Virus record (IMG/VR): IMGVR_UViG_3300043446_003177
Location: 108,233 to 172,232 of that record
Source: a virus
Strand: one strand, 5' to 3'
DNA: 64,000 nucleotides
Under the pieces are notes generated by a model. It worked only from the letters and a program-made list of their open reading frames with translations, searched no databases and was not told the DNA's origin. Below are positions 1 through 64,000 of this stretch, one piece after another. The translations under genes and the position numbers were made by a program. Numbering within the stretch: position 1 is the first letter of the stretch; every line of letters starts with the position of its first letter.

Positions 1-279
1 GCATATGGATCCGAGTTCAATTTGAATGAATTTACAATTACAGGAGGATCTTTAACTATTGTTGGAGAGACTTCTACATTAGCAATCAACACAGCATTTT
101 CTGGTGTAACAACGACTATAAATAGTAAAAAATATTATCTTGGACAGACCTTTGAAATGGGACTATCAAATCCTGAAGTTAAAAAATATTCTGGTGATAT
201 TATTTACGTGGATAATAGACCATCCATTACTAGGTCATTAAATCAAAAAGAAGATATTAAGGTTATTTTGCAATTCTAA
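1..279 (+). CDS. gp8: Baseplate wedge subunit gp8, C-terminal part (gene starts before window)
   Basis: Frame open from base 1; C-terminus SGDIIYVDNRPSITRSLNQKEDIKVILQF is typical of T4-like gp8. Confidence 0.85.
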   Translation, partial: AYGSEFNLNEFTITGGSLTIVGETSTLAINTAFSGVTTTINSKKYYLGQTFEMGLSNPEVKKYSGDIIYVDNRPSITRSLNQKEDIKVILQF

Positions 280-285
280 AGAATT

Positions 286-3200
286 ATGCCTCAGGAAACT
301 AATCTCAACGTTACTCCATATTTTGACGATTACTTAGCACGTAATGGAGGTAAACAAAATAACTACTATAAAGTTCTTTTTAAGCCTGGATACCCTGTTC
401 AAGCTAGAGAGTTAACAACTTTACAGTCAATTCTACAAAACCAAATTGAACAATTTGGAAATCATATTTTCAAAGAAGGTAGTGTAGTAATACCTGGACA
501 AGTAAACTATCTTCCAAAATTTCCAGCAGTGGAAGTTGAAGCAGAATTTCTTGGTATACCACTAAGAACTTATGCTCAGAGTTTAATTGGTAAAGAAATT
601 GTTGGCGATGACTCTGACGTAAGAGCAAAAGTTATAGCAGTTAGGGATGTTGAGAATTCCCCTAGAAGATATTTTACATTATATGTAACATATACAAGAA
701 CAGGCGTTAATGGAGCTTCTGTTTTTGCTAATAACGAAACTCTACTTTTACCAAGTGGATTGGTAAAAGGCGCTTTAGTGATACAACCAAATCAAGGATT
801 TGCTATTACTGCTTCCCAAAGAGCAACTTCAGTCGGAACCGCTGTAGCTGTTTCTGAAGGTGTTTATTTTGTTAGAGGAACTTTTGTTGATGTAGATAAT
901 CAACTTATTCTTTTAGATCCATATTCCAATAAACCAAATTATAAAGTTGGATTTGATGTTATTGAAGAGATAATCACAGTAGATGATGACCCAAAACTTG
1001 CAGACAATGCAAGAGGATTTAATAATTATGCAGCCCCAGGAGCAGATAGATTTAAAATAAGTTTAATCCTCACTAAAAAAGATTTGGATGAAGAAAAAAA
1101 TGAAAGCTTTGTTCAACTTTTAGAAATTAGAGACGGTAAAATATACGGAGTAACTAAGAGAACAAATTATAGTTTAATTAGGGATGAATTAGCTAGAAGA
1201 ACTTTTGACGAATCTGGAGATTATTATGTTAAACCATTTGATGTAGTTACAAGAGAGTCTCTAGACGATCTAAAGGGAAATAATGGAATATTTAAAGAAG
1301 GCAGGCTTACATACGAAGATAACAAACCAAGTGATGATCTAGGTGTTTATCAAATATCTCCAGGAAAAGCTTATGTAAAAGGTTATGAAATTGAGACCAT
1401 TAGTCCAACATTTTTAGATTTTCCAAAACCAAGAAAAACCAGAACTTTACGAGATCAGAGCATAAATTATTTAACTGGTCCGGCACTAAGACTGAATAAT
1501 GTAAATTCTGCACCAGATATTGGAATTGCAACCTCATATACGCTTTCATTGAGAAACACTAGAGTTGGAGTAAACTCTGAAGTTGGTGCGGGAAAGGAAA
1601 TTGGATTATCAAGAGTGTATGACTTTGCATTAGAATCCGGTTCATATGATACTTCATTACCAGATACTAATCAATGGGATATTTCTTTATTTGATACAAA
1701 ATTATACACAGAGCTTAGATTAAATACTGAAGTAACTCTTTCTTCACCACTTCATATTCTAGGTAAAGCTAGTGGAGCAAATGGATTTTTGCGTTTTGAT
1801 GTATCAAATTCTGGAATCATTACTGCATACGATACTAAAGGGACATTTATTGCGGGCGAAGAACTAATTTTTAATGGTATTGAATCAAATGGAATCACAA
1901 CATCTGTTTTACAATACAAGCTTTCAGATGTAAAATCTTTATATGGTGTTTCTGGAATCAATACATTTACTGCCGATGCAAAGCAAGAAGTAACTAGAAA
2001 TTTTGGACAGGTCACTATAAGTGCTGCTACTGGTGGAATTAGTACTGTGACTTCATCAAAAGTTACTTTCCCAACAAAAATTGAAATTGATGATTTGGTA
2101 TCTTATACCAATCCAGGATTTTCTGTACCAAGTTATGCTAAAGTAACAAATGTATATAAATCGGCATTAACTATCGAGGCAATTACTTCCGTTTCTGGAG
2201 TATGCACTGGAGGACTTCCAACATCACAGATTACTCCCTCCGATTTTAGTTTAATAAACACTAAACTTCTTTCTTCTCCAGATAATACACTTTTCACAAA
2301 GTTACCAAAAAATTTCGTTTCGTCTGTAAACTTAAGTGAATCTAACTTAACAATAAGAAAGCAATTTACAGTTTCTATTTCTGCAAACAAAACCGCACCT
2401 ATCATTGCGGGAGAGAACGAAACTTTCTTACCATTTGATGAAGAAAGATATGTTTTAGTAAGATCTAATGGAAATGTTGAGGCTCTTTCTGCAGATAAAT
2501 TAGTTTTTGCAAATGGTAGCAAACAATTAGAAATTTTAGGGTTAGCAAGTGGTACGGACACTGGTGCTAAATTAATTGCTACTCTTAGAAAAATAAATGT
2601 TAAGAGCAAACTCAAATTAAGAAGAAAGGTAACTTCAGTAGTAATTGATAAGTCTTCTTTACCACAATCCGGTATTGGACAATCAACTCTCAATGATGGA
2701 CTGACTTATGGAACTTTCCCATATGGAACCAGAGTTCAGGATAAAGAGATTTGTTTGCAATATCCAGATATTGTTCAATTACATGGTGTTTATGAATCAA
2801 CGAGTACAACATCTCCAGTATTAACTAGAATTAGATTTTCTGCCTTCGATGGACCATCGGCAAAATCATCCGATTTAATTGTCGGTGAAGAGTGGGTAGG
2901 CGCAAGAAGTTCTTCTATAGGATTAAATGTTGGTAGAATTGATGATGAGACAATTGAAGTTATAAGGACAAACAGAAGAACTCCTCTAGTAGGAGAAAGA
3001 ATTAAATTTAAAGAATCAGGTGTAACAGCAATTGTAGAAGAAGTAAATATTGGGGATCCAAATATTACTTCACATTATGTCCTTGATAATGGACAAGAAG
3101 ATACAATTTATGATTATGGTAAAATTGTTAGAAGGTCTCAGTTTGCTGCACCAACTAGAAAAATAAGAATAGTATTTGAATCTGCATATTATTCAGATTC

Positions 3201-6200
3201 CGATGATGGAGATATTACAACTGCAGCATCATATTCAAGATACGAATATGACGAAATTCCATTTAGTGATAGAAGAATAAAATGTTCCGATCTTCTCGAC
3301 ATTCGCCCTAGAGTACAAGTATATACACCAACTGCAGGATCTAGATCTCCGTTTGAATTTTTAGGAAGATCTTTTGTAAGTGGATCGAATAATTCTTCCA
3401 AAAATATTTTAGTTTCTGATGAATCTATCTTACTAACATATTCACATTATCTGTCTAGAATTGATAGAATTTATCTAAGTAAAGATGGTGAATTTACAAT
3501 TGTAAGAGGAACTCCAGCAGAATTTCCAAAAGAACCTTTACCTTTAAATGATGCTTTAGAAGTTGCAAAGGTCACACTTCCTCCGTATCTATCAAATGCT
3601 AACGATGCTCAGATCAAACTAGTATCTCATAAGAGATATAGAATGACTGATATTGCAAAATTGGATGATAGAATTTCAAACCTAGAATATTATACAACAT
3701 TATCTCTTTTAGAATCTCAAACTCAGAATCTATTCGTCCCAGATAGTAATGGACTTAATAGGTTTAAATCTGGATTCTTTGTAGATAATTTCTCTACAGC
3801 AAATCCACAAGCTAAAACAGCAATTCCAAGAAATGCAATTGATGTTAAAAAATCAGAGCTTAGACCAGCAACATATACAACTCAATTGGATCTTATACTT
3901 GGTTCAAAGTCTCTAGTAGGAATTGGAAGTTCAGCTGACCCAACTGTAGACTCTAGATTTGTATCAGACATTATCGGAAGTAATATTAGAAAAACTGGTC
4001 AACTTATAACTTTAAACTATAGTGATGCAAGGTATTTAAGACAACCATATGCAACTCGTGCAATTAATGTAACTCCATATGCAGTAACAACATATGAAGG
4101 AACTATAGAACTTGAACCGTCTTCGGATATTTGGATTGATACAACCAGAATAGAAGCCAACACCATAACAATTGATACTTTTACTCCTGCACTAGGAATT
4201 CTAAAAGAAGTTATTCCGGGATTTGACCCACAAACTGGATTTGGCCCAACAACCTGGAATGCATGGAACACTGTTTGGACAGGATCCACAACAACTAGAA
4301 ATGGTTGGATACAAACAACAGTTGATACCGGAACAAGTACTAGAACAGGAACTAGACTTGAAGTTACACCTGTTACGACAACACAATCACTTGGAGATAA
4401 ACTAGTTGATAGTGATGTAATCACTAATATGAGATCCAGAAATATAGAAGTTACTGGAAATAGATTTAAGCCATTTACTCAACTGTATGCCTTCTTTGAT
4501 GGGACTGATGTTAATGCATTTGTGTTTCCAAAACTCATTGAAATTAAAATGATTAAAGGAACCTTCCGAGTTGGAGAAACTGTAACGGGTGATGATAAAA
4601 CAAGAACAAATGGTGCAGAAATTCCAAAAATTAAATTTAGAGTAGCGAACGCAAATCACAAATATGGTGCATATAATAAACCAGAAGACATTTATGATGT
4701 AAACCCATACACTAGAGCAAATAGCCTTCCAGCAAATTATTCATCAACATCAACAATCCTTAATGTAGACACATACCATTTAACTGAGGGTGTTAAAGAT
4801 GGATTTGATGGATATATTGCAAAGGGTATGCGTTTGAAAGGAGGTACTAGTGGTGCTGTTGCTGAAGTAACTAATGTTAGACTGGTAACTGACGATGTTG
4901 GTACTATCATTGCATCTTTCTTCATTCCAGATCCAAATATTAGAACTAATCCAAAATTCAAAACTGGAATTAGAACCTTTAGATTTACAAATAGTTCAAC
5001 AAATTCTACTGTTTCTGGAATTTTAGTTACTTCTGGCGAAGAGCAATACTTTGCTCAAGGTACTTTAAATACGGTACAAGAAACCATCCAATCAACAAGA
5101 AGTCCAAGATTCCAAACAAAAACACTAACAGAACAAAAAGCTGCTACAAGAACAACTGTTGTTGATTTAACTCCTCCACCTCCCCCACGCCGCCACGACC
5201 CACTAGCACAGTCATTCTACGTTGATGAACCAAGTGGAATTTTTGTAACTAAGATTGATTTATATTTCCAATCAAAAGATCCTACAGGAAAACTTCCACT
5301 AATATTCCAACTTCGTACAATGTCGTTGGGAGTTCCAACAGAAGAAGTTTATCCATTTAGTGAATTAATCGTACTACCAAAATATATTAAGACATCTCAA
5401 GATGGATCTGTAGCGACAACATTAACATTCCCATCACCAGTTTATCTGAAAGGTGAAAAAGAACATGCTATCGTTATGCTTTCTGATTCAAATGAATATC
5501 AAGTTTGGTGTTCTAGAATTGGCGAAATTGATATTACTACCCAATCTGGACCAGAATCTCGCCAGGTTGTAGTTACAAAACAACCAGATCTTGGATCACT
5601 ATTTAAGTCTCAAAATGGATCTACTTGGGATCCAAGTCAATATGAAGATCTAAAGTATACTTTATATCGTGCAGAATTTGCAAATACTCAGACTGGTACA
5701 GTAAACTTCTTCAATCCAAATCTAACAACAAGAAACAAAAAAATTGCAAAGTTACCTACAAACCCAATTCAATTCTTCTCTAAAAAGATAAGAGTTTCAT
5801 TAGCTTCTTCTATCAATGATCCCAATCTACAAATTGGAAATACAATATTCCAAACTGCATCCAATGCTACAGCAAATTATGTAGGATCTGCAGGTTCGGC
5901 TAGTGGAACCTTAGGAATAACAAATTCTGGAATAGGATATACTCCATCTGATGGGTCGAGTTTTACATACAATAATATTTCTCTAGTTACTGTTACTGGA
6001 TCTGGAAAAAATGCAACAGCCAATATCACTATTGGGGCAAACGCAACAACTAATGGAATTGCAATTGCAGCAACAGTAGTTAATGGTGGAACTGGATATG
6101 TAACTGGTGACGTACTAACTGTTAATTCCCTAGGTGTAGATGGATTAGGTGAAAACTTACGTTTAACTGTTAGAAACACTTCTGGAGGAAATCAGCTAAT

Positions 6201-7713
6201 TCTCGATAACGTTCAGGGTGATTTTATTACTGGAGCAGGATCAACAATTAGATTTGTAACATCTGCTGGTATTAATACAGATTTAAATTCTGCAGTTGGT
6301 GGTGGTGTTACGGTTTCTAGTGTAGACTTAGCAAGTGTATATCAGGATGGATTGCATTTCAAAGTCAATCACAGAAATCATGGAATGCATTCAAAAACTA
6401 ACGATGTAATTATTAGTGGAGTAGATCCAACAACAAAACCAGCAAAATTAAATGCCGATTTAGGGGATACTTCAGAAAACATTGTTTTAGTTGATGCAAG
6501 TGGATTCTCTACGTTTGAAAATGTTGGAATTGCAACTACAAATAGAGGATATTTATTAATTGAGGATGAAATTATTTCTTATAGTGGAGTATCTGGAAAT
6601 ACTTTAACAGGTGTTACTAGAGGAATTGATAATACAAAAGTGTTCACTTATGCAAAGGGAACTGATGTTTATAAGTATGAAACTCGCGGAATTTCTCTAA
6701 GGAGAATTAACAAAACACATACTTTACAGGATGCAACAGTACCAGAGGCAATTGGATTAGATTATTATTGGTTAAGATTGAATATGGATGGAGTTGATAT
6801 TGGCGAAACAGATGAAATCCCCGATAGAAATACTTCCGCAAGTTTCCCTAAACTTTACATTAATGAAACTAAAACTTCTGGAGGGTCTGATGTATATGCA
6901 ACCCAAAATATACAATTTGACATGTTACATCCTCAAGTTCAAACTTTAGTTCTACCAGGAACAAAGATAGATTCTACTGCAAGAACAGTTAGTGGTACGA
7001 GTGTGAACAATAATGCAGAAATTTCATTCTTAGATAAGGGATTTGAATCTGTATCACTAAATGCGGATAACTTCTTATCTTCACCAAGATTAATTTGTTC
7101 TCAAATTAATGAAAAGAATAAGTTATCTGCTCTACCTATTAACAAATCTTTTGAATTGTCTTTAGTTCTATCTTCAACTAAATCAACTGTATCCCCAGTT
7201 ATAGACTTACATAGACTTGGAATTATTTTATCATCAAACAGAGTGAATAGAGTTATTACAAATTATATTTCGGACAACAGAACATCAACTCTAGATGGGG
7301 ATCCAACAGCGTTTACATATGCAACTGCACCAATAACTCTAGAACTTGCAGCAACTTCGATTAAATGCTTATTTACAGCGTATGTAAATAATGATGCAGA
7401 AATCAGAGCACTTTATTCTGTAGGGAAAAATGCTAAAGATTTACAAATTTATAATTTATTCCCTGGATATGATAACTTGGATGTGAATGGTGATATTATC
7501 AATCCAAACAGAAATAGTGGTCTTCCCAATAAGAAGGTTCAAAAATCAACAGAATTTTCTGGAGATAGTAACAAGTTAACATTTAGAGAATATGAATTTT
7601 CTATAGATAAACTTCCACCATTTAGATATTATAGCATTAAATTGTTAGGGACTTCTACAAATTCTGCCCATCCACCTATTATAAGAGACTTTAGAATAAT
7701 CGCATTAGCTTAA
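286..7713 (+). CDS. Large virion structural protein, VrlC-like (DUF4815-type), 2475 aa
   Basis: N-terminal NLNVTPYFDD..YYKVLFKPG..VQARELTTLQSILQNQ, internal DPLAQSF motif; follows gp8 as in cyanomyophages. Confidence 0.85.
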   Translation: MPQETNLNVTPYFDDYLARNGGKQNNYYKVLFKPGYPVQARELTTLQSILQNQIEQFGNHIFKEGSVVIPGQVNYLPKFPAVEVEAEFLGIPLRTYAQSLIGKEIVGDDSDVRAKVIAVRDVENSPRRYFTLYVTYTRTGVNGASVFANNETLLLPSGLVKGALVIQPNQGFAITASQRATSVGTAVAVSEGVYFVRGTFVDVDNQLILLDPYSNKPNYKVGFDVIEEIITVDDDPKLADNARGFNNYAAPGADRFKISLILTKKDLDEEKNESFVQLLEIRDGKIYGVTKRTNYSLIRDELARRTFDESGDYYVKPFDVVTRESLDDLKGNNGIFKEGRLTYEDNKPSDDLGVYQISPGKAYVKGYEIETISPTFLDFPKPRKTRTLRDQSINYLTGPALRLNNVNSAPDIGIATSYTLSLRNTRVGVNSEVGAGKEIGLSRVYDFALESGSYDTSLPDTNQWDISLFDTKLYTELRLNTEVTLSSPLHILGKASGANGFLRFDVSNSGIITAYDTKGTFIAGEELIFNGIESNGITTSVLQYKLSDVKSLYGVSGINTFTADAKQEVTRNFGQVTISAATGGISTVTSSKVTFPTKIEIDDLVSYTNPGFSVPSYAKVTNVYKSALTIEAITSVSGVCTGGLPTSQITPSDFSLINTKLLSSPDNTLFTKLPKNFVSSVNLSESNLTIRKQFTVSISANKTAPIIAGENETFLPFDEERYVLVRSNGNVEALSADKLVFANGSKQLEILGLASGTDTGAKLIATLRKINVKSKLKLRRKVTSVVIDKSSLPQSGIGQSTLNDGLTYGTFPYGTRVQDKEICLQYPDIVQLHGVYESTSTTSPVLTRIRFSAFDGPSAKSSDLIVGEEWVGARSSSIGLNVGRIDDETIEVIRTNRRTPLVGERIKFKESGVTAIVEEVNIGDPNITSHYVLDNGQEDTIYDYGKIVRRSQFAAPTRKIRIVFESAYYSDSDDGDITTAASYSRYEYDEIPFSDRRIKCSDLLDIRPRVQVYTPTAGSRSPFEFLGRSFVSGSNNSSKNILVSDESILLTYSHYLSRIDRIYLSKDGEFTIVRGTPAEFPKEPLPLNDALEVAKVTLPPYLSNANDAQIKLVSHKRYRMTDIAKLDDRISNLEYYTTLSLLESQTQNLFVPDSNGLNRFKSGFFVDNFSTANPQAKTAIPRNAIDVKKSELRPATYTTQLDLILGSKSLVGIGSSADPTVDSRFVSDIIGSNIRKTGQLITLNYSDARYLRQPYATRAINVTPYAVTTYEGTIELEPSSDIWIDTTRIEANTITIDTFTPALGILKEVIPGFDPQTGFGPTTWNAWNTVWTGSTTTRNGWIQTTVDTGTSTRTGTRLEVTPVTTTQSLGDKLVDSDVITNMRSRNIEVTGNRFKPFTQLYAFFDGTDVNAFVFPKLIEIKMIKGTFRVGETVTGDDKTRTNGAEIPKIKFRVANANHKYGAYNKPEDIYDVNPYTRANSLPANYSSTSTILNVDTYHLTEGVKDGFDGYIAKGMRLKGGTSGAVAEVTNVRLVTDDVGTIIASFFIPDPNIRTNPKFKTGIRTFRFTNSSTNSTVSGILVTSGEEQYFAQGTLNTVQETIQSTRSPRFQTKTLTEQKAATRTTVVDLTPPPPPRRHDPLAQSFYVDEPSGIFVTKIDLYFQSKDPTGKLPLIFQLRTMSLGVPTEEVYPFSELIVLPKYIKTSQDGSVATTLTFPSPVYLKGEKEHAIVMLSDSNEYQVWCSRIGEIDITTQSGPESRQVVVTKQPDLGSLFKSQNGSTWDPSQYEDLKYTLYRAEFANTQTGTVNFFNPNLTTRNKKIAKLPTNPIQFFSKKIRVSLASSINDPNLQIGNTIFQTASNATANYVGSAGSASGTLGITNSGIGYTPSDGSSFTYNNISLVTVTGSGKNATANITIGANATTNGIAIAATVVNGGTGYVTGDVLTVNSLGVDGLGENLRLTVRNTSGGNQLILDNVQGDFITGAGSTIRFVTSAGINTDLNSAVGGGVTVSSVDLASVYQDGLHFKVNHRNHGMHSKTNDVIISGVDPTTKPAKLNADLGDTSENIVLVDASGFSTFENVGIATTNRGYLLIEDEIISYSGVSGNTLTGVTRGIDNTKVFTYAKGTDVYKYETRGISLRRINKTHTLQDATVPEAIGLDYYWLRLNMDGVDIGETDEIPDRNTSASFPKLYINETKTSGGSDVYATQNIQFDMLHPQVQTLVLPGTKIDSTARTVSGTSVNNNAEISFLDKGFESVSLNADNFLSSPRLICSQINEKNKLSALPINKSFELSLVLSSTKSTVSPVIDLHRLGIILSSNRVNRVITNYISDNRTSTLDGDPTAFTYATAPITLELAATSIKCLFTAYVNNDAEIRALYSVGKNAKDLQIYNLFPGYDNLDVNGDIINPNRNSGLPNKKVQKSTEFSGDSNKLTFREYEFSIDKLPPFRYYSIKLLGTSTNSAHPPIIRDFRIIALA

Positions 7714-7714
7714 A

Positions 7715-7933
7715 ATGAAACATTACAAAGTAGAAGGGTATTCAAATTTACTAAGAGATACTGATGTTGGTGCTATAGTCAATACTAATGATATTGAATA
7801 TGAACAATATCTCGCAACTAGATCATTAAAAGAAATTGAATCTGAAAAAATTAATTCACTAGAAAATGAAGTGAAAGATATTAAAAATGATCTTGGTGAA
7901 ATTAAAAATTTACTTAGGAGTTTGATTAAATGA
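7715..7933 (+). CDS. Small coiled-coil hypothetical protein
   Basis: KVEGYSNLLRD..GAIVN motif and heptad C-terminus; packed tightly between neighbouring genes. Confidence 0.75.
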   Translation: MKHYKVEGYSNLLRDTDVGAIVNTNDIEYEQYLATRSLKEIESEKINSLENEVKDIKNDLGEIKNLLRSLIK

Positions 7934-8097
7934 ACCCATCAGATATTGAACTAGAAAATTTTAGCAAGTCTTTTGAATATGAAAAATTATCTAGAGACAT
8001 AGATAGTATTGAAGATATTGCGATTCTTAGAAATTTAGCAAAATCTTACATTAAATTATACTTTAAACAACAAGAAGTAGTAGCAAGTTTCCGATAA
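7930..8097 (+). CDS. NblA-like small protein (55 aa, not in ORF track): MNPSDIELENFSKSFEYEKLSRDIDSIEDIAILRNLAKSYIKLYFKQQEVVASFR
   Basis: ATGA overlap upstream, TAATG overlap with gp13; size and two-helix pattern resemble NblA. Confidence 0.55.
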   Translation: MNPSDIELENFSKSFEYEKLSRDIDSIEDIAILRNLAKSYIKLYFKQQEVVASFR

Positions 8098-8939
8098 TGT
8101 CCCAACCATCTACTAGACAACAACTTATTGATTATTGCAAAAGAAAACTGGGAGCTCCAGTTTTAGAAATCAATGTCGCTGACGAGCAAATTGATGATTT
8201 AGTAGATGATGCTATACAGTTTTTCCAAGAAAGACACTTTGATGGTGTTGGTCAAGTATTTTTAAAATATCAAATTACTCAGAATGATATCGATAGAGGT
8301 AGAGCACCGAGAAATGGAAATGTTGGTGTAGCAACAACATCTGCTTCGGCGGTTATAGGTGGATCTACAACCAACTTTAATTTCTCCGAAAACGGTAATT
8401 TTTTACAGATACCTCCTGATATTATTGGAATTAATAAAGTAATGCAATTTGATGGTACTAATAGAGTATCTTCTGGGATGTTTAGTATTAAATATCAATT
8501 ATTTTTGAACGATATTTACTATTGGGGATCTACAGAGATTTTAACATATTCCATGGTAAAAAGATACCTTGAAGATTTAGATTGGTTATTGACTAACCAA
8601 AAGCAAATTAGATTTAATAAAAGAATGGACCGACTCTATATGGATATAGATTGGTCAGCAGTTAATGTTGGCGACTATGTAATCATCGACTGTTATAGAG
8701 TATTAAATCCTAATGAATATCCTAGAGTCTGGAATGATTCATTCCTAAAACCATATTTGACTGCATTAATTAAAAAGCAATGGGGGCAAAACTTAATCAA
8801 ATTCCAAGGAGTTAAACTTCCTGGGGGTGTTGAGTTAAACGGAAGACAAATATATGATGATGCTACAAGAGAATTAGAGGAAATAATGAATAAGATGTCC
8901 AATACATACGAATTACCACCTTTCGATATGATAGGTTAA
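8097..8939 (+). CDS. gp13: Neck protein gp13
   Basis: LIDYCKRKLGAPVLEINV...KKQWGQNLIKFQGVKLPGGVELNG; synteny. Confidence 0.95.
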   Translation: MSQPSTRQQLIDYCKRKLGAPVLEINVADEQIDDLVDDAIQFFQERHFDGVGQVFLKYQITQNDIDRGRAPRNGNVGVATTSASAVIGGSTTNFNFSENGNFLQIPPDIIGINKVMQFDGTNRVSSGMFSIKYQLFLNDIYYWGSTEILTYSMVKRYLEDLDWLLTNQKQIRFNKRMDRLYMDIDWSAVNVGDYVIIDCYRVLNPNEYPRVWNDSFLKPYLTALIKKQWGQNLIKFQGVKLPGGVELNGRQIYDDATRELEEIMNKMSNTYELPPFDMIG

Positions 8940-8943
8940 TCAT

Positions 8944-10341
8944 ATGCTTAATCCATTTTTTCTCCAAGGATCAAAAGGTGAGCAAAATCTTATACAAGAT
9001 TTGATTAATGAACAAATTCAAATGTATGGAATTGAAGTTCATTACCTACCAAGAAGATTTTTGACCACAAAGACTGTTATAAGAGAAGTAATAGAATCTA
9101 CTTTTAGAGATGCTTATCCAATTGAAGCATATATTGAAAATTATGAAGGGTATGGTGGACAAGGAACTATCCTTTCAAAATTTGGAATACAAGATCTAGA
9201 TGATCTTACATTAGTAATTTCTAAAGAAAGATATGACTCTTACATCTACCCTTTAATACAATATCAGAACATACCAGATACTGAACTAATTTCAAGACCT
9301 AAAGAAGGAGATTTAATTTATTTTCCTTTGGGTGATAGATTGTTTGAAATTAAATTTGTAGAGCATGAACAACCTTTTTATCAACTAGGAAAAAATTATG
9401 TTTATGTTCTAAAATGCGAACTATTCAGAGCTTCAAATGAAGAAGTTGATACCAACATCGATTACATTGATGATAATGTAAAAGAAGACGGTTATATTCA
9501 ATCTTTGACTTTGGCTGGTTCTGGAGTAACAGCAACTGCATATACTGGATTGGTAAATGGTGCGGTTTATGGAGTAACTATTCTGAATAGAGGATCGGGA
9601 TATGAATCACAACCAACAATTGTTTTTGAAAAATCTCCAGTTTCTGGGGGAACTGCAACTGGAACTGCAAATATGATTTCTGGGTTAGTTGATTGTAACG
9701 GAACAACATCCAAAAAAATTCAATCTATTATTATTACAAATCCGGGATTTGGATATACAGTAGCGCCAAAAGTAATTGCTCTGGGCGGCGGACCTGATGC
9801 ATCTGGATTTATAGCAACTTGTTCTATTGGTGATGGAGTAGTAGGAGTAGTAACAATCACCAATGGTGGAACAGGATATCTAGTATCTTCTCCACCTGCC
9901 GTTGCATTTAGCACTGCACCTTACGGTGGTATAACAGCAACAGGAATTACCTCAGTAAGTACTGCTTCTACTATTTCTAATATATCAATGGCGAATCGTG
10001 GGGTTGGTTACATAACTACTCCAACAGTAACTATTGGAAACCCAGTTCTCATTGGATCAGGATCTTATATATTCAATGAGTATGTAATTGGAGGGATTAG
10101 TAGTACAACTGCAAGAGTATCTTCTTGGAATGGGGTAACGAGAATACTACAAATTTCAAAACCAGATGGAGAATTTATAGACGGAGAAACTTTAACAGGA
10201 CAAGAATCTGGAGCTGTTTATAAAATATCTTACAAATCGGAATTTGATATTACTGATAAATACGCAACAAATGATGAGATTGAAGTTGAATCCGATAATA
10301 TCGTTGATTTCACTGAACGAAATCCTTTTGGTATGCCCTAA
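8944..10341 (+). CDS. gp14: Neck protein gp14 with Gly-rich repeat insertion
   Basis: RPKEGDLIYFP..LFEIKFVEHEQPFYQLGK; C-terminal DFTERNPFG. Confidence 0.93.
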   Translation: MLNPFFLQGSKGEQNLIQDLINEQIQMYGIEVHYLPRRFLTTKTVIREVIESTFRDAYPIEAYIENYEGYGGQGTILSKFGIQDLDDLTLVISKERYDSYIYPLIQYQNIPDTELISRPKEGDLIYFPLGDRLFEIKFVEHEQPFYQLGKNYVYVLKCELFRASNEEVDTNIDYIDDNVKEDGYIQSLTLAGSGVTATAYTGLVNGAVYGVTILNRGSGYESQPTIVFEKSPVSGGTATGTANMISGLVDCNGTTSKKIQSIIITNPGFGYTVAPKVIALGGGPDASGFIATCSIGDGVVGVVTITNGGTGYLVSSPPAVAFSTAPYGGITATGITSVSTASTISNISMANRGVGYITTPTVTIGNPVLIGSGSYIFNEYVIGGISSTTARVSSWNGVTRILQISKPDGEFIDGETLTGQESGAVYKISYKSEFDITDKYATNDEIEVESDNIVDFTERNPFGMP

Positions 10342-10344
10342 AGG

Positions 10345-10351
10345 ATAAATA
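10345..10351 (+). promoter_or_regulatory. T4-type late promoter (ATAAATA) before gp15
   Basis: Matches gp55-dependent TATAAATA consensus, about 30 nt upstream of ATG. Confidence 0.65.
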
Positions 10352-10378
10352 GTAAATAAGAAATATTGATCTCCCATC

Positions 10379-11386
10379 ATGTTTGAGTATTTTTATCACG
10401 AAATTTTTAGGCGAACCATTATAGGGTTTGGAACTTTATTTAATAATATAACAATTAAAAAAACTGATGATAATGGAAATGTGGTTTCTGAAACTAAAGT
10501 TCCTTTAGCTTATGGTCCCACCCAAAAGTTTCTGGCTAGATTAGAACAATCTCCCAATCTAAACAAACCAGTTCAAATAACACTCCCAAGAATGTCTTTT
10601 GAATTTGTTGGGTTGAATTATGATACTACTAGAAAATTAACTCAAACACAAACTTTTTTAACTTCTTTAGCTTCAGATAATACTCAACCAAGAAAAGCAT
10701 ATCTACCAGTTCCATATAACATGGACTTTGAGTTGAGTATAATGACTACATTGAATGATGATATGCTCCAAATTGTAGAGCAAATTTTACCATACTTTCA
10801 ACCATCATACAATTTAACAATTACTCTAGCTGGAGACATTGGAGAAAAAAGAGATATTCCGATTGTATTCAATAATATAACGATGCAAGATGATTATGAA
10901 GGAAATTTTGATACTAGAAGGGCATTAATTTATACGCTAAGATTTACGGCAAAAACATATCTATTTGGCCCTATCGCATCTGCAGGAATTTCAAACGAAA
11001 TTATCAAAAAAGTTTCTGTTGGATTTGTCGAGGGTGGAAAAACAACTTCACCAAGAAGAGACCTTACATATACAGTTGAACCTCAAGCTACAAAAAATTA
11101 TACTGGAAATGCAATTACCTTATTAACAGATAATGTTGAGCTAGAAACAAAGACATTCTCTGTTGCAGATGCTTCCAGTCTAATTAAAAATACGGTTATT
11201 ACAATAGATGATGAGACCATGAAGGTTTTATCAAAAACTGGAAATTCTATTACAGTAGAAAGAGGACTATATGATACCAAAATCACTGAGCATGTATCTG
11301 GAACGAATCTTTATACAATAACAGAATCTGATAATGCACTAATTGAATTTGGGGATGATTTTGGATTTAATGGATTATTCACATGA
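10379..11386 (+). CDS. gp15: Tail sheath stabilizer / tail terminator gp15 with C-terminal extension
   Basis: YFYHEIFRRTIIGFGTLFN, VPLAYGP, LPRMSFE, QIVEQILPYFQP. Confidence 0.95.
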   Translation: MFEYFYHEIFRRTIIGFGTLFNNITIKKTDDNGNVVSETKVPLAYGPTQKFLARLEQSPNLNKPVQITLPRMSFEFVGLNYDTTRKLTQTQTFLTSLASDNTQPRKAYLPVPYNMDFELSIMTTLNDDMLQIVEQILPYFQPSYNLTITLAGDIGEKRDIPIVFNNITMQDDYEGNFDTRRALIYTLRFTAKTYLFGPIASAGISNEIIKKVSVGFVEGGKTTSPRRDLTYTVEPQATKNYTGNAITLLTDNVELETKTFSVADASSLIKNTVITIDDETMKVLSKTGNSITVERGLYDTKITEHVSGTNLYTITESDNALIEFGDDFGFNGLFT

Positions 11387-11820
11387 AACTAATGAGCAAA
11401 AATTTTGATGAACTAAATGAGACGTTTAACGTCGAGAGTTCTATTGTCGAAACAGAAAAAGATGACTCCGCAATAAAACCTATTGAAGAAAATAGTAAAG
11501 TTGATGATATTCAAAAGGATTATGAATATACTAGAGGAAATTTATATTCTTTAATTGAAAAAGGACAAGAAGCTATAAATGGAATTTTAGAACTTGCTCA
11601 AGAAAGTGAAATGCCCAGAGCTTATGAAGTTGCTGGGCAATTAATAAAAAGTGTTGCTGATGCAACAGATAAATTAATGGACTTACAAAAGAAGTTAAAA
11701 GATATTGATGAAAGTAAATCCTCCAGAGGACCAACTACAGTAAATAATGCTCTTTTTGTAGGATCTACTGCGGATTTAGCAAAATTTTTAAAACAACAAT
11801 CGCAAAATGAAAACGTTTAA
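11383..11820 (+). CDS. gp16: Terminase small subunit gp16
   Basis: DYEYTRGNLY...PRAYEVAGQLIK...NNALFVGSTADL. Confidence 0.93.
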   Translation: MKLMSKNFDELNETFNVESSIVETEKDDSAIKPIEENSKVDDIQKDYEYTRGNLYSLIEKGQEAINGILELAQESEMPRAYEVAGQLIKSVADATDKLMDLQKKLKDIDESKSSRGPTTVNNALFVGSTADLAKFLKQQSQNENV

Positions 11821-11962
11821 AGAATTTCAAGAAGAGTGGAGCAATAAATATAAGAAGAGTATTAATTGCTCAAATCCTAAAGGATTTTCTCAACGCGCCC
11901 ATTGTGCCGGTAGAAAGAAAAGAGCAAAAGGTGAACAGACTAAATCAAAACCAGTTGAATAA
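11807..11962 (+). CDS. 51-aa basic peptide with capsid-targeting-like N-terminus (MKTFKEFQEEWSNKYKKSINCSNPKGFSQRAHCAGRKKRAKGEQTKSKPVE); not in ORF track
   Basis: Fills the gap between gp16 and the next gene; TAATG coupling to 11962. Confidence 0.75.
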   Translation: MKTFKEFQEEWSNKYKKSINCSNPKGFSQRAHCAGRKKRAKGEQTKSKPVE

Positions 11963-13698
11963 TGCCCAAGATAAAGTCCCATAAAACAGTTGAACAAATT
12001 GCAAAGAAGCATCGCCTTGATGTTTCTTTCATACAGAAGCAACTTGATATGGGAGAACCCATTGAACATGAGCATACAAAAGATCATGAATTAGCGATGG
12101 ATATTGCTCTTCAACATCTTGATGAAATTCCAGATTATTATACTCGATTAAAAAAAATGGAGGCATCCGCCAAAAAAGAACATAAAAAATTTAAAGATGT
12201 TACTGAAGAGGGTCTTCGTGATTGGTTTGGAAAATCAAAATCAAAAGATGGAAAAGCGGGTTGGGTAAACGTTGTAACTGGCGGAACATGCGCTAGTGAT
12301 GAACCTGGAGAAGGAGTTCCAAAATGTGTCTCTTCTTCAAAAAGAGCGAGTATGACTCCAGCAGAAAGACGTTCTGCATCAAGAAGAAAAAAAGCGGCAG
12401 ATTCTGGACAACAAGAAAAATCTGGTGCTGCAAAACCAACCTATGTTTCTACAGATTCACCTAAAAAGAAAATGAAAGAAGAAATGGAAGTACAAGAAGA
12501 AAAAGATAAACCAAGTAAAGGTAGTGGTAAAAAAGATGCTTGCTATCATAAGGTAAAGGCAAGATATGATGTTTGGCCTAGTGCATATGCATCTGGTGCA
12601 TTGGTCAAATGTCGCAAAAAAGGTGCTGCAAATTGGGGTACAAAATCCGAAGCGGTAGAAGAAGAAAGATTTTGTCCATTATGCGATAAAAGGGAAAAAA
12701 GATCAGAATGTTCTTATGGGGAAGAAGCTTGGGATAAAGTATCAATTAAAGATCATGAATATTCTATGGCTAGATCAGAAATAAAGAACATTATTGATGC
12801 TGCTAAAAGACTTGAAAAGAAAGTAGCAAAAGGTGAAGGATCTCTGGAAGCTTGGGTACAATCAAAAATTACTAAGGCTGCAGACTACATTGATACTGCT
12901 GCAGATTATGTTGCAAGTGGAGAAATGGAAGAAGCATGTTGGACTGGATATAAGCAAGTGGGGATGAAAAAGAAAGGAAAAAAAATTGTTCCTAATTGTG
13001 TTCCAGCATCCGAAGAAAAACTAGTAGATAAAATTGTAAACGAAATTATTTCTGAAAAGCAAAATTCAAGTACAATTGAAGATGCAAATGGAAACAGTTT
13101 TGTTGAAGTAGTTAACTTGATTGAACCGGAACCAATCAAAGGATTTAAATCACAAATTGAAGAGGCAACACGTTTGCAGTCACAAACTGGAAATATAGTT
13201 GCAGTAACTATATCTTGGAGAGGAAAATATTATGCAATGCGTATGTTTTTCCCTCAGGCAAAAGTTCCATCAAGAAAAGAAATTAATGATGAGATTAAAA
13301 AAGTATATCCAAATTCTATAGTTGTTGCTCACTCAGTTTCCGAGTTTACTCCAGGACAACCCTTAATCCAAACTGGAGTTCAGGGTGGAAGTTACGGAAA
13401 TCCAGGTCCAAGCAAAAATTATGTAAAAACAATGGGTGAAGACTGGCAGTCAGTCAATCGCAAAGATAAAACTGATGGTCTCAGTCAAAAAGCTGTAAAT
13501 GCTTATCGTCGTGAGAATCCAGGTTCAAAACTTCAAACTGCAGTAACAGAAAAGAACCCAACAGGTAAAAGAGCATCTCGTCGCAAATCATTCTGCTCAA
13601 GGATGAGTGGTATGAAAAAAAGATTAACTTCCGCAAAAACTGCAAACGATCCAGATTCCAGAATCAACAAAGCCCTTCGTCGTTGGAACTGCAACTAA
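11962..13698 (+). CDS. Modular basic protein, probable internal head polyprotein (DUF5661-like N-terminal, DUF5872-like and DUF6321-like modules)
   Basis: Discrete Lys/Arg/Cys-rich modules separated by EE/xE motifs; lies in late operon. Confidence 0.7.
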   Translation: MPKIKSHKTVEQIAKKHRLDVSFIQKQLDMGEPIEHEHTKDHELAMDIALQHLDEIPDYYTRLKKMEASAKKEHKKFKDVTEEGLRDWFGKSKSKDGKAGWVNVVTGGTCASDEPGEGVPKCVSSSKRASMTPAERRSASRRKKAADSGQQEKSGAAKPTYVSTDSPKKKMKEEMEVQEEKDKPSKGSGKKDACYHKVKARYDVWPSAYASGALVKCRKKGAANWGTKSEAVEEERFCPLCDKREKRSECSYGEEAWDKVSIKDHEYSMARSEIKNIIDAAKRLEKKVAKGEGSLEAWVQSKITKAADYIDTAADYVASGEMEEACWTGYKQVGMKKKGKKIVPNCVPASEEKLVDKIVNEIISEKQNSSTIEDANGNSFVEVVNLIEPEPIKGFKSQIEEATRLQSQTGNIVAVTISWRGKYYAMRMFFPQAKVPSRKEINDEIKKVYPNSIVVAHSVSEFTPGQPLIQTGVQGGSYGNPGPSKNYVKTMGEDWQSVNRKDKTDGLSQKAVNAYRRENPGSKLQTAVTEKNPTGKRASRRKSFCSRMSGMKKRLTSAKTANDPDSRINKALRRWNCN

Positions 13699-14015
13699 TG
13701 AAATCATTCAATCAATTTCTATCAGAAGCTGTAAACATTGCCGGAGATTTTAACGGCAATCTATACATTAATAGTTCTGAAATGCAATCAGAACAGGTTA
13801 AAGAATCTTTTTTTGCTGATGTTGTATGGGAAGGGAGACTTTATCGCCTTGAAGTTGAAGGTAGCATGATGAATAAAACAGAACTAGCTGAACAACTTCA
13901 AGATCAATATCCAGGGGTAATTGTTCACAATATTTACCCACAACAACCATCAAGTTCATTAAAAATTAAAAATACGCAAAGATACCAACCAGAAAGATTG
14001 ACTTGGAGTGACTAA
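13698..14015 (+). CDS. Hypothetical protein starting MKSFNQFLSEA (capsid-targeting-like); paralog of a module of the upstream protein
   Basis: ATG at 13698 overlaps upstream TAA; WEGRLY...YPG similar to WRGKYY...YPN in upstream ORF. Confidence 0.75.
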   Translation: MKSFNQFLSEAVNIAGDFNGNLYINSSEMQSEQVKESFFADVVWEGRLYRLEVEGSMMNKTELAEQLQDQYPGVIVHNIYPQQPSSSLKIKNTQRYQPERLTWSD

Positions 14016-14017
14016 TT

Positions 14018-15349
14018 ATGGCTATTTGGAATAAAAATGATCAAGATTATCTAAATCAAGAACGATCTTTATTTGAAATTTTTGGTGTTGCAACTAGAGA
14101 CGGAAAAATTGTAGATAAATTTAACAGATTTCCAGTTGATGTTCTTCCAGCAAATGCAGATGCCTTTGGAAGAACTAGGGTATCAAATCCTCTCACACTT
14201 TTTGACTCTTCGCACAGATATAGAGACAATAATCTGTGGACAAATTTGATTGTAGGCACTGGTTCTACTGTTGGATTTGTGACTACACAGGGATTAATTA
14301 ATATTGGTATTGGAACTACTGCTGGTTGTTCTGTGATTAGAGAAACTACAAAGGTGTTTTCTTATCAACCAGGAAAGTCATTATTGATAATGAACACCTT
14401 TGTTCCTGAGACACCAAAAGCAAATCTAACACAAAGAGTTGGATATTTTGGTGCAGATAATGGTATCTACTTTGAGATTGCTGGAATTGGAAGCACTTCA
14501 ATCAGTTTTGTAGAAAGAAGTTTATCTATAGGAACAGAAACAAGAGTCCCACAAACAGAATGGAATATTGATAAATTAGATGGAACTGGTGTTTCTGGAA
14601 TTACTCTAGACCCATCTAAAGCACAAATTCTGTGGACTGATATTGAATGGTTAGGACTTGGAACCGTTAGAGTTGGATTTGTGATTGATGGTATATTCAT
14701 TCACTGCCATTCTTTCCATCACGCAAATAAAATTCAGTCAACATATATGACTACTGCGTGTTTGCCTTTGAGGTATGAGATTGCAAATACTGGAATAACC
14801 ACAAGTACAAGCACACTCAAACAAGTTTGTTCTACAGTGATTTCAGAAGGTGGTTATGAACTTCGTGGATTGCAACAAGGTGTGGGAACTACTATCACAT
14901 CTCCAGTAACTCTCGCAACAGCTGGAACCTATTATCCTATTATTTCATTAAGACTAAAAACATCCCCAAATAGATTAGATGCTATTGTAATTTTGACTGC
15001 TCTTTCCATTATGGGCATTACGAATAATGTTCATTATAACTGGAGAGTGCTTGCAAGTGCAGATACTACTGGTGGTGGAACTTGGGTCAGTGCTGGGGTT
15101 GATAGTTCCGTTGAATATAAGATTGATGGTGGAAGTGTGACTGGAGGTAGAATATTAGCAGAGGGATACAGTAGTGCATCTAATCAGGCAGTAACCGCAG
15201 TTGATATTCTCAAAGAAGCATTATTCAAATTCCAGTTAGAAAGAGATGGATTAACTGGAACTCCATATGAATTAACAGTTGTTGCTTCTGCTAGTTTAGC
15301 AAATGCTAGTATTCACGCTTCAATGGATTGGGAAGAAGTTAGTAGGTAA
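14018..15349 (+). CDS. Beta-rich putative virion structural protein
   Basis: DAFGRTRVSNPLTLFD motif, Thr/Gly-rich, late operon. Confidence 0.65.
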   Translation: MAIWNKNDQDYLNQERSLFEIFGVATRDGKIVDKFNRFPVDVLPANADAFGRTRVSNPLTLFDSSHRYRDNNLWTNLIVGTGSTVGFVTTQGLINIGIGTTAGCSVIRETTKVFSYQPGKSLLIMNTFVPETPKANLTQRVGYFGADNGIYFEIAGIGSTSISFVERSLSIGTETRVPQTEWNIDKLDGTGVSGITLDPSKAQILWTDIEWLGLGTVRVGFVIDGIFIHCHSFHHANKIQSTYMTTACLPLRYEIANTGITTSTSTLKQVCSTVISEGGYELRGLQQGVGTTITSPVTLATAGTYYPIISLRLKTSPNRLDAIVILTALSIMGITNNVHYNWRVLASADTTGGGTWVSAGVDSSVEYKIDGGSVTGGRILAEGYSSASNQAVTAVDILKEALFKFQLERDGLTGTPYELTVVASASLANASIHASMDWEEVSR

Positions 15350-15355
15350 ATTATT

Positions 15356-16999
15356 ATGAGTGAAGTCTATCTTGGTAATCCAAATCTTAAAAAAGCAAAT
15401 ACCCAAATTGAATTTACAGAAGATCAAATTATTGAATTCTTAAAATGTAAAGAAGATCCGGTTTACTTTGCAAAAAATTATGTAAAGATTGTAACTCTTG
15501 ATTATGGTCTACAACCATTTAAACCATATCATTTCCAAGAGAAGTTAATTAATAATTTCCATAAGAACAGATTTAATATCTGTAAGATGCCTCGACAGAC
15601 AGGTAAATCCACTACAGTAGTGTCTTTCCTGCTCCACTATGCCGTCTTTAACGATAATGTTAACATAGGTATCCTAGCAAACAAAGCAGCGACCGCACGG
15701 GAGCTCCTGGATAGGTTACAGACTGCATATGAAAACCTACCCAAGTGGATGCAGCAAGGAATTATAGCTTGGAACAGAGGATCTCTTGAACTTGAAAATG
15801 GGTCAAAAATATTAGCGGCATCCACCTCTGCTTCCACAGTTCGTGGTATGTCTTTTAATATTATTTTCTTGGACGAATTTGCATTCGTCCCAAATCATAT
15901 TGCCGACGATTTTTTTAGTTCGGTATATCCAACAATTTCTTCAGGTAAGTCCACAAAGGTTATAATCGTTTCAACTCCAAAGGGGATGAATCATTTTTAC
16001 CGAATGTGGCATGATGCTGAAAGGGGTAAAAATGAATATGTATTTACCGACGTTCACTGGAGCGAAGTTCCAGGAAGAGATGAAAAGTGGAAAGAGCAGA
16101 CAATTGCAAACACATCAGAACAGCAATTCAAAGTTGAGTTTGAATGTGAATTTTTAGGATCAGTAGATACTCTGATTGCGCCAAGCAAAATAAGAAATTT
16201 AGTATATGATCACCCAAGAAAAAGAAACGCAGGATTGGATGTTTATATAGATCCGCAAGAAAATCACGATTATATTATTACAGTTGATGTTGCAAGAGGA
16301 GTTGGAAGTGATTACTCAGCTTTTGTAGTTGTGGATATAACACAGTTTCCACATAAGGTAGTTGCAAAATACAGGAATAATGAAATCAAACCTATGCTAT
16401 TTCCGAGTATCATTCACGAAGTAGCAAAGAGTTATAATAATGCTTATATTTTATGCGAAGTTAATGATGTTGGAGATCAAGTTGCTAGTATTATCCAATA
16501 TGATTTGGAATATAATAATTTACTCATGTGTTCTATGAGAGGAAGAGCCGGTCAAATTGTCGGACAAGGATTTTCTGGAAAGAAAACTCAACTCGGAGTT
16601 AAGATGTCCAAGACTGTTAAAAAGGTTGGATGCCTTAATTTAAAGACAATGATTGAGGAAGATAAGTTACTCTTCAACGACTATGAAATTATAAGCGAAC
16701 TAACAACATTCATTCAAAAACATAATTCCTTTGAAGCGGAAGAAGGATGTAATGATGATTTGGCGATGTGCCTGGTCATTTATGCTTGGTTAGTTGCTCA
16801 AGATTATTTTAAAGAATTAACTGATCAAGACGTTAGAAAAAGATTATACGAGGAGCAAAAAAATCAAATAGAACAAGATATGTCTCCGTTTGGATTTATT
16901 ATTGATGGTACAGAAGCCGATAGTTTTATAGATGCTGATGGAGACAGATGGTTTGCTGACGAATATGGAGATAGATCTTACATGTGGGAATATAGGTAA
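15356..16999 (+). CDS. gp17: Terminase large subunit gp17
   Basis: Walker A PRQTGKST, Walker B IIFLDEFAF, nuclease DVARG and DDLAM. Confidence 0.98.
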   Translation: MSEVYLGNPNLKKANTQIEFTEDQIIEFLKCKEDPVYFAKNYVKIVTLDYGLQPFKPYHFQEKLINNFHKNRFNICKMPRQTGKSTTVVSFLLHYAVFNDNVNIGILANKAATARELLDRLQTAYENLPKWMQQGIIAWNRGSLELENGSKILAASTSASTVRGMSFNIIFLDEFAFVPNHIADDFFSSVYPTISSGKSTKVIIVSTPKGMNHFYRMWHDAERGKNEYVFTDVHWSEVPGRDEKWKEQTIANTSEQQFKVEFECEFLGSVDTLIAPSKIRNLVYDHPRKRNAGLDVYIDPQENHDYIITVDVARGVGSDYSAFVVVDITQFPHKVVAKYRNNEIKPMLFPSIIHEVAKSYNNAYILCEVNDVGDQVASIIQYDLEYNNLLMCSMRGRAGQIVGQGFSGKKTQLGVKMSKTVKKVGCLNLKTMIEEDKLLFNDYEIISELTTFIQKHNSFEAEEGCNDDLAMCLVIYAWLVAQDYFKELTDQDVRKRLYEEQKNQIEQDMSPFGFIIDGTEADSFIDADGDRWFADEYGDRSYMWEYR

Positions 17000-17229
17000 T
17001 GGAAATTGATAAGCAATTAAAGTTAGGACATTTATTATTGGCGGATAGAACTTGCAGATGTTGTGGAGAAGTTAAGAATTTGATCGATGGATTTTATAGG
17101 ACTCGTAAAAATAGAGGACCAGTAGCATCTTCGTATTCTTACGAATGTAAAGAATGTGCAATTAAAAGAATCATAAGAAGAAAATCTTTGCCAAAAAATA
17201 CTTCTAAATGGGAATATCCTGACTGGTAG
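16999..17229 (+). CDS. Small Zn-ribbon protein
   Basis: CRCC..K...FY...ECKEC; coupled to gp17 stop. Confidence 0.7.
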   Translation: MEIDKQLKLGHLLLADRTCRCCGEVKNLIDGFYRTRKNRGPVASSYSYECKECAIKRIIRRKSLPKNTSKWEYPDW

Positions 17230-17270
17230 TCAGTTCACGTCATGTTTCCCCCATGAAAAGTAACTTTTTA

Positions 17271-17277
17271 ATAAATA
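17271..17277 (+). promoter_or_regulatory. Late promoter before gp18
   Basis: ATAAATA; GGAG Shine-Dalgarno before ATG 17312. Confidence 0.7.
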
Positions 17278-17311
17278 TTTTTTAGATAAACTGAGATTTA
17301 CGGAGAAAAAC

Positions 17312-19585
17312 ATGGCGACTCCTCAATTATCTCCCGGTGTACTTATTAGGGAAGTTGACCTAACAGTAGGAAGGGCTGATAACGTATTTGAGAATACGGG
17401 TGGTATTTGTGCTCCTTTTTCAAAAGGACCAGTTAATGAGGTAATTGATGTTACCAGTGAGCAAGAGTTATTAAATGTTTATGGAAAACCACTTTCAACA
17501 GACAGACAATATGAGTGGTGGTTAAGTGCGTCTTCTTTCTTAACCTATGGTGGAAAATTAAAAACGGTAAGAATTGACGGAGATAACTTAAAAAATGCTA
17601 TTGTAGGATCTTCATCATCAACTCCAGCAGTTAAGATTAGAAATTATGACGAATATAGCGAGAATTATTCTGAGGCAGACGCAGTAAGTTTCTTATATGC
17701 TGCGAAGAATCCAGGAACCTGGGCAAATGGACTAAAAATTTGCACAATTGATGCTTTTGCTGATCAAAGGGTTGCAATTTCAACATCAGATCCAGTTGGT
17801 TCTGGAATAACTGTAGGCACAGAAATCTTTAAAAATTTAACAGCAGTATCAATTCCAGGTACTGGATCAACTACAACTTTCACAGGAAAACTTAGAGGAA
17901 TTGTAGTTGGAATTAATTCCAGCACTACAGGAACTTCTACTGTAGACATTAAAATTTTATCTAGAGTATCAACTGCAGGAACCACTTCAGGAACAGAAAC
18001 TGCCATAGATTATGCTTCTGGAAGTTCTGTTGCAGCATTTAATCAGAATGATACTATTTCTTTCCAAAGACCTGGCGGAACAGTTTCATTAACTGGAATT
18101 GGAACTCAAGCAACAACAACTACAACATTAGGAGTAGTTCTTGACTGGTACAACGAGCAAACTTTAAATTTAACAAATAATACAATTTATTGGAAATCAC
18201 TTGCACCAAGACCAAAAACTACAAACTATTCTCTAGCAAGAGGTGGAAAAAATGATGAAATTCATTTAGTTGTTGTAGATGATACCGGAACTTTTACCGG
18301 AACAAAAGGAGCACTAGTTGAAAAGTTCGTAGGAATGTCGAAATCCTTAGATGCAATTTCTGAGGTTAATTCTCCATCCAAGAATTGGTATAAATCCTAT
18401 CTTGCTAACTTCTCATCGATACTTTACGCAGGAACTAATTTGTCCGGCGCTACTGGAGCGATAGCACCACAATTTACAACAGTAAATTCTGGAATATCAA
18501 CAACACCATCTACTCTCTCTGGAGGTGTATGGAATCAAGAAGCTCAAGGAATTTACTTCAACGTACTTGGTAACCAATCCTATACGTTGGGCGGAACAAC
18601 AGTAGAAGGAACATCCTCATATTGGGGTGGAGTTGATTATGCAGCATCCACACAACCTGGACAATTTGCCGCTTCTCTTTCCGGATTAAACTCAGGTTAT
18701 GCTCTGTTCGATAATGATGATGATAAGGTAGTTGATTTCCTCATTGGGGGTCCTGGATTACCTGATGAAACCGAATCACAAGCACACGCAATTAATCTGA
18801 TCACAATTGCAGCAAATAGAAAAGATTGCCTTGCAGTAATTTCTCCACACAGATCAAATGTTTTAGGTGCCGCTGGTCCACTTGGGTCAGCAACACAAAC
18901 TAATAATGTAAACAAATTCTTTAATGGAATTACGATTTCATCATCATATGGAGTCTTTGATAGTGGGTGGAAGTACACCTACGATAGATTTAACAATCAG
19001 TTTGTTTACATTCCATGCAATGCGGATACTGCAGGTTTGATGGTCAGAACATCACTCGACCAATATTCTTGGTATTCACCTGCTGGACAGCAAAGAGGTG
19101 TTCTAAACAATGCTATTAAACTAGCATACAACCCATCTAAAGCACAAAGAGACGCAATTTATCCAAATAGAATTAATCCTATCATTTCTTCTCCTGGAAC
19201 AGGAATTATTCTATTCGGTGATAAAACCGCCTTAACATATCAATCAGCATTTGATAGAATTAACGTTAGAAGACTTTTCATTACTCTAAAGAGAGCACTG
19301 AAGAGAGCTGCTGAGGCACAACTGTTTGAATTCAACGATTCAATCACAAGAGCAAACTTTGTAAATATCGTTGAGCCATATCTACGTGATGTTCAGGCAA
19401 AGAGAGGTGTTTATGACTTCCTTGTTGTTTGCGATGAATCAAATAACACACCAGACATTATTGATAACAATGAATTTAGAGCTGAAATTTATCTGAAGCC
19501 AGCGAAATCAATTAACTACGTTACACTCACGTTTGTTGCTACCCGCACTGGCGTTAGCTTTGACGAAGTAGTTGGAACAGTTTAA
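17312..19585 (+). CDS. gp18: Tail sheath protein gp18
   Basis: LSPGVLIREVDLT, WYSPAG, FDRINVRRLF, KPAKSINYVTLTFVATRTG. Confidence 0.98.
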   Translation: MATPQLSPGVLIREVDLTVGRADNVFENTGGICAPFSKGPVNEVIDVTSEQELLNVYGKPLSTDRQYEWWLSASSFLTYGGKLKTVRIDGDNLKNAIVGSSSSTPAVKIRNYDEYSENYSEADAVSFLYAAKNPGTWANGLKICTIDAFADQRVAISTSDPVGSGITVGTEIFKNLTAVSIPGTGSTTTFTGKLRGIVVGINSSTTGTSTVDIKILSRVSTAGTTSGTETAIDYASGSSVAAFNQNDTISFQRPGGTVSLTGIGTQATTTTTLGVVLDWYNEQTLNLTNNTIYWKSLAPRPKTTNYSLARGGKNDEIHLVVVDDTGTFTGTKGALVEKFVGMSKSLDAISEVNSPSKNWYKSYLANFSSILYAGTNLSGATGAIAPQFTTVNSGISTTPSTLSGGVWNQEAQGIYFNVLGNQSYTLGGTTVEGTSSYWGGVDYAASTQPGQFAASLSGLNSGYALFDNDDDKVVDFLIGGPGLPDETESQAHAINLITIAANRKDCLAVISPHRSNVLGAAGPLGSATQTNNVNKFFNGITISSSYGVFDSGWKYTYDRFNNQFVYIPCNADTAGLMVRTSLDQYSWYSPAGQQRGVLNNAIKLAYNPSKAQRDAIYPNRINPIISSPGTGIILFGDKTALTYQSAFDRINVRRLFITLKRALKRAAEAQLFEFNDSITRANFVNIVEPYLRDVQAKRGVYDFLVVCDESNNTPDIIDNNEFRAEIYLKPAKSINYVTLTFVATRTGVSFDEVVGTV

Positions 19586-19626
19586 GTAAATTAATTGCTT
19601 AAGATTTAACAAAGGAGGAATTTAAA

Positions 19627-20253
19627 ATGTCTACTCTCAGAACAATTACAGGATTTAAAGAAAGACTTGCTGGTGGTGGTGCTAGGCCCAATCTATTTGA
19701 AGTTTCCATTCCATCATTTCCAAGAACTTTAGGTGTTACTTGGGACAATGAGTCTGTAAGAACTTTCAATTTCTTATGCAAGGCAGCAGCACTTCCTGCT
19801 TCAAACATTGCTCCAATTGAAGTTCCTTTTAGAGGACGTATCTTAAAGGTTGCTGGCGACAGAACATTTGATACCTGGACAGTTACTGTTATTAACGATG
19901 AAGATTTCAAACTCAGAACTGCATTTGAGCAGTGGATGAATGGAATCAGCAAACTGGATAATAACACTGGTGCAACCAACCCAACTTCATACATGGTCAA
20001 TGCTGAGGTTTACCAACTAGGAAGAGGTGCTGGAGCTGGAAGATTCTCCCAAAATAATGTTCAAGCTGCAGATGGAACTTCTATTCCACCACTGAGAGCC
20101 TATAAGTTCTACGATATTTTCCCAACTAACGTATCTCAGATTGATCTTTCATATGATACTGGAGATACTATTGAAGAATATACAGTAGAATTCCAAGTTC
20201 AATACTGGACTGTAGGTGAACTTCGTGACCAAACTGGTCAAAGAATTAGCTGA
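19627..20253 (+). CDS. gp19: Tail tube protein gp19
   Basis: GGGARPNLFEV, VPFRGRILKVAGDRTFDTWTVTVIND. Confidence 0.97.
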   Translation: MSTLRTITGFKERLAGGGARPNLFEVSIPSFPRTLGVTWDNESVRTFNFLCKAAALPASNIAPIEVPFRGRILKVAGDRTFDTWTVTVINDEDFKLRTAFEQWMNGISKLDNNTGATNPTSYMVNAEVYQLGRGAGAGRFSQNNVQAADGTSIPPLRAYKFYDIFPTNVSQIDLSYDTGDTIEEYTVEFQVQYWTVGELRDQTGQRIS

Positions 20254-20292
20254 TAAATAATATCAGCAATAAAAGAAGTCTAACCTTTATTC

Positions 20293-21978
20293 ATGGCAAA
20301 ATTATTTGGTTTTTCTATTGAGGATCAAACTCCTCAATTACCACCCACATCTTCCCCCATTCCTCAAAATAATGAGGATGGGGTTGATCATTATTTGACT
20401 AGTGGGTTTTTTGGATCGTATGTTGATATTGAGGGTGTATATAAAACTGAATTTGATCTCATAAAGAGATATAGAGAAATGGCTCTGCATCCAGAAGTTG
20501 ATGGAGCTATAGAAGATATTGTTAACGAAGCAATTGTATCTGATACTAATGACTCTCCAGTAGAAATTGAATTATCAAATTTAAATGCTAGCGATGGTAT
20601 TAAGAAGAAAATAAGGGAAGAATTTAAATATATTTTAGAACTTTTAGACTTTCATAGAAAATCTCACGAAATATATAGAAATTGGTATATTGACGGTAAA
20701 ATTTACTACCATAAAGTTATTGATTTAAAAAATCCCCAAGAAGGTATTAAAGAACTTCGTTACATTGACGCAATGAAAATGCGTTATGTTAGGCAGGCTA
20801 AAAAAGATACCAAACAACCATATAAAATTAGAAGACAAGACGAAGATCCTACGGATTTTACATTTATCGATATTGAAGAATATTTTGTATATAATCCAAA
20901 AATGACTTACTTATCAGGAAATCCAACAGGAACTGTTGGAAGTTCCGCTGGGGTAAGAATTGCAAAAGATGCAATTGCATATTGCACATCAGGACTGGTT
21001 GATAGAAACAGAGGAACAGTACTTTCTTATTTACATAAAGCAATCAAAGCACTCAATCAACTCCGCATGATTGAGGATTCACTAGTTATTTACAGACTAT
21101 CAAGGGCACCAGAAAGAAGAATATTTTATATTGATGTAGGCAATCTTCCTAAAGTAAAGGCAGAACAATATCTCCGTGATGTTATGATGCGTTATCGTAA
21201 CAAATTAGTTTACGATGCTCAGACTGGAGAAATTCGTGACGATAAAAAATTCATGAGCATGATGGAAGATTTTTGGCTTCCAAGAAGAGAAGGTGGTAGA
21301 GGAACTGAAATTACAACTCTTCCTGGTGGACAAAATCTTGGGGAGATTACTGATATTGAATATTTTAAAAAGAAACTTTACCGTTCTTTAAATGTCCCAC
21401 CATCCAGAATGGATGGGGAAGGTGGATTTAATCTTGGACGTTCATCAGAAATACTACGTGATGAACTTAAGTTCACCAAGTTTGTTGGTAGATTGAGAAA
21501 AAGATTTTCTGGAATGTTTAACGATATTCTTAAGACTCAATTAATTCTTAAGAACATCATAACTCCAGAAGATTGGGAGGCAATGAAAGATCATATTCAA
21601 TATGACTTCTTATATGATAATCACTTCTCCGAACTTAAAGAAGCTGAGTTACTAACAGAAAGACTCAATCTGGTAGCAACCGCAGAACCTTATGTCGGTA
21701 AATATTATTCTCAAGATTACGTTAGAAGAAAAATTTTAAGACAGACTGATCAAGAAATCATAGAACAAGACGAAATTATTAAAAAAGAAATAGAGGAAGG
21801 AATCATTCCAGATCCAAATGCACCAATAGATCCAGCAACAGGTCAACCAATGGATCCAAATTCAATGGATCTTGGACAACCTGTTATGGAACCAAATTTG
21901 GATTCTCAGGGAGCAGCAACTGAAGCTGATGGAAAAGCAGCAGAACCACCCCCATCTCCTCGTGGTGGGAAAATATAA
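20293..21978 (+). CDS. gp20: Portal protein gp20
   Basis: YRLSRAPERRIFYIDVGNLPK, EDFWLPRREGGRGTEITTLPGG; late promoter 20253-20259. Confidence 0.98.
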   Translation: MAKLFGFSIEDQTPQLPPTSSPIPQNNEDGVDHYLTSGFFGSYVDIEGVYKTEFDLIKRYREMALHPEVDGAIEDIVNEAIVSDTNDSPVEIELSNLNASDGIKKKIREEFKYILELLDFHRKSHEIYRNWYIDGKIYYHKVIDLKNPQEGIKELRYIDAMKMRYVRQAKKDTKQPYKIRRQDEDPTDFTFIDIEEYFVYNPKMTYLSGNPTGTVGSSAGVRIAKDAIAYCTSGLVDRNRGTVLSYLHKAIKALNQLRMIEDSLVIYRLSRAPERRIFYIDVGNLPKVKAEQYLRDVMMRYRNKLVYDAQTGEIRDDKKFMSMMEDFWLPRREGGRGTEITTLPGGQNLGEITDIEYFKKKLYRSLNVPPSRMDGEGGFNLGRSSEILRDELKFTKFVGRLRKRFSGMFNDILKTQLILKNIITPEDWEAMKDHIQYDFLYDNHFSELKEAELLTERLNLVATAEPYVGKYYSQDYVRRKILRQTDQEIIEQDEIIKKEIEEGIIPDPNAPIDPATGQPMDPNSMDLGQPVMEPNLDSQGAATEADGKAAEPPPSPRGGKI

Positions 21979-22004
21979 ATAGTTAAAATTTAAAATTATT
22001 AAAT

Positions 22005-22178
22005 ATGGATATGGAAGACCTAATCGACATGATTGCTACTGACGAAAGTCCTTCTCAGATTAGCGACAAAATTAAAGATCTATTATTTTCAAAAGCTGCT
22101 TCTAAGATTGATGAATTCAAACCAGATGTAGCAAATTCGATGTTTGACTTTGAATCAGAAGAATCAGAAGAAGAATAA
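22005..22178 (+). CDS. Small acidic prohead core protein, gp67-like position (57 aa, not in ORF track)
   Basis: MDMEDLIDMIATDESPSQISDKIKDLLFSKAASKIDEFKPDVANSMFDFESEESEEE; TATAAATA at 21974-21981. Confidence 0.7.
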   Translation: MDMEDLIDMIATDESPSQISDKIKDLLFSKAASKIDEFKPDVANSMFDFESEESEEE

Positions 22179-22216
22179 TAATAAATAATTATTATAATAA
22201 AATGAATTAGAAAATA

Positions 22217-22774
22217 ATGGCGCATAAACCAGTAGGTGCGGGAATTTCATTATCAACAACTGCCGTTTCAGCATTAACCACTTCATTTTCCGTTCAATCA
22301 AATGTTCTGAGAGTGACTGCAGTTAATGCTGGGGCATTTGTTGCAATTGGAACAAACCCAACCGCATCAATTACAGATTATTATATTCCTGCAGGAAAAT
22401 CAGAAACTCTTGCTTTAACAAAAGCATCACAAAGAGTTGCTGGTATAACAACCGGAACAACTACTATTATTGATTTTCCAGAAGGAACTCAAACTCCTTT
22501 TGTTGCTGGAGATTATGTTACCTTAACAGTCACTGGGCAATCTTATTACAATTTTACCCATGTTCCTGTTATTTCCGTAAATAATACTGCATCTTATGAT
22601 GGGTATTTTTCAAAGAGAATTGTCGTAGATTATAACTCAAGTGGTATTGTAACCGCATTTTCACCAACAACATCATATGCTGATTTGAGAGGATCTATCA
22701 GAGTTGCTGCTAGAACCGAAGGTGGATCTGGAACCGTTTATATTCAACAAGTACAAATTTCAGGACAAGCATAA
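22217..22774 (+). CDS. Putative virion structural protein (beta-rich)
   Basis: Late promoter 22181-22187; Thr/Ser/Val-rich; between portal and protease. Confidence 0.65.
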   Translation: MAHKPVGAGISLSTTAVSALTTSFSVQSNVLRVTAVNAGAFVAIGTNPTASITDYYIPAGKSETLALTKASQRVAGITTGTTTIIDFPEGTQTPFVAGDYVTLTVTGQSYYNFTHVPVISVNNTASYDGYFSKRIVVDYNSSGIVTAFSPTTSYADLRGSIRVAARTEGGSGTVYIQQVQISGQA

Positions 22775-23424
22775 TGAAACTTATTACCGAAGAAATCGAA
22801 TCAGTAGAAGTTCTTACCGAAACGGTCAACGGTAAGAAGACTCTTTATATCCAAGGACCTTTCCTTCAAACTGAAGTTGTAAACAGAAACGGTAGAATGT
22901 ATCGTTTACCTGTTATGGAAAGAGAGGTAAAGCGTTACACTGAACAATATGTAAATAAGGGTCGTGCTCTTGGAGAGCTTGGACACCCTGATGGTCCTAC
23001 TGTAAATCTAGATCGAGTCTCCCATAAAATTGTTTCACTTCACCGCGAAGGAAATAATTTTATTGGTAAGGCGCAAATCCTCTCAACTCCAATGGGAAAA
23101 ATTGCAGAGTCACTTTTAAAAGAAGGAGTTACTCTTGGCGTTTCCTCTCGTGGTATTGGTTCAGTCAAATCTACTCGTGAAGGTTTTACTGAAGTTGGCG
23201 AAGATTTCATGCTAGCAACTGCTGCTGATATCGTTGCCGATCCTTCTGCTCCTGACGCTTTTGTTCAGGGAATCATGGAAGGAAAGGAATGGGTTTGGGA
23301 AGGTGGAATGCTCAGAGAAAGAGCAGCACAAAAAACTTATAAGAGAATTAATACTCTTGTAGACCAAAAACGTCTGGAAGAGCATAAATTGAATCTATTC
23401 AATGAGTTTTTAAACTCATTGTAA
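22774..23424 (+). CDS. gp21: Prohead core protease gp21
   Basis: ALGELGHP, GVSSRGIGS, DIVADPSAPDAFV. Confidence 0.97.
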   Translation: MKLITEEIESVEVLTETVNGKKTLYIQGPFLQTEVVNRNGRMYRLPVMEREVKRYTEQYVNKGRALGELGHPDGPTVNLDRVSHKIVSLHREGNNFIGKAQILSTPMGKIAESLLKEGVTLGVSSRGIGSVKSTREGFTEVGEDFMLATAADIVADPSAPDAFVQGIMEGKEWVWEGGMLRERAAQKTYKRINTLVDQKRLEEHKLNLFNEFLNSL

Positions 23425-23483
23425 TTTGTTAAATTATAAATAAATATAGATTAAATTACACTAAGGTTAATCGGAGAGTTCAA

Positions 23484-24674
23484 ATGTCTCGTGGAGATTT
23501 ACAAGAAATGGAAGTAGGCACTAAGCAATCCAAAACCGCTGTCAATGCAAATGCAAAAGCGGGAGATCCAATGCCTAAACTAGCAGCAGGTGCCGTTGCT
23601 GGGCAAACAGGTGGTTGGGAAGATCTGGGTGGTCCAGATCCAACAAACTATCGTCCAGATGATGACTCGGCTAAATTAAAAACACCTGGAGCAACTCTTA
23701 AGCAAGTTAGAGATGTTGTTAATAAGGGTGCTAAAGCTGCAGATCCAACTCCTCATATGAAAGGTGCTGTTAAAGAAGAAACCGAAGAAGATGAGGAAGA
23801 TCTAATTGTAGACGAAGAGGATCTTGAAATCTCTGATGACGAAGAAGTAGTAGAAGAAGAAGCTTCTGAAAAAGAAGAAAAGGGTGAGAAGGAAGAGAAG
23901 GGTAAGAAGGATAAGGAAGAAGAAGAGGAAGAGGAAGAGATGGAAGAAGAGTTTAACATCGATGAAGATGTTAATGCTCTCTTAGATGGCGAAGAGCTCT
24001 CTGAGGAATTCCAAGAGAAAGCACGTATCATTTTTGAAGCTGCTCTTCGTTCAAAAGTTTCTGATATTAAAGAAACTCTTGAAGAGCAGTATGAGCAAAG
24101 ACTTTCTGAAGAAATTTCAGAAATCAAATCAGTTCTTCAAGAAAGAATTGATTCATACTTAGAGTATGTTGCTGACGAATGGTTTGAGGAAAATGCTCTA
24201 GCAATTGAGCATGGAATCAAAACCGAGATTACCGAGTCATTCCTCCAAGGAATGAAGGGTCTTTTTGAAGAGCATTATGTAACAATCCCTGAAGATAGAT
24301 ATGATGTTTTAGAGAGCATGGTAGACAAACTTGATGAAATGGAGACAAAACTCAACGAGCAGATTGAGAGAAATATTTCCCTAAACAAGCGCCTCGCAGA
24401 GTCGGTTGCTGACGGAATCTTAGATCAAGTCTCTGAGGGCCTTGCTGCTACTCAGAAAGAAAAGCTCGCTTCACTTGCCGAAAGTGTTGAGTTTGAAAGT
24501 GAAGAGGAATATCGTGAAAAACTGGAGACTTTAAAGGAATCATATTTTCCTTCCAGAACAGTATCTCCATCAGCTAAAACAGAAACCCTCTCAGAGGGTT
24601 TAGACAGAGCACCTGAAAATGTAACAGGTTCGATGGCGGCTTATCTGAGAACGCTTTCATCTTTTAGCAAATAA
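23484..24674 (+). CDS. gp22: Prohead scaffolding protein gp22
   Basis: Very acidic coiled coil, LSEEFQEKARIIFEAA, YLEYVADEW; TATAAATA 23435-23442. Confidence 0.95.
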   Translation: MSRGDLQEMEVGTKQSKTAVNANAKAGDPMPKLAAGAVAGQTGGWEDLGGPDPTNYRPDDDSAKLKTPGATLKQVRDVVNKGAKAADPTPHMKGAVKEETEEDEEDLIVDEEDLEISDDEEVVEEEASEKEEKGEKEEKGKKDKEEEEEEEEMEEEFNIDEDVNALLDGEELSEEFQEKARIIFEAALRSKVSDIKETLEEQYEQRLSEEISEIKSVLQERIDSYLEYVADEWFEENALAIEHGIKTEITESFLQGMKGLFEEHYVTIPEDRYDVLESMVDKLDEMETKLNEQIERNISLNKRLAESVADGILDQVSEGLAATQKEKLASLAESVEFESEEEYREKLETLKESYFPSRTVSPSAKTETLSEGLDRAPENVTGSMAAYLRTLSSFSK

Positions 24675-24724
24675 ACTGAATTTAATATTAAATCAAACGT
24701 AACAAACAACAGAGGTAAACGCAA

Positions 24725-26155
24725 ATGTTCCATTCCGAGCATCTGCAGGAAAAGTGGGCACCACTCCTCAACTATGAGGGTCTTGATCAAATCAAAGATT
24801 CGCATCGTAGAGCGGTAACCGCAGTCCTGCTAGAAAACCAAGAAAGATTTTTAAGAGAGCAATCTGCATTTGAAAGTGCAGGTTCATTCCTAACCGAAAC
24901 TCCAGTAAACAGCACTGCTTCAAGTTCAACTGCAGGTTTCGGTGGTAGCGCACAAGGATTTAGCGCAGGTCCTACCGCAGGTTTCGACCCTGTTCTGATC
25001 TCTCTGATCAGACGCTCAATGCCTAACCTTGTTGCTTATGATCTCGCTGGCGTTCAACCAATGAACGGTCCAACCGGCCTGATCTTTGCAATGCGTTCAC
25101 GCTACAACAACCAGAGCGGTACAGAAGCATTCTATAACGAAGTTGATACCGCATGGTCTGGTCAGCCATTTGGCCGCGATAACGAAGATGGATTTACCAA
25201 CGGTGCCGTTGGTATGGGTACTACTGCACAAAATGGTACAAACCCATCCGTTCTGAACGCAGCTGGTGCAGCTGGTGGCGACTACAATGTTGGTCAGGGT
25301 ATGCGTACTGACCAGGCTGAAGCACTTGATAGTGGTGCGGACGCTTTCAACCAGATGGCGTTCTCAATCGAGAAGGTTACCGTTACTGCAAAGTCACGCG
25401 CCCTCAAGGCTGAGTACACCTTAGAACTCGCACAAGACCTCAAGGCAATCCACGGTCTGAATGCTGAAGCGGAACTCGCAAATATTCTCTCAACTGAGAT
25501 TCTTGCTGAGATCAACCGCGAAGTCATCAGAACCATCTACAAGGTTGCTGAACAGGGTGCTGCTCAAAACACCGCTACTGCTGGTGTATTTGACCTCGAC
25601 GTTGATTCAAACGGTCGTTGGTCGGTTGAGAAGTTCAAGGGTCTACTCTTCCAGATCGAGAGAGATGCAAACGCAATCGCTCAAAGAACTCGTAGAGGAA
25701 AGGGCAACATCATCATGTGCTCTGCTGACGTTGCTTCAGCACTGACCATGGCTGGTGTTCTCGATTACACCCCTGCGCTCAATGCTAATCTGTCTGTTGA
25801 TGATACCGGTAATACTTTTGCTGGTACTCTGATGGGCAAATTCCGCGTCTACATTGACCCATATGCTGCTAACCTGACTTCAGGTAACGCTGCTCCAACA
25901 GGTGGTAACCAGTACTACGTTGTTGGTTATAAGGGTTCTTCACCTTATGACGCAGGTCTCTTCTATTGCCCATATGTTCCTCTCCAAATGGTACGTGCCG
26001 TTGGTGAGAACAGCTTCCAGCCTAAGATCGGCTTTAAGACCCGTTATGGAATGGTTGCAAACCCATTCGCTGAGGGTACTACCCAGGGTCAAGGCAATCT
26101 CACTGTTAACGCAAACCGTTACTACAGAAGAGTTGCTGTGAAAAATTTAATGTGA
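24725..26155 (+). CDS. gp23: Major capsid protein gp23
   Basis: GVQPMNGPTGLIFAMR, SRALKAEYTLELAQDLKAIHGL, FYCPYVPL, FQPKIGFKTRYG. Confidence 0.99.
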   Translation: MFHSEHLQEKWAPLLNYEGLDQIKDSHRRAVTAVLLENQERFLREQSAFESAGSFLTETPVNSTASSSTAGFGGSAQGFSAGPTAGFDPVLISLIRRSMPNLVAYDLAGVQPMNGPTGLIFAMRSRYNNQSGTEAFYNEVDTAWSGQPFGRDNEDGFTNGAVGMGTTAQNGTNPSVLNAAGAAGGDYNVGQGMRTDQAEALDSGADAFNQMAFSIEKVTVTAKSRALKAEYTLELAQDLKAIHGLNAEAELANILSTEILAEINREVIRTIYKVAEQGAAQNTATAGVFDLDVDSNGRWSVEKFKGLLFQIERDANAIAQRTRRGKGNIIMCSADVASALTMAGVLDYTPALNANLSVDDTGNTFAGTLMGKFRVYIDPYAANLTSGNAAPTGGNQYYVVGYKGSSPYDAGLFYCPYVPLQMVRAVGENSFQPKIGFKTRYGMVANPFAEGTTQGQGNLTVNANRYYRRVAVKNLM

Positions 26156-26174
26156 GTTTTCTTCACATTTATTC

Positions 26175-26200
26175 AAGACCTCCTTTGGAGGTCTTTTTTT
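26175..26200 (+). terminator. Rho-independent terminator after gp23
   Basis: AAGACCTCC-TTT-GGAGGTCTT plus T-run, followed directly by TATAAATA (26200-26207). Confidence 0.85.
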
Positions 26201-26232
26201 ATAAATAAAAATGTAAGAATTAGTTGTGAACG

Positions 26233-26559
26233 ATGCCTAGACCAATTACCAATACCACTGGATTTTATGGAGAAGGGAAAACCAAAAGACGGGCAGAAAA
26301 TCATCGTATAAATGTTAGAAAACGTAGAGATGAAAGAAAACAATACTTAGTTGATCATTTTGGAGATAAGTGTCATGATTGTAAAAATAGTTTTCCAGTA
26401 TGTTGCTATGATTTTCATCATATAGACCCATCTACAAAATCTTTTGAAATTGCCCCTAGATTAGACGGAAATTTGGAAACTATTATGGAAGAGGTAAAAA
26501 AATGTATAATGATATGCTCAAACTGTCATAGAATTAGACACTATAAAGAAAGCAGATAA
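26233..26559 (+). CDS. HNH endonuclease (free-standing, possibly homing)
   Basis: CHDC...YDFHHIDP..K...KCIMICSNCHRIRH. Confidence 0.85.
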   Translation: MPRPITNTTGFYGEGKTKRRAENHRINVRKRRDERKQYLVDHFGDKCHDCKNSFPVCCYDFHHIDPSTKSFEIAPRLDGNLETIMEEVKKCIMICSNCHRIRHYKESR

Positions 26560-26571
26560 ATAGTTAAAAAA

Positions 26572-27135
26572 ATGGCTACAAAAAATATTTACGATCATCA
26601 AATACAGAATAGAAATTTTCTATCTCCTGTTGGATTTAAATTTATATTAAACAAAAGTCCTAAGGTATCGTTTTTTAGTAACCAAGCAAATATTCCAGGA
26701 ATAGATTTAGGAGTAGCTATTCAACCAACATACCTAAAAGACATTGATGTTCCTGGTGATAAATTAGTTTTTTCTGATTTTAATTTGCGATTTTTGGTAG
26801 ATGAAAATCTTGAAAACTATATGGAGATACAAAACTGGATGAGAGGTCTTGGATATCCAGAAAGTCTTCAAGAAATATATGATTTACAAAAATCAAACAA
26901 AGCAATGGACGCACAACCAAAGTCCATGCTCAACATATATTCTGATGGTACTCTGCAAATACTAACAAGTAATAATAATCCAAATTTTAAAATAAAATTT
27001 AAAGACTTATTTCCTGTATCTCTATCCACTTTACAGTTTGATGCAACTATGAGTGATATAGAGTACTTTACGGCAGAAGTAATATTCAAGTATACTATTT
27101 ACAATATAACTGATTTGAATGGCGACCCTCTATGA
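26572..27135 (+). CDS. gp3: Tail completion / tube terminator protein gp3
   Basis: NFLSPVGFKF, ANIPGIDLG, FLVDENLENYMEI; late promoter 26556-26562. Confidence 0.9.
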   Translation: MATKNIYDHQIQNRNFLSPVGFKFILNKSPKVSFFSNQANIPGIDLGVAIQPTYLKDIDVPGDKLVFSDFNLRFLVDENLENYMEIQNWMRGLGYPESLQEIYDLQKSNKAMDAQPKSMLNIYSDGTLQILTSNNNPNFKIKFKDLFPVSLSTLQFDATMSDIEYFTAEVIFKYTIYNITDLNGDPL

Positions 27136-27569
27136 ATTTAGATCTTGATACTATACAAAGAATGTGGGAAGAAGATGCAAAAATTGATCCAGATAACTTA
27201 CATACTGAATCTCTAAACATTCCCATGTTACATGCAAAATATTTTAATTTATACAACACAATTTTTCTTTTAAGAAAAAAAGCAGAACAACAAAGAAAAA
27301 ATATTCGTCATGAGAGATATGAATACTTTACTGGAAAAGCAGATCCAGAAGTTTATGTAGAAAATCCCTTTCCCAAAAAAATCAGAGATAAAGAAACACT
27401 TCAAAAGTATTTGGATGCGGATGAAAAACTATCTCAGATTTGTTTAAAAATTGACTACTACGAAACTATCCTAAATTATATTGAGAGTATTCTTAAAGTA
27501 ATTCAAAACAGAACTTATCAAATTAAGAATGCTATTGAATTTATAAGATTCCAGGCAGGATATGGTTGA
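27132..27569 (+). CDS. uvsY: Recombination mediator UvsY
   Basis: ESLNIPMLHAKY...RTYQIKNAIEF. Confidence 0.92.
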   Translation: MNLDLDTIQRMWEEDAKIDPDNLHTESLNIPMLHAKYFNLYNTIFLLRKKAEQQRKNIRHERYEYFTGKADPEVYVENPFPKKIRDKETLQKYLDADEKLSQICLKIDYYETILNYIESILKVIQNRTYQIKNAIEFIRFQAGYG

Positions 27570-29034
27570 TACATCTAATCTAACTATTAGCAAGTCTAAC
27601 GAAGTTTTTTTAAAAATAAAAACAGAACCTCATATCGAATATGAACTAAAGGATTATTTTAAATTTGAGGTTCCCAATGCAAAGTTCATGCCCCAATATA
27701 GGGGCAGAAATTGGAATGGAGAAATTCATTTATTTGACTTAAGATCAAAACAAATATATGTTGGTCTTCTAGATAAGTTAATATCTTTCTGTAAAAATTA
27801 TAATTATACTTATTCTTTTGAAGAAAATAAGTTCTATGGTTTGCCCTTTGAAATTAATGAGGGCATATCATATGAAGGTGTTAAAGATTACATGAATTCT
27901 ATTTGCTCTCATACTCCTCGTTCGTATCAGGTAGACGGAGTATACGATGCTCTAAAACATAATAGAAAGCTATTGATATCACCAACTGCCTCGGGAAAAT
28001 CTCTGATGATTTATTCCTTAGTAAGGTACTATGTAGATAAAGGACAAAAAATTCTTTTAGTTGTTCCAACGACATCTCTTGTAGAGCAGATGTATAAGGA
28101 TTTTCAGGATTATGGTTGGAATGCTGACTCATATTGCCATCGGATTTATTCCGGAAGAGAAAGGACAAACGAATATCAAGTTACAATCACAACTTGGCAG
28201 TCAGTTTACAAATTAGAAAGATCTTTCTTTGAAGACTATAATGTAGTTATAGGAGATGAAGCTCATTTATTCAAAAGTAAGTCACTAATCGAAATAATGA
28301 CTAAACTTCATCATGCAAAATATAGATTTGGATTTACAGGAACTCTGGATGGAACACAAACTCACAAATGGGTTTTGGAAGGATTATTTGGTCCTTCATA
28401 TAAAGTAACAAGAACAGCAGAGTTGATGGAACAGGGACATGTTTCCAAATTAGACATAAAGTGTATTGTTCTTAAACATCCAGCTAATAAATTTTTTACC
28501 TTTGAAGATGAGATTCAATATCTTATTACTCATGAAAGAAGAAATAATTTTATAAAAAATTTATCTATAGATTTAAAAGGAAATACTTTAGTTCTTTTTT
28601 CTAGAGTGGAAACTCATGGATTACCTTTATTTGAACTAATAAATAAAAATACACATCAAGATAGAAAAGTATTTTTCGTTCATGGTGGTGTTGATGCAGT
28701 TGAACGTGAGAAAATTAGAGAAATTACAGAGAATGAATCTAATGCAATTATAATAGCATCTTATGGTGTATTTTCTACAGGTGTGAATATTAAAAATCTG
28801 CACAATGTAATATTTGCATCACCAAGTAAATCTAGAATAAGAAATTTACAAAGTATAGGAAGAGTTCTAAGAAAAAGTAAATTTAAAAATAAAGCAATGT
28901 TGTATGATATTGCAGATGATTGTACCCAAAACTCCAGAAAAAATTATACACTCAACCATTTAATTGAAAGAATAAAAATATACAACGAAGAAAATTTCAA
29001 CTATGAAATAGTAACTGTAAATTTAAAGCAATGA
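27562..29034 (+). CDS. uvsW: RNA-DNA/DNA helicase UvsW
   Basis: SPTASGKS, GDEAH, GFTGT, LQSIGRVLR. Confidence 0.97.
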   Translation: MVDTSNLTISKSNEVFLKIKTEPHIEYELKDYFKFEVPNAKFMPQYRGRNWNGEIHLFDLRSKQIYVGLLDKLISFCKNYNYTYSFEENKFYGLPFEINEGISYEGVKDYMNSICSHTPRSYQVDGVYDALKHNRKLLISPTASGKSLMIYSLVRYYVDKGQKILLVVPTTSLVEQMYKDFQDYGWNADSYCHRIYSGRERTNEYQVTITTWQSVYKLERSFFEDYNVVIGDEAHLFKSKSLIEIMTKLHHAKYRFGFTGTLDGTQTHKWVLEGLFGPSYKVTRTAELMEQGHVSKLDIKCIVLKHPANKFFTFEDEIQYLITHERRNNFIKNLSIDLKGNTLVLFSRVETHGLPLFELINKNTHQDRKVFFVHGGVDAVEREKIREITENESNAIIIASYGVFSTGVNIKNLHNVIFASPSKSRIRNLQSIGRVLRKSKFKNKAMLYDIADDCTQNSRKNYTLNHLIERIKIYNEENFNYEIVTVNLKQ

Positions 29035-29429
29035 TAGAAGACGATTTTTATGCAACATTAAAGTTAAAATCCGGAGAAGAAATATTCGCAAAGGTTTCTC
29101 CTTGTGAAGAAGAAGATAGAATGTTATTGCTTGTTAACAACCCAATAGTAATTACTGAAATCAAAGGTAAAAACGGAGTTATCGGGTATAAAATAGAACC
29201 ATGGTTGAAAACAACATCAGAAGATCTTTTCATTGTTGATATTGACAACATAATCACAATGTCTGAATCTTTTGATGTTGAAATGATCCAAATGTATCAA
29301 TCCTATGTAAGACAGGCAGGATTCTCAAAAGGGAATTATCAAAACACAAAATTGAATCGAAAGATGGGATATATTGCTAACGTCAATGATGCTAAAGAGA
29401 TCTTAGAGAAGCTTTATAAAAAAAGCTAA
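29031..29429 (+). CDS. Conserved hypothetical protein (Sm-like fold suspected)
   Basis: IKLxSGEEI-type N-terminus; usual position between uvsW and gp55. Confidence 0.7.
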   Translation: MIEDDFYATLKLKSGEEIFAKVSPCEEEDRMLLLVNNPIVITEIKGKNGVIGYKIEPWLKTTSEDLFIVDIDNIITMSESFDVEMIQMYQSYVRQAGFSKGNYQNTKLNRKMGYIANVNDAKEILEKLYKKS

Positions 29430-29458
29430 TATTATTGTTTTCAACCTCCACAAAGGTT

Positions 29459-29487
29459 ATTATACACATCATCCGGACACTTGTCAA
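29459..29487 (-). promoter_or_regulatory. Consensus sigma70-type promoter on the minus strand
   Basis: Reverse complement reads TTGACA-17 nt-TATAAT. Confidence 0.8.
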
Positions 29488-29509
29488 GCATTAAGAAAAG
29501 TGTTATCAT
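29481..29509 (+). promoter_or_regulatory. Sigma70-type promoter for gp55
   Basis: TTGTCA-17 nt-TATCAT with extended -10 TG. Confidence 0.6.
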
Positions 29510-29535
29510 GTACTGATAATATATAATAATATTAA

Positions 29536-30033
29536 ATGATAACCACAGCAATAATGACCAAAAGAAAAAGGTCAATTCACTATGTAAACAACAAAGAGTT
29601 TTTAGCAGCTTTGATTCAGTACAGAGAATCTGTTAAGATTGCTCAGACTAAAGATCAACCAAAACCAAAAATTCCTAATTACATTGGTGAATGTTTCTTA
29701 AAGATCGCAACTCATTTATCATTCAAACCTAATTTTGTAAATTACATCTTTAAAGATGATATGATTTCTGATGGGATTGAAAATTGTATTCAGTATATTC
29801 ATAATTTTGATCCCGAGAAATCTCAAAATCCTTTTGCTTATTTTACTCAGATTATTCACTACGCATTTCTGAGACGTATTCAAAAAGAAAAGAAGCAACT
29901 GGAAATTAAGAATAAGATTCTTGAAAGAACTGGTTTTGATGAGGTATTTGTTGATAACAACCTCATTGACGGATCAAACTATAGCGACTATAATAGCATT
30001 AAGGATAATGTTCACGCTAAACTTCGCTATTGA
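29536..30033 (+). CDS. gp55: Late transcription sigma factor gp55
   Basis: HYVNNKEFLAAL, YIGECFLKIA, NPFAYFTQIIHYAFLRRIQKEKKQ. Confidence 0.97.
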   Translation: MITTAIMTKRKRSIHYVNNKEFLAALIQYRESVKIAQTKDQPKPKIPNYIGECFLKIATHLSFKPNFVNYIFKDDMISDGIENCIQYIHNFDPEKSQNPFAYFTQIIHYAFLRRIQKEKKQLEIKNKILERTGFDEVFVDNNLIDGSNYSDYNSIKDNVHAKLRY

Positions 30034-31074
30034 ATGAAAGTCGCTATCATTTCAGACACCCATTACGGGGCAAGAAAAAATTCTAAACTTTTTCATGATT
30101 ATTTTAAGAAGTTTTACCATAACGTTTTTTTCCCTTCTTTAGATGAGGAAGGAATTAAAACTGTTATTCATATGGGTGATGCTTTTGATAGTAGAAAAGG
30201 AATTGATTTTTCTGCTCTAGCTTGGGCTAAAAATAATATTTTTGATCCTCTTAAAGAAAGGGGAATCAAACTATATTTGATTGTAGGAAATCACGATTCA
30301 TATTATAAAAATACAAACGAAGTAAATGCTGTGGATCTTCTTCTTCGTGAGTATGATAATGTGGAAGTGATTTGGGAACCATCTGAAGTGGTAATCGACA
30401 AATTAAAGTGCTTGTTTATTCCTTGGATTAATCAGGAGAATGAAAAAAAGACGTTCCAATTAATCGAAAATACCAAGTCATCTGTTGCAATGGGTCATTT
30501 GGAATTGAATGGATTTAATTCTCACCGTGGTCATGTGATGGATCATGGTATGGAAACAAAAAGTTTTAACAAGTTTGAAAAAGTTTTTTCTGGGCATTAC
30601 CACACAAGATCTAATGATGGAAAAATTTTCTATTTGGGTAACCCTTATGAGATTTATTGGAATGATGTGAATGATGCTCGTGGGTTTACTATTTTTGATA
30701 CTGAAACTCTAGAGCATTTTCCAATTAATAATCCATTCAGGATGTTTTATAACATTTATTATGAAGATACAAATCCCCAACTTTTTGATGCTAGAGAGTA
30801 TGAGGAAAAAATAGTAAAAGTTATTGTTAGAAAAAAATCAGATACTAAGCAATTTGAAAAATTTATTGATAAGTTGTACGCAGCAAATGTTGCAGAATTA
30901 AAAATTGTCGAGAATTTTCAAATTATTGATAATGATGATTTTGAAGGATTTGAATCCGAAGACACTATTTCAATCCTCAATAGATATATTGAAGAATCTG
31001 AAGTTAATTTGGATAAATCTATGATTCAAAATATCATATCAGAAATTTATAAAGAAGCTTGTGAGATGGTATAA
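30034..31074 (+). CDS. gp47: Recombination endonuclease subunit gp47 (Mre11-like)
   Basis: SDTHYG, GDAFD, GNHD, SGHYH metallophosphoesterase motifs. Confidence 0.96.
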   Translation: MKVAIISDTHYGARKNSKLFHDYFKKFYHNVFFPSLDEEGIKTVIHMGDAFDSRKGIDFSALAWAKNNIFDPLKERGIKLYLIVGNHDSYYKNTNEVNAVDLLLREYDNVEVIWEPSEVVIDKLKCLFIPWINQENEKKTFQLIENTKSSVAMGHLELNGFNSHRGHVMDHGMETKSFNKFEKVFSGHYHTRSNDGKIFYLGNPYEIYWNDVNDARGFTIFDTETLEHFPINNPFRMFYNIYYEDTNPQLFDAREYEEKIVKVIVRKKSDTKQFEKFIDKLYAANVAELKIVENFQIIDNDDFEGFESEDTISILNRYIEESEVNLDKSMIQNIISEIYKEACEMV

Positions 31075-31075
31075 A

Positions 31076-31348
31076 ATGTATATTCTTACAATCGATGGAA
31101 AAGAGGAGAAGGGGGCATATTCAGTAGAAAATGAAGAAGGGGAGCAAATCATCTATCTTTTTGAAGAGGAAGATGATGCAACAAGATATGCTATGATGTT
31201 AGAAGAAAAAGAATACCCTCCAATGAATGTTTTAGAAGTGGACGATGAATTGTTGATCAAAGCATGTGAAGTTCATAATTATCAGTACACCATAATTACC
31301 GAAAACGATATTGTAATTCCACCAGACACAAATGATTTTATTTCGTAA
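31076..31348 (+). CDS. DUF3110-like cyanobacterial-type protein
   Basis: YLFEEEDDATRYAMMLE motif; ATG at 31076 preferred. Confidence 0.65.
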   Translation: MYILTIDGKEEKGAYSVENEEGEQIIYLFEEEDDATRYAMMLEEKEYPPMNVLEVDDELLIKACEVHNYQYTIITENDIVIPPDTNDFIS

Positions 31349-33041
31349 TATTCGTTGGAAAAATTTTCTTTCAACTGGAAACCATTTTAGTGAAATTGAA
31401 TTCACAAATAAAACAACTAATTTGATTATTGGTACAAATGGTGCAGGTAAAAGCACCGTTCTGGATGCCTTAACTTTTTCGTTGTTTGGAAAACCTTTTC
31501 GTAAAATTAATAAACCACAACTTATTAATTCTGCAAATGAAAAGGACTGTGTTGTTGAAGTAGAATTTTCTATAGGTAATACTGAGTGGAAAGTGGTTCG
31601 TGGTATTAAACCAGCTATTTTTGAAATATACCGAAATGGATCTGTTTTAGATCAGTCTTCTGCTGCATTGGATCAGCAGAAATGGTTAGAGCAAAATGTT
31701 CTAAAGATGAATTACAAATCTTTTACTCAGATTGTAATTTTGGGATCAAGTGCATTTGTTCCATTTATGCAACTCCCAGCAGCGCATAGAAGAGAAGTTA
31801 TTGAAGATCTTTTGGATATTAAGATTTTTTCTTCTATGAATAATTTAATTAAAGAAAAAATAAGATCCGTTAAAGAACAACTTAGAACTTTAGATCTCAA
31901 GAAACAATCCATATTGGAAAAAGTTGAGATGCAAGAGAACTTCATTGAAGAGCTTGAAAATCGTGGAAAGGAGAATATTAATAATAATAATCGGAAAATT
32001 TCCGATTTAACTAAGGAAATTGATCAATATACTGAAGAGAATTCTTCTTTGGAAGAACCTCTTCGGGGGTATATTCGGGAACAGGATCAAATAATTGGCT
32101 TTGCAGAAAAACTTAAAAAACTTGGAAATCTTAAAGGTAAAATCTCTCAGAAAGTATCAACAATAACTAATGAGCATAAGTTCTTTACTGAGAATACGGT
32201 TTGCCCTACATGCACTCAACCAATCGAAGAGGACTTTAGAATAAATAAAATTGCAGACGCTCAAAATAAGGCAAAAGAGTTGCAATCTGGTTATAAAGAA
32301 CTGGAGGAGGCAATTAAAGAGGAAGAGGAGCGAGAGCGTCAATTTAATACTCTATCGAAGGAGATTTCAAAATTAACTAATGGCATTTCTCAAAACAATA
32401 TTAAGATTAATGGATTACGAAGACAAATCCGAAATCTTGAATCGGAAATTCAAGTTCTTACCGAGAACCTTGCAAACAGAAATTCTGAACATGAGAAGTT
32501 AGAATCCTTCAAAGACAATTTAAAAACTACATACGACGAGCTCGCTTCTAAAAAAGACTTAATCAACTATTACGATTTCACGTACAGTTTGTTGAAAGAC
32601 GGTGGAGTTAAATCCAAAATTATCAAGAAGTATTTGCCTCTAATCAATCAGCAAGTCAATCGTTACTTGCAAATGATGGACTTTTATATTAATTTTACTC
32701 TTGATGAAGAATTTAACGAAACCGTTCAGTCTCCAATTCATGAAGATTTTTCCTATGCTTCTTTTAGTGAAGGGGAAAAAATGAGAATTGATTTGGCTCT
32801 TCTTTTTACATGGAGAGAAGTTGCTAAGTTCAAAAACTCAGTAAATACAAATCTCCTTATTATGGATGAGGTATTTGATTCATCTCTTGATGGATTTGGT
32901 ACAGATGATTTTCTGAAAATCATTAGATACGTGATTAAAGACGCAAATATTTTTGTTATTTCTCACAAAGAATCTCTGCATGATAAGTTTGATAATGTAA
33001 TTAAATTTGATAAAATTAAAGGATTTAGTAGAATTGTATGA
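31332..33041 (+). CDS. gp46: Recombination ATPase gp46 (Rad50-like)
   Basis: GTNGAGKST, CPTC hook, FSEGEK, MDEVFD, ISH. Confidence 0.97.
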   Translation: MILFRNIRWKNFLSTGNHFSEIEFTNKTTNLIIGTNGAGKSTVLDALTFSLFGKPFRKINKPQLINSANEKDCVVEVEFSIGNTEWKVVRGIKPAIFEIYRNGSVLDQSSAALDQQKWLEQNVLKMNYKSFTQIVILGSSAFVPFMQLPAAHRREVIEDLLDIKIFSSMNNLIKEKIRSVKEQLRTLDLKKQSILEKVEMQENFIEELENRGKENINNNNRKISDLTKEIDQYTEENSSLEEPLRGYIREQDQIIGFAEKLKKLGNLKGKISQKVSTITNEHKFFTENTVCPTCTQPIEEDFRINKIADAQNKAKELQSGYKELEEAIKEEEERERQFNTLSKEISKLTNGISQNNIKINGLRRQIRNLESEIQVLTENLANRNSEHEKLESFKDNLKTTYDELASKKDLINYYDFTYSLLKDGGVKSKIIKKYLPLINQQVNRYLQMMDFYINFTLDEEFNETVQSPIHEDFSYASFSEGEKMRIDLALLFTWREVAKFKNSVNTNLLIMDEVFDSSLDGFGTDDFLKIIRYVIKDANIFVISHKESLHDKFDNVIKFDKIKGFSRIV

Positions 33042-33781
33042 AAGTCTTAATTACTGGACATAAAGGTTTTATTGGAAAACATGTTTTTAATGATTGGGTA
33101 GAGACTCATAACAACTTAGTTGTTGGTATGGATTTACCTTATGATATTGGTGATTTTTCTGGAGGTGATTTTAATCTTGTAATTCATCTTGCTGCTTTTG
33201 CTGATATTAGAGACAGTCAAGAGAATCCAGAAAAGTATTATGAAAACAATGTTCTCAAAACTAAAAGGATATTTGATTGGTGTAGAGAAACAAATACACG
33301 CCTTTTGTATGCCTCTTCAAGCACTGTAGAAGAGGATTATTGGACTAATCCATATGCAATGACTAAATGGATTAATGAGGTAATGGCCCCACCAAACTCT
33401 GTTGGTATGAGATTTACCACAGTCTACGGTCCTGGTGGTCGCGGTAATATGATGTATGACTTACTTAGAGATAAGAAAGCAACTTATGTGACCAATCACA
33501 AAAGAGACTGGATTCACGTTAAAGATGTTTGTCGCGCTATTCGGTATCTTGCCTCAAGTGATATAACTGGACCAGTTCCAGTTGGTACGGGAAAATCAAT
33601 AAAAGTTTCTGATTTAGCAAAAGCATTTGGTCAGGGTCACTTGCCAGTTAAGGAACTGACACCTGGAGAAAGACAGGACAATGCAGCAGATGTTAAAATA
33701 CTAACTAGTATTGGGTGGTTTCCCACCATCAACATTCTGGACACGATCAATGACCACTCCAAACTGGCAACATCACAGTAA
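33038..33781 (+). CDS. NAD-dependent nucleotide-sugar epimerase/dehydratase
   Basis: TGHKGFIG, HLAA, YASSS, YAMTK, RDWIHV. Confidence 0.9.
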   Translation: MKVLITGHKGFIGKHVFNDWVETHNNLVVGMDLPYDIGDFSGGDFNLVIHLAAFADIRDSQENPEKYYENNVLKTKRIFDWCRETNTRLLYASSSTVEEDYWTNPYAMTKWINEVMAPPNSVGMRFTTVYGPGGRGNMMYDLLRDKKATYVTNHKRDWIHVKDVCRAIRYLASSDITGPVPVGTGKSIKVSDLAKAFGQGHLPVKELTPGERQDNAADVKILTSIGWFPTINILDTINDHSKLATSQ

Positions 33782-33896
33782 AAAGGAACAGAAGCGGAAA
33801 CTGAAACCGCAAGCACTTCGACAAGCAAAGGCACGTCGCCAAGCACTCAAGAAGCGTCTCAACTCTAGAGACGCTTCTTTTTTTATAAATAACTAA
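33750..33896 (+). CDS. Small highly basic protein (MTTPNWQHHSKKEQKRKLKPQALRQAKARRQALKKRLNSRDASFFINN)
   Basis: ATG at 33750 within track ORF 33711; Lys/Arg-rich. Confidence 0.65.
   Translation: MTTPNWQHHSKKEQKRKLKPQALRQAKARRQALKKRLNSRDASFFINN
33849..33884 (+). terminator. Intrinsic terminator inside the 3' end of the basic ORF, abutting late promoter TATAAATA (33884-33891)
   Basis: 12-bp stem AAGAAGCGTCTC/GAGACGCTTCTT plus T-run. Confidence 0.75.
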
Positions 33897-33911
33897 AAAG
33901 TGTTTATAAAA

Positions 33912-35105
33912 ATGGATTCAAAAGAACTTCGCAATTTATACGAAGCGTATAATCAAGTTTATCAGATTGATGAAATTTCTGCTGATCTTGCATTGAAGGC
34001 AAGTAAGGAGGCAGATATTAAAAGAGGTAAACTTGCTCATGCTGGTGATAAAGCAGGTGCTGCTGCTAAAGCAGCACAAGCCTCGCGTCTTTATAAAGCG
34101 CAAGCAGCAAAGAGACTGAATAGAGAAGAGTTTGAACTTTGGGTAAATTCTCTTGTAGAAGAAGGTTATGACCTTTCTGACTACACTTGGGATGAAATGT
34201 ATGAGTTTTATCTTGGTGAAGCAATCACTAGCGAAAAGGGTAAAGCAAAAGCAGCAGAAATGATTGCTAAGCGCACTACTGCTTCTGGTAGAGCAAAACC
34301 AGGACAAGGTGATAATGTTGCTACAATCAAGCACATTAGTCGTTCTAATAGAGACGGACTTCTGGGAACTCCCCCTAATCGTAAAGTAGCAGGTTCCAAT
34401 TGGCCAAAATCATATACTGGAATTGGGGGAACTGGAAACAAAGCAGCAAGAAGAGCAGCAGCACTCAAGAAAGAAGAAGTTGATATCTTTGATATTGTTC
34501 TTGAGTTCCTCCAAGTAGAAGGATATGCAGAAACTCTTGAAGAAGCAGAGTGGATAATGGCAAATCTAATTGATGATGAAGCGATTGAAATTATCCTTGG
34601 CGAATCTGCACTTGGAACTATGGCTGTTCTGGGTGGTATGGCGGCAGGTCGTGCTATTCATGGCAAACTGCAAGATAGAAAAGCAAAAAAAGAATATGAA
34701 GCAAAGAAAAGAACTAGTGATTATTTGATCATGAAAGACAGAACTAAAGATGCTGTTGCTAGAGATAGATCTTCTAGTGGTGATACGAGGAAAGAAGAAT
34801 TTGAAGCATGGTTTGATGCAATTCTTGAAGCACGTAGAGCTGATAAAGAAGGTTATGAAAGAGGTAGTGCAGCAAACCCTAAGAGAAAAGATATTCCTCA
34901 TGGAGATCCTTCTCAAAGATCAATGCTGCACTCCAAACTGAAGAGACGTGCTGATGAAATGGGAAGAGAAAGAAGAAGTTCTTCTGCATATAAAGCAGGC
35001 AGCCGTCCTCCTGTTTCTAAAAAAGAAAAGGCATTTTTGCAAGCAGCAGATAGAACTAGACAAAGTATTAGAAATCCAAATGTTCCCAACACTGGAAAGC
35101 ACTGA
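33912..35105 (+). CDS. Late modular protein with alternating acidic helical spacers and basic segments (putative internal head protein)
   Basis: Late promoter; modules EEFELWVNSLVEEGYDLSDYTW and EEVDIFDIVLEFLQVEGYAET. Confidence 0.65.
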   Translation: MDSKELRNLYEAYNQVYQIDEISADLALKASKEADIKRGKLAHAGDKAGAAAKAAQASRLYKAQAAKRLNREEFELWVNSLVEEGYDLSDYTWDEMYEFYLGEAITSEKGKAKAAEMIAKRTTASGRAKPGQGDNVATIKHISRSNRDGLLGTPPNRKVAGSNWPKSYTGIGGTGNKAARRAAALKKEEVDIFDIVLEFLQVEGYAETLEEAEWIMANLIDDEAIEIILGESALGTMAVLGGMAAGRAIHGKLQDRKAKKEYEAKKRTSDYLIMKDRTKDAVARDRSSSGDTRKEEFEAWFDAILEARRADKEGYERGSAANPKRKDIPHGDPSQRSMLHSKLKRRADEMGRERRSSSAYKAGSRPPVSKKEKAFLQAADRTRQSIRNPNVPNTGKH

Positions 35106-35129
35106 GACCACTTTTTAAACTGTCCACAT

Positions 35130-35154
35130 GGAGGTCTTTTGACCTCCTTTTTTT
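35130..35154 (+). terminator. Intrinsic terminator followed by a -10 box (TATAAT 35156-35161)
   Basis: GGAGGTC-TTTT-GACCTCC plus T7. Confidence 0.8.
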
Positions 35155-35182
35155 GTATAATGATTTCATACGCATCAGACCT

Positions 35183-37333
35183 ATGACCGTCCGCCACGAA
35201 ATCAAGTCCCAACTTGCTAAACTGCTTGCTACCGAAGACCTTGTGGTTGAGCACAAGAAGGTAGAGACTGCCCAGTTTAATGTTCATACCCGTGTGCTCA
35301 CCCTGCCTATGTGGGAGAAGGCAAGCAACACCGTGTATGACCTGCTGGTGGGGCACGAGGTCGGACATGCTCTCTATACGCCTGATGAAGACTGGTTGAA
35401 GGAATATAAAATTCCTCCGCAGTTTGTGAATGTGGTTGAAGATGCTCGTATCGAGAAACTGATGAAGCGTCGGTATCCTGGTCTTGCTAAGACTTTTTAT
35501 AACGGATACAAAGAACTCGCTGAGCAAGATTTCTTTCAACTTGCCGATGAGAAACTTGATGAGATGAATCTTGCTGACCGTGCAAACCTGTGGTTCAAAA
35601 TTGGTAACTTTACTGATATTTTGATTGAGGGTGATGAAGAAACTGAAATCATTAATTTGATTTCTGATGCAGAAACTTTTGCTGATGTGCTGATTGCTGC
35701 AGAAGCACTCTATAAGTATTGTAAGCAAAAGCAACAAGAAGAAACCAAGACTCAACTGGATGATCTCCAGTCGCAAGATTCTGGTGCAAGTCAGCAACCT
35801 GCTTCTGATTTTTCTGATCAACAAGAGGGTGAGAATGACCAACCTGAGTCTGATGGTTCAGAAGGTTCTTCTTCTGGAGAAGATTCTCAACAACAGAAAC
35901 CCACTAATTCTCCTTCTGGAGGTGAAAAAGATACCGAGCCTGAAGTTAAAACAATGGATTCTTTGGAAGATGCTCTCAAAGATCTTCTGAGTAAAGATGG
36001 GTATGAAAATGTTTATTTGGAACTTCCCCAACTTGATCTAAGTAAAGTTATTGTTCCTAATTCTCAGATTCATAATCGTTGTAAGGAAGAGTGGGATACT
36101 TGGGTTGAACGTATGGACTATACTAAAGAACTTATTTTTGGAAGTGTTGATGCCCAGTTTAATGAGTTCAAGCGTTCTGCTCAGAAAGAAGTCAATTATT
36201 TGGTCAAAGAGTTTGAATGCCGTAAAGCAGCAGACTCTTATGCTCGTGCATCTACTTCTCGCACGGGTGTTCTGGATTGCACTAAGCTTCACACCTATAA
36301 GTATAATGAAGACTTGTTCCGTAAAGTAACGACACTTGCTGATGGTAAGAATCATGGTCTGGTGTTTGTTCTGGACTGGTCTGGTTCAATGTGTGATGTG
36401 ATGTTGGATACGGTCAAGCAACTTTTCAACCTTGTCTGGTTCTGTAAGAAAGTTGCTATTCCGTTCGATGTTTATGCCTTTACATCCGATTACCCCTTGG
36501 TTTCTTATGATGAAAATAATAAAGCAAGTCTTCGTGAACTTTCCTATAAGAAGCGTGATGGTCTAGTTCAGGTTGGTGAATGGTTCTCGATGATGAATCT
36601 TCTCACCAGTAAGGTGAATGGTAAGACTCTGGATGAGCAGATGAAGAACATCTTTCGTCTTGCAACTTCTTTCGGCCGCTGGTCTCAATGTTCTTACACA
36701 ACTCCTACTGGACTGAGTTTGTCTGGAACTCCTCTGAATGAAGCACTTATTTCTCTTCATCAGATCCTTCCCAAGTTCCAGAAAGAAAACAAACTCCAGA
36801 AAGTTCAGTGTGTGGTTTTGACTGATGGTGAGGCGTGTATGGTGAAGTATCATCGTCAAGTTCAGCGTCACTGGGAACAAGAACCTTTTATAGGCACTTC
36901 TCATATTGGTCCTAATGCTTTTCTTCGTGACCGTAAGACTGGTAATACCTATTCTTGCGATGTTGAGTGGAGTGGTTTTAGTGATGTTCTTCTCCGCAAC
37001 CTTCGTGATAAGTTTGCTGATATTAACTTTATTGGTATTCGTGTTCTTGAAGGTCGTGATGCTGGTAACTTTATCCGCCGCTACTGTGGATTCTTTGGAC
37101 CTAATTTTGAAAAGACAATGACTGCTTGGAAAAAAGAAAAAGCATTTACAATTAAACAATCTGGTTATCATTCCTACTTTGGTCTTTCTGCTTCTGCGCT
37201 TACCCAAGATAGTGGATTTGATGTTGCAGAAGATGCTACTAAATCTCAAATCAAATCTGCTTTTGTGAAGAGTTTGAAGTCTAAGAAGATGAACAAAAAA
37301 ATTCTTGGTGAGTTTGTGGAACTGATTGCGTAG
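35183..37333 (+). CDS. Metallopeptidase-like / VWA (CobT-like) protein, probable partner of the CobS AAA+ ATPase
   Basis: HEVGH motif, NVVEDARIE, MIDAS DWSGSM, SGTP, LTDGE; ATG 35183. Confidence 0.88.
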   Translation: MTVRHEIKSQLAKLLATEDLVVEHKKVETAQFNVHTRVLTLPMWEKASNTVYDLLVGHEVGHALYTPDEDWLKEYKIPPQFVNVVEDARIEKLMKRRYPGLAKTFYNGYKELAEQDFFQLADEKLDEMNLADRANLWFKIGNFTDILIEGDEETEIINLISDAETFADVLIAAEALYKYCKQKQQEETKTQLDDLQSQDSGASQQPASDFSDQQEGENDQPESDGSEGSSSGEDSQQQKPTNSPSGGEKDTEPEVKTMDSLEDALKDLLSKDGYENVYLELPQLDLSKVIVPNSQIHNRCKEEWDTWVERMDYTKELIFGSVDAQFNEFKRSAQKEVNYLVKEFECRKAADSYARASTSRTGVLDCTKLHTYKYNEDLFRKVTTLADGKNHGLVFVLDWSGSMCDVMLDTVKQLFNLVWFCKKVAIPFDVYAFTSDYPLVSYDENNKASLRELSYKKRDGLVQVGEWFSMMNLLTSKVNGKTLDEQMKNIFRLATSFGRWSQCSYTTPTGLSLSGTPLNEALISLHQILPKFQKENKLQKVQCVVLTDGEACMVKYHRQVQRHWEQEPFIGTSHIGPNAFLRDRKTGNTYSCDVEWSGFSDVLLRNLRDKFADINFIGIRVLEGRDAGNFIRRYCGFFGPNFEKTMTAWKKEKAFTIKQSGYHSYFGLSASALTQDSGFDVAEDATKSQIKSAFVKSLKSKKMNKKILGEFVELIA

Positions 37334-37349
37334 ATAAATACTCAAAAGA

Positions 37350-38477
37350 GTGCCTATAAAGATGCAACTTCCAGAAGAACTTCTTGATGAGAGAACCCTG
37401 ATGAAAATGAAAGGATCCAAGAAATCAGGCACTATGCCTATTCCTGGATCCGAAGGTGCTGCACGAAAAGATGTTGCTCGTGCTGGATTTAGAAAAAAGG
37501 GTCCAATTCAAGATCCTAAAGTTGAGAAAAGTGGAAAAGATGTTCCTGTTTGGGTAAGAACTCATAAATCTCCTGCTGATTATGCTGCTCATACAGCAAA
37601 GCAAAAACATAAAGAAGGTGAAAAAACTGATACTAAAGAATTAAGAAAACAGTTTCATAAAACTGGAGCTAAAAAAGATAGTGAAGTTCATGATATTACT
37701 GTAGGATCCCCCAAATCAAAAGTAAAAGATCCTGGGCAAAGGGCAAGACAATTTGTCGGTGCTTTAAAAGATGTTAAAGATAAAATGAAGGAAAAGAAAG
37801 GAGTTGCTACAAATACTCCAACTGCTATTGATTCCACTAAAACAAAAAATAAAAAAAATAGAAGTGGGGAAGAAGGTGCAGAGCAAAGAGGTAGAATTTA
37901 TAAGAAACTCGGAATGGGCGAAAGAAATCCAAAGACAGGAGTACAAATGGCAAAATTAGGAGAATGCAAGTCTTTCAGTCAGTTCATGTTAGAGTGTAAT
38001 TCTATTCAAGAAACATCTCTGAACAGAATTAGATCTAAGTCGGAAAAAGGCGGAATGGCTATCATGTCTGCTCAACGTGGTGATAAATCTAAGTCAGAAA
38101 ATAAAGCACGTTCTAAGCAACTTGAGAAGGATGTGAGGGGCGCTGGTCTTCCCGGACCCACCAAAGTTAAAGGTAGATATACTGAAAATCCAGGAACACC
38201 TCAAGAGAAAAAAGTAGGAGAAAAGTCCCACGTCATTACTCCTGGTAAGAAAGGCAAAAGAAAGTTTAAAAAGGCAATCGAAAAATTAGGTAAGAAGTAT
38301 GATCAAGACTCTGTTCTCATCCAACGTAAGAAGGGTGGGAGTGCAACTCTTAAAGGAACATCAAAAACATCTTGGCCTGGAAAGGGAAAGAATGTTAAAA
38401 TTGGTAAAATGAAACCTGGACGTACAGGTGAGTTTGATACTAAGGTAAAAAACAAAACATTTACAGTTGAGGATTGA
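37350..38477 (+). CDS. Late two-module basic protein; C-terminal domain resembles phage SAM lyase (T3 gp0.3 / DUF3293-like)
   Basis: ATAAATA at 37334-37340; motifs SAQR, EN..R, GRYTE, GEKS, YDQDSVL. Confidence 0.6.
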   Translation: MPIKMQLPEELLDERTLMKMKGSKKSGTMPIPGSEGAARKDVARAGFRKKGPIQDPKVEKSGKDVPVWVRTHKSPADYAAHTAKQKHKEGEKTDTKELRKQFHKTGAKKDSEVHDITVGSPKSKVKDPGQRARQFVGALKDVKDKMKEKKGVATNTPTAIDSTKTKNKKNRSGEEGAEQRGRIYKKLGMGERNPKTGVQMAKLGECKSFSQFMLECNSIQETSLNRIRSKSEKGGMAIMSAQRGDKSKSENKARSKQLEKDVRGAGLPGPTKVKGRYTENPGTPQEKKVGEKSHVITPGKKGKRKFKKAIEKLGKKYDQDSVLIQRKKGGSATLKGTSKTSWPGKGKNVKIGKMKPGRTGEFDTKVKNKTFTVED

Positions 38478-38478
38478 G

Positions 38479-38673
38479 ATGGCAAAAAAACTTGATAAAT
38501 TTCCATTTGATCATGTAGTAAAATATGATACTCAAGAAGTATGGATTAAGTGCAGCAGTGTTACTACTGCTATGGGACTTCCTACACTTGTAAATCAATA
38601 TTATCCTGGGTATAAAGCAAAGATTGGGACACAGGAGCAACTTGACCAACTTCGCAACCAGTTGGTGAACTGA
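38479..38673 (+). CDS. Small hypothetical protein
   Basis: MAKKLDKFPFDHVV...; fills gap. Confidence 0.65.
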   Translation: MAKKLDKFPFDHVVKYDTQEVWIKCSSVTTAMGLPTLVNQYYPGYKAKIGTQEQLDQLRNQLVN

Positions 38674-38679
38674 CCATTC

Positions 38680-38701
38680 GGGGGGTTCTGCCCCCCTTTT
38701 T
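38680..38701 (+). terminator. Intrinsic terminator followed by a -10 box (TATAAT 38707-38712)
   Basis: GGGGGG-TTCTG-CCCCCC plus T5. Confidence 0.7.
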
Positions 38702-38744
38702 GGTTGTATAATATGTCTGTTGAAACAAACCACCTAACTACATT

Positions 38745-39875
38745 ATGTCTCGCAAGTCCTCTGTGAACGACCAACAACTTATTGAAAGCATTAAAGAACT
38801 CTATGGTTCTGAAATTACTTCTGGCGACCTCAAAGGTTTCTGTGCATCTCGTAGTCTCAACTATCAGACCGTTACTCGTCGTCTTGAAAATTATAAAACT
38901 GCTCGTGGTCGCTGGAATCTTGAAGTGACTCAAGAACGTGTTGAAGAGATCGAACGTTCCTTCCAAGCCCCTGCTGTTATTCCTTCTGTGGAACAAAACC
39001 TCATTCCCGATAAAGATGATACCTTCGTCAAGTTTGGTAACTTTGGTGATATTAAAAAAATTATTCAGTCCCGTATCTTTTACCCTGCGTTTATCACGGG
39101 TCTGTCGGGTAACGGTAAAACGTTCTCGGTGGAGCAAGCATGTGCTCAACTCAAGCGTGAAATGATTCGTGTGAATATCACTATTGAGACTGACGAGGAT
39201 GACCTGATTGGTGGTTTCCGCCTTGTGAATGGTGAAACTGTCTGGCACAATGGTCCCGTAGTGGAAGCACTTGAGCGTGGCGCTGTACTCCTTCTGGATG
39301 AGATCGACCTTGCTTCTAACAAGATCCTGTGCCTGCAATCCATTCTGGAAGGTAAGGGTGTATTCCTTAAAAAGATTGGTCGCTTCGTGAAACCTGCCGC
39401 TGGTTTCAACGTCATCGCAACCGCCAACACCAAGGGTAAGGGTTCTGATGACGGTCGCTTTATCGGCACCAATGTGCTCAACGAAGCCTTCCTTGAGCGT
39501 TTCCCTGTGACCTTTGAGCAGTCCTATCCCGCCCCTGCTACTGAGCAGAAGATCCTGGAAGGCATCGCTCTGGACCTGGGTGTGGAAGACCGCGACTTCT
39601 GCAAGCGCCTGGTGGACTGGGCAGACATCATCCGTAAGACCTTCTACGATGGTGGTATTGAGGAAATCATCAGCACCCGCCGTCTGACTCACATTATCCG
39701 TGCCTACAGTATCTTCCAAGATAAGGCAAAGGCAATTCAAGTGTGTGTGAACCGCTTTGATGATGAAACCAAGCAGTCTTTCTTGGAACTGTATGATAAG
39801 GTGGATGCTGACTTCCAGATGCCCACAAATCAAGTGGATATCACTCCTGGAATTGACTCTCCGCATCCGTTCTGA
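38745..39875 (+). CDS. cobS: CobS/MoxR-like AAA+ ATPase
   Basis: GLSGNGKT, LLLDEID, TANTKGKG, NEAFLERF, ISTRRL. Confidence 0.93.
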   Translation: MSRKSSVNDQQLIESIKELYGSEITSGDLKGFCASRSLNYQTVTRRLENYKTARGRWNLEVTQERVEEIERSFQAPAVIPSVEQNLIPDKDDTFVKFGNFGDIKKIIQSRIFYPAFITGLSGNGKTFSVEQACAQLKREMIRVNITIETDEDDLIGGFRLVNGETVWHNGPVVEALERGAVLLLDEIDLASNKILCLQSILEGKGVFLKKIGRFVKPAAGFNVIATANTKGKGSDDGRFIGTNVLNEAFLERFPVTFEQSYPAPATEQKILEGIALDLGVEDRDFCKRLVDWADIIRKTFYDGGIEEIISTRRLTHIIRAYSIFQDKAKAIQVCVNRFDDETKQSFLELYDKVDADFQMPTNQVDITPGIDSPHPF

Positions 39876-39881
39876 TATAAT
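39853..39881 (+). promoter_or_regulatory. Sigma70-type early promoter
   Basis: TTGACT-17 nt-TATAAT with extended -10 TG. Confidence 0.8.
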
Positions 39882-39882
39882 T

Positions 39883-39914
39883 GGGGAAGGTAAATTATGA
39901 CCCTTCCCCTTTTT
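39883..39914 (+). terminator. Terminator hairpin for the cobS transcript, overlapping the downstream promoter start
   Basis: GGGGAAGG...CCTTCCCC plus T5. Confidence 0.6.
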
Positions 39915-39917
39915 ATT

Positions 39918-40394
39918 ATGGACGAATATCCTTATTCAGAAAGTCAATTTCAATTCACCTTATCAGATGGTGGTGATGGAACATTGGACCTTAGTAAAAC
40001 TCCTGTTAATGAGAGTATGCCTCCTTGGGGGCACAGCGACCTTGAATTTTTGATTAACAATCCTGAAATGAACGAACCTACTAATCATCTTTGGAAATAT
40101 AGTGAAGATAAAATCCTGAAAGACATTCAGGACTATGTGACTGGAACTTATAATAGTCATTACTGTGGTCACAATCAAGCATATAAAGACACACAAACTA
40201 TTGATTTGATGGCTGCAAAAGATCTTGCTGCTCATTTCTGCCAGGCAAACATTTTGAAGTATGGTAGTCGCTATGGCGATAAGGACGGTCGCAATAAGCG
40301 TGATCTCCTGAAAGTCATTCACTATGCTATGCTTCTATTGCATTTTGATGGGCACTATTCTCGTAAAGATAATGGTCTAACTGAATTCCGCTGA
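39918..40394 (+). CDS. DUF3310-like conserved phage protein
   Basis: TYNSHY...QTIDL...FCQANILKYGSRYGDKDG...DLLKVIHY; start uncertain (39897 or 39918). Confidence 0.7.
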   Translation: MDEYPYSESQFQFTLSDGGDGTLDLSKTPVNESMPPWGHSDLEFLINNPEMNEPTNHLWKYSEDKILKDIQDYVTGTYNSHYCGHNQAYKDTQTIDLMAAKDLAAHFCQANILKYGSRYGDKDGRNKRDLLKVIHYAMLLLHFDGHYSRKDNGLTEFR

Positions 40395-40399
40395 TTGTA

Positions 40400-41086
40400 A
40401 TGAAACTGAGAAAAAAAACTATGAAATTTACTGAAAAGACCATTTCCATTCTCAAAAACTTTTCTTCAATTAACCAGTCAATTTTGTTTAAGTCTGGTAG
40501 TACTATTCGCACTATTTCTGTAATGAAAAATATTCTTGCAGAAGCAACGGTTGATGAACAGTTTCCGAAGGATTTTGGAATTTATGATCTCACTCAATTT
40601 TTGAATGCATTATCAATTAATGATAATCCAGAGTTGGATTTTGAGAATGATAATTACACTATCATCCGTGATGGTAAAGAACGGTCGAAGTACTTCTTTG
40701 CTGATCCAAATGTAATTGTTACACCACCAGACAAACAAATTAGTCTTCCCAGTGAAGACGTTTGTTTTGTAATCAATACTCAGCAGATTGATAAACTGAA
40801 AAAAGCATCTTCCGTTTATCAAGTTTCTGATCTATCTGCTGTTGGTGAAAATGGAGTAGTTAAGTTAGTTATCCGAGACAAAAAGAATGATTCTTCCAAT
40901 GAATTTTCAATCGTTGTTGGAGAAACGGATTCTGAATTTACGTTCAATTTTAAAGTAGAAAACATTAAGATTCTTCCTGGAACTTATGAAGTGGTGATCT
41001 CACAGAAACTTCTTTCTAGATTCAAAAATCAAACATCTGATTTGACTTATTATATTGCTTTAGAACCAGATTCGACATTTGGATGA
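40400..41086 (+). CDS. gp45: Sliding clamp gp45
   Basis: LKNFSSINQSI, FGIYDL, YYIALE; start may be 40421. Confidence 0.95.
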   Translation: MKLRKKTMKFTEKTISILKNFSSINQSILFKSGSTIRTISVMKNILAEATVDEQFPKDFGIYDLTQFLNALSINDNPELDFENDNYTIIRDGKERSKYFFADPNVIVTPPDKQISLPSEDVCFVINTQQIDKLKKASSVYQVSDLSAVGENGVVKLVIRDKKNDSSNEFSIVVGETDSEFTFNFKVENIKILPGTYEVVISQKLLSRFKNQTSDLTYYIALEPDSTFG

Positions 41087-41229
41087 AGTATCGTGTAAAA
41101 TACAAACTTCCAGGTGACGGACGTTACTTGGAAGTTATTGTCGATGCAGATAGTCAGTCGCAAGCAAAGAAAATTGCTCAAGCACAGATTCCCTCTGCTA
41201 TTATTGTTGGTGGTCCTCAACCTATTTGA
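41083..41229 (+). CDS. 48-aa hypothetical protein (MKYRVKYKLPGDGRYLEVIVDADSQSQAKKIAQAQIPSAIIVGGPQPI), not in track
   Basis: ATGA overlap with gp45; fills gap to gp44. Confidence 0.7.
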   Translation: MKYRVKYKLPGDGRYLEVIVDADSQSQAKKIAQAQIPSAIIVGGPQPI

Positions 41230-41231
41230 TT

Positions 41232-42176
41232 ATGCGTGATGAATTTTTGTGGGTAGAAAAATATCGCCCAAAGACAATTGAAGATTGCATTCTCCCCGAG
41301 AATATTAAAAAAACCTTTACTGATTTTCTAAATAGAGGTGAAATTTCAAATATGCTTCTCGCTGGTCCTCCTGGAGTTGGGAAGACTACTGTAGCTAAAG
41401 CACTATGTAATGAATTGGGAGTAGATGTTTATGTTATTAATGGATCCGACGAAGGTAGATTCCTTGATACTGTCCGAAACAATGCGAAAAACTTCGCTTC
41501 GACCGTATCACTTTCGTCAACTGCTAAACACAAAGTCATCATCATTGATGAGGCAGATAACACAACCTCAGATGTACAACTCCTCCTACGGGCGTCTATT
41601 GAGGAATTTGCTAACAACTGCAGGTTCATCTTTACCTGCAACTATAAAAATAAAATCATTGAACCGCTCCATTCCAGGTGTGCTGTCGTTGAGTTCGGCA
41701 TCAAAGGAAAGGAAAGAACCTATCTTGCAGGTGCGTTCTTCAAAAGATTGCAAGAAATCTTGGATAAAGAAGGTATCGAATATGATGAAAAAGTTCTTGC
41801 CGAAATCATCAACAAGCACTTCCCCGACTGGCGACGAGTCCTCAACGAGTGTCAAAGGTACTCGGTGGGAGGAAAAATTGACTCAGGAATTCTTGCATCT
41901 TTCTCAGACATCTCTGTAAATGAACTTATTAAAAATCTCAAGGATAAGAACTTTACTGAAGTCCGAAAGTGGGTGGTCTCCAACCTGGACAACGATGCTA
42001 GTAGTCTACTTCGCAGGATTTATGACGCCGCTTTTGACTATCTTTCACCCCCATCTATTCCTGCTGCCGTTCTTATTATTGCTAAGTATCAATACCAATG
42101 TGCGTTCGTGGCTGACCAAGAAGTGAACCTTCTTGCTGCTCTTACTGAAATTATGTGTGAGTGTGAATTTAAATGA
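41232..42176 (+). CDS. gp44: Clamp loader large subunit gp44
   Basis: WVEKYRP, GPPGVGKTT, IIDEAD, LHSRC. Confidence 0.97.
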   Translation: MRDEFLWVEKYRPKTIEDCILPENIKKTFTDFLNRGEISNMLLAGPPGVGKTTVAKALCNELGVDVYVINGSDEGRFLDTVRNNAKNFASTVSLSSTAKHKVIIIDEADNTTSDVQLLLRASIEEFANNCRFIFTCNYKNKIIEPLHSRCAVVEFGIKGKERTYLAGAFFKRLQEILDKEGIEYDEKVLAEIINKHFPDWRRVLNECQRYSVGGKIDSGILASFSDISVNELIKNLKDKNFTEVRKWVVSNLDNDASSLLRRIYDAAFDYLSPPSIPAAVLIIAKYQYQCAFVADQEVNLLAALTEIMCECEFK

Positions 42177-43234
42177 TTCTTTCAAACGAAGATGCAGTAT
42201 GGGCTGCTGATCAATTTATACAATACTATTCCAAGTTTAATCGAATTGATGACTATCTTCGGTTTGTAAAATCTAGCAGACTTACAAATGCTTCTGGAAA
42301 ACTGTTTGGTCCAGAGTATGAAATTTTTTCTAATTTTGGTATTCATCCAAACGAAATGTCGTTCCAAATTCATGAGGTGGATACTTCTTTAAAACCAAAT
42401 TCAAAGTATAATCAAGATTTGTATTCTGAAATTCTAAATGAAACAGCATCAAATGCTATTGAGGAAGCAATTCCTGGAAGAACTTTGAAGTGGATTGTTA
42501 CTGAAGAAACCACTCAAAAGATAATTGGTGTAGTTAGGTTTGGATCTCCAACTATTAACTCAAAACCAAGAAATGAGTACTTTGGAGAAGTTTTATCTTT
42601 ATCTACCATCAATAAAGAATTTGTAATGGGATTTAATATAGTTCCCGTACAACCTTTTGGTTATAATTATCTTGGTGGGAAATTACTTGCCCTACTAGCA
42701 TCTTCAAATAAATTGAAGAGGGATTTTGATAAGAAATACGGAACAGATCTTCGTTATTTTGAAACAACATCTTTGTATGGAACTACTAAGGGAGTTTCTA
42801 TGTACGATGGGTTAAAACCATTTATTCGGCATATTGGAGATACTGAAAGTAAGTTTTTGCCTCTTTTTCATGACGATTATTTTCGTGAAATGTTCTGGTG
42901 GTTTAATGAAAAAGCCAACGGAGGGGAGAGACTGATCTCTGCTGATAAGTCCTCAAAGAAATTAAAAATCCAAACCAAGATGATTTCAATCATCACAAAG
43001 TCTCTTCAAGATGATTCAAAGCTACAAGAGTTTAAATCTTGTATTGAACATGCAAAATCTTTGACCGAAAAGAAAAGATATTATATTTCCAAGTTTGGAT
43101 ATGAACCAGAGGATGTGATTTCTTGGTGGAAAAAGAAAGCAAGTAAGAGATATGAGAAATTAAAGTCTGATAATTGTTTGAGGACAGAGTTGGAACTTTG
43201 GAAATTGGGCAGTGATTTGGAGATTATACGATGA
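42173..43234 (+). CDS. DUF4338 / DruA-like protein
   Basis: IPGR..W...IIG..FGSP, VPVQPFGYNYLGGKLLALL, ETTSLYG. Confidence 0.7.
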   Translation: MILSNEDAVWAADQFIQYYSKFNRIDDYLRFVKSSRLTNASGKLFGPEYEIFSNFGIHPNEMSFQIHEVDTSLKPNSKYNQDLYSEILNETASNAIEEAIPGRTLKWIVTEETTQKIIGVVRFGSPTINSKPRNEYFGEVLSLSTINKEFVMGFNIVPVQPFGYNYLGGKLLALLASSNKLKRDFDKKYGTDLRYFETTSLYGTTKGVSMYDGLKPFIRHIGDTESKFLPLFHDDYFREMFWWFNEKANGGERLISADKSSKKLKIQTKMISIITKSLQDDSKLQEFKSCIEHAKSLTEKKRYYISKFGYEPEDVISWWKKKASKRYEKLKSDNCLRTELELWKLGSDLEIIR

Positions 43235-43617
43235 CTTATGAATTGAAGGAGTGGTTGAATTCTATTAATTTTACTAAAGAAAATTTAATAGAAGAATCCT
43301 TGGATCTGATAAAAGATTATCCACCCTATATTGTTAATAGATGCTTATCTGGGCATATTGATTGCATACTCTTTGCAAATGAGATAAACATGAATCATCA
43401 CCTCGACAAAGATATGCAATATTCATTTTATCTAAATAGTCTTAGGAAAAAGAAGAGATTTTCTCCTTGGATCCGAAAAGATAAAATCAAAGATTTAGAA
43501 TGCATTAAAAAATACTATGGATATAGTAATGAAAAAGCATCTCAAGCTTTGAAGATTCTAAACAAAGAACAATTAGACTTTATTAAAAAACGACTTGAAA
43601 CTGGCGGAACAAAATGA
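43231..43617 (+). CDS. gp62: Clamp loader small subunit gp62
   Basis: YPPYIVNRCLS, RKKKRFSPW, YYGYSNEKA. Confidence 0.93.
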   Translation: MTYELKEWLNSINFTKENLIEESLDLIKDYPPYIVNRCLSGHIDCILFANEINMNHHLDKDMQYSFYLNSLRKKKRFSPWIRKDKIKDLECIKKYYGYSNEKASQALKILNKEQLDFIKKRLETGGTK

Positions 43618-44054
43618 CTAACCAAACAATTGAACCTCAAGTAAACTGGTCCCCTGATATGATGGTGGAGGTTATTCTTAATGAACCAGATGACTTTTTA
43701 AAAGTCCGTGAAACTTTGACTCGTATCGGAGTAGCATCGAGAAAGGAGAAAAAATTATACCAATCTTGCCACATTCTTCATAAGCAGGGTAGGTATTATA
43801 TTACTCACTTTAAGGAACTGTTTGCCCTGGATGGTAAACATGCTAACCTGACTGTAAATGACGTTCAGCGTCGCAATCGTATTGCCCAACTTCTTGCTGA
43901 TTGGGGTCTTATTACAATTGTTGAACTGAAAAAAATTCAAGATATCGCACCACTTAACCAAATCAAAGTTCTTTCTTATAAGGAAAAGAATGAATGGGTT
44001 TTAGAAACTAAGTATAATATTGGTTCTAAAAAGAAAAAAGAAGAGGAAGTTTGA
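43614..44054 (+). CDS. regA: Translational repressor RegA
   Basis: DDFLKVRETLTRIGVAS..LYQSCHILHKQGRYYITHFKELFALDG. Confidence 0.97.
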   Translation: MTNQTIEPQVNWSPDMMVEVILNEPDDFLKVRETLTRIGVASRKEKKLYQSCHILHKQGRYYITHFKELFALDGKHANLTVNDVQRRNRIAQLLADWGLITIVELKKIQDIAPLNQIKVLSYKEKNEWVLETKYNIGSKKKKEEEV

Positions 44055-44060
44055 TAAATA

Positions 44061-44141
44061 AGTATGAGACCTTTCGTGCGGTCTCTACGAAAGTCGGAAC
44101 ACCCTAAAAAGAGGTTCGGTTTTTACCGCTCCTCTTTTTTT
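44061..44141 (+). ncRNA. Candidate small structured RNA (pseudoknot plus terminator) after late promoter
   Basis: ATAAATA 44054-44060; stem GAGACC/GGTCTC, loop TTTCGT complementary to ACGAAA; terminator 44106-44141. Confidence 0.5.
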
Positions 44142-44163
44142 CGTTTCTTGTATAATTAATAAT

Positions 44164-44216
44164 GGATGCCGTAAGGGTCCACACAACACAAACTCGCTTA
44201 AAAAGGAGCTACTATA
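44164..44216 (+). promoter_or_regulatory. Candidate ROSE-like RNA thermometer in the hsp20 5' UTR
   Basis: TATAAT 44151-44156; GNRA hairpin, then CTCGCTT pairing with AAGGAG Shine-Dalgarno with bulged G. Confidence 0.55.
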
Positions 44217-44651
44217 ATGACTAACCTTTCGCGCTATACGACTGCAGATCTTCCTACTCTGCTCGATAAGATCACTCGCAATAGTATTGGAATGGATGAA
44301 TACTTTGACCGTCTTTTCCATCTACACGAAACCACTACGAATTATCCACCATATAATCTTGTCCAAGTCAGTAATGTGGAATCACGACTTGAACTTGCTC
44401 TTGCTGGATTTAAGAAGAAGGAGGTTTATGTCTACACGCAAGATGGTAAACTCTTTGTCGAAGGTCAAAAAGAAGATAAAGAAACGGAGTCCAACTATGT
44501 CCACAAAGGTTTGGCTCAACGGAGTTTTAAGAGAGCGTGGACACTCTCTGATGATACGGAAGTACGATCAGTTGATTTTGAGGATGGGCTTTTAACTATT
44601 ACTCTTGGTAGGATTGTGCCGGAACATCACAAACGAAAAGACTATCTATAA
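44217..44651 (+). CDS. hsp20: Small heat shock protein Hsp20
   Basis: NYPPYNL, LELALAGF, HKGLAQRSFKRAWTL, FEDGLLTI. Confidence 0.96.
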   Translation: MTNLSRYTTADLPTLLDKITRNSIGMDEYFDRLFHLHETTTNYPPYNLVQVSNVESRLELALAGFKKKEVYVYTQDGKLFVEGQKEDKETESNYVHKGLAQRSFKRAWTLSDDTEVRSVDFEDGLLTITLGRIVPEHHKRKDYL

Positions 44652-44665
44652 ATAAAAATAAAAAA

Positions 44666-44821
44666 ATGAAAACGTTTCGGGAATTTATTTCTATAATAAA
44701 TGAAATGAAAGGTGATTTTGGTTCGGATGTAAAACCACCAAAACCAAAATGTTATGGTAAAACTACAACATATGCTATGCTTCCCGGAAAACGTGTTTGT
44801 AAATTTAAACGTAAAAGATAA
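44666..44821 (+). CDS. 51-aa late basic peptide with capsid-targeting-like N-terminus (MKTFREFISIINEMKGDFGSDVKPPKPKCYGKTTTYAMLPGKRVCKFKRKR), not in track
   Basis: TATAAATA 44647-44654 directly upstream. Confidence 0.7.
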   Translation: MKTFREFISIINEMKGDFGSDVKPPKPKCYGKTTTYAMLPGKRVCKFKRKR

Positions 44822-44844
44822 ATATTATTGAATATCGTCGGCGC

Positions 44845-44897
44845 GAGGAGCACCTGGCAAAATCCAGGTTGACTCCTCCTTTTTTTCTTGCTATACT
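44845..44897 (+). terminator. Long terminator hairpin with embedded sigma70 promoter
   Basis: GAGGAGCACCTGG-CAAAAT-CCAGGTTGACTCCTC plus T-run; TTGACT(44869)-17 nt-TATACT(44892). Confidence 0.75.
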
Positions 44898-44918
44898 ACA
44901 AGGAGGTATCTAAGTAAA

Positions 44919-45314
44919 ATGACTACGAAATTAGTAATACTAAAGACGGGTGAAAATATTATTACCCAGATTAGAGAAATGGTTATCGGTGGAGAATCTC
45001 CAGAATCCGAAGAGAATAAGAGAGTTGTTGGGTATATTTTTAATAAAGCCTGTGGTATTCGTATTAAAAGTACTAAACCATCTGATGTTAAAGGTAAAAC
45101 ATCTTTGGACGTTGAATTGTATCCTTGGATTCCTTTGACTAAAACGGAAAACATTCCTGTTAATCTTGACTGGGTTCTTACTATTGTTGATCCAGTAGAC
45201 AGTTTACTTAAAATGTACGAAAAGGATGTATTGAAAAATGGAAAAAACGAAGAAACTGAAGAACGTCCAGATGTTGATTTTACTGAATCAGACAGTTCTG
45301 ATCAGTCAAATTGA
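44919..45314 (+). CDS. Conserved hypothetical protein (Sm-like)
   Basis: KLVILKTGENII...LYPWIPL; SD AGGAGG. Confidence 0.75.
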   Translation: MTTKLVILKTGENIITQIREMVIGGESPESEENKRVVGYIFNKACGIRIKSTKPSDVKGKTSLDVELYPWIPLTKTENIPVNLDWVLTIVDPVDSLLKMYEKDVLKNGKNEETEERPDVDFTESDSSDQSN

Positions 45315-45525
45315 AGAATGTGGATCTGAACTGGGAGAACCTGACTGTAGGTTAATTGAACCATTTATTGTAAAAAGCGGAATACTTGAATCTCAAATTG
45401 CGCTTGAACCTTGGTTAGTTCATTATACTGACCAAAATACATTTATGATTCATTCGGATAAAATTCTTACTATAACTCAACCTAATCCAAAATTATTAAA
45501 ATCCTACGAGGACATTTTGAACTGA
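45238..45525 (+). CDS. Conserved hypothetical protein upstream of gp43
   Basis: LGEPDCRLIEPF...MIHSDKILT; start uncertain. Confidence 0.7.
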   Translation: MEKTKKLKNVQMLILLNQTVLISQIEECGSELGEPDCRLIEPFIVKSGILESQIALEPWLVHYTDQNTFMIHSDKILTITQPNPKLLKSYEDILN

Positions 45526-48020
45526 TGAGATTTTATACCAATGTGCAAATGATCGGGAATCAATTTCTCGTCCGTGGTTATGAAAATGGTAGACATGTAA
45601 TGTTTAAAGAGGAGTATTCTCCTACTTTATTTGTACCTTCTAAAAAAGAAACAAAATATAAAACTCTAGAGGGTGAGAGTGTTGAACCTATCAATCCTGG
45701 TATGGTTCGTGATTGTAGAGAATTTTATAAGAAGTATGAGAATGTAGATGGATTTAAAATCTATGGAAATGATCGATATGTGTCTCAGTACATATCAGAT
45801 AAGTATCCAGAAGATGAAATTAAATTTGATATTACAAAAATTAAATTAACCACTATCGATATTGAGGTTGCATCGGAAAATGGATTTCCTGATGTAGAAT
45901 CTTGTGCTGAAGAAATTCTTACAATTACTATTCAAGATTATGCAACCAAGAAAATAACTACTTGGGGAGTCAAACCTTTTAAAAACAATAATCCAAATGT
46001 AACTTATATTGAATGCTCTGGGGAGCATCATTTGCTTTCAAATTTTATTGATTATTGGGATGCTAATATTCCAGAAGTTATTACTGGTTGGAATATTCAA
46101 TTCTACGATATTCCGTATATTTGCGGGAGACTTGGTAGAATTTTAGGGGAAAAGCAGATGAAAAGATTTTCTCCATGGGGATTGGTGACTCAAGATGAAA
46201 TTTTTGTAAATGGTAGAAAGCAAACTGTATATGATGTTGGTGGGATCACCCAGTTAGATTACTTAGATCTTTATAAGAAATTTACTTATAAAGCTCAAGA
46301 ATCTTATCGACTAGATCATATTGCTAATGTTGAACTTGGACAAAAGAAACTAGATCACTCCGAGTTTGATACTTTTAAAGACTTCTATACTAAAGGATGG
46401 CAGAAGTTTGTAGAATATAACATCGTTGACGTAGAACTTGTTGACCGTCTGGAAGACAAGATGAAACTGATTGAACTTGCAATCACGATGGCTTATGACG
46501 CAAAAGTAAACTATGGAGATATCTTTTATCAGGTTAGGATGTGGGATAATATTATCTACAACTACCTCAAGAAGAGAAATATTGTTATCCCTCCAAAAGA
46601 GAGATCGGTGAAAAATGAAAAGTATGCTGGTGCTTATGTAAAAGAACCAAGACCTGGCGTGTATGATTGGGTTGTTAATTTTGACCTTAACTCCCTATAT
46701 CCACACCTTATTATGATGTACAACATTTCTCCAGAAACTCTTTTGGATGAGAGGCATCCATCTGTAACTGTAGATAAAATTCTCAACCGAGAAATTAGTT
46801 TTGAACTTTATAAGGATTATGCAGTTTGTGCTAACGGCGCAATGTATCGTAAGGATGTTCGTGGATTTCTCCCGGAACTGATGGAAAAGATCTACAAAGA
46901 TCGCACCATCTATAAGAAGAAAATGCTTGCAGCGAAGCAAGAGTATGAAAAGACAAAGAATAAAGAATTAATTAAAGAAATTGCTCGCTGCAACAACATT
47001 CAAATGGCGAGAAAGATTCAACTTAACTCTGCTTATGGTGCTATCGGTAATCAATATTTCCGCTACTATAAATTAGCAAATGCTGAGGCAATTACTTTGT
47101 CTGGTCAAGTTGCAATCCGTTGGATTGAAGAAAAAATGAATAACTACTTCAATAAAGTTTTTAAAACTGAGGATGTTGATTATGTTATTGCTTCAGATAC
47201 TGACTCCATTTATCTTAATATGGGTCCTCTGGTTGAAACTGTATTCAAGGGAAGAGAGAAAACTACTGAAGGCATTGTTTCGTTCCTTGATAAGGTCTGT
47301 CAGGTGGAACTTGAAAAGTATATTGAAAGTTCTTACCAAGAACTGGCTGAGTATGTAAATGCTTATGACCAAAAAATGTTCATGAAGCGCGAGAATATTG
47401 CTGATCGTGGTATTTGGACTGCTAAAAAACGGTACATTCTTAATGTATGGGATAGTGAGGGTGTTCGTTATGAGGAACCCAAACTCAAAATCATGGGCAT
47501 TGAGGCAGTCAAGTCATCTACTCCAGCACCTTGTCGGAAGATGATTAAAGATGGACTTAAATTGATGATGAGTGGAACTGAAGATGATGTAATCGACTTT
47601 ATTGATAAGAGTCGTGAAAAGTTCAAAACTCTTCCACCAGAAGAGATTGCTTTTCCTCGTACAGCTTCTGATGTTCGTAAATATACAGCATCATCTACAA
47701 TCTATAGTAAAGGAACACCAATTCATATTCGCGGAGCACTTCTCTTTAATCACCACATTAAAGAGAAAAAGTTAACCAATAAATATTCTCTCATTGCAAA
47801 TGGTGAAAAGGTTAAGTTTATCTTTTTAAAGAAACCAAATACAATTCAAGAAAATGTTATTGCATTTATTCAAGATTTTCCAAAAGAACTTGGATTAGAT
47901 AAGTACATTGATTATGATACTCAATTTGAGAAAGCATTTCTAGAACCTTTAAAAATTATTCTAGACTCTATTGGGTGGTCAGTTGAAAAGAAAATTAGTC
48001 TTGAAGATTTTTTCTCATGA
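45525..48020 (+). CDS. gp43: Family B DNA polymerase gp43
   Basis: DIEV exonuclease motif, FDLNSLYP, KIQLNSAYG, SDTDS. Confidence 0.98.
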   Translation: MRFYTNVQMIGNQFLVRGYENGRHVMFKEEYSPTLFVPSKKETKYKTLEGESVEPINPGMVRDCREFYKKYENVDGFKIYGNDRYVSQYISDKYPEDEIKFDITKIKLTTIDIEVASENGFPDVESCAEEILTITIQDYATKKITTWGVKPFKNNNPNVTYIECSGEHHLLSNFIDYWDANIPEVITGWNIQFYDIPYICGRLGRILGEKQMKRFSPWGLVTQDEIFVNGRKQTVYDVGGITQLDYLDLYKKFTYKAQESYRLDHIANVELGQKKLDHSEFDTFKDFYTKGWQKFVEYNIVDVELVDRLEDKMKLIELAITMAYDAKVNYGDIFYQVRMWDNIIYNYLKKRNIVIPPKERSVKNEKYAGAYVKEPRPGVYDWVVNFDLNSLYPHLIMMYNISPETLLDERHPSVTVDKILNREISFELYKDYAVCANGAMYRKDVRGFLPELMEKIYKDRTIYKKKMLAAKQEYEKTKNKELIKEIARCNNIQMARKIQLNSAYGAIGNQYFRYYKLANAEAITLSGQVAIRWIEEKMNNYFNKVFKTEDVDYVIASDTDSIYLNMGPLVETVFKGREKTTEGIVSFLDKVCQVELEKYIESSYQELAEYVNAYDQKMFMKRENIADRGIWTAKKRYILNVWDSEGVRYEEPKLKIMGIEAVKSSTPAPCRKMIKDGLKLMMSGTEDDVIDFIDKSREKFKTLPPEEIAFPRTASDVRKYTASSTIYSKGTPIHIRGALLFNHHIKEKKLTNKYSLIANGEKVKFIFLKKPNTIQENVIAFIQDFPKELGLDKYIDYDTQFEKAFLEPLKIILDSIGWSVEKKISLEDFFS

Positions 48021-48175
48021 AAAATTACACTGTTTTTTGGTATGAGCATTGTGGTGGAAAGATTCACAAAAGATCTAAAGAATTTGAAGAAGAAAGTAAA
48101 GCAACTTGGTTTGCAAACCAAATGAAAAGATGGTATGATTGGGTTACTTGTATAGAGACTAAAGATTTTAACTAG
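48017..48175 (+). CDS. 52-aa hypothetical protein (MKNYTVFWYEHCGGKIHKRSKEFEEESKATWFANQMKRWYDWVTCIETKDFN), not in track
   Basis: ATGA overlap with gp43 stop; fills gap to uvsX. Confidence 0.6.
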   Translation: MKNYTVFWYEHCGGKIHKRSKEFEEESKATWFANQMKRWYDWVTCIETKDFN

Positions 48176-48184
48176 AGGTTATTG

Positions 48185-49186
48185 ATGGATTTTCTTAATG
48201 ATATTGTAAAAGAAATTGGAGGCGAGTATACACAACTTGCTGCAAATATTGATGAGACTGAAAAGTATGTGGACACGGGTTCGTACATTTTTAATGCACT
48301 GGTTTCAGGTAGCATATTTGGTGGTGTATCTGGGAATAAGATTACTGCTATTGCTGGAGAGTCTTCTACTGGAAAGACTTTCTTTTCTCTCGCTGTGGTT
48401 AAGAATTTTCTTGATACTCACTCCGATGGTTATTGTCTCTACTTTGATACTGAAGCCGCTATTACCAAATCTCTCTTAGAATCCCGTGGAATTGATACTT
48501 CTCGTCTTGTGGTTGTTAATGTTGTTACAATTGAAGAGTTTCGCGGAAAGGCGCTCAAAGCGGTAGATCTATATTTAAAAAAACCTGAAGGTGAACGCAA
48601 ACCTTGTATGTTTGTGTTAGACTCTTTGGGGATGCTCTCAACAGAGAAAGAAATCACTGATGCACTCAACGATAAACAAGTTCGTGATATGACCAAATCT
48701 CAACTGGTCAAGGGTGCATTCCGAATGCTCACACTTAAACTAGGTCAAGCAAATGTTCCACTCATTGTCACAAATCATACATACGATGTCATCGGAGCTT
48801 ATGTACCAACGAAAGAAATGGGGGGAGGTTCTGGACTCAAATACGCAGCAAGTACGATCATTTATCTCAGCAAAAAGAAAGAAAAGGATGGAACAGAAGT
48901 GGTCGGCAATATTATCAAAGCTAAGACTGCTAAATCGCGTTTGAGTAAGGAGAATAAAGATGTTGAAGTCCGTCTGTATTATGATGAGCGCGGCCTTGAT
49001 CGTTACTATGGTCTTCTGGAACTTGGTGAGATTGGTGGACTCTGGAAGAATGTAGCAGGACGTTATGAAATGGATGGTAAGAAAATCTATGCAAAACAGA
49101 TTCTTGCTAATCCTGAAGAATACTTCACTGAAGAGGTGATGCAAAAATTGGATGAAATTGCTAAGAAAGAATTTAGTTATGGATGA
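48185..49186 (+). CDS. uvsX: RecA-like recombinase UvsX
   Basis: GESSTGKT, YFDTE, VLDSLG, MGGGSGLKYAAS. Confidence 0.96.
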   Translation: MDFLNDIVKEIGGEYTQLAANIDETEKYVDTGSYIFNALVSGSIFGGVSGNKITAIAGESSTGKTFFSLAVVKNFLDTHSDGYCLYFDTEAAITKSLLESRGIDTSRLVVVNVVTIEEFRGKALKAVDLYLKKPEGERKPCMFVLDSLGMLSTEKEITDALNDKQVRDMTKSQLVKGAFRMLTLKLGQANVPLIVTNHTYDVIGAYVPTKEMGGGSGLKYAASTIIYLSKKKEKDGTEVVGNIIKAKTAKSRLSKENKDVEVRLYYDERGLDRYYGLLELGEIGGLWKNVAGRYEMDGKKIYAKQILANPEEYFTEEVMQKLDEIAKKEFSYG

Positions 49187-49736
49187 ACTTAATGACTTTA
49201 TTAAAATCTATGAAAATTCTTTAGAACCAGACATCTGCGATTATCTAGTAACTGTATTTGATCCTTTAGTTGATTATCAGGAAAGAATTGATAATGATGG
49301 TACGCCAAATTTTACCCAAATAAATTTGACTAAACTAGCAAAAGAATCTGATGAACTTAATGAAGTTCATGATCATATTATTAAGAAAACTTTTGAGTAT
49401 AAAAATTTGTATTATGAATACATCGATAAAAGATGTTTTCCTGAAAAACATGCATTTGAACAATTTAGAATCAAAAGATATTTAAATGATGGTAATGATC
49501 TTTTTGATACTCACGTAGATGTTACTGATTATGAAAGTTCTAGAAGATTTTTATCTTTTTTCTGGTATTTGAATGATGTTGATGATGGTGGAAAAACTGT
49601 ATTTAAAGACCTTGAAATTAAACCAGAAAAGGGAAAGTTAGTGGTTTTTCCTCCTCTTTGGTTATTCCCCCATAGAGGAGAAAAACCAATTAGCGGACCA
49701 AAATATTTGTTGAGTACTTACTTGCATTATAAATGA
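49179..49736 (+). CDS. 2OG-Fe(II) oxygenase (prolyl-4-hydroxylase-like)
   Basis: HVD...YLNDVDDGGKT...FPHRG...KY. Confidence 0.9.
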   Translation: MDELNDFIKIYENSLEPDICDYLVTVFDPLVDYQERIDNDGTPNFTQINLTKLAKESDELNEVHDHIIKKTFEYKNLYYEYIDKRCFPEKHAFEQFRIKRYLNDGNDLFDTHVDVTDYESSRRFLSFFWYLNDVDDGGKTVFKDLEIKPEKGKLVVFPPLWLFPHRGEKPISGPKYLLSTYLHYK

Positions 49737-51115
49737 TGGACAAAATTGAATTCTTAGTTCTAAGAAACCTTTTATATAATGAAGAGTATACTAGAAAAGT
49801 AATACCTTTTATTAAGAATGAATATTTTGAGGATGCTAATCAAAAAGTAGTCTTTGAGGAAATTCTTAAATTCATTCAAGAGTATAATCAATTAGTTACC
49901 AGTGAAGTTCTGTTAATTGAAATTGAAAATAGAAGAGATATCAATGAATCTTCTTTTAAAGAAATTTCTCATTTGATTTCTTCTTTGGAAAATGTTCCAG
50001 TTGAATTTAACTGGTTGGTTTCTACAACTGAAAAATGGTGTCGGGATAGGGCAATTTATCTTGCCTTAATGGAATCGATTCATATCACTGATGGAAAAGA
50101 TTCCAAAAAAGGTAGAGATAGTATTCCATCTATTCTTTCCGATGCTCTTGCTGTTAGTTTTGATACTCATATTGGACATGATTATCTAGAGGATTATGAG
50201 TTACGTTATGAGTCTTATCACAAAAAGGAGGATAAAATTGAATTTGATCTCGAATACTTTAACAAAATCACGAAAGGTGGTCTCCCTAACAAAACTCTTA
50301 ACATCGCTCTTGCTGGTACGGGTGTCGGGAAATCTCTATTCATGTGCCATGTGGCTAGCTCCGTCTTGCTCCAGGGACGGAACGTTCTGTACATTACGTT
50401 GGAAATGGCAGAAGAACGCATTGCTGAAAGAATTGACGCAAACCTCCTGAATGTTCCCATTCAAGATATTGTAGAACTTCCTAAGTCTGTTTTTGAATCA
50501 AAAGTCACCAATATCTCAAAGAAAACACAGGGAACTCTTATAATTAAAGAGTATCCCACTGCATCAGCGCATAGTGGACATTTCAAGGCACTTCTTAATG
50601 AACTTGCACTTAAGAAGTCATTTAGACCTGATATTATTTTCATTGATTACCTTAATATTTGTGCTTCCAGCAGGTATAAAGGAAACAGCAATATCAACTC
50701 TTATACTTTCGTCAAAGCTATTGCTGAAGAACTTAGGGGACTCGCAGTCGAGTTTAATGTCCCGATTGTCTCCGCTACTCAGACCACTCGTTCAGGTTAT
50801 GGTTCTTCTGATGTTGAACTTACTGATACTAGTGAGTCCTTTGGTCTTCCTGCTACTGCTGATCTTATGTTTGCCCTTATTAGCACTGAAGAGTTGGAGG
50901 GACTTGGACAGATTCTAGTTAAGCAACTTAAGAATAGGTATAATGATCCTACTATTAATAAGAGGTTTGTTATTGGAATTGATAGGGCAAAAATGAGACT
51001 ATATGATGTCGAGCAATCCGCACAACAAGATATACTTGACTCTGGTCAGGGAGAAGAGTATAATGATTACGAAGAAAAGAAACCAAAGAAAACATTTGAG
51101 GGATTTAAATTCTAA
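49733..51115 (+). CDS. gp41: Replicative helicase gp41
   Basis: AGTGVGKS, IDYLNIC, SATQTTR, KQLKNRY. Confidence 0.97.
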   Translation: MMDKIEFLVLRNLLYNEEYTRKVIPFIKNEYFEDANQKVVFEEILKFIQEYNQLVTSEVLLIEIENRRDINESSFKEISHLISSLENVPVEFNWLVSTTEKWCRDRAIYLALMESIHITDGKDSKKGRDSIPSILSDALAVSFDTHIGHDYLEDYELRYESYHKKEDKIEFDLEYFNKITKGGLPNKTLNIALAGTGVGKSLFMCHVASSVLLQGRNVLYITLEMAEERIAERIDANLLNVPIQDIVELPKSVFESKVTNISKKTQGTLIIKEYPTASAHSGHFKALLNELALKKSFRPDIIFIDYLNICASSRYKGNSNINSYTFVKAIAEELRGLAVEFNVPIVSATQTTRSGYGSSDVELTDTSESFGLPATADLMFALISTEELEGLGQILVKQLKNRYNDPTINKRFVIGIDRAKMRLYDVEQSAQQDILDSGQGEEYNDYEEKKPKKTFEGFKF

Positions 51116-51519
51116 TGACTATTGATCTTAATAAGTATATTGAATTCGTTAATACAACTACTTCTAATCCAAGTAAAGACCATGTTTCTTTCATCAACAG
51201 TCTTATGGAACTGCGAGAACGAGATTTTCCTGCCGAGCGAATGCTTACTGCTGCTGTAGGAATGTCTGCTGAGGCAGGTGAGTTTACTGAAATTGTAAAG
51301 AAGATTGTATTCCAAGGCAAACCAGTAAACCAAGAAAATCTTTTTCACTTGAAGCGTGAACTTGGAGACATTATGTGGTATGTTGCTCAAGCGTGTATTG
51401 GACTCGATATTTCACTTGAAGAAGTTATTCAAATGAACTTTGAGAAATTGAGTGCTCGTTATCCTGAAGGTGCTTTTACTATTGAGCGTTCTGAAAATCG
51501 TAAGGAGGGGGATCTGTGA
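51115..51519 (+). CDS. mazG: MazG-like nucleotide pyrophosphohydrolase
   Basis: EAGEFTEIVKK...ELGDIMWY...KLSARYP. Confidence 0.93.
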   Translation: MTIDLNKYIEFVNTTTSNPSKDHVSFINSLMELRERDFPAERMLTAAVGMSAEAGEFTEIVKKIVFQGKPVNQENLFHLKRELGDIMWYVAQACIGLDISLEEVIQMNFEKLSARYPEGAFTIERSENRKEGDL

Positions 51520-51701
51520 CTAAAGAAAAAAAAGTAACAATCAAAATGGATGCTCGTGCTGCAGCAGCAGTTCGTCAAGTTTTGTTTGATTCCCAAAAAG
51601 GATATACTTATGATGGGGCAAGTGTTCCTCCTCGTATCTCAGACATTCGTTCTGTAATTCAAGATCTTGATGATAATATTGGTGCCGTTTTAGGTGTCTG
51701 A
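51516..51701 (+). CDS. Small hypothetical protein (GTG start)
   Basis: SD AGGAGG; overlaps mazG stop. Confidence 0.65.
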   Translation: MTKEKKVTIKMDARAAAAVRQVLFDSQKGYTYDGASVPPRISDIRSVIQDLDDNIGAVLGV

Positions 51702-51717
51702 CCCGAAAGGGTTTTTT

Positions 51718-51790
51718 GGGGAATTAGCTCAGTTGGTAGAGCATCGCCTTTGCAAGGCGGGTGTCAGGAGTTCGAGTCTCCTATTCTCCA
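51718..51790 (+). tRNA. tRNA-Ala (UGC), CCA not encoded
   Basis: Cloverleaf: GGGGAAT/ATTCTCC with G3:U70, D-arm GCTC/GAGC, anticodon loop TTTGCAA, T-loop TTCGAGT, discriminator A. Confidence 0.96.
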
Positions 51791-51820
51791 TCTAAATACT
51801 TGAAAGAGTATTCTAATCTT

Positions 51821-52666
51821 ATGGCTAATAAGGGGTTGCAATTTGAAAAATGTATAATGTACTTGGCGATGAGCACTGGATATTTGAAAGAGAGAGAATA
51901 CAACACAAAAGTTGGTGAGTTTTTGTCTGACTGGCAAACCTCACCTAATGAGATCAAGATCGCTGCCTCTAATGCAATGAGAGGAATTTTTAGTGAGTGT
52001 GGGGCTACTACATTTACTCAAAAAAAAGCATTATGTAAAACATTTCAAAAAATGTCTGGTGGTGGGACTGAACCAAAAACAGATATCATGTTTGTAAAGA
52101 GTGGTAAAAAATATAAGTGTTCTCTTAAATATGGAGATGCTTTTCAGTTAAGTAGTGCTGGAATTGAAAAGACAAATCAATTCTTAACTAAAGTTATTAA
52201 AAAAGTTGCTAAAGATATGGGAAAAAACTCATTGCAATCTTTAGGCGAGATGGTAATGATATTAGAACAAATTGATGGTGTTATTGGAGACACTGTTAAA
52301 GCAGAAGAAAGTGTTATTCAAACTAAACTATCTCAATTACAGGGAGTTCAATTTGCACTGCAGCAAATATTGGGATCACGGACACAACCCAATGTTGGTG
52401 AAGCTTATATTGATTTTAAGAGAACTGCTATACGGGAGTGTTTAACTGGCGAACTAACCTTTGGGGCAAGAAATGATAGAACTGCAAACTACATTCTTGA
52501 GGGTCCAGTTTTTGCTTTGCATAAAATAGATGATGCCTATGTAAATATGGTTATGTCCAAATCATCGGTTAGAATTGCAGCTAAAGGTAGAGGTAAAGTT
52601 GAAGGTGAGGGGGGAGAAATAATAAGGTATCAAGAGGCAACGGTTAGGTTTGATGTTAAGAGTTAA
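51821..52666 (+). CDS. PD-(D/E)XK-like endonuclease
   Basis: FEK helix, EPKTDIMF..KCSLK; CTAAATA 51792-51798; track start 51761 lies in the tRNA. Confidence 0.6.
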   Translation: MANKGLQFEKCIMYLAMSTGYLKEREYNTKVGEFLSDWQTSPNEIKIAASNAMRGIFSECGATTFTQKKALCKTFQKMSGGGTEPKTDIMFVKSGKKYKCSLKYGDAFQLSSAGIEKTNQFLTKVIKKVAKDMGKNSLQSLGEMVMILEQIDGVIGDTVKAEESVIQTKLSQLQGVQFALQQILGSRTQPNVGEAYIDFKRTAIRECLTGELTFGARNDRTANYILEGPVFALHKIDDAYVNMVMSKSSVRIAAKGRGKVEGEGGEIIRYQEATVRFDVKS

Positions 52667-52701
52667 ATTAAAGAATAAATATAGGTATATCAACACAAAA
52701 T

Positions 52702-53946
52702 ATGAAAAGTTTTTCACGATTTTTATCTGAGGCGCAGTCTTCTCAAGCCGTAATGCAAGCAAAAAGGCTTGGTTTGGTTGGTGATGGTCATGGTGGGTGG
52801 TACGATAAAAATGGTGAATTTGTTGCAAAAACTGAAGGTAGTAAATTAAAGTTTTATAATAAGAATCAAGTTCCTGGGCAGCAAGATCCTCCTCAAGATA
52901 GAACTGCTGCTAATCAACAACCAGTTGCAACTCAGGTTCAAGCACCACAGCAAGAACAACCACCTGCAGAAGAACCAAAGAAAGATAAAGGAATTCTAAC
53001 CGTTGCTTTTGGGCGTTTTAATCCTCCAACAACAGGGCATGAGAAACTTCTAGATAAAGTTGCTAATGTTGCTGGAAAGGGTGAATACAAAATTTATCCA
53101 TCAAGATCTAACGATAAGAAAAAGAATCCACTAGATCCTGATACTAAAATTTCAATCATGCGTCAGATGTATCCGAAGCATGGTGAAAGAATTGTGAATG
53201 ATGCAAACTCAAAGACAATCTTTGATGTATTGAAGCAAGCACATGCAGATGGATATTCTGGAGTTAATATTGTAGTTGGTTCTGATCGTCAAGCAGAATT
53301 TGAAAAACTTGCAACTCAGTATAACGGCGAACTCTATGATTTTAAGGATTTGAATGTAGTTTCTGCTGGAGAAAGAGATCCTGATGCTGAGGGTGTGGAA
53401 GGAATGTCTGCATCCAAACTCCGCAAGGCAGCAGCAGAAGGAGACTTTAAAACATTTAGGTCAGGAGTTCCTTCCACACTTGATGATGAATCTGCAAAGA
53501 AAATATACAATACCATCCGCAAATCTATGGGTGTTAAAGAAGGATGGGACTTGTGGGAAATTGCCCCTAAATTTGATTGGAAGAATTTGAGAGAGAATTA
53601 TATCTCTCAGAATATATTTAAGATGGGGCAACTAGTTGAAAATTTAAATACGGGTCTTATTGGGAAGATAATTCGTAGAGGAACAAATTATTTAATTTGT
53701 GTAACTGAAGATAATATAATGTTTAAATCTTGGATTAAAGATGTAATGGAATATACTGAAGTTAAAATGGATACTCCAATGAGAGATAAAAAACATCCAA
53801 ATACGTTGGTTGGTACTCTAGGTGCATTTAAGCATTATGCAAAAATGACTACTGGTGCAATAGGAACTGGAAAAGAAAATCTGACTTCAAGTTCAAAGGC
53901 GTATGGTATTAATTTCATAAATAAGTATAAGGCAAATAAGAAGTAA
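52702..53946 (+). CDS. Cytidyltransferase-like (HIGH-family) nucleotidyltransferase with capsid-targeting-like N-terminus
   Basis: FGRFNPPTTGHEKL, VVGSDR, MSASKLR; ATAAATA 52675-52681. Confidence 0.88.
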   Translation: MKSFSRFLSEAQSSQAVMQAKRLGLVGDGHGGWYDKNGEFVAKTEGSKLKFYNKNQVPGQQDPPQDRTAANQQPVATQVQAPQQEQPPAEEPKKDKGILTVAFGRFNPPTTGHEKLLDKVANVAGKGEYKIYPSRSNDKKKNPLDPDTKISIMRQMYPKHGERIVNDANSKTIFDVLKQAHADGYSGVNIVVGSDRQAEFEKLATQYNGELYDFKDLNVVSAGERDPDAEGVEGMSASKLRKAAAEGDFKTFRSGVPSTLDDESAKKIYNTIRKSMGVKEGWDLWEIAPKFDWKNLRENYISQNIFKMGQLVENLNTGLIGKIIRRGTNYLICVTEDNIMFKSWIKDVMEYTEVKMDTPMRDKKHPNTLVGTLGAFKHYAKMTTGAIGTGKENLTSSSKAYGINFINKYKANKK

Positions 53947-53955
53947 AGTATTGCA

Positions 53956-55698
53956 ATGTCCACAAATCCTCTAAATGACATTTCTGCAGTTTACATGCAA
54001 GAAGTGCTAAAACCACAATTGGGTAAAAATGTTGCTAAAGCAAAACCCGAAAAGTCTGAAAAAGGTGGAGAGTCTGGTCCAAAGGATGCGTCAGAATCTT
54101 CTGCTAAAAGGATTCGTCAGGCAGTTTACGACATTCGTTATAGAGCAAGAAGGGAAGAAATTCCTCTACCCCAAGCATATAACCAATACATGTCTCACAC
54201 CACAATGAGTGGTCCAGAAAAATCTGAAGTTAAATCGAAACTTGGCGAAGAAAAAGTTTTTGAGGAAACTGAGGATAAAAAGTTTCAAGTTAGAGTGACT
54301 GATAAAAATTCTGGTAAGTCCTATGTTCGCATGGCTACTAGAGAAAAGATTAATCAACTTCGTGCTAACCCAAATATTTCTTCTGTTGAAATGACGAAGT
54401 ATGGAACTCCTTATGAGGGTGAGAAGAAAAGAGGTAAGCAAACTGCATCAGTAACTTCTGGTAAAGGTTTAGATCCCGTTGGTCATGAAGACAAGGATAT
54501 TGATAATGATGGCGATCATGATAAGAGTGATAAGTATCTTTTAAATCGTAGAAAGGCTCGTGGTGCTGCAATTCAAAAGAGAGTTGCAAAGGAAGAGTAC
54601 TCAAACTGGAGAGAAGATCTTTTTGAGATTGTGGATAAAATTAAGAAAGAAAAAGATGATAAGAAAATTGTAGAAAAAAATATTAGCAATAAGATTAATG
54701 TTCATCCAAAAATGGATGAAGCCATTGAGTCTATGGGTGGTCAACTTATTGAAATGGTTGAACTTGAAGAAGGCATGACGATGAAGGACTTCAAAAAGCA
54801 AAGAAGTCGTCAGAAGCAAAAAGAAAAGAGAGCAGCAGATAAGATTGCTCCTAATCGTAGAAAGGATATTCATACTGATAGATATTCTCCTGAGAGAGCA
54901 GCAAGACATCGTGCTAATGTAGATCCAGATTTTGAAGGTAATGATGAAAGAAACTATCCTGGTGGTAAGTTAAATCCAAAGAAAGTTCGTAAGGCAAAAG
55001 CACTTGGAGAACTTGGCGAAGCAGTTCTTGATGAAAAGACTCTGACTTCTGCTGAAACCAAAAAGAAGGAAGAGATTGTAAAGTCAATGAAGAAGAGTGC
55101 AGGTGATTTTGAAAAGAGATATCCTGGACGTGGTAAAGAAGTCATGTATGCTACTGCAACAAAGCAAGCAAAAAAGGTTGCTGAAGCAGTAGGACAAATG
55201 CCCGGAAGAGAAACTACTCCTCCAGCAGGTACAACTGCCAAGCAAGATGATGTTCAGAAAAAGCAAGTAATGAATGCTGGTGAAAAGCAAAAACTTGCAA
55301 ACTTGAAAGTGATGCAACAGAAGCAACAAATGCTTCAGCGCCAAAAACTTAATCTCCAAAAGCAAGGTAAACTTCCTTTAAATGCAGAAGAGGTTGAGAT
55401 TGTTAGTGAACTCAATCGTTATGAAAAGGAAACTGGTAAAGATTTAAAAACTGGTAAACCAGTAACAAAAGGTGGAACAATGGGTGGAGATGATACTCAT
55501 TCAAAAGTAATGAGACATATGCATAAAGTTATGGGTGCTGGTAGAATGGGTGCTGGTGGAGCAATCCAACCAAGGGGTAAAAAGAAGGACAGGGGTGGAC
55601 CAACACCTGGACCTGTTCGTACTCCTGCCCAAAAAGTAGCAAAGCGTCGTGCTGATGCTCAAAGAGCACAGGACGCAATGCACTCTAGATTTGATTGA
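53956..55698 (+). CDS. Late modular basic protein (putative internal head polyprotein)
   Basis: ATAAATA 53917-53923; basic modules between EE/LxE motifs; DxDxDG motif. Confidence 0.65.
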   Translation: MSTNPLNDISAVYMQEVLKPQLGKNVAKAKPEKSEKGGESGPKDASESSAKRIRQAVYDIRYRARREEIPLPQAYNQYMSHTTMSGPEKSEVKSKLGEEKVFEETEDKKFQVRVTDKNSGKSYVRMATREKINQLRANPNISSVEMTKYGTPYEGEKKRGKQTASVTSGKGLDPVGHEDKDIDNDGDHDKSDKYLLNRRKARGAAIQKRVAKEEYSNWREDLFEIVDKIKKEKDDKKIVEKNISNKINVHPKMDEAIESMGGQLIEMVELEEGMTMKDFKKQRSRQKQKEKRAADKIAPNRRKDIHTDRYSPERAARHRANVDPDFEGNDERNYPGGKLNPKKVRKAKALGELGEAVLDEKTLTSAETKKKEEIVKSMKKSAGDFEKRYPGRGKEVMYATATKQAKKVAEAVGQMPGRETTPPAGTTAKQDDVQKKQVMNAGEKQKLANLKVMQQKQQMLQRQKLNLQKQGKLPLNAEEVEIVSELNRYEKETGKDLKTGKPVTKGGTMGGDDTHSKVMRHMHKVMGAGRMGAGGAIQPRGKKKDRGGPTPGPVRTPAQKVAKRRADAQRAQDAMHSRFD

Positions 55699-55740
55699 TT
55701 CCTAAATAGGCTAGGATACACTCTTAAAACGGAGGTTATT

Positions 55741-55920
55741 ATGTCCGCTCTAGTAGCATGGTGTCTTGCAAATCAGGCTCTTATTGCAACTGTACTCTTT
55801 GCAGTTTCTGAAGCACTGGGAGCAAACCCAAAAGTAAAATCAAATGGTATTCTTTCACTAGTTCTTATTCAAGCTCAAGCAGCACTGAAAAAGAAAGGCG
55901 CTCAAGATTTAACTCCATAA
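55741..55920 (+). CDS. 59-aa membrane peptide, holin-like (MSALVAWCLANQALIATVLFAVSEALGANPKVKSNGILSLVLIQAQAALKKKGAQDLTP), not in track
   Basis: CTAAATA 55702-55708, SD GGAGG, hydrophobic helix followed by SEALG..P.VKSNG. Confidence 0.65.
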   Translation: MSALVAWCLANQALIATVLFAVSEALGANPKVKSNGILSLVLIQAQAALKKKGAQDLTP

Positions 55921-55944
55921 TCAAATAAAAACTTAATAATTTCG

Positions 55945-55968
55945 TGGGGAGTCTACTCCCCATTTTTT
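55945..55968 (+). terminator. Intrinsic terminator abutting late promoter TATAAATA (55968-55975)
   Basis: TGGGGAG-TCTA-CTCCCCA plus T6. Confidence 0.8.
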
Positions 55969-56007
55969 ATAAATATTTCTACGATTAAATTAATAAAGGT
56001 AAAAAGG

Positions 56008-56763
56008 ATGGCACTCTGGGGAATTTCCACAACTACTGAAACTGCTGCTAATAATTACGCTATTCCAAAGTATCAACAAAATACGGATAGAAATAGAAGC
56101 CCTTGGAATACTTTTGCAGATGTTCGTGGTTGGATTCAAAGACATTATGGAACTGCTGAGCATTCTGGTCTTTCTAGTACATACTATGATGAAGTTTTAG
56201 TTGTTGTTGCTGGATTAAATACAGGAACAGATGCTGTAGGAAATCCTGGATTAAACAATACTGGTATTGGAAGTGCTACCCCAGTTGCTATTTTCTTTGA
56301 AGATCCTAATCAAGCATCTCCTATTTCTATTGGTGCTGGTGGTACGACAGGTATTGGAACTGGTAGAACTGGATATGTTCATGTTGTATGGAATGAAAAT
56401 GTTTACTGCTCCGCTGGTGCAACAGTAAGAATTCTACGTTCAACTGGTGCAGCTCTTATTGGTACAGCAGCATCAACGGGTACAGCAGTTGTTAATTATA
56501 CAAATGCTGACGGTGCGGTATCGCAGACATTTAACGGTCAAATTTCTAATAGGATTTCCTTCGCGTTCACTGTACCAAACACTGGTATTGGAACTGTACT
56601 TTCTATTGATTTGGCTGCAGGGGTTGTTGGAACAATCACTGATTTCTCGGGTGGTGGTGCTGTAAACAAGTCACTTTCTGGTTTAATTAAGAATGTTGGC
56701 GGTGCTGGTGATTATCTGTCTGGTGTTGGTATTGGAACAACCACTTTAACAATTAAGGCATGA
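56008..56763 (+). CDS. Gly/Thr-rich virion structural protein (fiber or decoration-like)
   Basis: MALWG N-terminus, beta-rich composition, late promoter. Confidence 0.65.
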   Translation: MALWGISTTTETAANNYAIPKYQQNTDRNRSPWNTFADVRGWIQRHYGTAEHSGLSSTYYDEVLVVVAGLNTGTDAVGNPGLNNTGIGSATPVAIFFEDPNQASPISIGAGGTTGIGTGRTGYVHVVWNENVYCSAGATVRILRSTGAALIGTAASTGTAVVNYTNADGAVSQTFNGQISNRISFAFTVPNTGIGTVLSIDLAAGVVGTITDFSGGGAVNKSLSGLIKNVGGAGDYLSGVGIGTTTLTIKA

Positions 56764-56764
56764 T

Positions 56765-57157
56765 ATGATCTTCAATGAATTGAATGAGGATAATTTCCTC
56801 TTGTTTGCAATTAAACACTATGAAAATCCTCAAGCAGTTACGAAAGAAGACTTTGAGAAGGATTTGAATCATTTTAAGTATATTAAAAGATTGCTAAAAA
56901 GGTATAAAAATACCGGTAATTTAAAAACTCATCTCCTTCTCAATCATTTTATTATTCTTTATAATATATTTGGTGATGCTACCACTCCAATGCTTTTCTA
57001 TAAAATAGAGAAAGAACTTTGGGATAGTATGAAAACTTTTGTTATGTTTTTGGGTAAACTGCCTGAGTATCCAAAATGTTATATCCATGATGTTAAAGTT
57101 GATTTAGAATGTTTAAAAGAATTGCAAAAAATCTTCCATGGACAAAACGAAACTTGA
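56765..57157 (+). CDS. Conserved T4-like-phage hypothetical protein
   Basis: FNELNEDNFLLFAIKHY.NP...DL..FKYIKRL..Y. Confidence 0.75.
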   Translation: MIFNELNEDNFLLFAIKHYENPQAVTKEDFEKDLNHFKYIKRLLKRYKNTGNLKTHLLLNHFIILYNIFGDATTPMLFYKIEKELWDSMKTFVMFLGKLPEYPKCYIHDVKVDLECLKELQKIFHGQNET

Positions 57158-57374
57158 TAAAGTAATTGAAGCTTTTAGGCATCTTAAAGAAGATGGCGTT
57201 CCAACAATGAATACTGCTAGTACTGCAGGTAAAGCGGGATTCGGTGGAAGTGCTCAAGGATTTGACCCTGGACCAACTGCTGGTTTTGATCCAAAGATGG
57301 GTGGTGTAAGAAAAAGATATGCTAAAGGTGGAAGAGACTCCAGAAAAAAATGGTTGGACTACTTAAAGAAGTAG
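57138..57374 (+). CDS. 78-aa protein carrying a copy of the gp23 N-terminal arm
   Basis: AGFGGSAQGFDPGPTAGFDP versus gp23 AGFGGSAQGFSAGPTAGFDP. Confidence 0.8.
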   Translation: MDKTKLDKVIEAFRHLKEDGVPTMNTASTAGKAGFGGSAQGFDPGPTAGFDPKMGGVRKRYAKGGRDSRKKWLDYLKK

Positions 57375-57386
57375 CAGGTAAGAAAA

Positions 57387-57737
57387 ATGTTCAGCAACGA
57401 CTCAAAAATTCAATTAGCAGTGCTTCAGGAAAGATTTAAGGCACACGAACAGATTATTGAGAAAGTTGATACTGCTATTCAAACCTTAAGTGAAACGAAT
57501 CAAAATATTTGCAAGATGTTAACAGTTCATGATGAGCGTTTAGCACAATGTACTAAAGATGATGGAGAACTTTGTAAAAAAGTCGAAGATATTGAAAGTA
57601 GAATAGATAGTCTTTATAAGTTTAGATGGCAGATTGGCGGAGTCATTGCTGTTGCTGCTGTAGTTATTGGATTACTCCCATCAATTTCAACTATCTTTAA
57701 TCCTCCTTCTGCTGCTACAATAGAAAGAACAAAATAA
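57387..57737 (+). CDS. Coiled-coil protein with C-terminal transmembrane helix (XhlA/holin-like)
   Basis: Heptad region then RWQIGGVIAVAAVVIGLL. Confidence 0.65.
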   Translation: MFSNDSKIQLAVLQERFKAHEQIIEKVDTAIQTLSETNQNICKMLTVHDERLAQCTKDDGELCKKVEDIESRIDSLYKFRWQIGGVIAVAAVVIGLLPSISTIFNPPSAATIERTK

Positions 57738-57782
57738 TAAGCTTTAACCTAAATAATGTAAGATCGGGCACATTGTTGCCTT

Positions 57783-57890
57783 ATGAAAACTAAAAAGAAA
57801 CCGACTAATTACTCTCTACATAAACTTACAAATTCCGTTATAAAGTGGACAGGAATTATAACCGTTTTATGCCTTGACAAGCAGAGATAG
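57783..57890 (+). CDS. Possible 35-aa late peptide (MKTKKKPTNYSLHKLTNSVIKWTGIITVLCLDKQR)
   Basis: CTAAATA 57749-57755 upstream; no clear SD. Confidence 0.35.
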   Translation: MKTKKKPTNYSLHKLTNSVIKWTGIITVLCLDKQR

Positions 57891-57901
57891 TCTGGTATAA
57901 T
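57874..57901 (+). promoter_or_regulatory. Sigma70-type early promoter for primase-nrdAB
   Basis: TTGACA-16 nt-TATAAT with extended -10 TG. Confidence 0.8.
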
Positions 57902-57924
57902 TAAGGGACTGGTGCTATAAGATT

Positions 57925-58896
57925 ATGGATTTTGTTGATGTGAAATACATCAATTTGATTTCTATCAGACTTCAAAAGTTTAAAAAAGTAAAAGATAATC
58001 TTTATAATTTTAGATGTCCTATTTGTGGAGATTCTGAAAGAAGCAAAAATAAAGCAAGAGGATATCTTTATCGAGTTAAGAATAATACAAATTTCAAATG
58101 CCATAATTGCGGCGTAAATATATCCTTTAATAACTTTTTAAAGAAAGTAGATAGCGAAGTATATAAGCAATATACATTTGAAAAATTTAAAGAAGGTAAC
58201 ACTGGAAAAAACTTTGTAGTAGAAGAACCAAAATTTAATTTTGAATCTCCTAAGTTTAAACAAAAATTAGATCTACCTAAAGCATCGTCAAATTCTGACG
58301 CAAAAAAATATCTTGAAAGTAGAAAATTAAACCCAGATAACTATTATTACACCGAAAAATTTAAGGAGTGGACAAATTCTTTCAAATTGATATTTGATGA
58401 TACAAGTAAAGATGAACCAAGAATAATTATTCCTTTGTTCTATCAAAATAGACTTGTTGGTTATCAGGGAAGATCTTTACTTCACCATTCTAAAATTAAA
58501 TATATAACGATCATGTTGGAGGACCAAGCTCCAAAAATTTATGGAATTGATAATCTTAAAAAAGAGGAGACGATTTATGTTACCGAAGGCCCATTTGACT
58601 CAACTTTCATTCCAAACGCGATTGCTCTTTGTGGAGCTGACGGTGATCTTAGTAAGTGGGGCATTAGCAATCCTGTGTGGATCTATGATAACGAACCACG
58701 TAATTCAGAAATCGTCTCCAGATATGCCTCTACCATCGCTAGAGGAGAAAAAATCGTCATCTGGCCAAATAGTATAAAAGAAAAAGACATTAATGAAATG
58801 ATATTGTCTGGACTTGAAGTTCAGTCCGTGATAGAATCAAATACTTATTCTGGATTAGAAGCAAAACTTAAATTCACCACTTGGAAGAAAATATGA
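57925..58896 (+). CDS. gp61: DNA primase gp61
   Basis: CPICGDS...CHNCG zinc finger; TOPRIM EGPFDS, YDNEPRN. Confidence 0.96.
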   Translation: MDFVDVKYINLISIRLQKFKKVKDNLYNFRCPICGDSERSKNKARGYLYRVKNNTNFKCHNCGVNISFNNFLKKVDSEVYKQYTFEKFKEGNTGKNFVVEEPKFNFESPKFKQKLDLPKASSNSDAKKYLESRKLNPDNYYYTEKFKEWTNSFKLIFDDTSKDEPRIIIPLFYQNRLVGYQGRSLLHHSKIKYITIMLEDQAPKIYGIDNLKKEETIYVTEGPFDSTFIPNAIALCGADGDLSKWGISNPVWIYDNEPRNSEIVSRYASTIARGEKIVIWPNSIKEKDINEMILSGLEVQSVIESNTYSGLEAKLKFTTWKKI

Positions 58897-61190
58897 GCAA
58901 CGGTACAAAAGTAAAAAAAAGAGATGGAAGAATTGAGTCTCTAGATTTGAATAAAATGCACTTGATGGTTGATGAAGCATGTAAAGGACTTGCTGGAGTC
59001 TCTGCAAGTCAAGTTGAAATGACTTCTGGAATCCAATTTTATGATGGTATTACTACCGCAGAAATTCAGGAAATTCTGATTCGTTCTGCTTCTGATCTAA
59101 TTGATTTGGATCATCCCAACTATCAGTTTGTTGCTGCCCGTCTTCTTTTATTTGCTGTTCGTAAGCAACTTTATGGAAAGATGAAGGAACTCCCTGCTCT
59201 CGACCAACACATTTATCAATGTGTTAATGCAGAGGTATATGATGCTGAGATTTATAGTAAATATTCAAAAGAAGAAATTGAGAAAGCTGATAGTTACATT
59301 GATCATGACCGTGACTATTTGTTCACTTATGCAGGTCTACGTCAAGTCGTTGATAAATACCTCGTGCAGGATAGAAGCACTGGAGGTGTTTATGAAACAC
59401 CACAGTTTATGTACATGATGATTGCTCTGACTATCTTTGCAGAATATCCTAAAGATACAAGAATGTCATATGTTCGGAGGTACTATGACGCAATCTCCAA
59501 ACACAAAATCAACATTCCAACTCCCATCATGGCGGGAGTGCGGACGCCACTGCGACAATTTGCTAGTTGTGTTCTTGTTGATGTTGATGACACCCTCGAT
59601 AGCATCGGTAGTAGCGATTTGGCTATTATGCGCTATGTTGCTCAAAGGGCGGGCATCGGTATCAACGCAGGCAGAATCCGTGGTATCAACAGCAAAATCA
59701 GAGGCGGAGAAGTTGCTCATACTGGGGTTGTCCCATTCCTCAAGAAGTTTGAAGCAACTGTCCGATGCTGTACACAGAATGGCATCAGAGGTGGAAGCGC
59801 AACGGTCCACTTCCCAATTTGGCACCAAGAAATAGAAGATATTTTGGTTCTTAAGAATAACAAGGGAACGGAAGATAATCGCGTCCGCAAACTTGATTAT
59901 TCAATTCAGATTAGTAAGTTGTTCTATGAAAGATTTATTCAAGACGGTGAGATCACACTTTTCTCCCCACATGATGTACCTGGACTTTATGATTCTTTTG
60001 GACTCTCTAGTTTTGATGAGCTCTACTGTGCATATGAAAAGGATTCGTCCATTCCGAAGAAAACTGTTAAAGCGCAAGAACTCATTTTTAATCTACTCAA
60101 AGAACGCGCTGAAACGGGTCGTATCTATATCATGAATATAGATCATTGCAATTCTCACTCTTCATTTAAAGATAAAATTGAGATGAGCAATTTGTGTCAG
60201 GAAATTACTCTCCCCACTTATCCCATTCAGCATATTGATGATGAAAGTGGAGAAATTGCACTTTGCATTCTTTCCGCTATTAATGTTGGTAAAGTCAAAT
60301 CTGATGATGAACTTGAAGATCTTTGTGATCTTTCTGTCCGTGGTCTGGATGAGTTGATTGACTATCAGAAATACCCCGTAGCGGCGGCGGAAATCGCCAC
60401 TAAGGCACGTCGTTCGCTTGGTATAGGGTTTATTGGTCTTGCTCACTATTTGGCTAAATTGGGGTTCAAGTATGATTCTCAGGAAGCCTGGGATGCAGTC
60501 CATGGACTTTCTGAATCATTCCAATATTACCTTCTCAAGGCTTCTAACGAACTCGCTAAAGAAAAGGGACATTGTGGTAATTTTGGACGCACAAAATACG
60601 CAGATGGTATTCTGCCCATTGATACATACAAGAGTGATGTAGATGAAATTTCTTCTGTAGAATATCAGCATGATTGGGAAAGTCTTAGAGCATCCATCTT
60701 GGCTCACGGTCTCAGGCACTCAACACTGTCCGCACAAATGCCTTCAGAGAGCAGTTCCGTTGTGTCAAATGCAACCAACGGAATCGAACCACCTCGCGGA
60801 TACTTGTCCATTAAGAAGTCGAAGAAGGGTCCGCTCAAGCAGATTGTTCCTCAGTACCAAACTCTTAAGAACAATTATACGTTGCTTTGGGATATGCCTG
60901 GGAATACTGGTTATATTAATATTGTTGCAGTTATGCAGAAATTCTTCGATCAAGCAATTTCTGGAAACTGGTCCTATAATCCGGAACATTACCAAGATAA
61001 TGAAATTCCTATTAGTGTGATGGCCAATGATTTCTTGACTACATACAAGTACGGGTGGAAAACTTCTTACTACCAAAATACAAATGATATGAAAAATGAT
61101 GAGGTAGAAGAAGAAAAACCCAATCTTCAAGATTTGCTCAATGAGTTAAGTTCAGTAGAGGAGGGAGAGTGTGAATCCTGTGCAGTTTAA
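58893..61190 (+). CDS. nrdA: Ribonucleotide reductase class Ia alpha subunit
   Basis: ATP cone VKKRDG, SCVL, SNLCQEI, C-terminal CESC; ATG 58893. Confidence 0.97.
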   Translation: MSNGTKVKKRDGRIESLDLNKMHLMVDEACKGLAGVSASQVEMTSGIQFYDGITTAEIQEILIRSASDLIDLDHPNYQFVAARLLLFAVRKQLYGKMKELPALDQHIYQCVNAEVYDAEIYSKYSKEEIEKADSYIDHDRDYLFTYAGLRQVVDKYLVQDRSTGGVYETPQFMYMMIALTIFAEYPKDTRMSYVRRYYDAISKHKINIPTPIMAGVRTPLRQFASCVLVDVDDTLDSIGSSDLAIMRYVAQRAGIGINAGRIRGINSKIRGGEVAHTGVVPFLKKFEATVRCCTQNGIRGGSATVHFPIWHQEIEDILVLKNNKGTEDNRVRKLDYSIQISKLFYERFIQDGEITLFSPHDVPGLYDSFGLSSFDELYCAYEKDSSIPKKTVKAQELIFNLLKERAETGRIYIMNIDHCNSHSSFKDKIEMSNLCQEITLPTYPIQHIDDESGEIALCILSAINVGKVKSDDELEDLCDLSVRGLDELIDYQKYPVAAAEIATKARRSLGIGFIGLAHYLAKLGFKYDSQEAWDAVHGLSESFQYYLLKASNELAKEKGHCGNFGRTKYADGILPIDTYKSDVDEISSVEYQHDWESLRASILAHGLRHSTLSAQMPSESSSVVSNATNGIEPPRGYLSIKKSKKGPLKQIVPQYQTLKNNYTLLWDMPGNTGYINIVAVMQKFFDQAISGNWSYNPEHYQDNEIPISVMANDFLTTYKYGWKTSYYQNTNDMKNDEVEEEKPNLQDLLNELSSVEEGECESCAV

Positions 61191-62355
61191 AATTTCTTCC
61201 ACAGAAGAACATAAAATTAAAGGAATGACGGTTTTTAATACCGAAAAAGTGGATACCAAAAAGCAACCTATGTTTTTTGGAAAACCTCTAGGAATACAAA
61301 GATACGATTCATACAAATATCCCATCTTTGAAAAACTAACTACTCAACAATTAGGATACTTCTGGAGACCCGAAGAGGTGTCTCTCCAGAAGGATCGTGG
61401 AGATTATCAAACTTTACGTCCTGAGCAGAAGCATATCTATACTTCCAATTTGAAGTATCAGATCATGCTTGATTCTGTTCAGGGTCGTGGTCCTGGTATG
61501 GCTTTTATTCCATACTGTTCCCTTCCTGAGTTGGAAGCATGTATGGAAGTGTGGGGATTTATGGAAATGATCCATTCCCGTTCATACACTTATATCATCA
61601 AGAACGTCTATTCAGACCCTTCTGAGGTGTTTGATACTATCATCAGTGACGAGCGGATTCTAGAGCGTTCTAGGAGCGTCACAGAGTCTTATGATGACTT
61701 TATTCGATCAGCCCAAAATTATGGAACATCCAATGAATGGATGTATCAACTTGAAGGAGTCACAAACGCAAAGGAAACCCTCAATGACGTTAAAAGAAAA
61801 CTCTATAGAGCAGTCGCAAACGTTAATATTCTTGAAGGTATTCGGTTCTACGTTAGTTTTGCTTGCTCTTTCGCCTTTGGTGAACTTAAGCTTATGGAAG
61901 GATCAGCTAAGATCATCTCTCTTATCGCAAGAGACGAAAATCAACACTTAGCAATCACTCAAAATATTCTTAATAAGTGGCGTGATGGTGATGATCCTGA
62001 AATGAAACAGATTGCTAAGGAAGAAGAAGAATGGGTTTATAAGATGTTTGATCGTGCTGTAAATGAAGAGAAGAAGTGGGCAGATTATTTGTTTAAAGAT
62101 GGAAGTATGATTGGACTTAATGATAAACTTCTTCAACAATATGTTGAGTGGATTGCAAACAGAAGACTTAAGGCAATTGGTCTCAAACCAGTTTATGATA
62201 TTGCCGCAAATAACAATCCACTTCCATGGACTCAGCACTGGATTTCTTCCAAAGGTCTTCAGGTTGCTCCACAGGAAACGGAGGTAGAATCATACGTTGT
62301 AGGTGGAATCAAACAAGATGTTACCAAAAATACTTTTTCAGGATTCAAATTATGA
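61171..62355 (+). CDS. nrdB: Ribonucleotide reductase class Ia beta subunit
   Basis: FWRPEE, LDSVQG, EMIHSRSY, EGIRFY, RDENQH. Confidence 0.97.
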   Translation: MNPVQFKISSTEEHKIKGMTVFNTEKVDTKKQPMFFGKPLGIQRYDSYKYPIFEKLTTQQLGYFWRPEEVSLQKDRGDYQTLRPEQKHIYTSNLKYQIMLDSVQGRGPGMAFIPYCSLPELEACMEVWGFMEMIHSRSYTYIIKNVYSDPSEVFDTIISDERILERSRSVTESYDDFIRSAQNYGTSNEWMYQLEGVTNAKETLNDVKRKLYRAVANVNILEGIRFYVSFACSFAFGELKLMEGSAKIISLIARDENQHLAITQNILNKWRDGDDPEMKQIAKEEEEWVYKMFDRAVNEEKKWADYLFKDGSMIGLNDKLLQQYVEWIANRRLKAIGLKPVYDIAANNNPLPWTQHWISSKGLQVAPQETEVESYVVGGIKQDVTKNTFSGFKL

Positions 62356-62479
62356 TGAATGGGTTGAACAGAATATCATAAACGCTTATAAAGAAGCGGC
62401 AGAATGTGATGAATATTTGTTTGGTGATTATGACTATGAAACTGAATGGTTAGGAAAAAATCACAATGACGTTGTATAG
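62318..62479 (+). CDS. 53-aa acidic hypothetical protein overlapping nrdB end, not in track
   Basis: MLPKILFQDSNYDEWVEQNIINAYKEAAECDEYLFGDYDYETEWLGKNHNDVV. Confidence 0.5.
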   Translation: MLPKILFQDSNYDEWVEQNIINAYKEAAECDEYLFGDYDYETEWLGKNHNDVV

Positions 62480-62483
62480 ATAA

Positions 62484-62506
62484 AGGAGGTAACCCCTCCT
62501 TTTTTT
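62484..62506 (+). terminator. Intrinsic terminator
   Basis: AGGAGG-TAACC-CCTCCT plus T-run. Confidence 0.7.
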
Positions 62507-62668
62507 ATGTCTAAAAATCAATTAACCAAAGATGAAATGAAAGTACGTGTTTTAAAATTAAAGCACGATCTGCATGTCGAGCATATTAGGCATGATATGG
62601 ATATGAAAGGCCTTGCCCATAAATATCTGAATCAAGTTCTTGATATATTAGATGAATATAGATATTGA
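62507..62668 (+). CDS. 53-aa hypothetical protein, not in track
   Basis: MSKNQLTKDEMKVRVLKLKHDLHVEHIRHDMDMKGLAHKYLNQVLDILDEYRY. Confidence 0.6.
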   Translation: MSKNQLTKDEMKVRVLKLKHDLHVEHIRHDMDMKGLAHKYLNQVLDILDEYRY

Positions 62669-63095
62669 CTATGAAAACCCTTGGACCTATAATGGAAAGG
62701 TATTTGGTTCAGGTGATATTCAAGATTATTTTGGTTTTGTTTATCATATTCACTGCAATCAAACTGGTCGTGACTATATTGGTCGAAAGTATTTCTGGAG
62801 TTTCCGCACACCAAGAGGAAAATCTAGAAAAGTTAAGTCAGAGTCTGATTGGAAAAAATACTATGGATCATGTCCAGAACTCAAGGAAGACGTAGATAAG
62901 TATGGTAGGGAGAATTTTACGCGCACTATTTTATCATTACATAAAACAAAAGGCAAAACTAATTTTGAAGAAACAAGACAACTTTTCTTCAATAATGTCC
63001 TCACGGAAGCACTTGACGACGGAACCCCGAGGTACTACAATAGCAACATCCTCAACAGGTACTTCCGAAAAGATTATTATGGAAACACAGACTGA
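62652..63095 (+). CDS. GIY-YIG-family nuclease-like protein
   Basis: GFVY-x10-YIG, WKKYYGS, conserved E and YN. Confidence 0.8.
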   Translation: MNIDIDYENPWTYNGKVFGSGDIQDYFGFVYHIHCNQTGRDYIGRKYFWSFRTPRGKSRKVKSESDWKKYYGSCPELKEDVDKYGRENFTRTILSLHKTKGKTNFEETRQLFFNNVLTEALDDGTPRYYNSNILNRYFRKDYYGNTD

Positions 63096-63276
63096 AGATA
63101 TTATCGGTCATGTTCGTGAATGGGCAATCGAAAAATTGCACCAAACAGCATCTTACAATAGAAAAAATGCTGAAGCTATTTCTCAAGAATTTTATGAATG
63201 GATTTATCTGGATGAATCTCAAGAACAATTAGAAGTTATGAGTTTGGAAAAAGTCGAAGATGATTATTTTGACTAG
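63079..63276 (+). CDS. 65-aa acidic hypothetical protein
   Basis: METQTEDIIGHVREWAIEKL...; ATG 63079 preferred to track start 62902. Confidence 0.6.
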   Translation: METQTEDIIGHVREWAIEKLHQTASYNRKNAEAISQEFYEWIYLDESQEQLEVMSLEKVEDDYFD

Positions 63277-63281
63277 GACTC

Positions 63282-63310
63282 TTTACTTTTTCTAAATAAT
63301 CACTTATAAT
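63282..63310 (+). promoter_or_regulatory. Overlapping early (TTTACT-17 nt-TATAAT) and late (CTAAATA 63292) promoters
   Basis: Sequence match and spacing. Confidence 0.5.
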
Positions 63311-63438
63311 GTAAGAACCCACCTATGGTGGGTTTTCTGTTATGAGTCATTGAGGTGACAATTAGAGCCTAGGAGATTGCCCCTTGAGAAAGGGGAAGTG
63401 CGCTTTCTCTATTAGGATGTAGAGTTCAATCGGAGTTA

Positions 63439-64000
63439 ATGCAAAATTTCTTTACAGTAGCCCTGCCTCTTGTGGCAACGGTTACAACCAATGTGGCAAC
63501 ACTGCCTTCAGTGTTTCCTCCTCCGCCCGTAAATGGTCCTCCATTTGCAATTATTCAGGAGGAGCCTACATCAAAGACAGCGACCAAAGAGGTTGCTCCC
63601 GAAAAACCTAAAGAGACAAGGTTAATTTGTAAAGGGTGTAATGAACATGAGAATGCTACCCTGGCATACTTCCAGGATCGTGGTATTAAAGACAAAAACG
63701 CCCTTGCTACCATCATGGGTAACATTAGACAAGAATCAACATTCGTGCCTAATATCTGTGAAGGTGGTAGTAGAACCTCATACTATAATTGTGGAAGAGG
63801 TTATGGTTTGATACAATTTACTTCTGCTTCTCGTTATTATGGACTGGGTGCTTTTGCTAAAAAAATAGGAGGCAATCCTTCTACTGCTGATACTCAACTT
63901 CGGTATATTACTACTGAACCACAATGGAAGAGTATTGAAAACAGAATGAGAGTTTCTGGAAAATCTATTGATAGGTATATGAATTATGCCTACGAATGGA
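63439..64000 (+). CDS. Lysozyme-like muramidase (phage tail lysozyme family) with N-terminal signal/anchor; truncated by window end; not in track
   Basis: SD GGAG; MQNFFTVALPLVATV...ALATIMGNIRQES...GYGLIQF. Confidence 0.85.
   Translation, partial: MQNFFTVALPLVATVTTNVATLPSVFPPPPVNGPPFAIIQEEPTSKTATKEVAPEKPKETRLICKGCNEHENATLAYFQDRGIKDKNALATIMGNIRQESTFVPNICEGGSRTSYYNCGRGYGLIQFTSASRYYGLGAFAKKIGGNPSTADTQLRYITTEPQWKSIENRMRVSGKSIDRYMNYAYEW

Follow-up and report, generated by a model that had tools for sequence, protein, structure and literature searches.

Late genes of a T4-like cyanophage probably encode head-packaged cargo with T4-type capsid-targeting leaders

The internal proteins of phage T4 carry an N-terminal leader that targets them to the capsid (Mullaney and Black 1996; see the reviews PMC9026906 and PMC3012670). 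T4 genetics assigned residues 4 and 7 of this leader to targeting and residues 8 and 10 to processing (PMC9026906). The T4 capsid protein gp23 has a 65-residue propeptide, and the protease gp21 cuts after L/I-x-E (PMC9026906). In the T4 genome such leaders read MKTYQEFIAE in IPII and IPIII, MKTFKEF... in IPI and MKTFKEFIKE in gene 61.1. They are thought to bind the scaffolding core protein gp22.

We analysed a window comprising the last 64 kb of the 172-kb genome of a T4-like cyanomyovirus. A preliminary description had proposed that T4-type leaders here mark late proteins that are loaded into the head, matured by protease and injected. Our analysis supports leaders of this type on late cargo: they match the genetically defined positions of T4, with aromatics at 4 and 7 and, for cleavage, a hydrophobic residue at 8 and Glu at 10. 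The genes that bear them probably encode head-packaged cargo with a T4-type capsid-targeting sequence.

Leaders at the starts of four late genes

The four N-termini proposed earlier lie where they had been placed, and all are true ORF starts (a slash marks the expected cut):

11807–11962, + strand: gene A, 51 aa, leader MKTFKEFQEE/W at the ORF start
13698–14015, + strand: gene B, 105 aa, leader MKSFNQFLSE/A at the ORF start
44647–44654, + strand: TATAAATA promoter motif of gene C (motif match)
44666–44821, + strand: gene C, 51 aa, leader MKTFREFISIINE/M at the ORF start
48017–48175, + strand: possible fifth member, 52 aa, MKNYTVFWYE/HCGG..., overlapping the end of the DNA polymerase gene
52674–52681, + strand: AATAAATA promoter motif of gene D (motif match)
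52702–53946, + strand: gene D, 414 aa, leader MKSFSRFLSE/A at the ORF start

The 172-kb genome as a whole contains six instances of ATG-K-[ST]-F, on the + strand only, and the four sites that continue with xxF are exactly genes A, B, C and D, the four real ORFs, all late, that start MK[TS]FxxF. With a chance expectation of 0.008–0.018 such starts among 223 called genes, the Poisson probability of at least four is about 1.5e-10. Among 4,590 candidate starts, a leader PSSM scored B at 31.8 bits, D at 29.9, A at 6.7 and C at 6.0, with the runner-up at −4.4. No early gene of the scanned genome carries the motif; equal frequency in early genes was the observation that the preliminary description had set against its own reading. 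It had also suggested scanning the genome and relatives. The N-terminal placement was non-random: in six genomes, [KR]x[FY]xxF[LIMFQ]xE occurred 20 times, 13 of them directly after the start Met. In a pattern scan of IMG/VR, 79 of 80 fetched matches were true ORF starts, on several unrelated proteins.

The late setting was likewise as described. The promoter motif NATAAATA has 42 copies on the + strand against 7 on the − strand. Genes C and D each follow a copy, at distances of 11 and 20 nt, and the ORF at 37350 follows one at 9 nt; A and B belong to the tightly packed g16–g17 operon.

The proteins behind these leaders vary. Gene A, which overlaps the end of g16 and whose stop overlaps the next start (TAATG), continues for 41 residues as a basic, two-Cys peptide of pI 10.4 (WSNKYKKSINCSNPKGFSQRAHCAGRKKR...). 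Orthologues in Bellamy (MKSFKQFQES), S-SM2 and SynMITS9220M01 have the same type of leader, and in P-TIM68, S-PRM1 and S-CAM9 the mature part is an internal polyprotein module preceded by ..MNE/G or ..AKE/G. Gene C, located between hsp20 and DNA polymerase, encodes beyond its leader 38 residues that form another basic peptide with two Cys (pI 10.3); its pattern, CY-G...GK.VC, is similar to the CW.GY module in the candidate polyprotein described below. In S-SRM01 the orthologue has MKTFQQFMEK... when read from an ATG that precedes the annotated start, behind CTAAATA.

Past the leader of gene B comes a small alpha/beta domain of acidic character (pI 4.8; phrog_1742), which belongs to a family of 1,852 clusters at 90% identity. 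M1, K2, S3, F7 and E10 are invariant in a 48-sequence alignment of the family, and the leader is kept in the isolates S-RIM8 (MKSYNEFISE), S-SCSM1 (MKTFKQFMSE) and S-SKS1 (MKNFKQFLSE). AlphaFold models the core of the protein (residues 37–81) with pLDDT about 85, against less than 50 for the leader.

Gene D matches PF01467 and phrog_395. Its leader is followed by a small conserved adaptor domain (about residues 15–54, ..LGLxGDGHGGWYD..), a disordered Q/P-rich linker (residues 57–92) and, in the AlphaFold model, an HxGH adenylyl/cytidylyl-transferase core (residues 97–280) and a C-terminal beta domain; the best Foldseek matches of the model are NadD/NMNAT and PPAT (E about 3e-6). A phmmer search of 1.84 billion representatives with residues 1–60 gave 294 matches, nearly all from residue 1. 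Among the 150 matches listed, 133 bear the leader, with F7 in 133/133, F4 in 117/133 and E10 in 95%, figures somewhat inflated because the query contained the leader itself.

Maturation genes, candidate polyproteins and an internal leader

The window holds gp20, gp21, gp22 and gp23:

22774–23424, + strand: gp21 prohead core serine protease (Pfam Peptidase_S77, E 1.6e-36)
23484–24674, + strand: gp22 scaffolding core protein (Pfam T4_CASP, E 3.7e-82)
24881–24898, + strand: predicted gp23 maturation site GSFLTE58/T (T4 hexapeptide match)
57138–57374: capsid N-terminus mimic, a 78-aa gene analogous to T4 61.1

A TATAAATA motif lies 41 nt upstream of gp22, and the gene for the major capsid protein gp23 spans 24725–26155. 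The GSFLTE hexapeptide is identical in this gp23 and in that of T4, where the site ends at Glu65; leaders B and D, ending FLSE/A, resemble it. These gp23-like ends, together with gp21 and gp22 in the window, favour the earlier suggestion of protease-matured cargo, and gp21 is the enzyme expected to remove the leaders. Processing is less certain for A, which ends FQE-E with Q at position 8, and for C, whose first Glu is residue 13, than for B and D, since neither A nor C has a strict L/I-x-E at positions 8–10.

Longer genes hold related sequences or further candidate cargo:

11962–13698, + strand: 578-aa basic modular protein, candidate polyprotein (Pfam and PHROG matches)
37362–38477, + strand: fusion of two predicted cargo genes, behind GATAAATA (Pfam, BLASTP, promoter motif)
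37968–37994, + strand: intact internal leader KSFSQFMLE (/C) before the SAM lyase (alignment with S-CREM2 gp6)
53956–55698, + strand: late protein of 580 aa, very basic (pI 9.8), behind CATAAATA (promoter motif)

The 578-aa protein runs from DUF5661 to DUF6321, contains 11 Cys and has no leader of its own; DUF5661 homologues in IMG/VR bear MKTFSQFLLE/A directly. Its module boundaries carry [LIM]xE sites (EMEE/A at 324, QIEE/A at 401, TMGE/D at 493), and hydrophobic-x-Glu precedes module boundaries across seven homologues. The orthologue S-SCSM1_29 (E 1e-63) is annotated 'virion protein'. KGFKSQIEEA, listed earlier with the leaders, is present in this ORF (residues 392–401), but its status as a conserved leader was rejected: homologues keep only the [IV]EE/[AS] part, and BLAST of gene B against the region was not significant (E 0.21). 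Judged by these alignments, it is merely a cleavage-like boundary inside a modular polyprotein.

The internal KSFSQFMLE, by comparison of sequences, is a leader that a SAM lyase has kept although it is now joined to the end of another cargo gene, and was correctly singled out: it aligns residue for residue with MKDFDSFLEE, the N-terminal leader of S-CREM2 gp6, to which it is homologous. Residues 202–371 form the SAM lyase domain (S-AdoMet_lyase, PF23780, E 4.6e-16), 55% identical to the gp6 virion SAM hydrolase (BLASTP E 9e-52). Residues 1–199 are a basic protein whose homologue begins MKTFKEFLEE, here degenerate (MQLPEELLDE); BLASTP against an IMG/VR ORF gave E 4e-46. A separate SAM lyase (MAKLGECKSF...) could start at an in-frame ATG at 37947, which has AGGAG 5 nt upstream. 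The 580-aa protein lacks a classical leader at its N-terminus (MSTNPLNDISAVYMQE/V). It shares its N-terminus and partial homology with S-SCSM1_92 ('virion protein', E 5e-8), and is probably further virion cargo.

An alternative is that the shared N-terminus is a gp21 site and nothing else, a substrate, decoy or maturation switch that would activate late enzymes in or near proheads, with virion association provided by other parts such as the GDGHGGW adaptor domain or DNA-binding basic regions. The last four leader residues do copy the gp23 maturation site, leader-like sequences recur internally at module boundaries, and the transferase, kinase and nuclease-like proteins have a second conserved module after the leader. 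However, Phe4 and Phe7, which in T4 serve targeting and not cleavage, are the most conserved positions, the motif is nearly always at residue 2 rather than scattered, and A, B and C have no adaptor domain. We consider this alternative unlikely.

Leader-bearing proteins in virions of relatives

Proteomes of related phages bear on the capsid-targeting reading. Table 3 of the S-CREM2 study lists gp6, gp13, gp14 and gp154 as virion proteins (PMC10665884). All have leaders: MKDFDSFLEE in the SAM hydrolase gp6, as above, MKDLHSFLTE in gp13, (V)KRFDAFLTE in the kinase gp14 and MKNFSSFLTE in the cytidylyltransferase gp154. Thus, 4/4 leader genes fall among 52 virion proteins of 221 annotated features (hypergeometric 0.003). 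S-SM1 virions contain a transferase of the T4-GC190 family, that of gene D (25 peptide counts), with the leader MKKFSAFLNE. S-SCSM1 ORF91, annotated 'NMNAT (virion protein)', begins MKSFLQFLKE and is 52.7% identical to gene D over its full length. The kinase g130 of S-CRM01, which starts MISFDQFLSE, was detected in virions according to the S-CREM2 paper (PMC10665884). Mass spectrometry of purified S-SM1, S-CREM2 and S-SCSM1 virions has thus revealed orthologous or analogous enzymes with leaders, which lends weight to the earlier suggestion of head-packaged cargo. These reports present virion-associated non-structural proteins as a puzzle and mention neither a targeting leader nor processing (PMC10665884, PMC9602691, PMC3037559). 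We found no paper linking a T4-type leader to cyanophage virion proteins.

Such proteins might instead be abundant late cytoplasmic proteins that co-purify with particles. Their N-termini would then be alike because a promoter and the first codons were inherited together as a mobile 5' cassette, and would do nothing in the mature virion. The S-CREM2 authors themselves cautioned that abundant late proteins could co-purify (PMC10665884), and a late promoter and leader could spread together. Some leader-bearing proteins also went undetected: the Syn9 transferase is missing from the 2007 Syn9 proteome, and the gene B orthologue S-SCSM1_30 is not annotated 'virion protein' in S-SCSM1. (The S-PM2 transferase is a form without the N-terminal part.) Against this, detection was independent in three phages by different labs and methods, the same decapeptide logic is an experimental targeting signal in T4, and A and B keep the leader without a promoter of their own. 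Ser3 is encoded by TCA in B and AGT in D; such synonymous turnover around invariant residues indicates selection on the peptide, not the DNA. Co-purification is thus a distinctly improbable account.

Virion proteomes cannot tell head from tail, and A and B adjoin a 443-aa virion structural protein and tail genes, so the leader might serve another late assembly (baseplate, tail, portal) or a membrane. It is, however, short, acidic and amphipathic, neither a signal peptide nor a transmembrane segment, and a near-identical signal has a proven role in building the head of a phage whose gp20–gp23 are homologous. We regard a destination outside the head interior as very unlikely.

Proposed route and comparison with known systems

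For this phage we infer docking, cleavage, location in the head rather than the tail, and ejection. Transcription of the cargo genes, from NATAAATA promoters or as part of the g16–g17 operon, would fall late, during prohead assembly. The first 9–13 residues of the cargo (M-K-[STN]-F-x-x-F-[LIM]-x-E) would dock on the gp22-based scaffolding core with Phe4 and Phe7 as anchors; gp21 would then cut after Glu, FL[ST]E/A mimicking the GSFLTE/T of the capsid protein, and free the mature cargo inside the shell. DNA would be packaged around the cargo, which would leave with it at infection and, by analogy with T4, may act before gene expression, as the preliminary description supposed. The load would comprise the NadD/PPAT-like nucleotidyltransferase of gene D, the SAM lyase that follows a basic protein in the fusion and retains its internal leader, a small acidic domain (B) and two basic two-Cys peptides (A and C). 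The 578-aa and 580-aa proteins probably belong to the cargo too, as basic polyproteins of modular build with cuts at [LIM]xE. Because the same tag is found on enzymes in purified cyanophage particles, the proteins that these ocean viruses bring in with their DNA are probably readable from sequence.

We know of no N-terminal decapeptide shared by the inner-body and ejection proteins of the phiKZ-like and SPN3US giant phages. Like the putative cargo here, many of these proteins are head-internal and some polyprotein-like, and a gp21-like protease cleaves them behind the Glu of a short motif before they are ejected (PMC9026906); their motif, however, is S/A-x-E, and the phage lineage is unrelated. 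T4 Alt, a packaged ADP-ribosyltransferase, is likewise a head-carried enzyme, trimmed by gp21, ejected with the DNA and acting at time zero, but in place of an IP-type leader it bears short propeptides of a different kind at both termini (PMC9026906), and its activity is unrelated to the cargo in the window. In T4 gene 61.1 an IP-type leader (cut before D) precedes a copy of the mature gp23 N-terminus, whereas the mimic in the window ends like the gp23 propeptide (AFRHLKE/D) and has no MK.F..F leader.

The virion-associated non-structural proteins of S-CREM2, S-SCSM1 and S-SM1 belong to the same families and have the same leaders (PMC10665884, PMC9602691, PMC3037559), with the difference from S-CREM2 gp6 that the SAM lyase here is fused behind another cargo gene.

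The T4 internal proteins IPI, IPII and IPIII share the decapeptide itself (K2, an aromatic residue at 4, Phe7, a hydrophobic residue at 8 and Glu10, then Ala/Ser); IPI has MKTFKEF in common with gene A, and MKTYQEFIAE shares 7/10 residues with the S-RIM8 orthologue of B. Both sets are late genes with variable, often basic mature parts, in phages with homologous gp21 protease and gp22 scaffold. Targeting is proven experimentally in the T-even coliphage T4, whereas the leaders of these marine cyanophages are known from sequence. Unlike the T4 proteins, the cyanophage cargo includes sizeable enzymes (nucleotidyltransferase, SAM lyase), to which relatives add kinase and nuclease-like cargo; in many cyanophage cargo proteins the leader is accompanied by a second conserved domain, the adaptor, and by a linker that is long and disordered, and cyanophage leaders include an FQE-ending subclass and occur inside fused or polyprotein genes too.

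Leader motif and genomic setting

The four N-termini singled out in the preliminary description are all present exactly: MKTFKEFQEE in gene A, MKSFNQFLSEA in B, MKTFREFISIINE in C and MKSFSRFLSEA in D. They lie on a single contig of 172,232 bp whose final 64 kb form the window, and all long ORFs of the window are on the + strand. By megablast and tblastn, the closest group is the T4-like cyanomyoviruses (Kyanoviridae), with conserved genes at ~75–81% nucleotide identity to S-SRM01, S-SCSM1, SynMITS9220M01, Bellamy and S-SM2. The main features are as follows:

11383-11820, +, g16, packaging/head module
11807-11962, +, A, leader-bearing gene, 51 aa
13698-14015, +, B, leader-bearing gene, 105 aa
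15356-16999, +, g17, packaging/head module
g18 and g19, +, packaging/head module of the window
20293-21978, +, g20, Portal_T4 match
22774-23424, +, gp21 protease, Peptidase_S77 (E 1.6e-36)
23484-24674, +, gp22 scaffold, T4_CASP (E 3.7e-82)
24725-26155, +, gp23, Gp23 match
37362-38477, +, two joined cargo genes, the second a predicted SAM lyase (SAM-lyase fusion)
44666-44821, +, C, leader-bearing gene, 51 aa
52702-53946, +, D, leader-bearing gene, 414 aa
Replication module in the window: hsp20, gp43, uvsX, gp41, mazG, primase

The leader-bearing genome encodes both a gp21-type prohead protease and a gp22-type scaffolding core.

The start ATG-Lys-[Ser/Thr]-Phe occurs six times genome-wide, only on the + strand. 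The four occurrences that continue with xxF are exactly the ORF starts of A, B, C and D, the other two belonging to a 23-codon ORF and to an internal Met. Given how gene N-termini are composed, ~0.008–0.018 genes with such a start would be expected among 223 (Poisson P(≥4) ~1.5e-10). When all 4,590 candidate starts with at least 30 codons downstream were ranked by a position-specific score built from related leaders, B reached 31.8, D 29.9, A 6.7 and C 6.0 bits, and the next best scored -4.4. Across six genomes (the present one, four cyanophages and T4), [KR]x[FY]xxF[LIMFQ]xE occurred 20 times, 13 of them directly after the initiator Met. The leader is conserved at the peptide level. A nucleotide-level element (downstream box) was ruled out because Ser3 draws on both codon families (TCA in B, AGT in D, TCT in an internal copy within the SAM-lyase fusion) and because codon choice for Phe, Leu and Glu varies freely among 78 environmental examples. 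Leader composition excluded a signal peptide or membrane anchor.

The motif NATAAATA, which we take to be the T4-type late-promoter core, showed a strong strand bias over the whole genome (42 copies on the + strand, 7 on the - strand). Within the window, nearly every head or tail gene start is marked by it, with g18, g20 and g22 among the head genes that it precedes. The earlier placement of the leader genes behind promoter motifs or in operons was borne out, with C, D and the SAM-lyase fusion behind NATAAATA and A and B between g16 and g17. The TATAAATA form of the promoter motif lies 11 nt before C, and the motif was also found 20 nt before D and 32 nt before a 580-aa ORF at 53956. The GTG-read starts 37350 and 33900 have it 9 and 8 nt upstream, respectively; for these, ATG 37362 and ATG 33912 are more likely the true starts. 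Neither A nor B has its own promoter; their stop and start codons overlap with those of adjacent genes, and the interval from g16 to g17 that holds them also encodes a modular protein of 578 aa and a virion structural protein of 443 aa (phrog_1645). An equal frequency of the motif in early genes, named beforehand as evidence against a packaged set, was not seen: the motif is absent from every gene in the first 108 kb. Promoter motifs and operon context would fit late expression of the leader genes.

Correspondence with the T4 signal

A, B, C and D all have Phe at positions 4 and 7. Read from the T4 genome as controls, the T4 leaders have Tyr or Phe at 4 and Phe at 7, and a search of that genome by the same DNA pattern retrieves IPIII and IPII (MKTYQEFIAE/A, the slash marking the predicted gp21 cut), IPI (MKTFKEFTST...ITE/A) and gene 61.1 (MKTFKEFIKE/D), the first seven residues of IPI and 61.1 being identical to those of A. 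Incorporation of IPIII requires just its first 10 residues, with targeting at residues 4 and 7 and processing at 8 and 10; IP propeptides are 10–19 residues long, gp21 cleaves after Glu in L/I-x-E, and a review of T4 proposes the leader as a general device of T4-like phages (PMC9026906). The cyanophage leaders keep exactly these targeting and processing positions. Among the matches listed for residues 1–60 of D (clusters at 50% identity), 133 of 150 carry the leader, and these 133 have F7 throughout, F4 in 117 (otherwise Leu or Tyr), K2 in 129, Leu, Ile or Phe at position 8 in 128, E10 in 127 and Ala, Ser or Thr at position 11 in 120. M1, K2, F4, F7 and E10 are invariant or nearly so in the B and D families.

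The gp21-rule processing determinant is present as L8-S-E10/A in both B and D and as M-L-E/C in the internal leader of the SAM-lyase fusion. A reads F7-Q8-E9-E10 and belongs to a leader subclass ending in F-Q-E, which is also found in Bellamy (MKSFKQFQES) and four times in S-SRM01. C has I-S-I at positions 8–10 and I-N-E at 11–13; T4 IPI likewise has a longer propeptide, of 19 residues. A further correspondence lies in the major head protein. Maturation of T4 gp23 removes 65 residues (PMC9026906), and residue 65 is the Glu of ...AFGSFLTE/AEIGG; gp23 of the window reads ...SAGSFLTE58/TPVNS, with a hexapeptide identical to that of T4. The leader ends of B (...QFLSE/A) and D (...RFLSE/A) match the FLTE/T of this gp23.

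Two small ORFs of the window resemble parts of this system. The middle of a 78-aa late ORF (57138-57374, +; ..TASTAGKAGFGGSAQGFDPGPTAGFDP) copies the mature N-terminus of the phage's gp23 and is preceded by AFRHLKE/D, resembling the end of the gp23 propeptide; T4 gene 61.1 has the same gp23-mimic design, but behind its IP-type leader. The other ORF, of 52 aa (48017-48175, +), overlaps the DNA polymerase gene at its end and starts MKNYTVFWYE/HCGG, with leader-like Y4, F7 and E10 and two Cys in the mature part.

Proteins behind the leader

In the AlphaFold model of D, the leader (pLDDT ~49) is followed by a small conserved domain at residues 15–54 (..RLGLxGDGHGGWYDxxGEFVAKT.., here called the adaptor), a Gln/Pro-rich disordered linker at 57–92 (pLDDT 30–39), an HxGH nucleotidyltransferase core at 97–280 (pLDDT ~90) and a beta-rich C-terminal part. 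D matches PF01467 at 32.2 bits against a cut-off of 21, and FGRFNPPTTGH is invariant in its family, which comprises at least 8,000 clusters at 90% identity. The nearest Foldseek matches to the core were NaMN/NMN adenylyltransferases (NadD/NMNAT) and phosphopantetheine adenylyltransferases (PPAT), both at E ~3e-6, a fold similarity without power to separate the two. We file D solely as a predicted HxGH nucleotidyl(adenylyl/cytidylyl)transferase, with no narrower substrate assignment, because the NMNAT equivalog TIGR00482 scored 17 bits against a cut-off of 112 and the sequence had no PDB match. The adaptor also follows the leader in a kinase and a nuclease-like protein of S-CREM2. Because seven separate stretches of an M60/enhancin-like peptidase from a metagenome (P0048, 1008 aa) match it, the adaptor may be an independent small binding domain.

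In the SAM-lyase fusion, residues 1–199 have 45% identity (E 4e-46) to a 248-aa ORF in IMG/VR that begins MKTFKEFLEE/A, the window equivalent being a degenerate MQLPEELLDE. Residues 202–371 have 55% identity (E 9e-52) to residues 1–172 of S-CREM2 gp6, and the internal CKSFSQFMLE aligns with MKDFDSFLEE of gp6. The internal KSFSQFMLE (at 37968) noticed earlier is therefore real, and represents the retained leader of a fused SAM lyase; it is now probably a cut site. The second half matches the SAM lyase domain PF23780 (residues 238–361 of the 375-aa reading; 59.4 bits against a cut-off of 28, E 4.6e-16) and is a predicted SAM lyase of T3 SAMase/Svi3-3 type. Seven codons ahead of the internal leader, an in-frame ATG at 37947 (+) follows AGGAG at a distance of 5 nt, so KSFSQFMLE could head a separately initiated protein, and the SAM lyase may also be made on its own (MAKLGECKSFSQFMLE...). 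The extension that this start would add before the leader resembles short N-terminal extensions in S-CREM2 gp12 and S-CRM01 g128. The fusion is flanked by a 726-aa phrog_459 'peptidase'/CobT-like protein (35153-37333, +) and a CobS-like AAA_5 ATPase (38745-39875, +), and G+C reaches its maximum for the window (0.41) in this stretch.

Minus their leaders, A and C would be peptides of 41 and 38 residues, each with pI >10 and two Cys; neither had a Pfam or PHROG match. C resembles a CW.GY...C module, and larger proteins of P-TIM68, S-PRM1 and S-CAM9 contain the mature part of A as an internal module, preceded there by ..MNE/G or ..AKE/G. The leader of B precedes a small acidic domain (pI 4.8) whose beta-hairpin/helix/strand core is confidently modelled (mean pLDDT of the whole AlphaFold model, 67) and whose family numbers 1,852 clusters at 90% identity. 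For this fold, Foldseek found no PDB match at E ≤ 0.001 (top, T7 Gp2, E 0.23), and the best Z values in a wide VIA-align search, 4.2 for phi29 p6 and 3.8 for T7 Gp2, were within the background for small beta-beta-alpha-beta units. A PADLOC search produced nothing meaningful for A, B, C, D or the SAM-lyase fusion.

The 578-aa protein at 11962 is a chain of modules: DUF5661, LRDWF, KDACY, CW.GY, a B-like W.G..Y unit and DUF6321. Relatives carry these modules as separate genes or in other orders, a hydrophobic-x-Glu site precedes each module in seven homologues, and DUF5661 proteins in IMG/VR bear the leader directly (MKTFSQFLLE/A). This arrangement fits a polyprotein that would be cut by the head protease. 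Its KGFKSQIEEA, put forward earlier as a further leader, did not stand: KGFKS is not conserved, the site is just one module boundary, and we do not accept it as a leader because homology of B to that region is not established (BLASTP E 0.21).

A 397-aa late ORF behind TATAAATA (33912-35105, +) has no Pfam match. It contains an EEFE.W..L.E(E)GY-like motif three times and several [LIM]xE/A sites (NLYE/A, YLGE/A, AILE/A), and may be another processed head protein.

Virions of relatives and a proposed role

Virion proteomes of relatives provide the strongest support for the packaging interpretation. In purified S-SM1 virions, the cyanophage-core 'cytidylyltransferase' T4-GC190 had 25 peptide counts, more than gp21 or gp14 (Sullivan et al. 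2010, PMC3037559, Table S8), and its gene starts MKKFSAFLNE/A. For S-CREM2, the virion proteome comprises 52 proteins (PMC10665884, Table 3). Our reading of its genome found four leader-bearing genes, namely gp6 SAM hydrolase (MKDFDSFLEE), gp13 (MKDLHSFLTE), gp14 kinase ((GTG)KRFDAFLTE) and gp154 cytidylyltransferase (MKNFSSFLTE), and each of the four appears among the listed virion proteins (hypergeometric ~0.003, 52 virion proteins against 221 annotated features in the record). Another S-CREM2 virion protein, gp12, has ..LRFASFMAE/A after a short extension. S-SCSM1 ORF91, annotated 'NMNAT (virion protein)' (PMC9602691), starts MKSFLQFLKE/A and has 52.7% identity to D over its full length (E 4e-152). 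The adjoining ORF90, ORF92 and ORF93 are annotated virion proteins, as is ORF29, the orthologue of the 578-aa protein (E 1e-63); the B orthologue S-SCSM1_30 has no virion-protein flag in the S-SCSM1 annotation. The 69-aa ORF93 (4127-4336 in the S-SCSM1 sequence, L226) ends ...KKKRTFKEFLEYIE, a leader-like sequence that is C-terminal instead of N-terminal. The S-CREM2 report describes S-CRM01 kinase g130 as a virion protein (PMC10665884); g130 starts MISFDQFLSE, the adjoining g129 MKKLDQFLTE and the transferase g127 MKLFNQFFKE. The leader-bearing transferase of Syn9 was undetected in the 2007 proteome of that phage, which also missed gp21, gp4, gp5, gp14 and others.

The S-CREM2 authors considered that co-purification could not be excluded (PMC10665884), and one alternative is that these are co-purifying late proteins sharing a mobile 5' cassette. 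The two others are that the leader signals cleavage only, as at the gp23 site, or targets proteins to another assembly; taken jointly, we judge the three unlikely. In these proteome papers and the other literature searched, most subscription journals lying outside its scope, we found no mention of a targeting leader in cyanophages.

An exact DNA-pattern scan of IMG/VR for MKxFxxF[L/F]xEA returned at least 119 stretches, and 79 of 80 examined were ORF starts, each preceded within a few codons by an in-frame stop. Their products include transferases (some with the adaptor, some lacking it), DUF5661 polyproteins, a ligase-like protein, a mimic of the capsid N-terminus, several unknowns and the basic protein that the window has in fused form. 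In S-SRM01 alone, about ten genes bear the leader. A 67-aa S-SRM01 ORF (near 47292 of sequence L205) starts MKSFQEFLFE/EEK..., continues with Cys-rich CSNC...C...C, and is probably a leader-tagged small iron-sulfur protein.

To the elements observed here (the motif, its position and conservation, the T4 match, a gp23 site identical to that of T4, the encoded gp21 and gp22, and the late-promoter motifs), others have added the virion presence of leader-bearing relatives (PMC3037559, PMC10665884, PMC9602691). We tentatively propose, as a serious possibility that stops short of probable, that MK.F..F[LIM].E is a lineage-wide address label of T4-like cyanophages, and that its cargo is a premade kit for host takeover and counter-defence acting before phage gene expression, with fused and polyprotein genes cut into small basic Cys-peptides. 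In the underlying reading as a head-targeting signal, which we consider likely, the leader would dock cargo onto the scaffold core, the head protease would cleave after Glu, and the cargo would reside in the head rather than the tail and be ejected with the DNA. Possible early functions would then include depletion of SAM against SAM-dependent defence, cofactor-related chemistry by D, and neutralisation of DNA charge by the basic peptides. If the address-label reading is true, the SAM lyase could counter SAM-dependent restriction or BREX-type defence, and an NAD- or CoA-related adenylyltransferase could counter cofactor-depleting defence. The kinases and nuclease-like proteins of relatives would belong to the kit, the head protease would release many small basic Cys-peptides from fused genes and modular polyproteins, and internal leaders would be gene-fusion fossils now serving as cut sites. 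Each phage's injected proteome would therefore be readable from its genome.

T4-like cyanophages are among the most abundant marine viruses. Several laboratories have been puzzled that purified particles contain enzymes such as kinases, a SAM hydrolase and an NMNAT-like transferase, and could not dismiss contamination; a common T4-type leader would give a simple mechanistic reason for their presence, and would allow packaged cargo to be predicted by a sequence rule, whatever the genome or metagenome. The set of proteins delivered by cyanophages at time zero, with a possible premade counter-defence among them, becomes a testable question.

The T4 leader system has been known since the 1990s. 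Because of this, and because a T4 review already suggests a general device of T4-like phages, the present finding is no new mechanism. As far as the literature searched shows, the new elements are a connection of this system with cyanophages and with the enzymes detected in their particles, and its occurrence in fused and polyprotein forms. The T4 capsid-targeting system is in use as a protein-delivery tool, and its reach would here be extended to a distant branch of the family.

Follow-up and report, generated by a model that had tools for sequence, protein, structure and literature searches.

A SAM lyase domain behind T4-like capsid-targeting motifs in a T4-like cyanophage: a probable packaged anti-defence protein

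In T3-like phages, SAM lyases are known as enzymes that are expressed early and counter restriction and BREX. The lyase of phage T3 inhibits both BREX and restriction-modification of type I (PMC11680406). SAM lyases are homotrimers with active sites located between the subunits, and in the enzyme Svi3-3 substrate-binding roles have been assigned to Gly56, Tyr58, Glu69 and Gln104, plus Ser71, Glu105 and Ser106 (PMC7877911). In phage T4, the internal proteins IPI, IPII, IPIII and Alt are basic, carry a capsid-targeting sequence (CTS) of approximately 10 residues, are cut by gp21, kept in the head and ejected into the host; IPI* acts against restriction. The T4 CTS was experimentally defined as MKTYQEFIAE, and gp21 cuts after L/I-X-E.

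The closest described case is ORF6 of Synechococcus phage S-CREM2, which was detected by mass spectrometry in CsCl-purified virions in 2023 (19 peptides, 26% coverage); the authors proposed that the protein enters the host together with the DNA to counter restriction-modification, and cautioned that virions may carry along abundant late proteins during purification (PMC10665884). A targeting leader and protease processing are not discussed in the virion-protein section of that paper, and the terms "internal protein" and "gp6" are not used in it (PMC10665884). With this orthologue published, the idea of a packaged SAM lyase is not wholly new. No prior description of a leader on SAM lyases was found in a literature search that had most subscription journals outside its reach; unreported in the literature searched are the T4-like leader, the two-cargo fusion described below, and the fact that the genome also carries metK, ahcY and speD.

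In this study, a window of 64,000 nucleotides (positions 108,233 to 172,232 of the IMG/VR record IMGVR_UViG_3300043446_003177) was analysed. A gene for a precursor of 371 amino acids (40.9 kDa, pI 10.2) was located at 37362–38477 on the plus strand, and the phage carrying it is a T4-like, Kyanoviridae-like cyanophage. ATG 37362 is most likely the true start, being the one used by the database gene call P0006 and by the close full-length homologues; GTG 37350 is a less likely alternative. Residues are numbered from this ATG unless stated otherwise. An earlier note, made from the nucleotide sequence, had recognized a SAM lyase-like domain here from the strings KSFSQFMLE..IQE, AIMSAQR, SENKARSKQL, VKGRYTE, GEKSHVI, LGKKYDQDSVLI and GEFDTKVKNKTF. 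All of these are present in the translation of 37350–38474, and the domain start that it gave, 38013, is the codon of T218, immediately 3′ of IQE.

The gene is followed in the same transcription unit by a small ORF of 64 amino acids (38479–38673, plus strand), and the unit is closed by an intrinsic-terminator-like hairpin, GGGGGGTTCTGCCCCCC, with a T-tract behind it (38680–38701, plus strand). The small ORF showed no homology to the short reading frames located downstream of the gene in phages P-TIM68, S-H34, S-CREM2 and DSL-LC02. A role as cognate inhibitor or immunity protein was considered and dropped, the ORFs at the equivalent position in these four phages being from unrelated families.

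The lyase domain extends from T218 to D371 (38013–38474, plus strand; 16.9 kDa, pI 10.45, net charge +26). The Pfam family PF23780 (S-AdoMet_lyase) matched residues 238–361 in GTG numbering with an E-value of 4.6e-16 and a score of 59.4 bits, against a curated cut-off of 28 bits, and the match spanned 113 of the 133 profile positions; on the genome copy of the protein the score was 62.6 bits. A family profile was needed for a match in the PDB, because single-sequence phmmer with the whole protein gave chance matches to ribosomal proteins only. With a profile built from 55 members, T3 SAMase (7ock/8bb1, E = 1.4e-4) and Svi3-3 were the only matches. The T3 motifs that the earlier note had given for comparison proved correct, and in the profile alignment they fall, as LVSAFR, VNMSRHRHM, TGCYRE, EEKTVRV and EWEQDCVLV, in the register that had been proposed.

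Key residues of the domain are R239, N247, G271, Y273, E287, S289, Q315, D316 and S317. In the alignment of 55 family sequences, with identities down to 33%, E287 and Q315 are invariant, and G271, Y273, S289, D316 and S317 are conserved at 90% or more. The motifs G-x-Y (G271/Y273), E-x-S (E287/S289) and Q-[DE]-S (Q315/D316/S317) align to G56/Y58, E69/S71 and Q104/E105/S106 of Svi3-3, respectively. The structural comparison with T3 SAMase and Svi3-3 that the earlier note had suggested gave a clear match with T3 in first place. An AF2 model of the domain (pLDDT 80.8, pTM 0.75) had as its best Foldseek match the T3 SAM lyase chain 8bb1_E (E = 5e-6, TM 0.64/0.70), followed by 7ock and then by Svi3-3 (6zm9/6znb). 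Ranks 1 to 7 were all chains of T3 SAM lyase or Svi3-3, and the matches that followed had E-values above 0.03 and TM of approximately 0.3. At the level of sequence profile and predicted fold, residues 218–371 are confirmed as a SAM lyase domain. Conversion of SAM to methylthioadenosine and homoserine lactone is its presumed reaction.

The precursor begins with a 10-residue leader, MQLPEELLDE (37362–37391, plus strand), a putative variant CTS that ends in L-x-E and places the first predicted gp21 cut at E10|R11. The L-D-E with the RTLM that follows is retained in 63 of the 72 homologues of the adjoining module, and in some homologues a canonical T4-like leader, MKTFEEFLDE|A, stands in place of MQLPEELLDE. 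The leader of the window protein has the expected length of about 10 residues and the L-D-E end but matches the T4 CTS only loosely; a sequence much closer to it, KSFSQFMLE, lies inside the chain. The latter is part of a junction, KSFSQFMLE|CNSIQE|T (37968–38012, plus strand), which combines a CTS-like motif with a second [LI]-x-E. Cuts by gp21 are predicted there after M-L-E211 and I-Q-E217, the P3 residue of the first site being Met, not the canonical L/I.

Among the close homologues listed that lack the N-terminal module, most start with MK[TS][YF]x[EQ]FxxE, and one starts with MKTYREFIAE. A strict leader pattern was passed by 37 of the 148 family representatives (50% identity), and a pattern of the type [LIVMYF]-x-E-S-S-L-S-R stands directly before the domain in 105 of the 148 cluster representatives. 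Across the 55 aligned sequences, all 49 non-gap rows have L, I or V at P3 of this site, and Glu occupies P1 in 52 of 53. The [LI]-x-E before the domain falls in the first predicted helix of the AF2 model and could be kept for folding rather than cleavage. In many proteins variable linkers of approximately 70–240 residues separate leader and enzyme, and the leader also heads proteins of the N-terminal module and four other ORFs of the window; judged from these arrangements, it is a separable module. The protease expected to act on such sites is encoded in the window as well. A gp21-type prohead serine protease gene (22774–23424, plus strand; PF03420 Peptidase_S77, E = 1.6e-36) is flanked by the genes for portal (gp20), scaffold (gp22) and major capsid protein (gp23), and the matches to T4_CASP scaffold, Portal_T4 and Gp23 all lie within the window.

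A late-promoter-like motif, (G)ATAAATA (NATAAATA), was found at 37334–37340 on the plus strand, 22 nt upstream of the ATG of the lyase gene, where the earlier note had placed its ATAAATA; a G directly precedes it. Within the window, 16 of the 25 plus-strand copies of ATAAATA lie no more than 60 nt upstream of a gene ATG, compared with 6.3% expected (binomial p = 7e-14), and known late genes are among those so preceded, with copies ahead of the genes for sheath, portal, scaffold and a tail-tube-like protein. The total number of copies is at chance level (26 found, 25.5 expected), the motif being non-random in placement only. The motif also occurs approximately 28–30 nt upstream of the homologues in DSL-LC02, S-H34, S-CREM2 and P-TIM68, the distance in P-TIM68 being measured from a corrected gene start. 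These observations support, indirectly, expression of the lyase gene late, at the time of head assembly.

Taken together, we assign a probability of roughly two in three to the reading that this gene encodes a late, packaged, gp21-cut, two-cargo precursor that delivers a SAM lyase against host defences. The gene would be transcribed from the NATAAATA late promoter as the precursor of two packaged internal head proteins, and the CTS-like leader or leaders would carry it into the core of the assembling prohead. There, the gp21-type S77 protease would cut after L-D-E10 and at the junction (M-L-E211 and/or I-Q-E217), giving two basic products, an N-terminal module of approximately 22 kDa and the SAM lyase at approximately 17 kDa, both retained in the head with the DNA. 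In the next infection both proteins would be ejected with the genome, and the lyase would split SAM before any phage gene is expressed; the loss of SAM would starve type I/III restriction-modification, BREX and host methylation. The earlier note had already proposed that the protein is late, capsid-targeted, released by gp21 and delivered from the virion. This proposal draws indirect support from the conserved upstream motif, the CTS-like leaders on homologues, the Peptidase_S77 gene in the window and the S-CREM2 orthologue detected in virions; for the phage in the window itself, late synthesis, packaging, cleavage, ejection, activity and target defences are what we infer.

The same genome encodes MetK, AhcY and SpeD. 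A free cytoplasmic SAM lyase made late would oppose the phage's own use of SAM, and sequestration in the head would therefore fit. The co-occurrence of metK and lyase is not general, because metK was not found in the five related phage records checked. A Dam methylase gene lies just upstream of the lyase gene in S-H34 and S-CREM2, which counts against the favoured reading; Dam needs SAM.

It is also conceivable, if unlikely, that the SAM lyase is made late and stays unpackaged in the cytoplasm, and that it shuts down SAM-dependent host processes or recycles SAM to MTA and homoserine. The leader-like motifs would then serve another role, and the detection in S-CREM2 virions would reflect carry-over of an abundant late protein. 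Co-purification was raised by the S-CREM2 authors themselves, and a late-promoter motif is by itself silent on packaging. Against this stand the leader of the homologues, which is almost identical to the experimentally defined T4 CTS and is common to unrelated proteins, and the extremely basic character of both halves of the precursor; a free late enzyme would, moreover, conflict with the metK, ahcY and speD of the phage.

If the protein is packaged, as we prefer, the role of its N-terminal part has to be considered. This basic module comprises residues 11–202 (37392–37967, plus strand; approximately 22 kDa, pI 10.1, net charge +26) and is conserved, with 72 homologues and a mean column identity of 72%, and it stands alone in Synechococcus phage DSL-LC02. 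It belongs to no known family, nothing having been found in Pfam, PHROG or PDB sequence-profile searches. Its AF2 model (pLDDT 60.6) gave nothing below E = 0.1 against the PDB by Foldseek, and a feature search of the ESM Atlas returned unannotated viral clusters only. Structural neighbours of this pLDDT 60.6 model in VIA-align and in an Atlas shape search were mostly GNAT acetyltransferases (Z ≤ 7.0, TM ≤ 0.5), and the module is possibly GNAT-like in fold, which is taken as a lead only. Its fusion to the lyase recurs in independent metagenomic clusters at 92, 91, 87, 67 and 56% identity, and by this sequence comparison the fusion is real and recurrent. The module is joined to at least nine different classes of C-terminal cargo; in Pfam, neither eight other C-terminal cargos nor the extensions at the C-termini of the S-H34 and S-CREM2 proteins had a significant match. 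The module is a candidate carrier or second packaged protein.

The precursor might instead be packaged and injected as one two-domain effector of approximately 40 kDa, uncleaved or trimmed at its N-terminus only, with the N-terminal module working together with the lyase, e.g., in targeting or as a second enzymatic domain. Attachment of the module to so many cargo classes is what would be expected of a carrier domain, and the Met at P3 makes the first junction site non-canonical. We nevertheless hold a single effector to be improbable. The junction repeats the whole CTS-plus-cleavage motif, which in other family members is N-terminal; I-Q-E, the second site, has the canonical form, and [LIV]-x-E occurs there almost without exception. 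In addition, an N-terminal appendage of 22 kDa might hinder assembly of a trimer with active sites between subunits (PMC7877911).

Cleavage into two cargos, the reading favoured here, leaves the question of whether the lyase part acts as an enzyme. The content of lysine is very high (K+R 27.5%), and a packaged but non-catalytic protein has some appeal: a basic internal protein that condenses DNA, or one that mainly binds and inhibits host MetK, as T3 SAM lyase also does. The best structural matches, 8bb1 and 7ock, come from structures of T3 SAM lyase bound to MetK, and the phage's own metK could circumvent inhibition of the host enzyme. The SAM-holding residues of Svi3-3 are, however, invariant or nearly so across the family, which would be unexpected for a purely structural or DNA-binding protein, and in T3 the binding of MetK would supplement catalysis, not replace it. 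A non-catalytic role is accordingly judged highly unlikely, and the conserved ligand residues likewise argue against the degenerate DNA-binding derivative that the earlier note had offered as its alternative. Residence in the DNA-filled head, as for the basic T4 internal proteins, accounts for the abundance of lysine better than a lost enzyme function would. A SAM-dependent methyltransferase, the label of the second-best PHROG family (phrog_2226, residues 238–358, E = 9.8e-11), can practically be dismissed, and the PHROG in question is most likely the SAM lyase family, wrongly labelled, since Pfam assigns the same stretch to S-AdoMet_lyase and Foldseek also gives SAM lyase, with SAM lyases alone among solved structures at E-values up to about 0.005 and no methyltransferase among the matches listed.

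Made in advance, kept in the capsid and injected, such a lyase would act before phage transcription, leaving SAM-dependent defences no time to strike. Hundreds of marine phage proteins bear the T4 CTS in almost unaltered form. Should it work likewise on these, the T4 mode of protein delivery would be ancient and widely used in the most abundant myoviruses of the ocean, and a simple sequence rule would be available for spotting injected phage effectors in metagenomes. More tentatively, marine T4-like phages may possess modular, polymorphic internal proteins, in which a T4-type leader, often with the 22 kDa carrier, delivers swappable cargos into the next host. These cargos would include the SAM lyase, a His-rich domain with an HHITPIHH motif reminiscent of HNH nucleases, and seven or more further classes that lack annotation, and the leader would double as an internal protease site and perhaps as a recombination joint for cargo swaps. 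As part of the same tentative picture, the injected lyase may empty the host SAM pool at entry, and the phage MetK, AhcY and SpeD may later rebuild and use SAM, so that a central metabolite would be under timed "destroy, then replace" control. With the lyase and the SAM-synthesis genes of the phage in hand, such timed manipulation of host SAM is directly testable.

Among known systems, the T3 SAM lyase (gp0.3, "SAMase"; 7ock, 8bb1) is in the same Pfam family as the domain in the window and is its best structural match, with the same motif order and with Tyr, Glu and Gln in equivalent places; both are presumed to share their chemistry and their purpose against host defences. The T3 enzyme is a pre-early product made after DNA entry, whereas the gene in the window lies behind a late-promoter motif, and the window protein differs further in its capsid-targeting and gp21-site motifs, its 22 kDa basic module and its far more basic composition. 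In the Foldseek structural alignments the identity is only about 12–16%. Svi3-3 (6zm9, 6zmg, 6znb) has the fold and the aligned ligand positions in common with the window domain, with a weaker match than T3 (profile E = 0.16, TM 0.37–0.50), and unlike the window protein it is a stand-alone enzyme without a leader.

The window protein resembles the basic T4 internal proteins in that both of its halves have a pI above 10. No similarity to these proteins was found beyond the leader, the N-terminal part having no PHROG match and the lyase part matching only PHROGs that are unlabelled or labelled methyltransferase; unlike the window protein, none of the T4 internal proteins is a SAM lyase, and none has two cargos split by an internal CTS. 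Closest of all is ORF6 of the T4-like cyanophage S-CREM2, annotated "SAM hydrolase (virion protein)", whose orthologous lyase domain shares 52% identity with that of the window. This protein starts with MKDFDSFLEE, which is CTS-like, and its gene has TATAAATA at −28. The two differ in architecture: in S-CREM2 the lyase is N-terminal and is followed by a C-terminal extension of approximately 240 residues, whereas in the window protein it is C-terminal, placed after the N-terminal module and the internal CTS-like junction.

The gene lies in the final 64 kb of a 172,232-bp IMG/VR virus record. Head genes in this window encode portal gp20, a Peptidase_S77 prohead protease (gp21), scaffold gp22, and major capsid protein gp23; others encode the gp45 sliding clamp, a CobS-like protein, and a CobT/peptidase-like protein. 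The closest isolates are Synechococcus and Prochlorococcus myoviruses (Kyanoviridae), and the source phage is a T4-like cyanophage. A single plus-strand ORF (37350/37362-38477) holds the SAM lyase precursor. Translation most likely begins at ATG 37362 and yields 371 aa, because the database gene call and close full-length homologues start there with M-x-[FL]-x-E-E-[IL]-L-D-E-R-T-L-M; residues are numbered from this codon, and position 38013 is T218, the first residue after I-Q-E217. All peptide strings cited in an earlier note on this DNA were found in the translation. A 64-aa ORF (38479-38673, plus strand) begins 1 nt past the lyase stop codon within the same terminator-bounded unit, which is closed after this one small ORF by a strong terminator-like hairpin (38680-38696). 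A syntenic metagenomic contig has a 61-aa ORF in the equivalent position; the ORFs found there in four isolates are unrelated.

The C-terminal domain had been called SAM-lyase-like by comparison with motifs of the T3 enzyme. Pfam PF23780 (S-AdoMet_lyase) matched the window protein with E=4.6e-16 and 59.4 bits (cut-off 28), and an exhaustive search of 1.84 billion cluster representatives returned 944 clusters related to the domain. In an alignment of 55 of these, with identity down to 33%, R239, N247, E287, and Q315 were invariant, and G271, Y273, S289, D316, and S317 were at least 90% conserved. The resulting profile matched T3 SAMase (7ock/8bb1, E=1.4e-4) and Svi3-3 (6zm9, E=0.16) and no other PDB sequence; its alignment to T3 displayed the same motifs that the earlier note had cited. 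On Svi3-3, G-x-Y, E-x-S, and Q-[DE]-S corresponded to G56/Y58, E69/S71, and Q104/E105/S106, which bind and orient SAM; the E69Q substitution nearly abolishes activity (Guo et al. 2021, PMC7877911). The structure comparison proposed with the claim also gave a match: the best PDB hit of an AlphaFold2 model of the domain (pLDDT 80.8, pTM 0.75) was T3 SAM lyase 8bb1_E (E=5e-6, TM 0.64/0.70), followed by more T3 chains and Svi3-3, with unrelated folds trailing far behind. Profile, ligand residues, and modelled fold thus identify the domain as a genuine SAM lyase. The conserved SAM ligand residues speak against the other reading offered, a degenerate derivative that only binds DNA.

The late-promoter-like motif (G)ATAAATA occurs at 37334-37340, inside the 28-nt gap that follows the preceding gene's stop codon, 22 nt before ATG 37362. 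Despite a frequency near chance in the window (26 copies found vs 25.5 expected), ATAAATA is placed non-randomly: 25/26 copies are on the coding strand, and 16 of these 25 lie at most 60 nt upstream of a gene ATG, compared with 6.3% expected (p=7e-14), including those before sheath, portal, scaffold, and tail-tube-like genes. The motif also lies approximately 28–30 nt before the homologous genes of Synechococcus phages DSL-LC02, S-H34, and S-CREM2. For Prochlorococcus phage P-TIM68, the start annotated for AIR93461.1 (L004:2983-3498), MIMPQTMKTYKEFIQDIQE, probably lies six codons upstream of the true one; with MKTYKEFIQDIQE as the start, the leader is canonical and ATAAATA falls approximately 28 nt before it, matching the other phages.

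T4 internal proteins, described as highly basic, enter the prohead by means of a capsid-targeting sequence (CTS), MKTYQEFIAE, that is about 10 residues long and is taken off in one cleavage (bioRxiv 10.1101/2021.01.19.427310). The T4 prohead protease gp21 cleaves substrates after L/I-X-E, and many of the processed proteins are ejected into the host (PMC9026906). A leader of this type, MK[TS][YF]x[EQ]FxxE, forms the N-terminus of most close homologues listed that are without the N-terminal module (N-module) of the window protein, examples being MKTYREFIAE, MKTYKEFMQE, and MRTYQEFITE. Among 148 wider-family representatives, 37 passed a strict leader pattern and 105 had [LIVMYF]-x-E directly before the conserved S-S-L-S-R domain start. 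In the curated alignment, the P3 position before the lyase domain was L, I or V in 49/49 non-gap rows and P1 was E in 52/53. Leader and enzyme are distinct modules: leader-to-lyase linkers are variable (approximately 70–240 residues in many homologues), and the leader also occurs at the start of some N-module proteins (MKTFEEFLDE, then AREL) and of four other window ORFs. The latter have the T4-CTS-like starts MKTFKEFQEE (11807), MKSFNQFLSE (13698-14015), MKTFREFISIINE (44666), and MKSFSRFLSE (52702-53946); two are directly behind (T)ATAAATA, at 44647 and 52675, and all four are candidates for further packaged proteins. A K/A/R-rich ORF of 397 aa (33884-35105; ATG 33912, behind a terminator plus TATAAATA) matched only PHROGs of unknown function and may represent another targeting leader or packaged protein. 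At its start it reads MDSKELRNLYEAYNQV, which is similar to an extra leader, MDAQELRNLQEAYMEVVENQ, before some N-module proteins (database homologues P0042, P0050, P0053, and P0062).

In the window protein, the good leader copy lies within the chain (K203-SFSQFMLE211, then C-N-S-I-Q-E217). The N-terminus, MQLPEELLDE, is a looser 10-residue version ending in L-D-E, and L-D-E-R-T-L-M is kept in 63/72 homologues. The predicted products are very basic (22 kDa, pI 10.1; 17 kDa, pI 10.4), and the lysine richness that had seemed puzzling is accounted for by this resemblance to T4 internal proteins.

The N-module, comprising the N-terminal 200 residues, is well conserved (72 homologues, 72% mean column identity), and no sequence family was found for it. 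Wherever the N-module is fused, the junction reads G-K-T-F-x-x-F-x-x-E, and the C-terminal cargos fall into at least nine unrelated classes. SAM lyase is the cargo in 9 of the 58 cargo-bearing proteins; the commonest (29/58) is a His-rich domain with motifs like HHITPIHHS...HGHHPKNL or DHIQPLQRK...PGHNSDNL (metagenomic P0019, P0022, P0031, P0036, P0039, and relatives), which by eye is reminiscent of HNH nucleases and had no match in a Pfam search. DSL-LC02 WJZ48347.1 (L001:4995-5621) is a stand-alone N-module with a CTS-like remnant, FNEFMSMIYE (ITFNEFMSMIYE, then stop), at its end, which suggests that the cargo was lost or that leader-coding DNA acts as a recombination joint. In a relative with identical synteny (gp46, a 742-aa peptidase-like gene, lyase, small ORF, CobS-like, DUF3310, and gp45), the lyase gene encodes just a leader, a linker of about 70 aa, and the lyase; P-TIM68 also has a lyase at this locus. 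Because of this leader-linker-lyase relative, the stand-alone N-module, and the junction shared elsewhere, the window gene has the appearance of two internal-protein genes fused in frame at the leader. An assembly artefact was ruled out, as independent clusters at 92, 91, 87, 67, and 56% identity have the same architecture. The N-module model was of middling confidence (pLDDT 60.6, core approximately 70–80). In two structure searches with it (37392-37967), most hits were GNAT acetyltransferases, the first being the anti-CRISPR AcrVA5 (Z 7.0, rmsd 2.9 over 92 residues); Z never exceeded 7.0 and TM never exceeded 0.5 (Atlas TM 0.4–0.5). Foldseek on this middling-confidence model gave nothing significant, and sequence searches lent the GNAT reading no support; a GNAT-like fold therefore counts as a lead and not as an established result.

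Upstream of the window, the full record (G000:C1) encodes MetK (SAM synthetase), AhcY (SAH hydrolase), and SpeD (SAM decarboxylase) at G000:C1:41711-43371 and 14819-15133. Five relatives checked (DSL-LC02, S-H34, S-CREM2, P-TIM68, and Slickus01) were without metK; therefore, its co-occurrence with the lyase is not general. S-H34 and S-CREM2 have a DNA adenine methylase gene upstream of their SAM lyase gene, with one small ORF in between, which pairs a SAM consumer with a SAM destroyer. In the window phage, G000:C1:77494-77679 matched PF02086 (Dam-type methyltransferase) at 21.6 bits, just under the cut-off of 22; the open frame of 329 aa contains a single in-frame TGA and may represent a methylase gene that is broken or has diverged.

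The reading we favour, with a probability of about 0.66, is a packaged, gp21-processed, and ejected SAM lyase acting at the next infection. The precursor would be made late, taken into the prohead core, and cut by gp21 at E10, and at E211 and/or E217; the products would be kept in the head with the DNA and, upon ejection, SAM would be cleaved immediately in the next host. A late lyase left unpackaged in the cytoplasm is improbable: it would oppose the SAM use of a phage that itself encodes MetK, AhcY, and SpeD, a conflict that sequestration in the head would remove. Delivery as a single uncleaved two-domain effector, with the N-module still joined to the lyase, is given the same low weight. 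Somewhat more doubtful is a packaged protein acting non-catalytically, such as through the MetK binding that T3 SAM lyase shows as well. The PHROG label of methyltransferase is almost certainly wrong.

The central proposal, a SAM lyase carried in the virion of a T4-like cyanophage, is already published. The S-CREM2 orthologue, ORF6 'SAM hydrolase', was found in CsCl-purified virions (19 peptides, 26.3% coverage; Front Microbiol 2023, PMC10665884); its authors suggested that it enters the host with the DNA and protects against restriction-modification, and cautioned that abundant proteins may co-purify (PMC10665884). In the literature searched, no link of SAM lyases to the T4 CTS or internal proteins was found. 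The earlier note's reading of a late, capsid-targeted protein, released by gp21 and delivered from the virion, is partly anticipated, and it is supported by motif placement, the Peptidase_S77 protease, the T4-CTS-like leaders, and the S-CREM2 detection. The evidence supports use of the SAM lyase as a T4-style internal protein, in fusion with a second conserved cargo, and recurrence of the leader on many family members makes the injected-effector hypothesis directly testable.

For T-even coliphages, work of the 1990s and 2000s described polymorphic internal proteins that have a conserved CTS in common. T3 SAM lyase is a pre-early protein countering BREX as well as type I restriction-modification (PMC11680406). 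This is different from the window lyase, which lies behind a late-promoter-like motif.

Follow-up and report, generated by a model that had tools for sequence, protein, structure and literature searches.

A free-standing copy of the gp23 N-terminal segment upstream of gene 61: a candidate minor head protein of T4-like phages

The locus upstream of primase gene 61

The DNA analyzed here, the window, comprises 64,000 nucleotides (positions 108,233 to 172,232 of IMGVR_UViG_3300043446_003177) from a genome which as a whole measures 172 kb. The source is a T4-like cyanophage. The subject is a small open reading frame coding for 78 aa. It is the third gene of a block of four, i.e., a 251-aa gene, DUF7207, the small ORF and DUF7201. 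The features of this region are listed below in window positions.

55944..55963, + strand: terminator-like hairpin, directly ahead of the late promoter
55968..55975, + strand: T4-type late promoter TATAAATA, 33 nt before the ATG at 56008
56008..56763, + strand: first gene of the putative operon, 251 aa, phrog_11617; its cyanophage counterparts (T4-GC537/425) were detected in virions
56765..57157, + strand: DUF7207 (PF23837), 130 aa; its last 20 nt are shared with the beginning of the small ORF
57138..57374, + strand: 78-aa ORF (phrog_3286) with ATG start; made up of a leader, the copied gp23 post-cleavage segment and a basic tail
57387..57737, + strand: DUF7201 (PF23831), coiled coil and C-terminal membrane helix; last gene of the putative operon
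57874..57901, + strand: perfect sigma-70-type promoter (12/12, TG-extended) ahead of primase gene 61
57925-58896, + strand: primase gene 61, with the promoter 57874..57901 ahead of it

A previous sequence-only reading of this DNA had assigned the small ORF to a late operon. The position of the late promoter motif is conserved: [TC]ATAAATA is located about 35-45 nt upstream of the gene preceding DUF7207 in about a dozen other phages, and in S-CRM01 it is also present immediately before the small gene. Because of this conserved position the assignment of the four-gene block as a late operon is supported at the level of promoter motifs. The window contains seven TATAAATA sites, all on the coding strand, one of which precedes gene 22. 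The promoter at 57874..57901 marks the boundary between the late operon and the early replication genes.

The order DUF7207, copy-bearing gene, DUF7201 and gene 61 is syntenic across cyanophages. DUF7207 is the constant upstream neighbor of the copy-bearing gene in cyanophages and in the other genomes sampled. DUF7207 was sought in T4 and is absent there; hence the copy gene does not have it as a partner in all phages. The AlphaFold model obtained for DUF7207 is all-helical and of high confidence (pLDDT 91.9), and a Foldseek search of the PDB with this model returned no match at E<=0.001. DUF7201 was considered as a relative of the T4 head-vertex chaperone gp40; this was rejected because gp40 belongs to PF11113 and has no DUF7201 match.

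The 78-aa protein itself consists of three parts.

57138..57191, + strand: leader, residues 1-18, a predicted amphipathic helix which ends with L-K-E18, a prohead-protease-type (L/I)-x-E site
57207..57296, + strand: copy of the gp23 N-fist segment, residues 24-53 (BLASTP E=4e-12 against gp23 61-97)
57297..57371, + strand: basic C-terminal tail, residues 54-78, assigned by charge composition

The copy part (residues 19-52) is acidic to neutral with a pI of 4.1. The basic character of the tail, recognized in the earlier reading, is borne out: residues 53-78 contain 11 K+R vs 2 D+E, and the pI is 10.8. The leader, 18 residues long and beginning with M-D-K-T-K, has no canonical MK[TS][FY] capsid-targeting sequence. 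A pattern search of the genome for MK[ST]F-type leaders returned three other ORFs, but not the 78-aa ORF. One of the three is a nucleotidyltransferase (52702-53946), and its family, T4-GC190, has been detected in S-SM1 virions.

The protein matches the profile of phrog_3286 (function unknown) with E=4e-7 over residues 1-74. P-SSM2_205 (E=1e-12) and DLP_6_079 (E=6e-6) match the same profile with their C-terminal parts. A match to phrog_696 is marginal (E=0.0011), and a Pfam search with the 78-aa protein gave no match. Relatives form 87 clusters in a large protein collection. Among 30 sequences of the family R14 and E18 of the leader are invariant; alignments of 30-35 members show no variation at M24, G34, F35, G45, P46, G49 and D51 of the copied segment. 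As the invariant positions cluster there, the copied segment is the best-conserved part of the small protein. The ratio dN/dS is 0.04-0.20 in nine of 11 orthologue pairs from IMG/VR contigs. The reading frame 57138-57374 is a real gene under constraint.

The copied gp23 segment and its cognate match

The head genes of the window are arranged in the order gp20, DUF7243, gp21 (Peptidase_S77), gp22 and gp23; a gp24 gene following gp23 is absent from the window. Searching cyanophage genomes with gp23 for a gp24 paralogue was equally negative.

22774..23424, + strand: gp21 prohead protease (Peptidase_S77), expected to cut after (L/I)-x-E
23484..24674, + strand: gp22 scaffolding protein (T4_CASP), identified by domain match
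24725..26155, + strand: gp23 major capsid protein, 476 aa (Pfam Gp23, E=1.8e-150)
24887..24997, + strand: gp23 maturation site F-L-T-E58 and the next 33 residues (59-91), template of the copy and N-fist equivalent by alignment (T4 equivalence from PMC9546572, PMC9958956)

The earlier reading had reported 18 identical positions out of 20 between residues 33-52 of the small protein (nt 57234-57293) and residues 70-89 of gp23 (nt 24932-24991). Match and coordinates were verified. An L-x-E motif does precede both copies, H-L-K-E18 in the small protein and F-L-T-E58 in gp23, and the linker P-x-N-x-T-A-S is found in both. By BLASTP the similarity covers residues 24-60 of the small protein and 61-97 of gp23 (20/37 identical, E=4e-12). 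The designation of the segment as the gp23 N-arm has to be narrowed. It is not the whole N-arm; it corresponds to the first ~25-30 residues of gp23*, termed the 'N-fist', together with the start of the N-arm (PMC9958956).

We scanned all six frames of the entire 172-kb genome with the 33 residues which follow E58 of gp23. The scores were 168 for gp23 itself, 109 for the small ORF and 50 for the next frame; shuffled queries had maxima of 45 +/- 4.6, the largest being 59. The small ORF is the only second copy of the gp23 segment in the genome and the match is beyond chance.

The Pfam Gp23 domain begins at gp23 residue 85, downstream of the copied segment, and the 78-aa protein shows no HK97-fold body match to Gp23 (PF07068). 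Because the copy precedes the Pfam domain and no HK97-fold body is attached, the 78-aa protein, judged by its sequence, is not a capsid protein. A complex prediction with two N-terminally truncated gp23 chains (92-476) and the 78-aa protein, run without controls, had a score of 0.00 and carries no weight for or against binding.

At the nucleotide level many synonymous codons differ, including most third positions of the core. In this respect the sequence-only reading was right, but its codon lists were exchanged: the small ORF has gcg gga ttc ggt gga agt gct, whereas gca ggt ttc ggt ggt agc gca is found in gp23. The swap leaves the point about synonymous differences unaffected. In the window genome six of 19 identical non-Met/Trp residues use the same codon vs 9.6 expected under independent codon choice. 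For 13 genomes with a clear match 87 of 219 such residues share the codon vs 96.6 expected if independent. A recent conversion tract, sought via codon agreement in these 13 genomes, was not found in any lineage. Since codons at identical residues agree no more than by chance, the match is held at the protein level, as had been proposed.

Next to be considered is whether the copy follows the gp23 of its own phage. The gp23 segment from the cleavage site to a conserved D-P-[VI]-L is highly divergent between lineages. For 24 genomes the gene after DUF7207 and gp23 were taken from the same record; the set comprised six IMG/VR contigs, cultured cyanophages of many genera, HTVC008M, phiN3, pf16, DLP_6 and Cr30. 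The hosts of those which are not cyanophages are Pelagibacter (HTVC008M), Sinorhizobium (phiN3), Pseudomonas (pf16), Stenotrophomonas (DLP_6) and Caulobacter (Cr30). Each + strand frame downstream of DUF7207 in genome i was scored against the gp23 segment of genome j and the scores were double-centred. The mean own-pair score was 23.2 vs 0 +/- 2.8 in permutations (z=8.4; 0 of 100,000). After reducing the set to 18 lineages the own pair was best in 9-10. The copy thus co-varies with each phage's own gp23 in these 24 T4-like genomes, the outcome which the earlier reading had named as a check by orthologues.

In many lineages gp23 and the neighboring copy gene have private strings in common. In the window's clade this is GFGGSAQGF, in P-TIM68 GAQGGFGG, in P-SSM4 QTTGYTG, in S-RIM8 ATAGTGGF, in S-CRM01 VGADGFQGS, and in P-HM1 TNVGPINTPTT (19/23 identical). 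Outside the cyanophages we find TNTGNI in phiN3, ANTT.GVA in pf16 and IANV.G in HTVC008M. At the position after DUF7207 the copy is weak or absent in S-PM2/Syn1 (phrog_4187), C48C1, AG-345-O18 and P-SSM2 among the 24 genomes.

The term 'co-evolving', which had been applied to the small protein, is correct insofar as the copy tracks its cognate gp23 in the 24 genomes; a residue-by-residue coordination of changes is not seen between close relatives. Fine-scale co-variation was absent when comparing the window with L009/L089, and L010/L094 with L032/L095. Tracking is visible only at about the genus level and above. This pattern fits rare re-matching followed by purifying selection equally well as continuous co-evolution. 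The most parsimonious account has the two copies re-matched on rare occasions, through recombination or a burst of selection, and kept thereafter by long purifying selection on both. As such events would have been fixed repeatedly in many lineages, one can argue that the match to gp23 is itself advantageous.

The positional orthologues are split among PHROGs 3286, 696, 4187 and 18642/2086, all of unknown function. P-SSM2_205 and the proteins of HTVC008M and Cr30 possess MKTF-type targeting leaders, and P-SSM2_205 ends with a basic tail of similar composition. Leaderless forms which start directly with the copy are found in P-SSM4, S-SM1, S-RIM8, S-CAM22 and P-HM1. The short form seen in the window occurs in cultured cyanophages such as P-TIM68, S-CAM7 and S-SM2. 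Since the leaderless forms open directly with the copy, a free gp23*-like N-terminus is, as far as sequences tell, the common denominator of both types. P-SSM4_163, SSM1_197 and the S-RIM8 gene are wrongly labelled 'major head protein'; in phrog_696 this label derives from the copy itself.

T4 gene 61.1, virion proteins and known head components

Does T4 itself have such a gene? When the T4 genome was scanned with gp23 66-101, gp23 itself scored 184 and a 58-codon frame at 18969-19142 came second with 69; the frame after that had 39, and no shuffled query exceeded 48. The frame 18969-19142 holds gene 61.1, which is the only second match to gp23 66-101 in T4. Gene 61.1, which has 54 codons and is annotated as 'hypothetical protein', immediately precedes primase gene 61. 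Across the cleavage site and the N-fist gp61.1 and T4 gp23 are identical at 17 of 37 positions (E=6e-9). The protein begins with MKTFKEFIKE, a targeting leader of the internal-protein type.

Like the 78-aa protein, gp61.1 is small, has a leader ending with (I/L)-K-E, a copy of the cleavage site and N-fist of its own gp23, and a charged tail. The positions correspond: 61.1 is followed by 61 in T4, and the small ORF by DUF7201 and then gene 61 in the window, all on one strand in either case. An hhalign comparison of the 78-aa family with gp61.1 showed no homology (probability 0.7%, E=0.078), which is expected if each copies a different gp23. Thus, common descent of the 78-aa gene and 61.1 is something we infer from position and design only. 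The 78-aa protein belongs to a class which occupies the slot upstream of gene 61 throughout T4-like phages, represented in T4 by 61.1.

The differences are equally clear. The leader of 61.1 is of the canonical MKTF type, that of the window protein is not. Transcripts of T4 61.1 are classed as early (PMC9697503 supplement), whereas the window gene lies behind a late promoter motif; 200 nt upstream of T4 61.1 were searched and no late promoter was found. T4 61.1 has no DUF7207 neighbor, whereas the window gene adjoins DUF7207. Finally, the tail of gp61.1 is of mixed charge and that of the window protein is basic. Consequently, DNA binding cannot be a universal function of the class.

Evidence from virions comes from a longer orthologue. 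T4-GC426 is listed as 'Structural protein' with 17 peptide counts in purified S-SM1 virions (Sullivan 2010; PMC3037559 Table S8, File S1). The member in Syn9 is annotated, but was not detected in virions (PMC3037559). T4-GC537/425, genes at the upstream position, were detected in virions (PMC3037559 Table S8, File S1). SSM1_197, the gene after DUF7207 in S-SM1, is a member of T4-GC426. T4-GC426 (SSM1_197, PSSM4_163; phrog_696) shares with the 78-aa gene the slot after DUF7207; its proteins have a copy of the cognate gp23 segment at the N-terminus and a basic stretch behind it. In contrast to the 78-aa protein, they have 170-200 aa with an extra C-terminal domain and a coiled coil, and possess neither leader nor cleavage site.

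Several known components of the T4 head invite comparison. IPI, IPII, IPIII and Alt are small or basic and, like the 78-aa protein, have an N-terminal (L/I)-x-E leader. Once the T4 internal proteins have been delivered into the scaffolding core, gp21 cuts off their leader (PMC3012670, PMC9958956). Relatives of the 78-aa protein carry MKTF-type leaders as the T4 internal proteins do; the 18-residue leader of the window protein is not of the MKTY/MKTF type of about 10 residues seen there. Further, the T4 internal proteins have no likeness to gp23, whereas the 78-aa protein is defined by a copy which tracks its cognate gp23.

The segment copied is that equivalent to the N-fist and N-arm start of gp23* (T4 66 to about 100), i.e., from the cleavage site to a conserved F-D-P. 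In the unexpanded T4 head gp23* 66-105 is directed inward and disordered, probably on the scaffolding core; after expansion it is on the outer surface as an extended arm and a 25-residue N-fist which contacts four subunits (PMC9546572, PMC9958956). The capsid-length mutations A66D, A94V and G97S map to this same stretch (PMC9546572, PMC9958956).

The T4 proteins gp67 and gp68 are linked to head shape. Like the protein considered here they are small; they belong to the core, undergo processing by gp21 and number hundreds of copies (PMC9958956). Unlike the 78-aa gene they are encoded between genes 20 and 21, and the T4 genome-wide scan showed no similarity of gp67 or gp68 to the gp23 N-fist. The notion of gp23 'whiskers' contacting the portal was rejected because the N-whisker belongs to the portal protein gp20 (PMC7136217).

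Possible functions of an extra gp23 N-terminus

Our tentative preference, held at somewhat less than even confidence, is that the 78-aa ORF encodes a small late-expressed minor head protein which is trimmed by the prohead protease and docks via its gp23-like N-terminus. The protein would enter the assembling prohead, where gp21 would remove the leader, as suggested by the three-residue motif, and thus expose a gp23*-like N-terminus. That the protein is matured by the prohead protease had been proposed before; at the sequence level this agrees with the (L/I)-x-E site ahead of the copy, invariant in the family with respect to E18, and with the Peptidase_S77 prohead protease encoded in the genome. 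The exposed N-terminus could then make the contacts of gp23's own N-terminal segment. With T4 as a model, these would be core-facing in the unexpanded head and packed on neighboring subunits after expansion. The basic tail may lie on packaged DNA.

In favor of a minor head protein are the constrained gene, the copy tracking its cognate gp23, the late promoter and the longer orthologue in virions, further the MKTF-type leaders in relatives and the presence of protease and scaffold genes. The uniqueness of the copy in the genome, its maintenance at the protein level, the counterpart 61.1 in T4 and the behavior of the equivalent gp23* segment in the T4 head likewise speak for it. Against it stand the Syn9 member of T4-GC426, annotated but not detected, the window leader, which is not a canonical T4-type targeting sequence, and T4 61.1 with early transcripts and without a late promoter within 200 nt upstream. 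In addition, the tail of gp61.1 is of mixed charge, several lineages have a weak copy or none, and close relatives lack fine-scale coordinated substitutions.

A protease decoy, a cytoplasmic mimic and a neutral conversion relic are each less likely than a minor head protein. As a decoy or pacing substrate the protein would compete with gp23 for gp21, tune the timing of the maturation cleavage and then be degraded or lost. The similarity does span the cleavage site in T4 and in the window (F..L-x-E, then P-x-N-x-T-A-S), and E18 is invariant. T4 encodes an inhibitor of gp21 (Inh), a precedent for regulating the prohead protease. Yet the leaderless forms of S-SM1, P-SSM4, S-RIM8 and P-HM1 have kept the copy without an upstream cleavage site, and one of them is found in virions. 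The specificity of T4 gp21 resides mainly in P3-P1, so that some 30 (~30) matched residues on the P' side exceed what a decoy needs. We regard this possibility as unlikely. Next in our ranking, and likewise improbable, is the original idea of the sequence-only reading, a spare N-fist which completes the lattice: the trimmed copy would fill docking sites without a donor near the portal or the vertices, and the tail would tie the site to DNA. In its general form, T4-like phages would carry a detachable extra gp23 N-terminus which plugs donor-less lattice sites (portal vertex or pentons) or gp23-binding sites of the scaffold. In T4 each N-fist touches four subunits, and two of these belong to the adjacent capsomer (PMC9958956). 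Because these contacts reach the adjacent capsomer, sites which adjoin a non-gp23 neighbor would lack a donor. The lack of a gp24 paralogue in the cyanophage genomes searched with gp23 is in line with this, and the need to fit a fast-changing gp23 surface would explain the match to the own gp23. However, if gp23 forms the pentons, vacant sites exist at the portal vertex only; the T4 N-fist ends up on the outer surface, whereas the basic tail is expected inside. T4 has gp24 pentons and yet carries the same kind of gene; hence the absence of gp24 is not the driver.

One may also envisage a role prior to assembly, in which the protein would occupy a chaperonin or a host sensor which reads the nascent gp23 N-terminal region in the cytoplasm. 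The early transcription of T4 61.1 would suit such a mimic, as would a statement in PMC3012670, where Snyder and Tarkowski (2005) are cited to the effect that fusion proteins bearing the N-terminus of T4 gp23 are directed by it to GroEL. A decoy for a reader of the phage's own capsid protein would, moreover, have to track gp23. On the other hand, the window and about a dozen phages have a late promoter, the first gene of the operon has counterparts among virion proteins, and both the targeting-type leaders and the finding of T4-GC426 in virions argue for the head. Nor would a lineage-private match be needed for a conserved host factor. All this makes a cytoplasmic mimic less probable still than the spare N-fist. 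At the bottom of the list is a neutral by-product, i.e., a functionless match left behind when the 5' part of gene 23 and an unrelated small gene now and then exchanged sequence by gene conversion or recombination. Episodic conversion would indeed give genus-level tracking and none between close relatives. But conversion tracts need nucleotide identity, which is now gone: synonymous sites are fully randomised in all 13 of 13 lineages while the amino acids are still matched. Within the small protein conservation is highest in the copy, and the arrangement persists from T4 to cyanophages, a pelagiphage, and Pseudomonas and rhizobial phages. A neutral origin is therefore highly improbable.

Taken as a design which recurs across T4-like phages and is matched to the cognate gp23, the gene probably marks an overlooked minor head protein. 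T4 head assembly is among the best-studied assembly pathways. The head part lists in PMC9958956 and PMC3012670 do not contain gene 61.1 or its cyanophage counterparts. Our literature search retrieved no paper describing a free-standing copy of the gp23 N-fist, and searches for orthologue locus tags and 'gp61.1' gave no match. That the copy matches gp23 in phages as far apart as coliphages and ocean cyanophages points to selection acting on this segment. The copied segment is where the T4 capsid-length mutations map. If, as in the less likely general form above, the extra N-terminus plugs into the gp23 lattice or the scaffold, it would be an unseen component of head-size control or of the coupling between shell and DNA, and the need to fit the own gp23 surface would drive the repeated re-matching of both genes. 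There are practical aspects as well. The 'major head protein' annotation of the positional orthologues in P-SSM4, S-SM1 and S-RIM8 is a mislabel, and peptides shared with gp23 could confuse virion proteomics.

Neighbors of the copy-bearing gene

The gene which carries a copy of a segment of the phage's own major capsid protein, gp23, is flanked in the window by two genes for conserved proteins.

56765-57157, DUF7207, directly 5' of the copy-bearing gene
57387-57737, DUF7201 protein, 116 aa, with a coiled coil and a C-terminal membrane helix

With 1295 clusters at 50% identity, the DUF7207 family is very large. It is present in T4-like cyano- and pelagiphages and in those of rhizobia, Pseudomonas, Stenotrophomonas and Caulobacter; it is not found in T4. 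AlphaFold confidently predicts an all-helical bundle (pLDDT 91.9), for which Foldseek returned no match in the PDB. In most genomes examined the copy-bearing gene is directly downstream of DUF7207; in DLP_6 and HTVC008M the two are separated by one or two genes. The gene inserted at this position in DLP_6, a Stenotrophomonas phage, codes for a 2OG-Fe(II) oxygenase (L109:1883-2389).

DUF7201 (T4-GC201) is located between the copy gene and the primase gene in most cyanophages examined. In PHROG searches the window protein weakly matches 'hemolysin' families of the XhlA type. A kinship with T4 gp40, which is PF11113, was rejected.

Positional orthologues and an associated domain

Three positional orthologues of the copy gene are annotated as 'major head protein' in GenBank/RefSeq.

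L098:1860-2399, P-SSM4
L144:1506-2054, S-SM1
L114:1848-2381, S-RIM8

The Gp23 domain is absent from all three. Evidently, the label goes back to the short stretch copied from the N-terminus of gp23.

In lineages outside the cyanophages, DUF7207 is followed by a conserved domain (phrog_18642/2086) that is roughly 100 aa long and has the motif PF.K..AFKLGIID.

L101:1869-2294, phiN3
L109:2393-2917, DLP_6
L133:1867-2469, HTVC008M
L110:1857-2450, C48C1

In phiN3 and DLP_6 this domain forms the N-terminal part of a protein that continues with the gp23 copy and a basic tail. In HTVC008M it is encoded by a separate gene; there the gp23 copy belongs to a protein that has a leader of the MKTF type and is encoded two genes downstream.

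Late-promoter sites and leaders in the window

The late-promoter motif occurs in exact form seven times.

117, 21974, 23435, 26200, 33884, 44647 and 55968, + strand, exact TATAAATA sites

This number alone is not above chance (7 vs 5.8 expected). What stands out is strand and placement: all seven sites are on the coding strand, one immediately 5' of gene 22 and another 5' of the copy-gene operon. The site at 26200 precedes the ORF after gp23.

26233-26559, Cys/His-rich, HNH-like ORF, 108 aa

In T4 this place is occupied by gene 24, whereas the window has the HNH-like ORF; no gp24 paralogue was detected among the cyanophage genomes searched with gp23.

Leaders resembling the T4-type capsid-targeting sequence begin three window ORFs.

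11807-11962, MKTFKEFQE
13698-14015, MKSFNQFLSE
52702-53946, MKSFSRFLSE

The last of these encodes a nucleotidyltransferase of family T4-GC190, a family which was found in S-SM1 virions.
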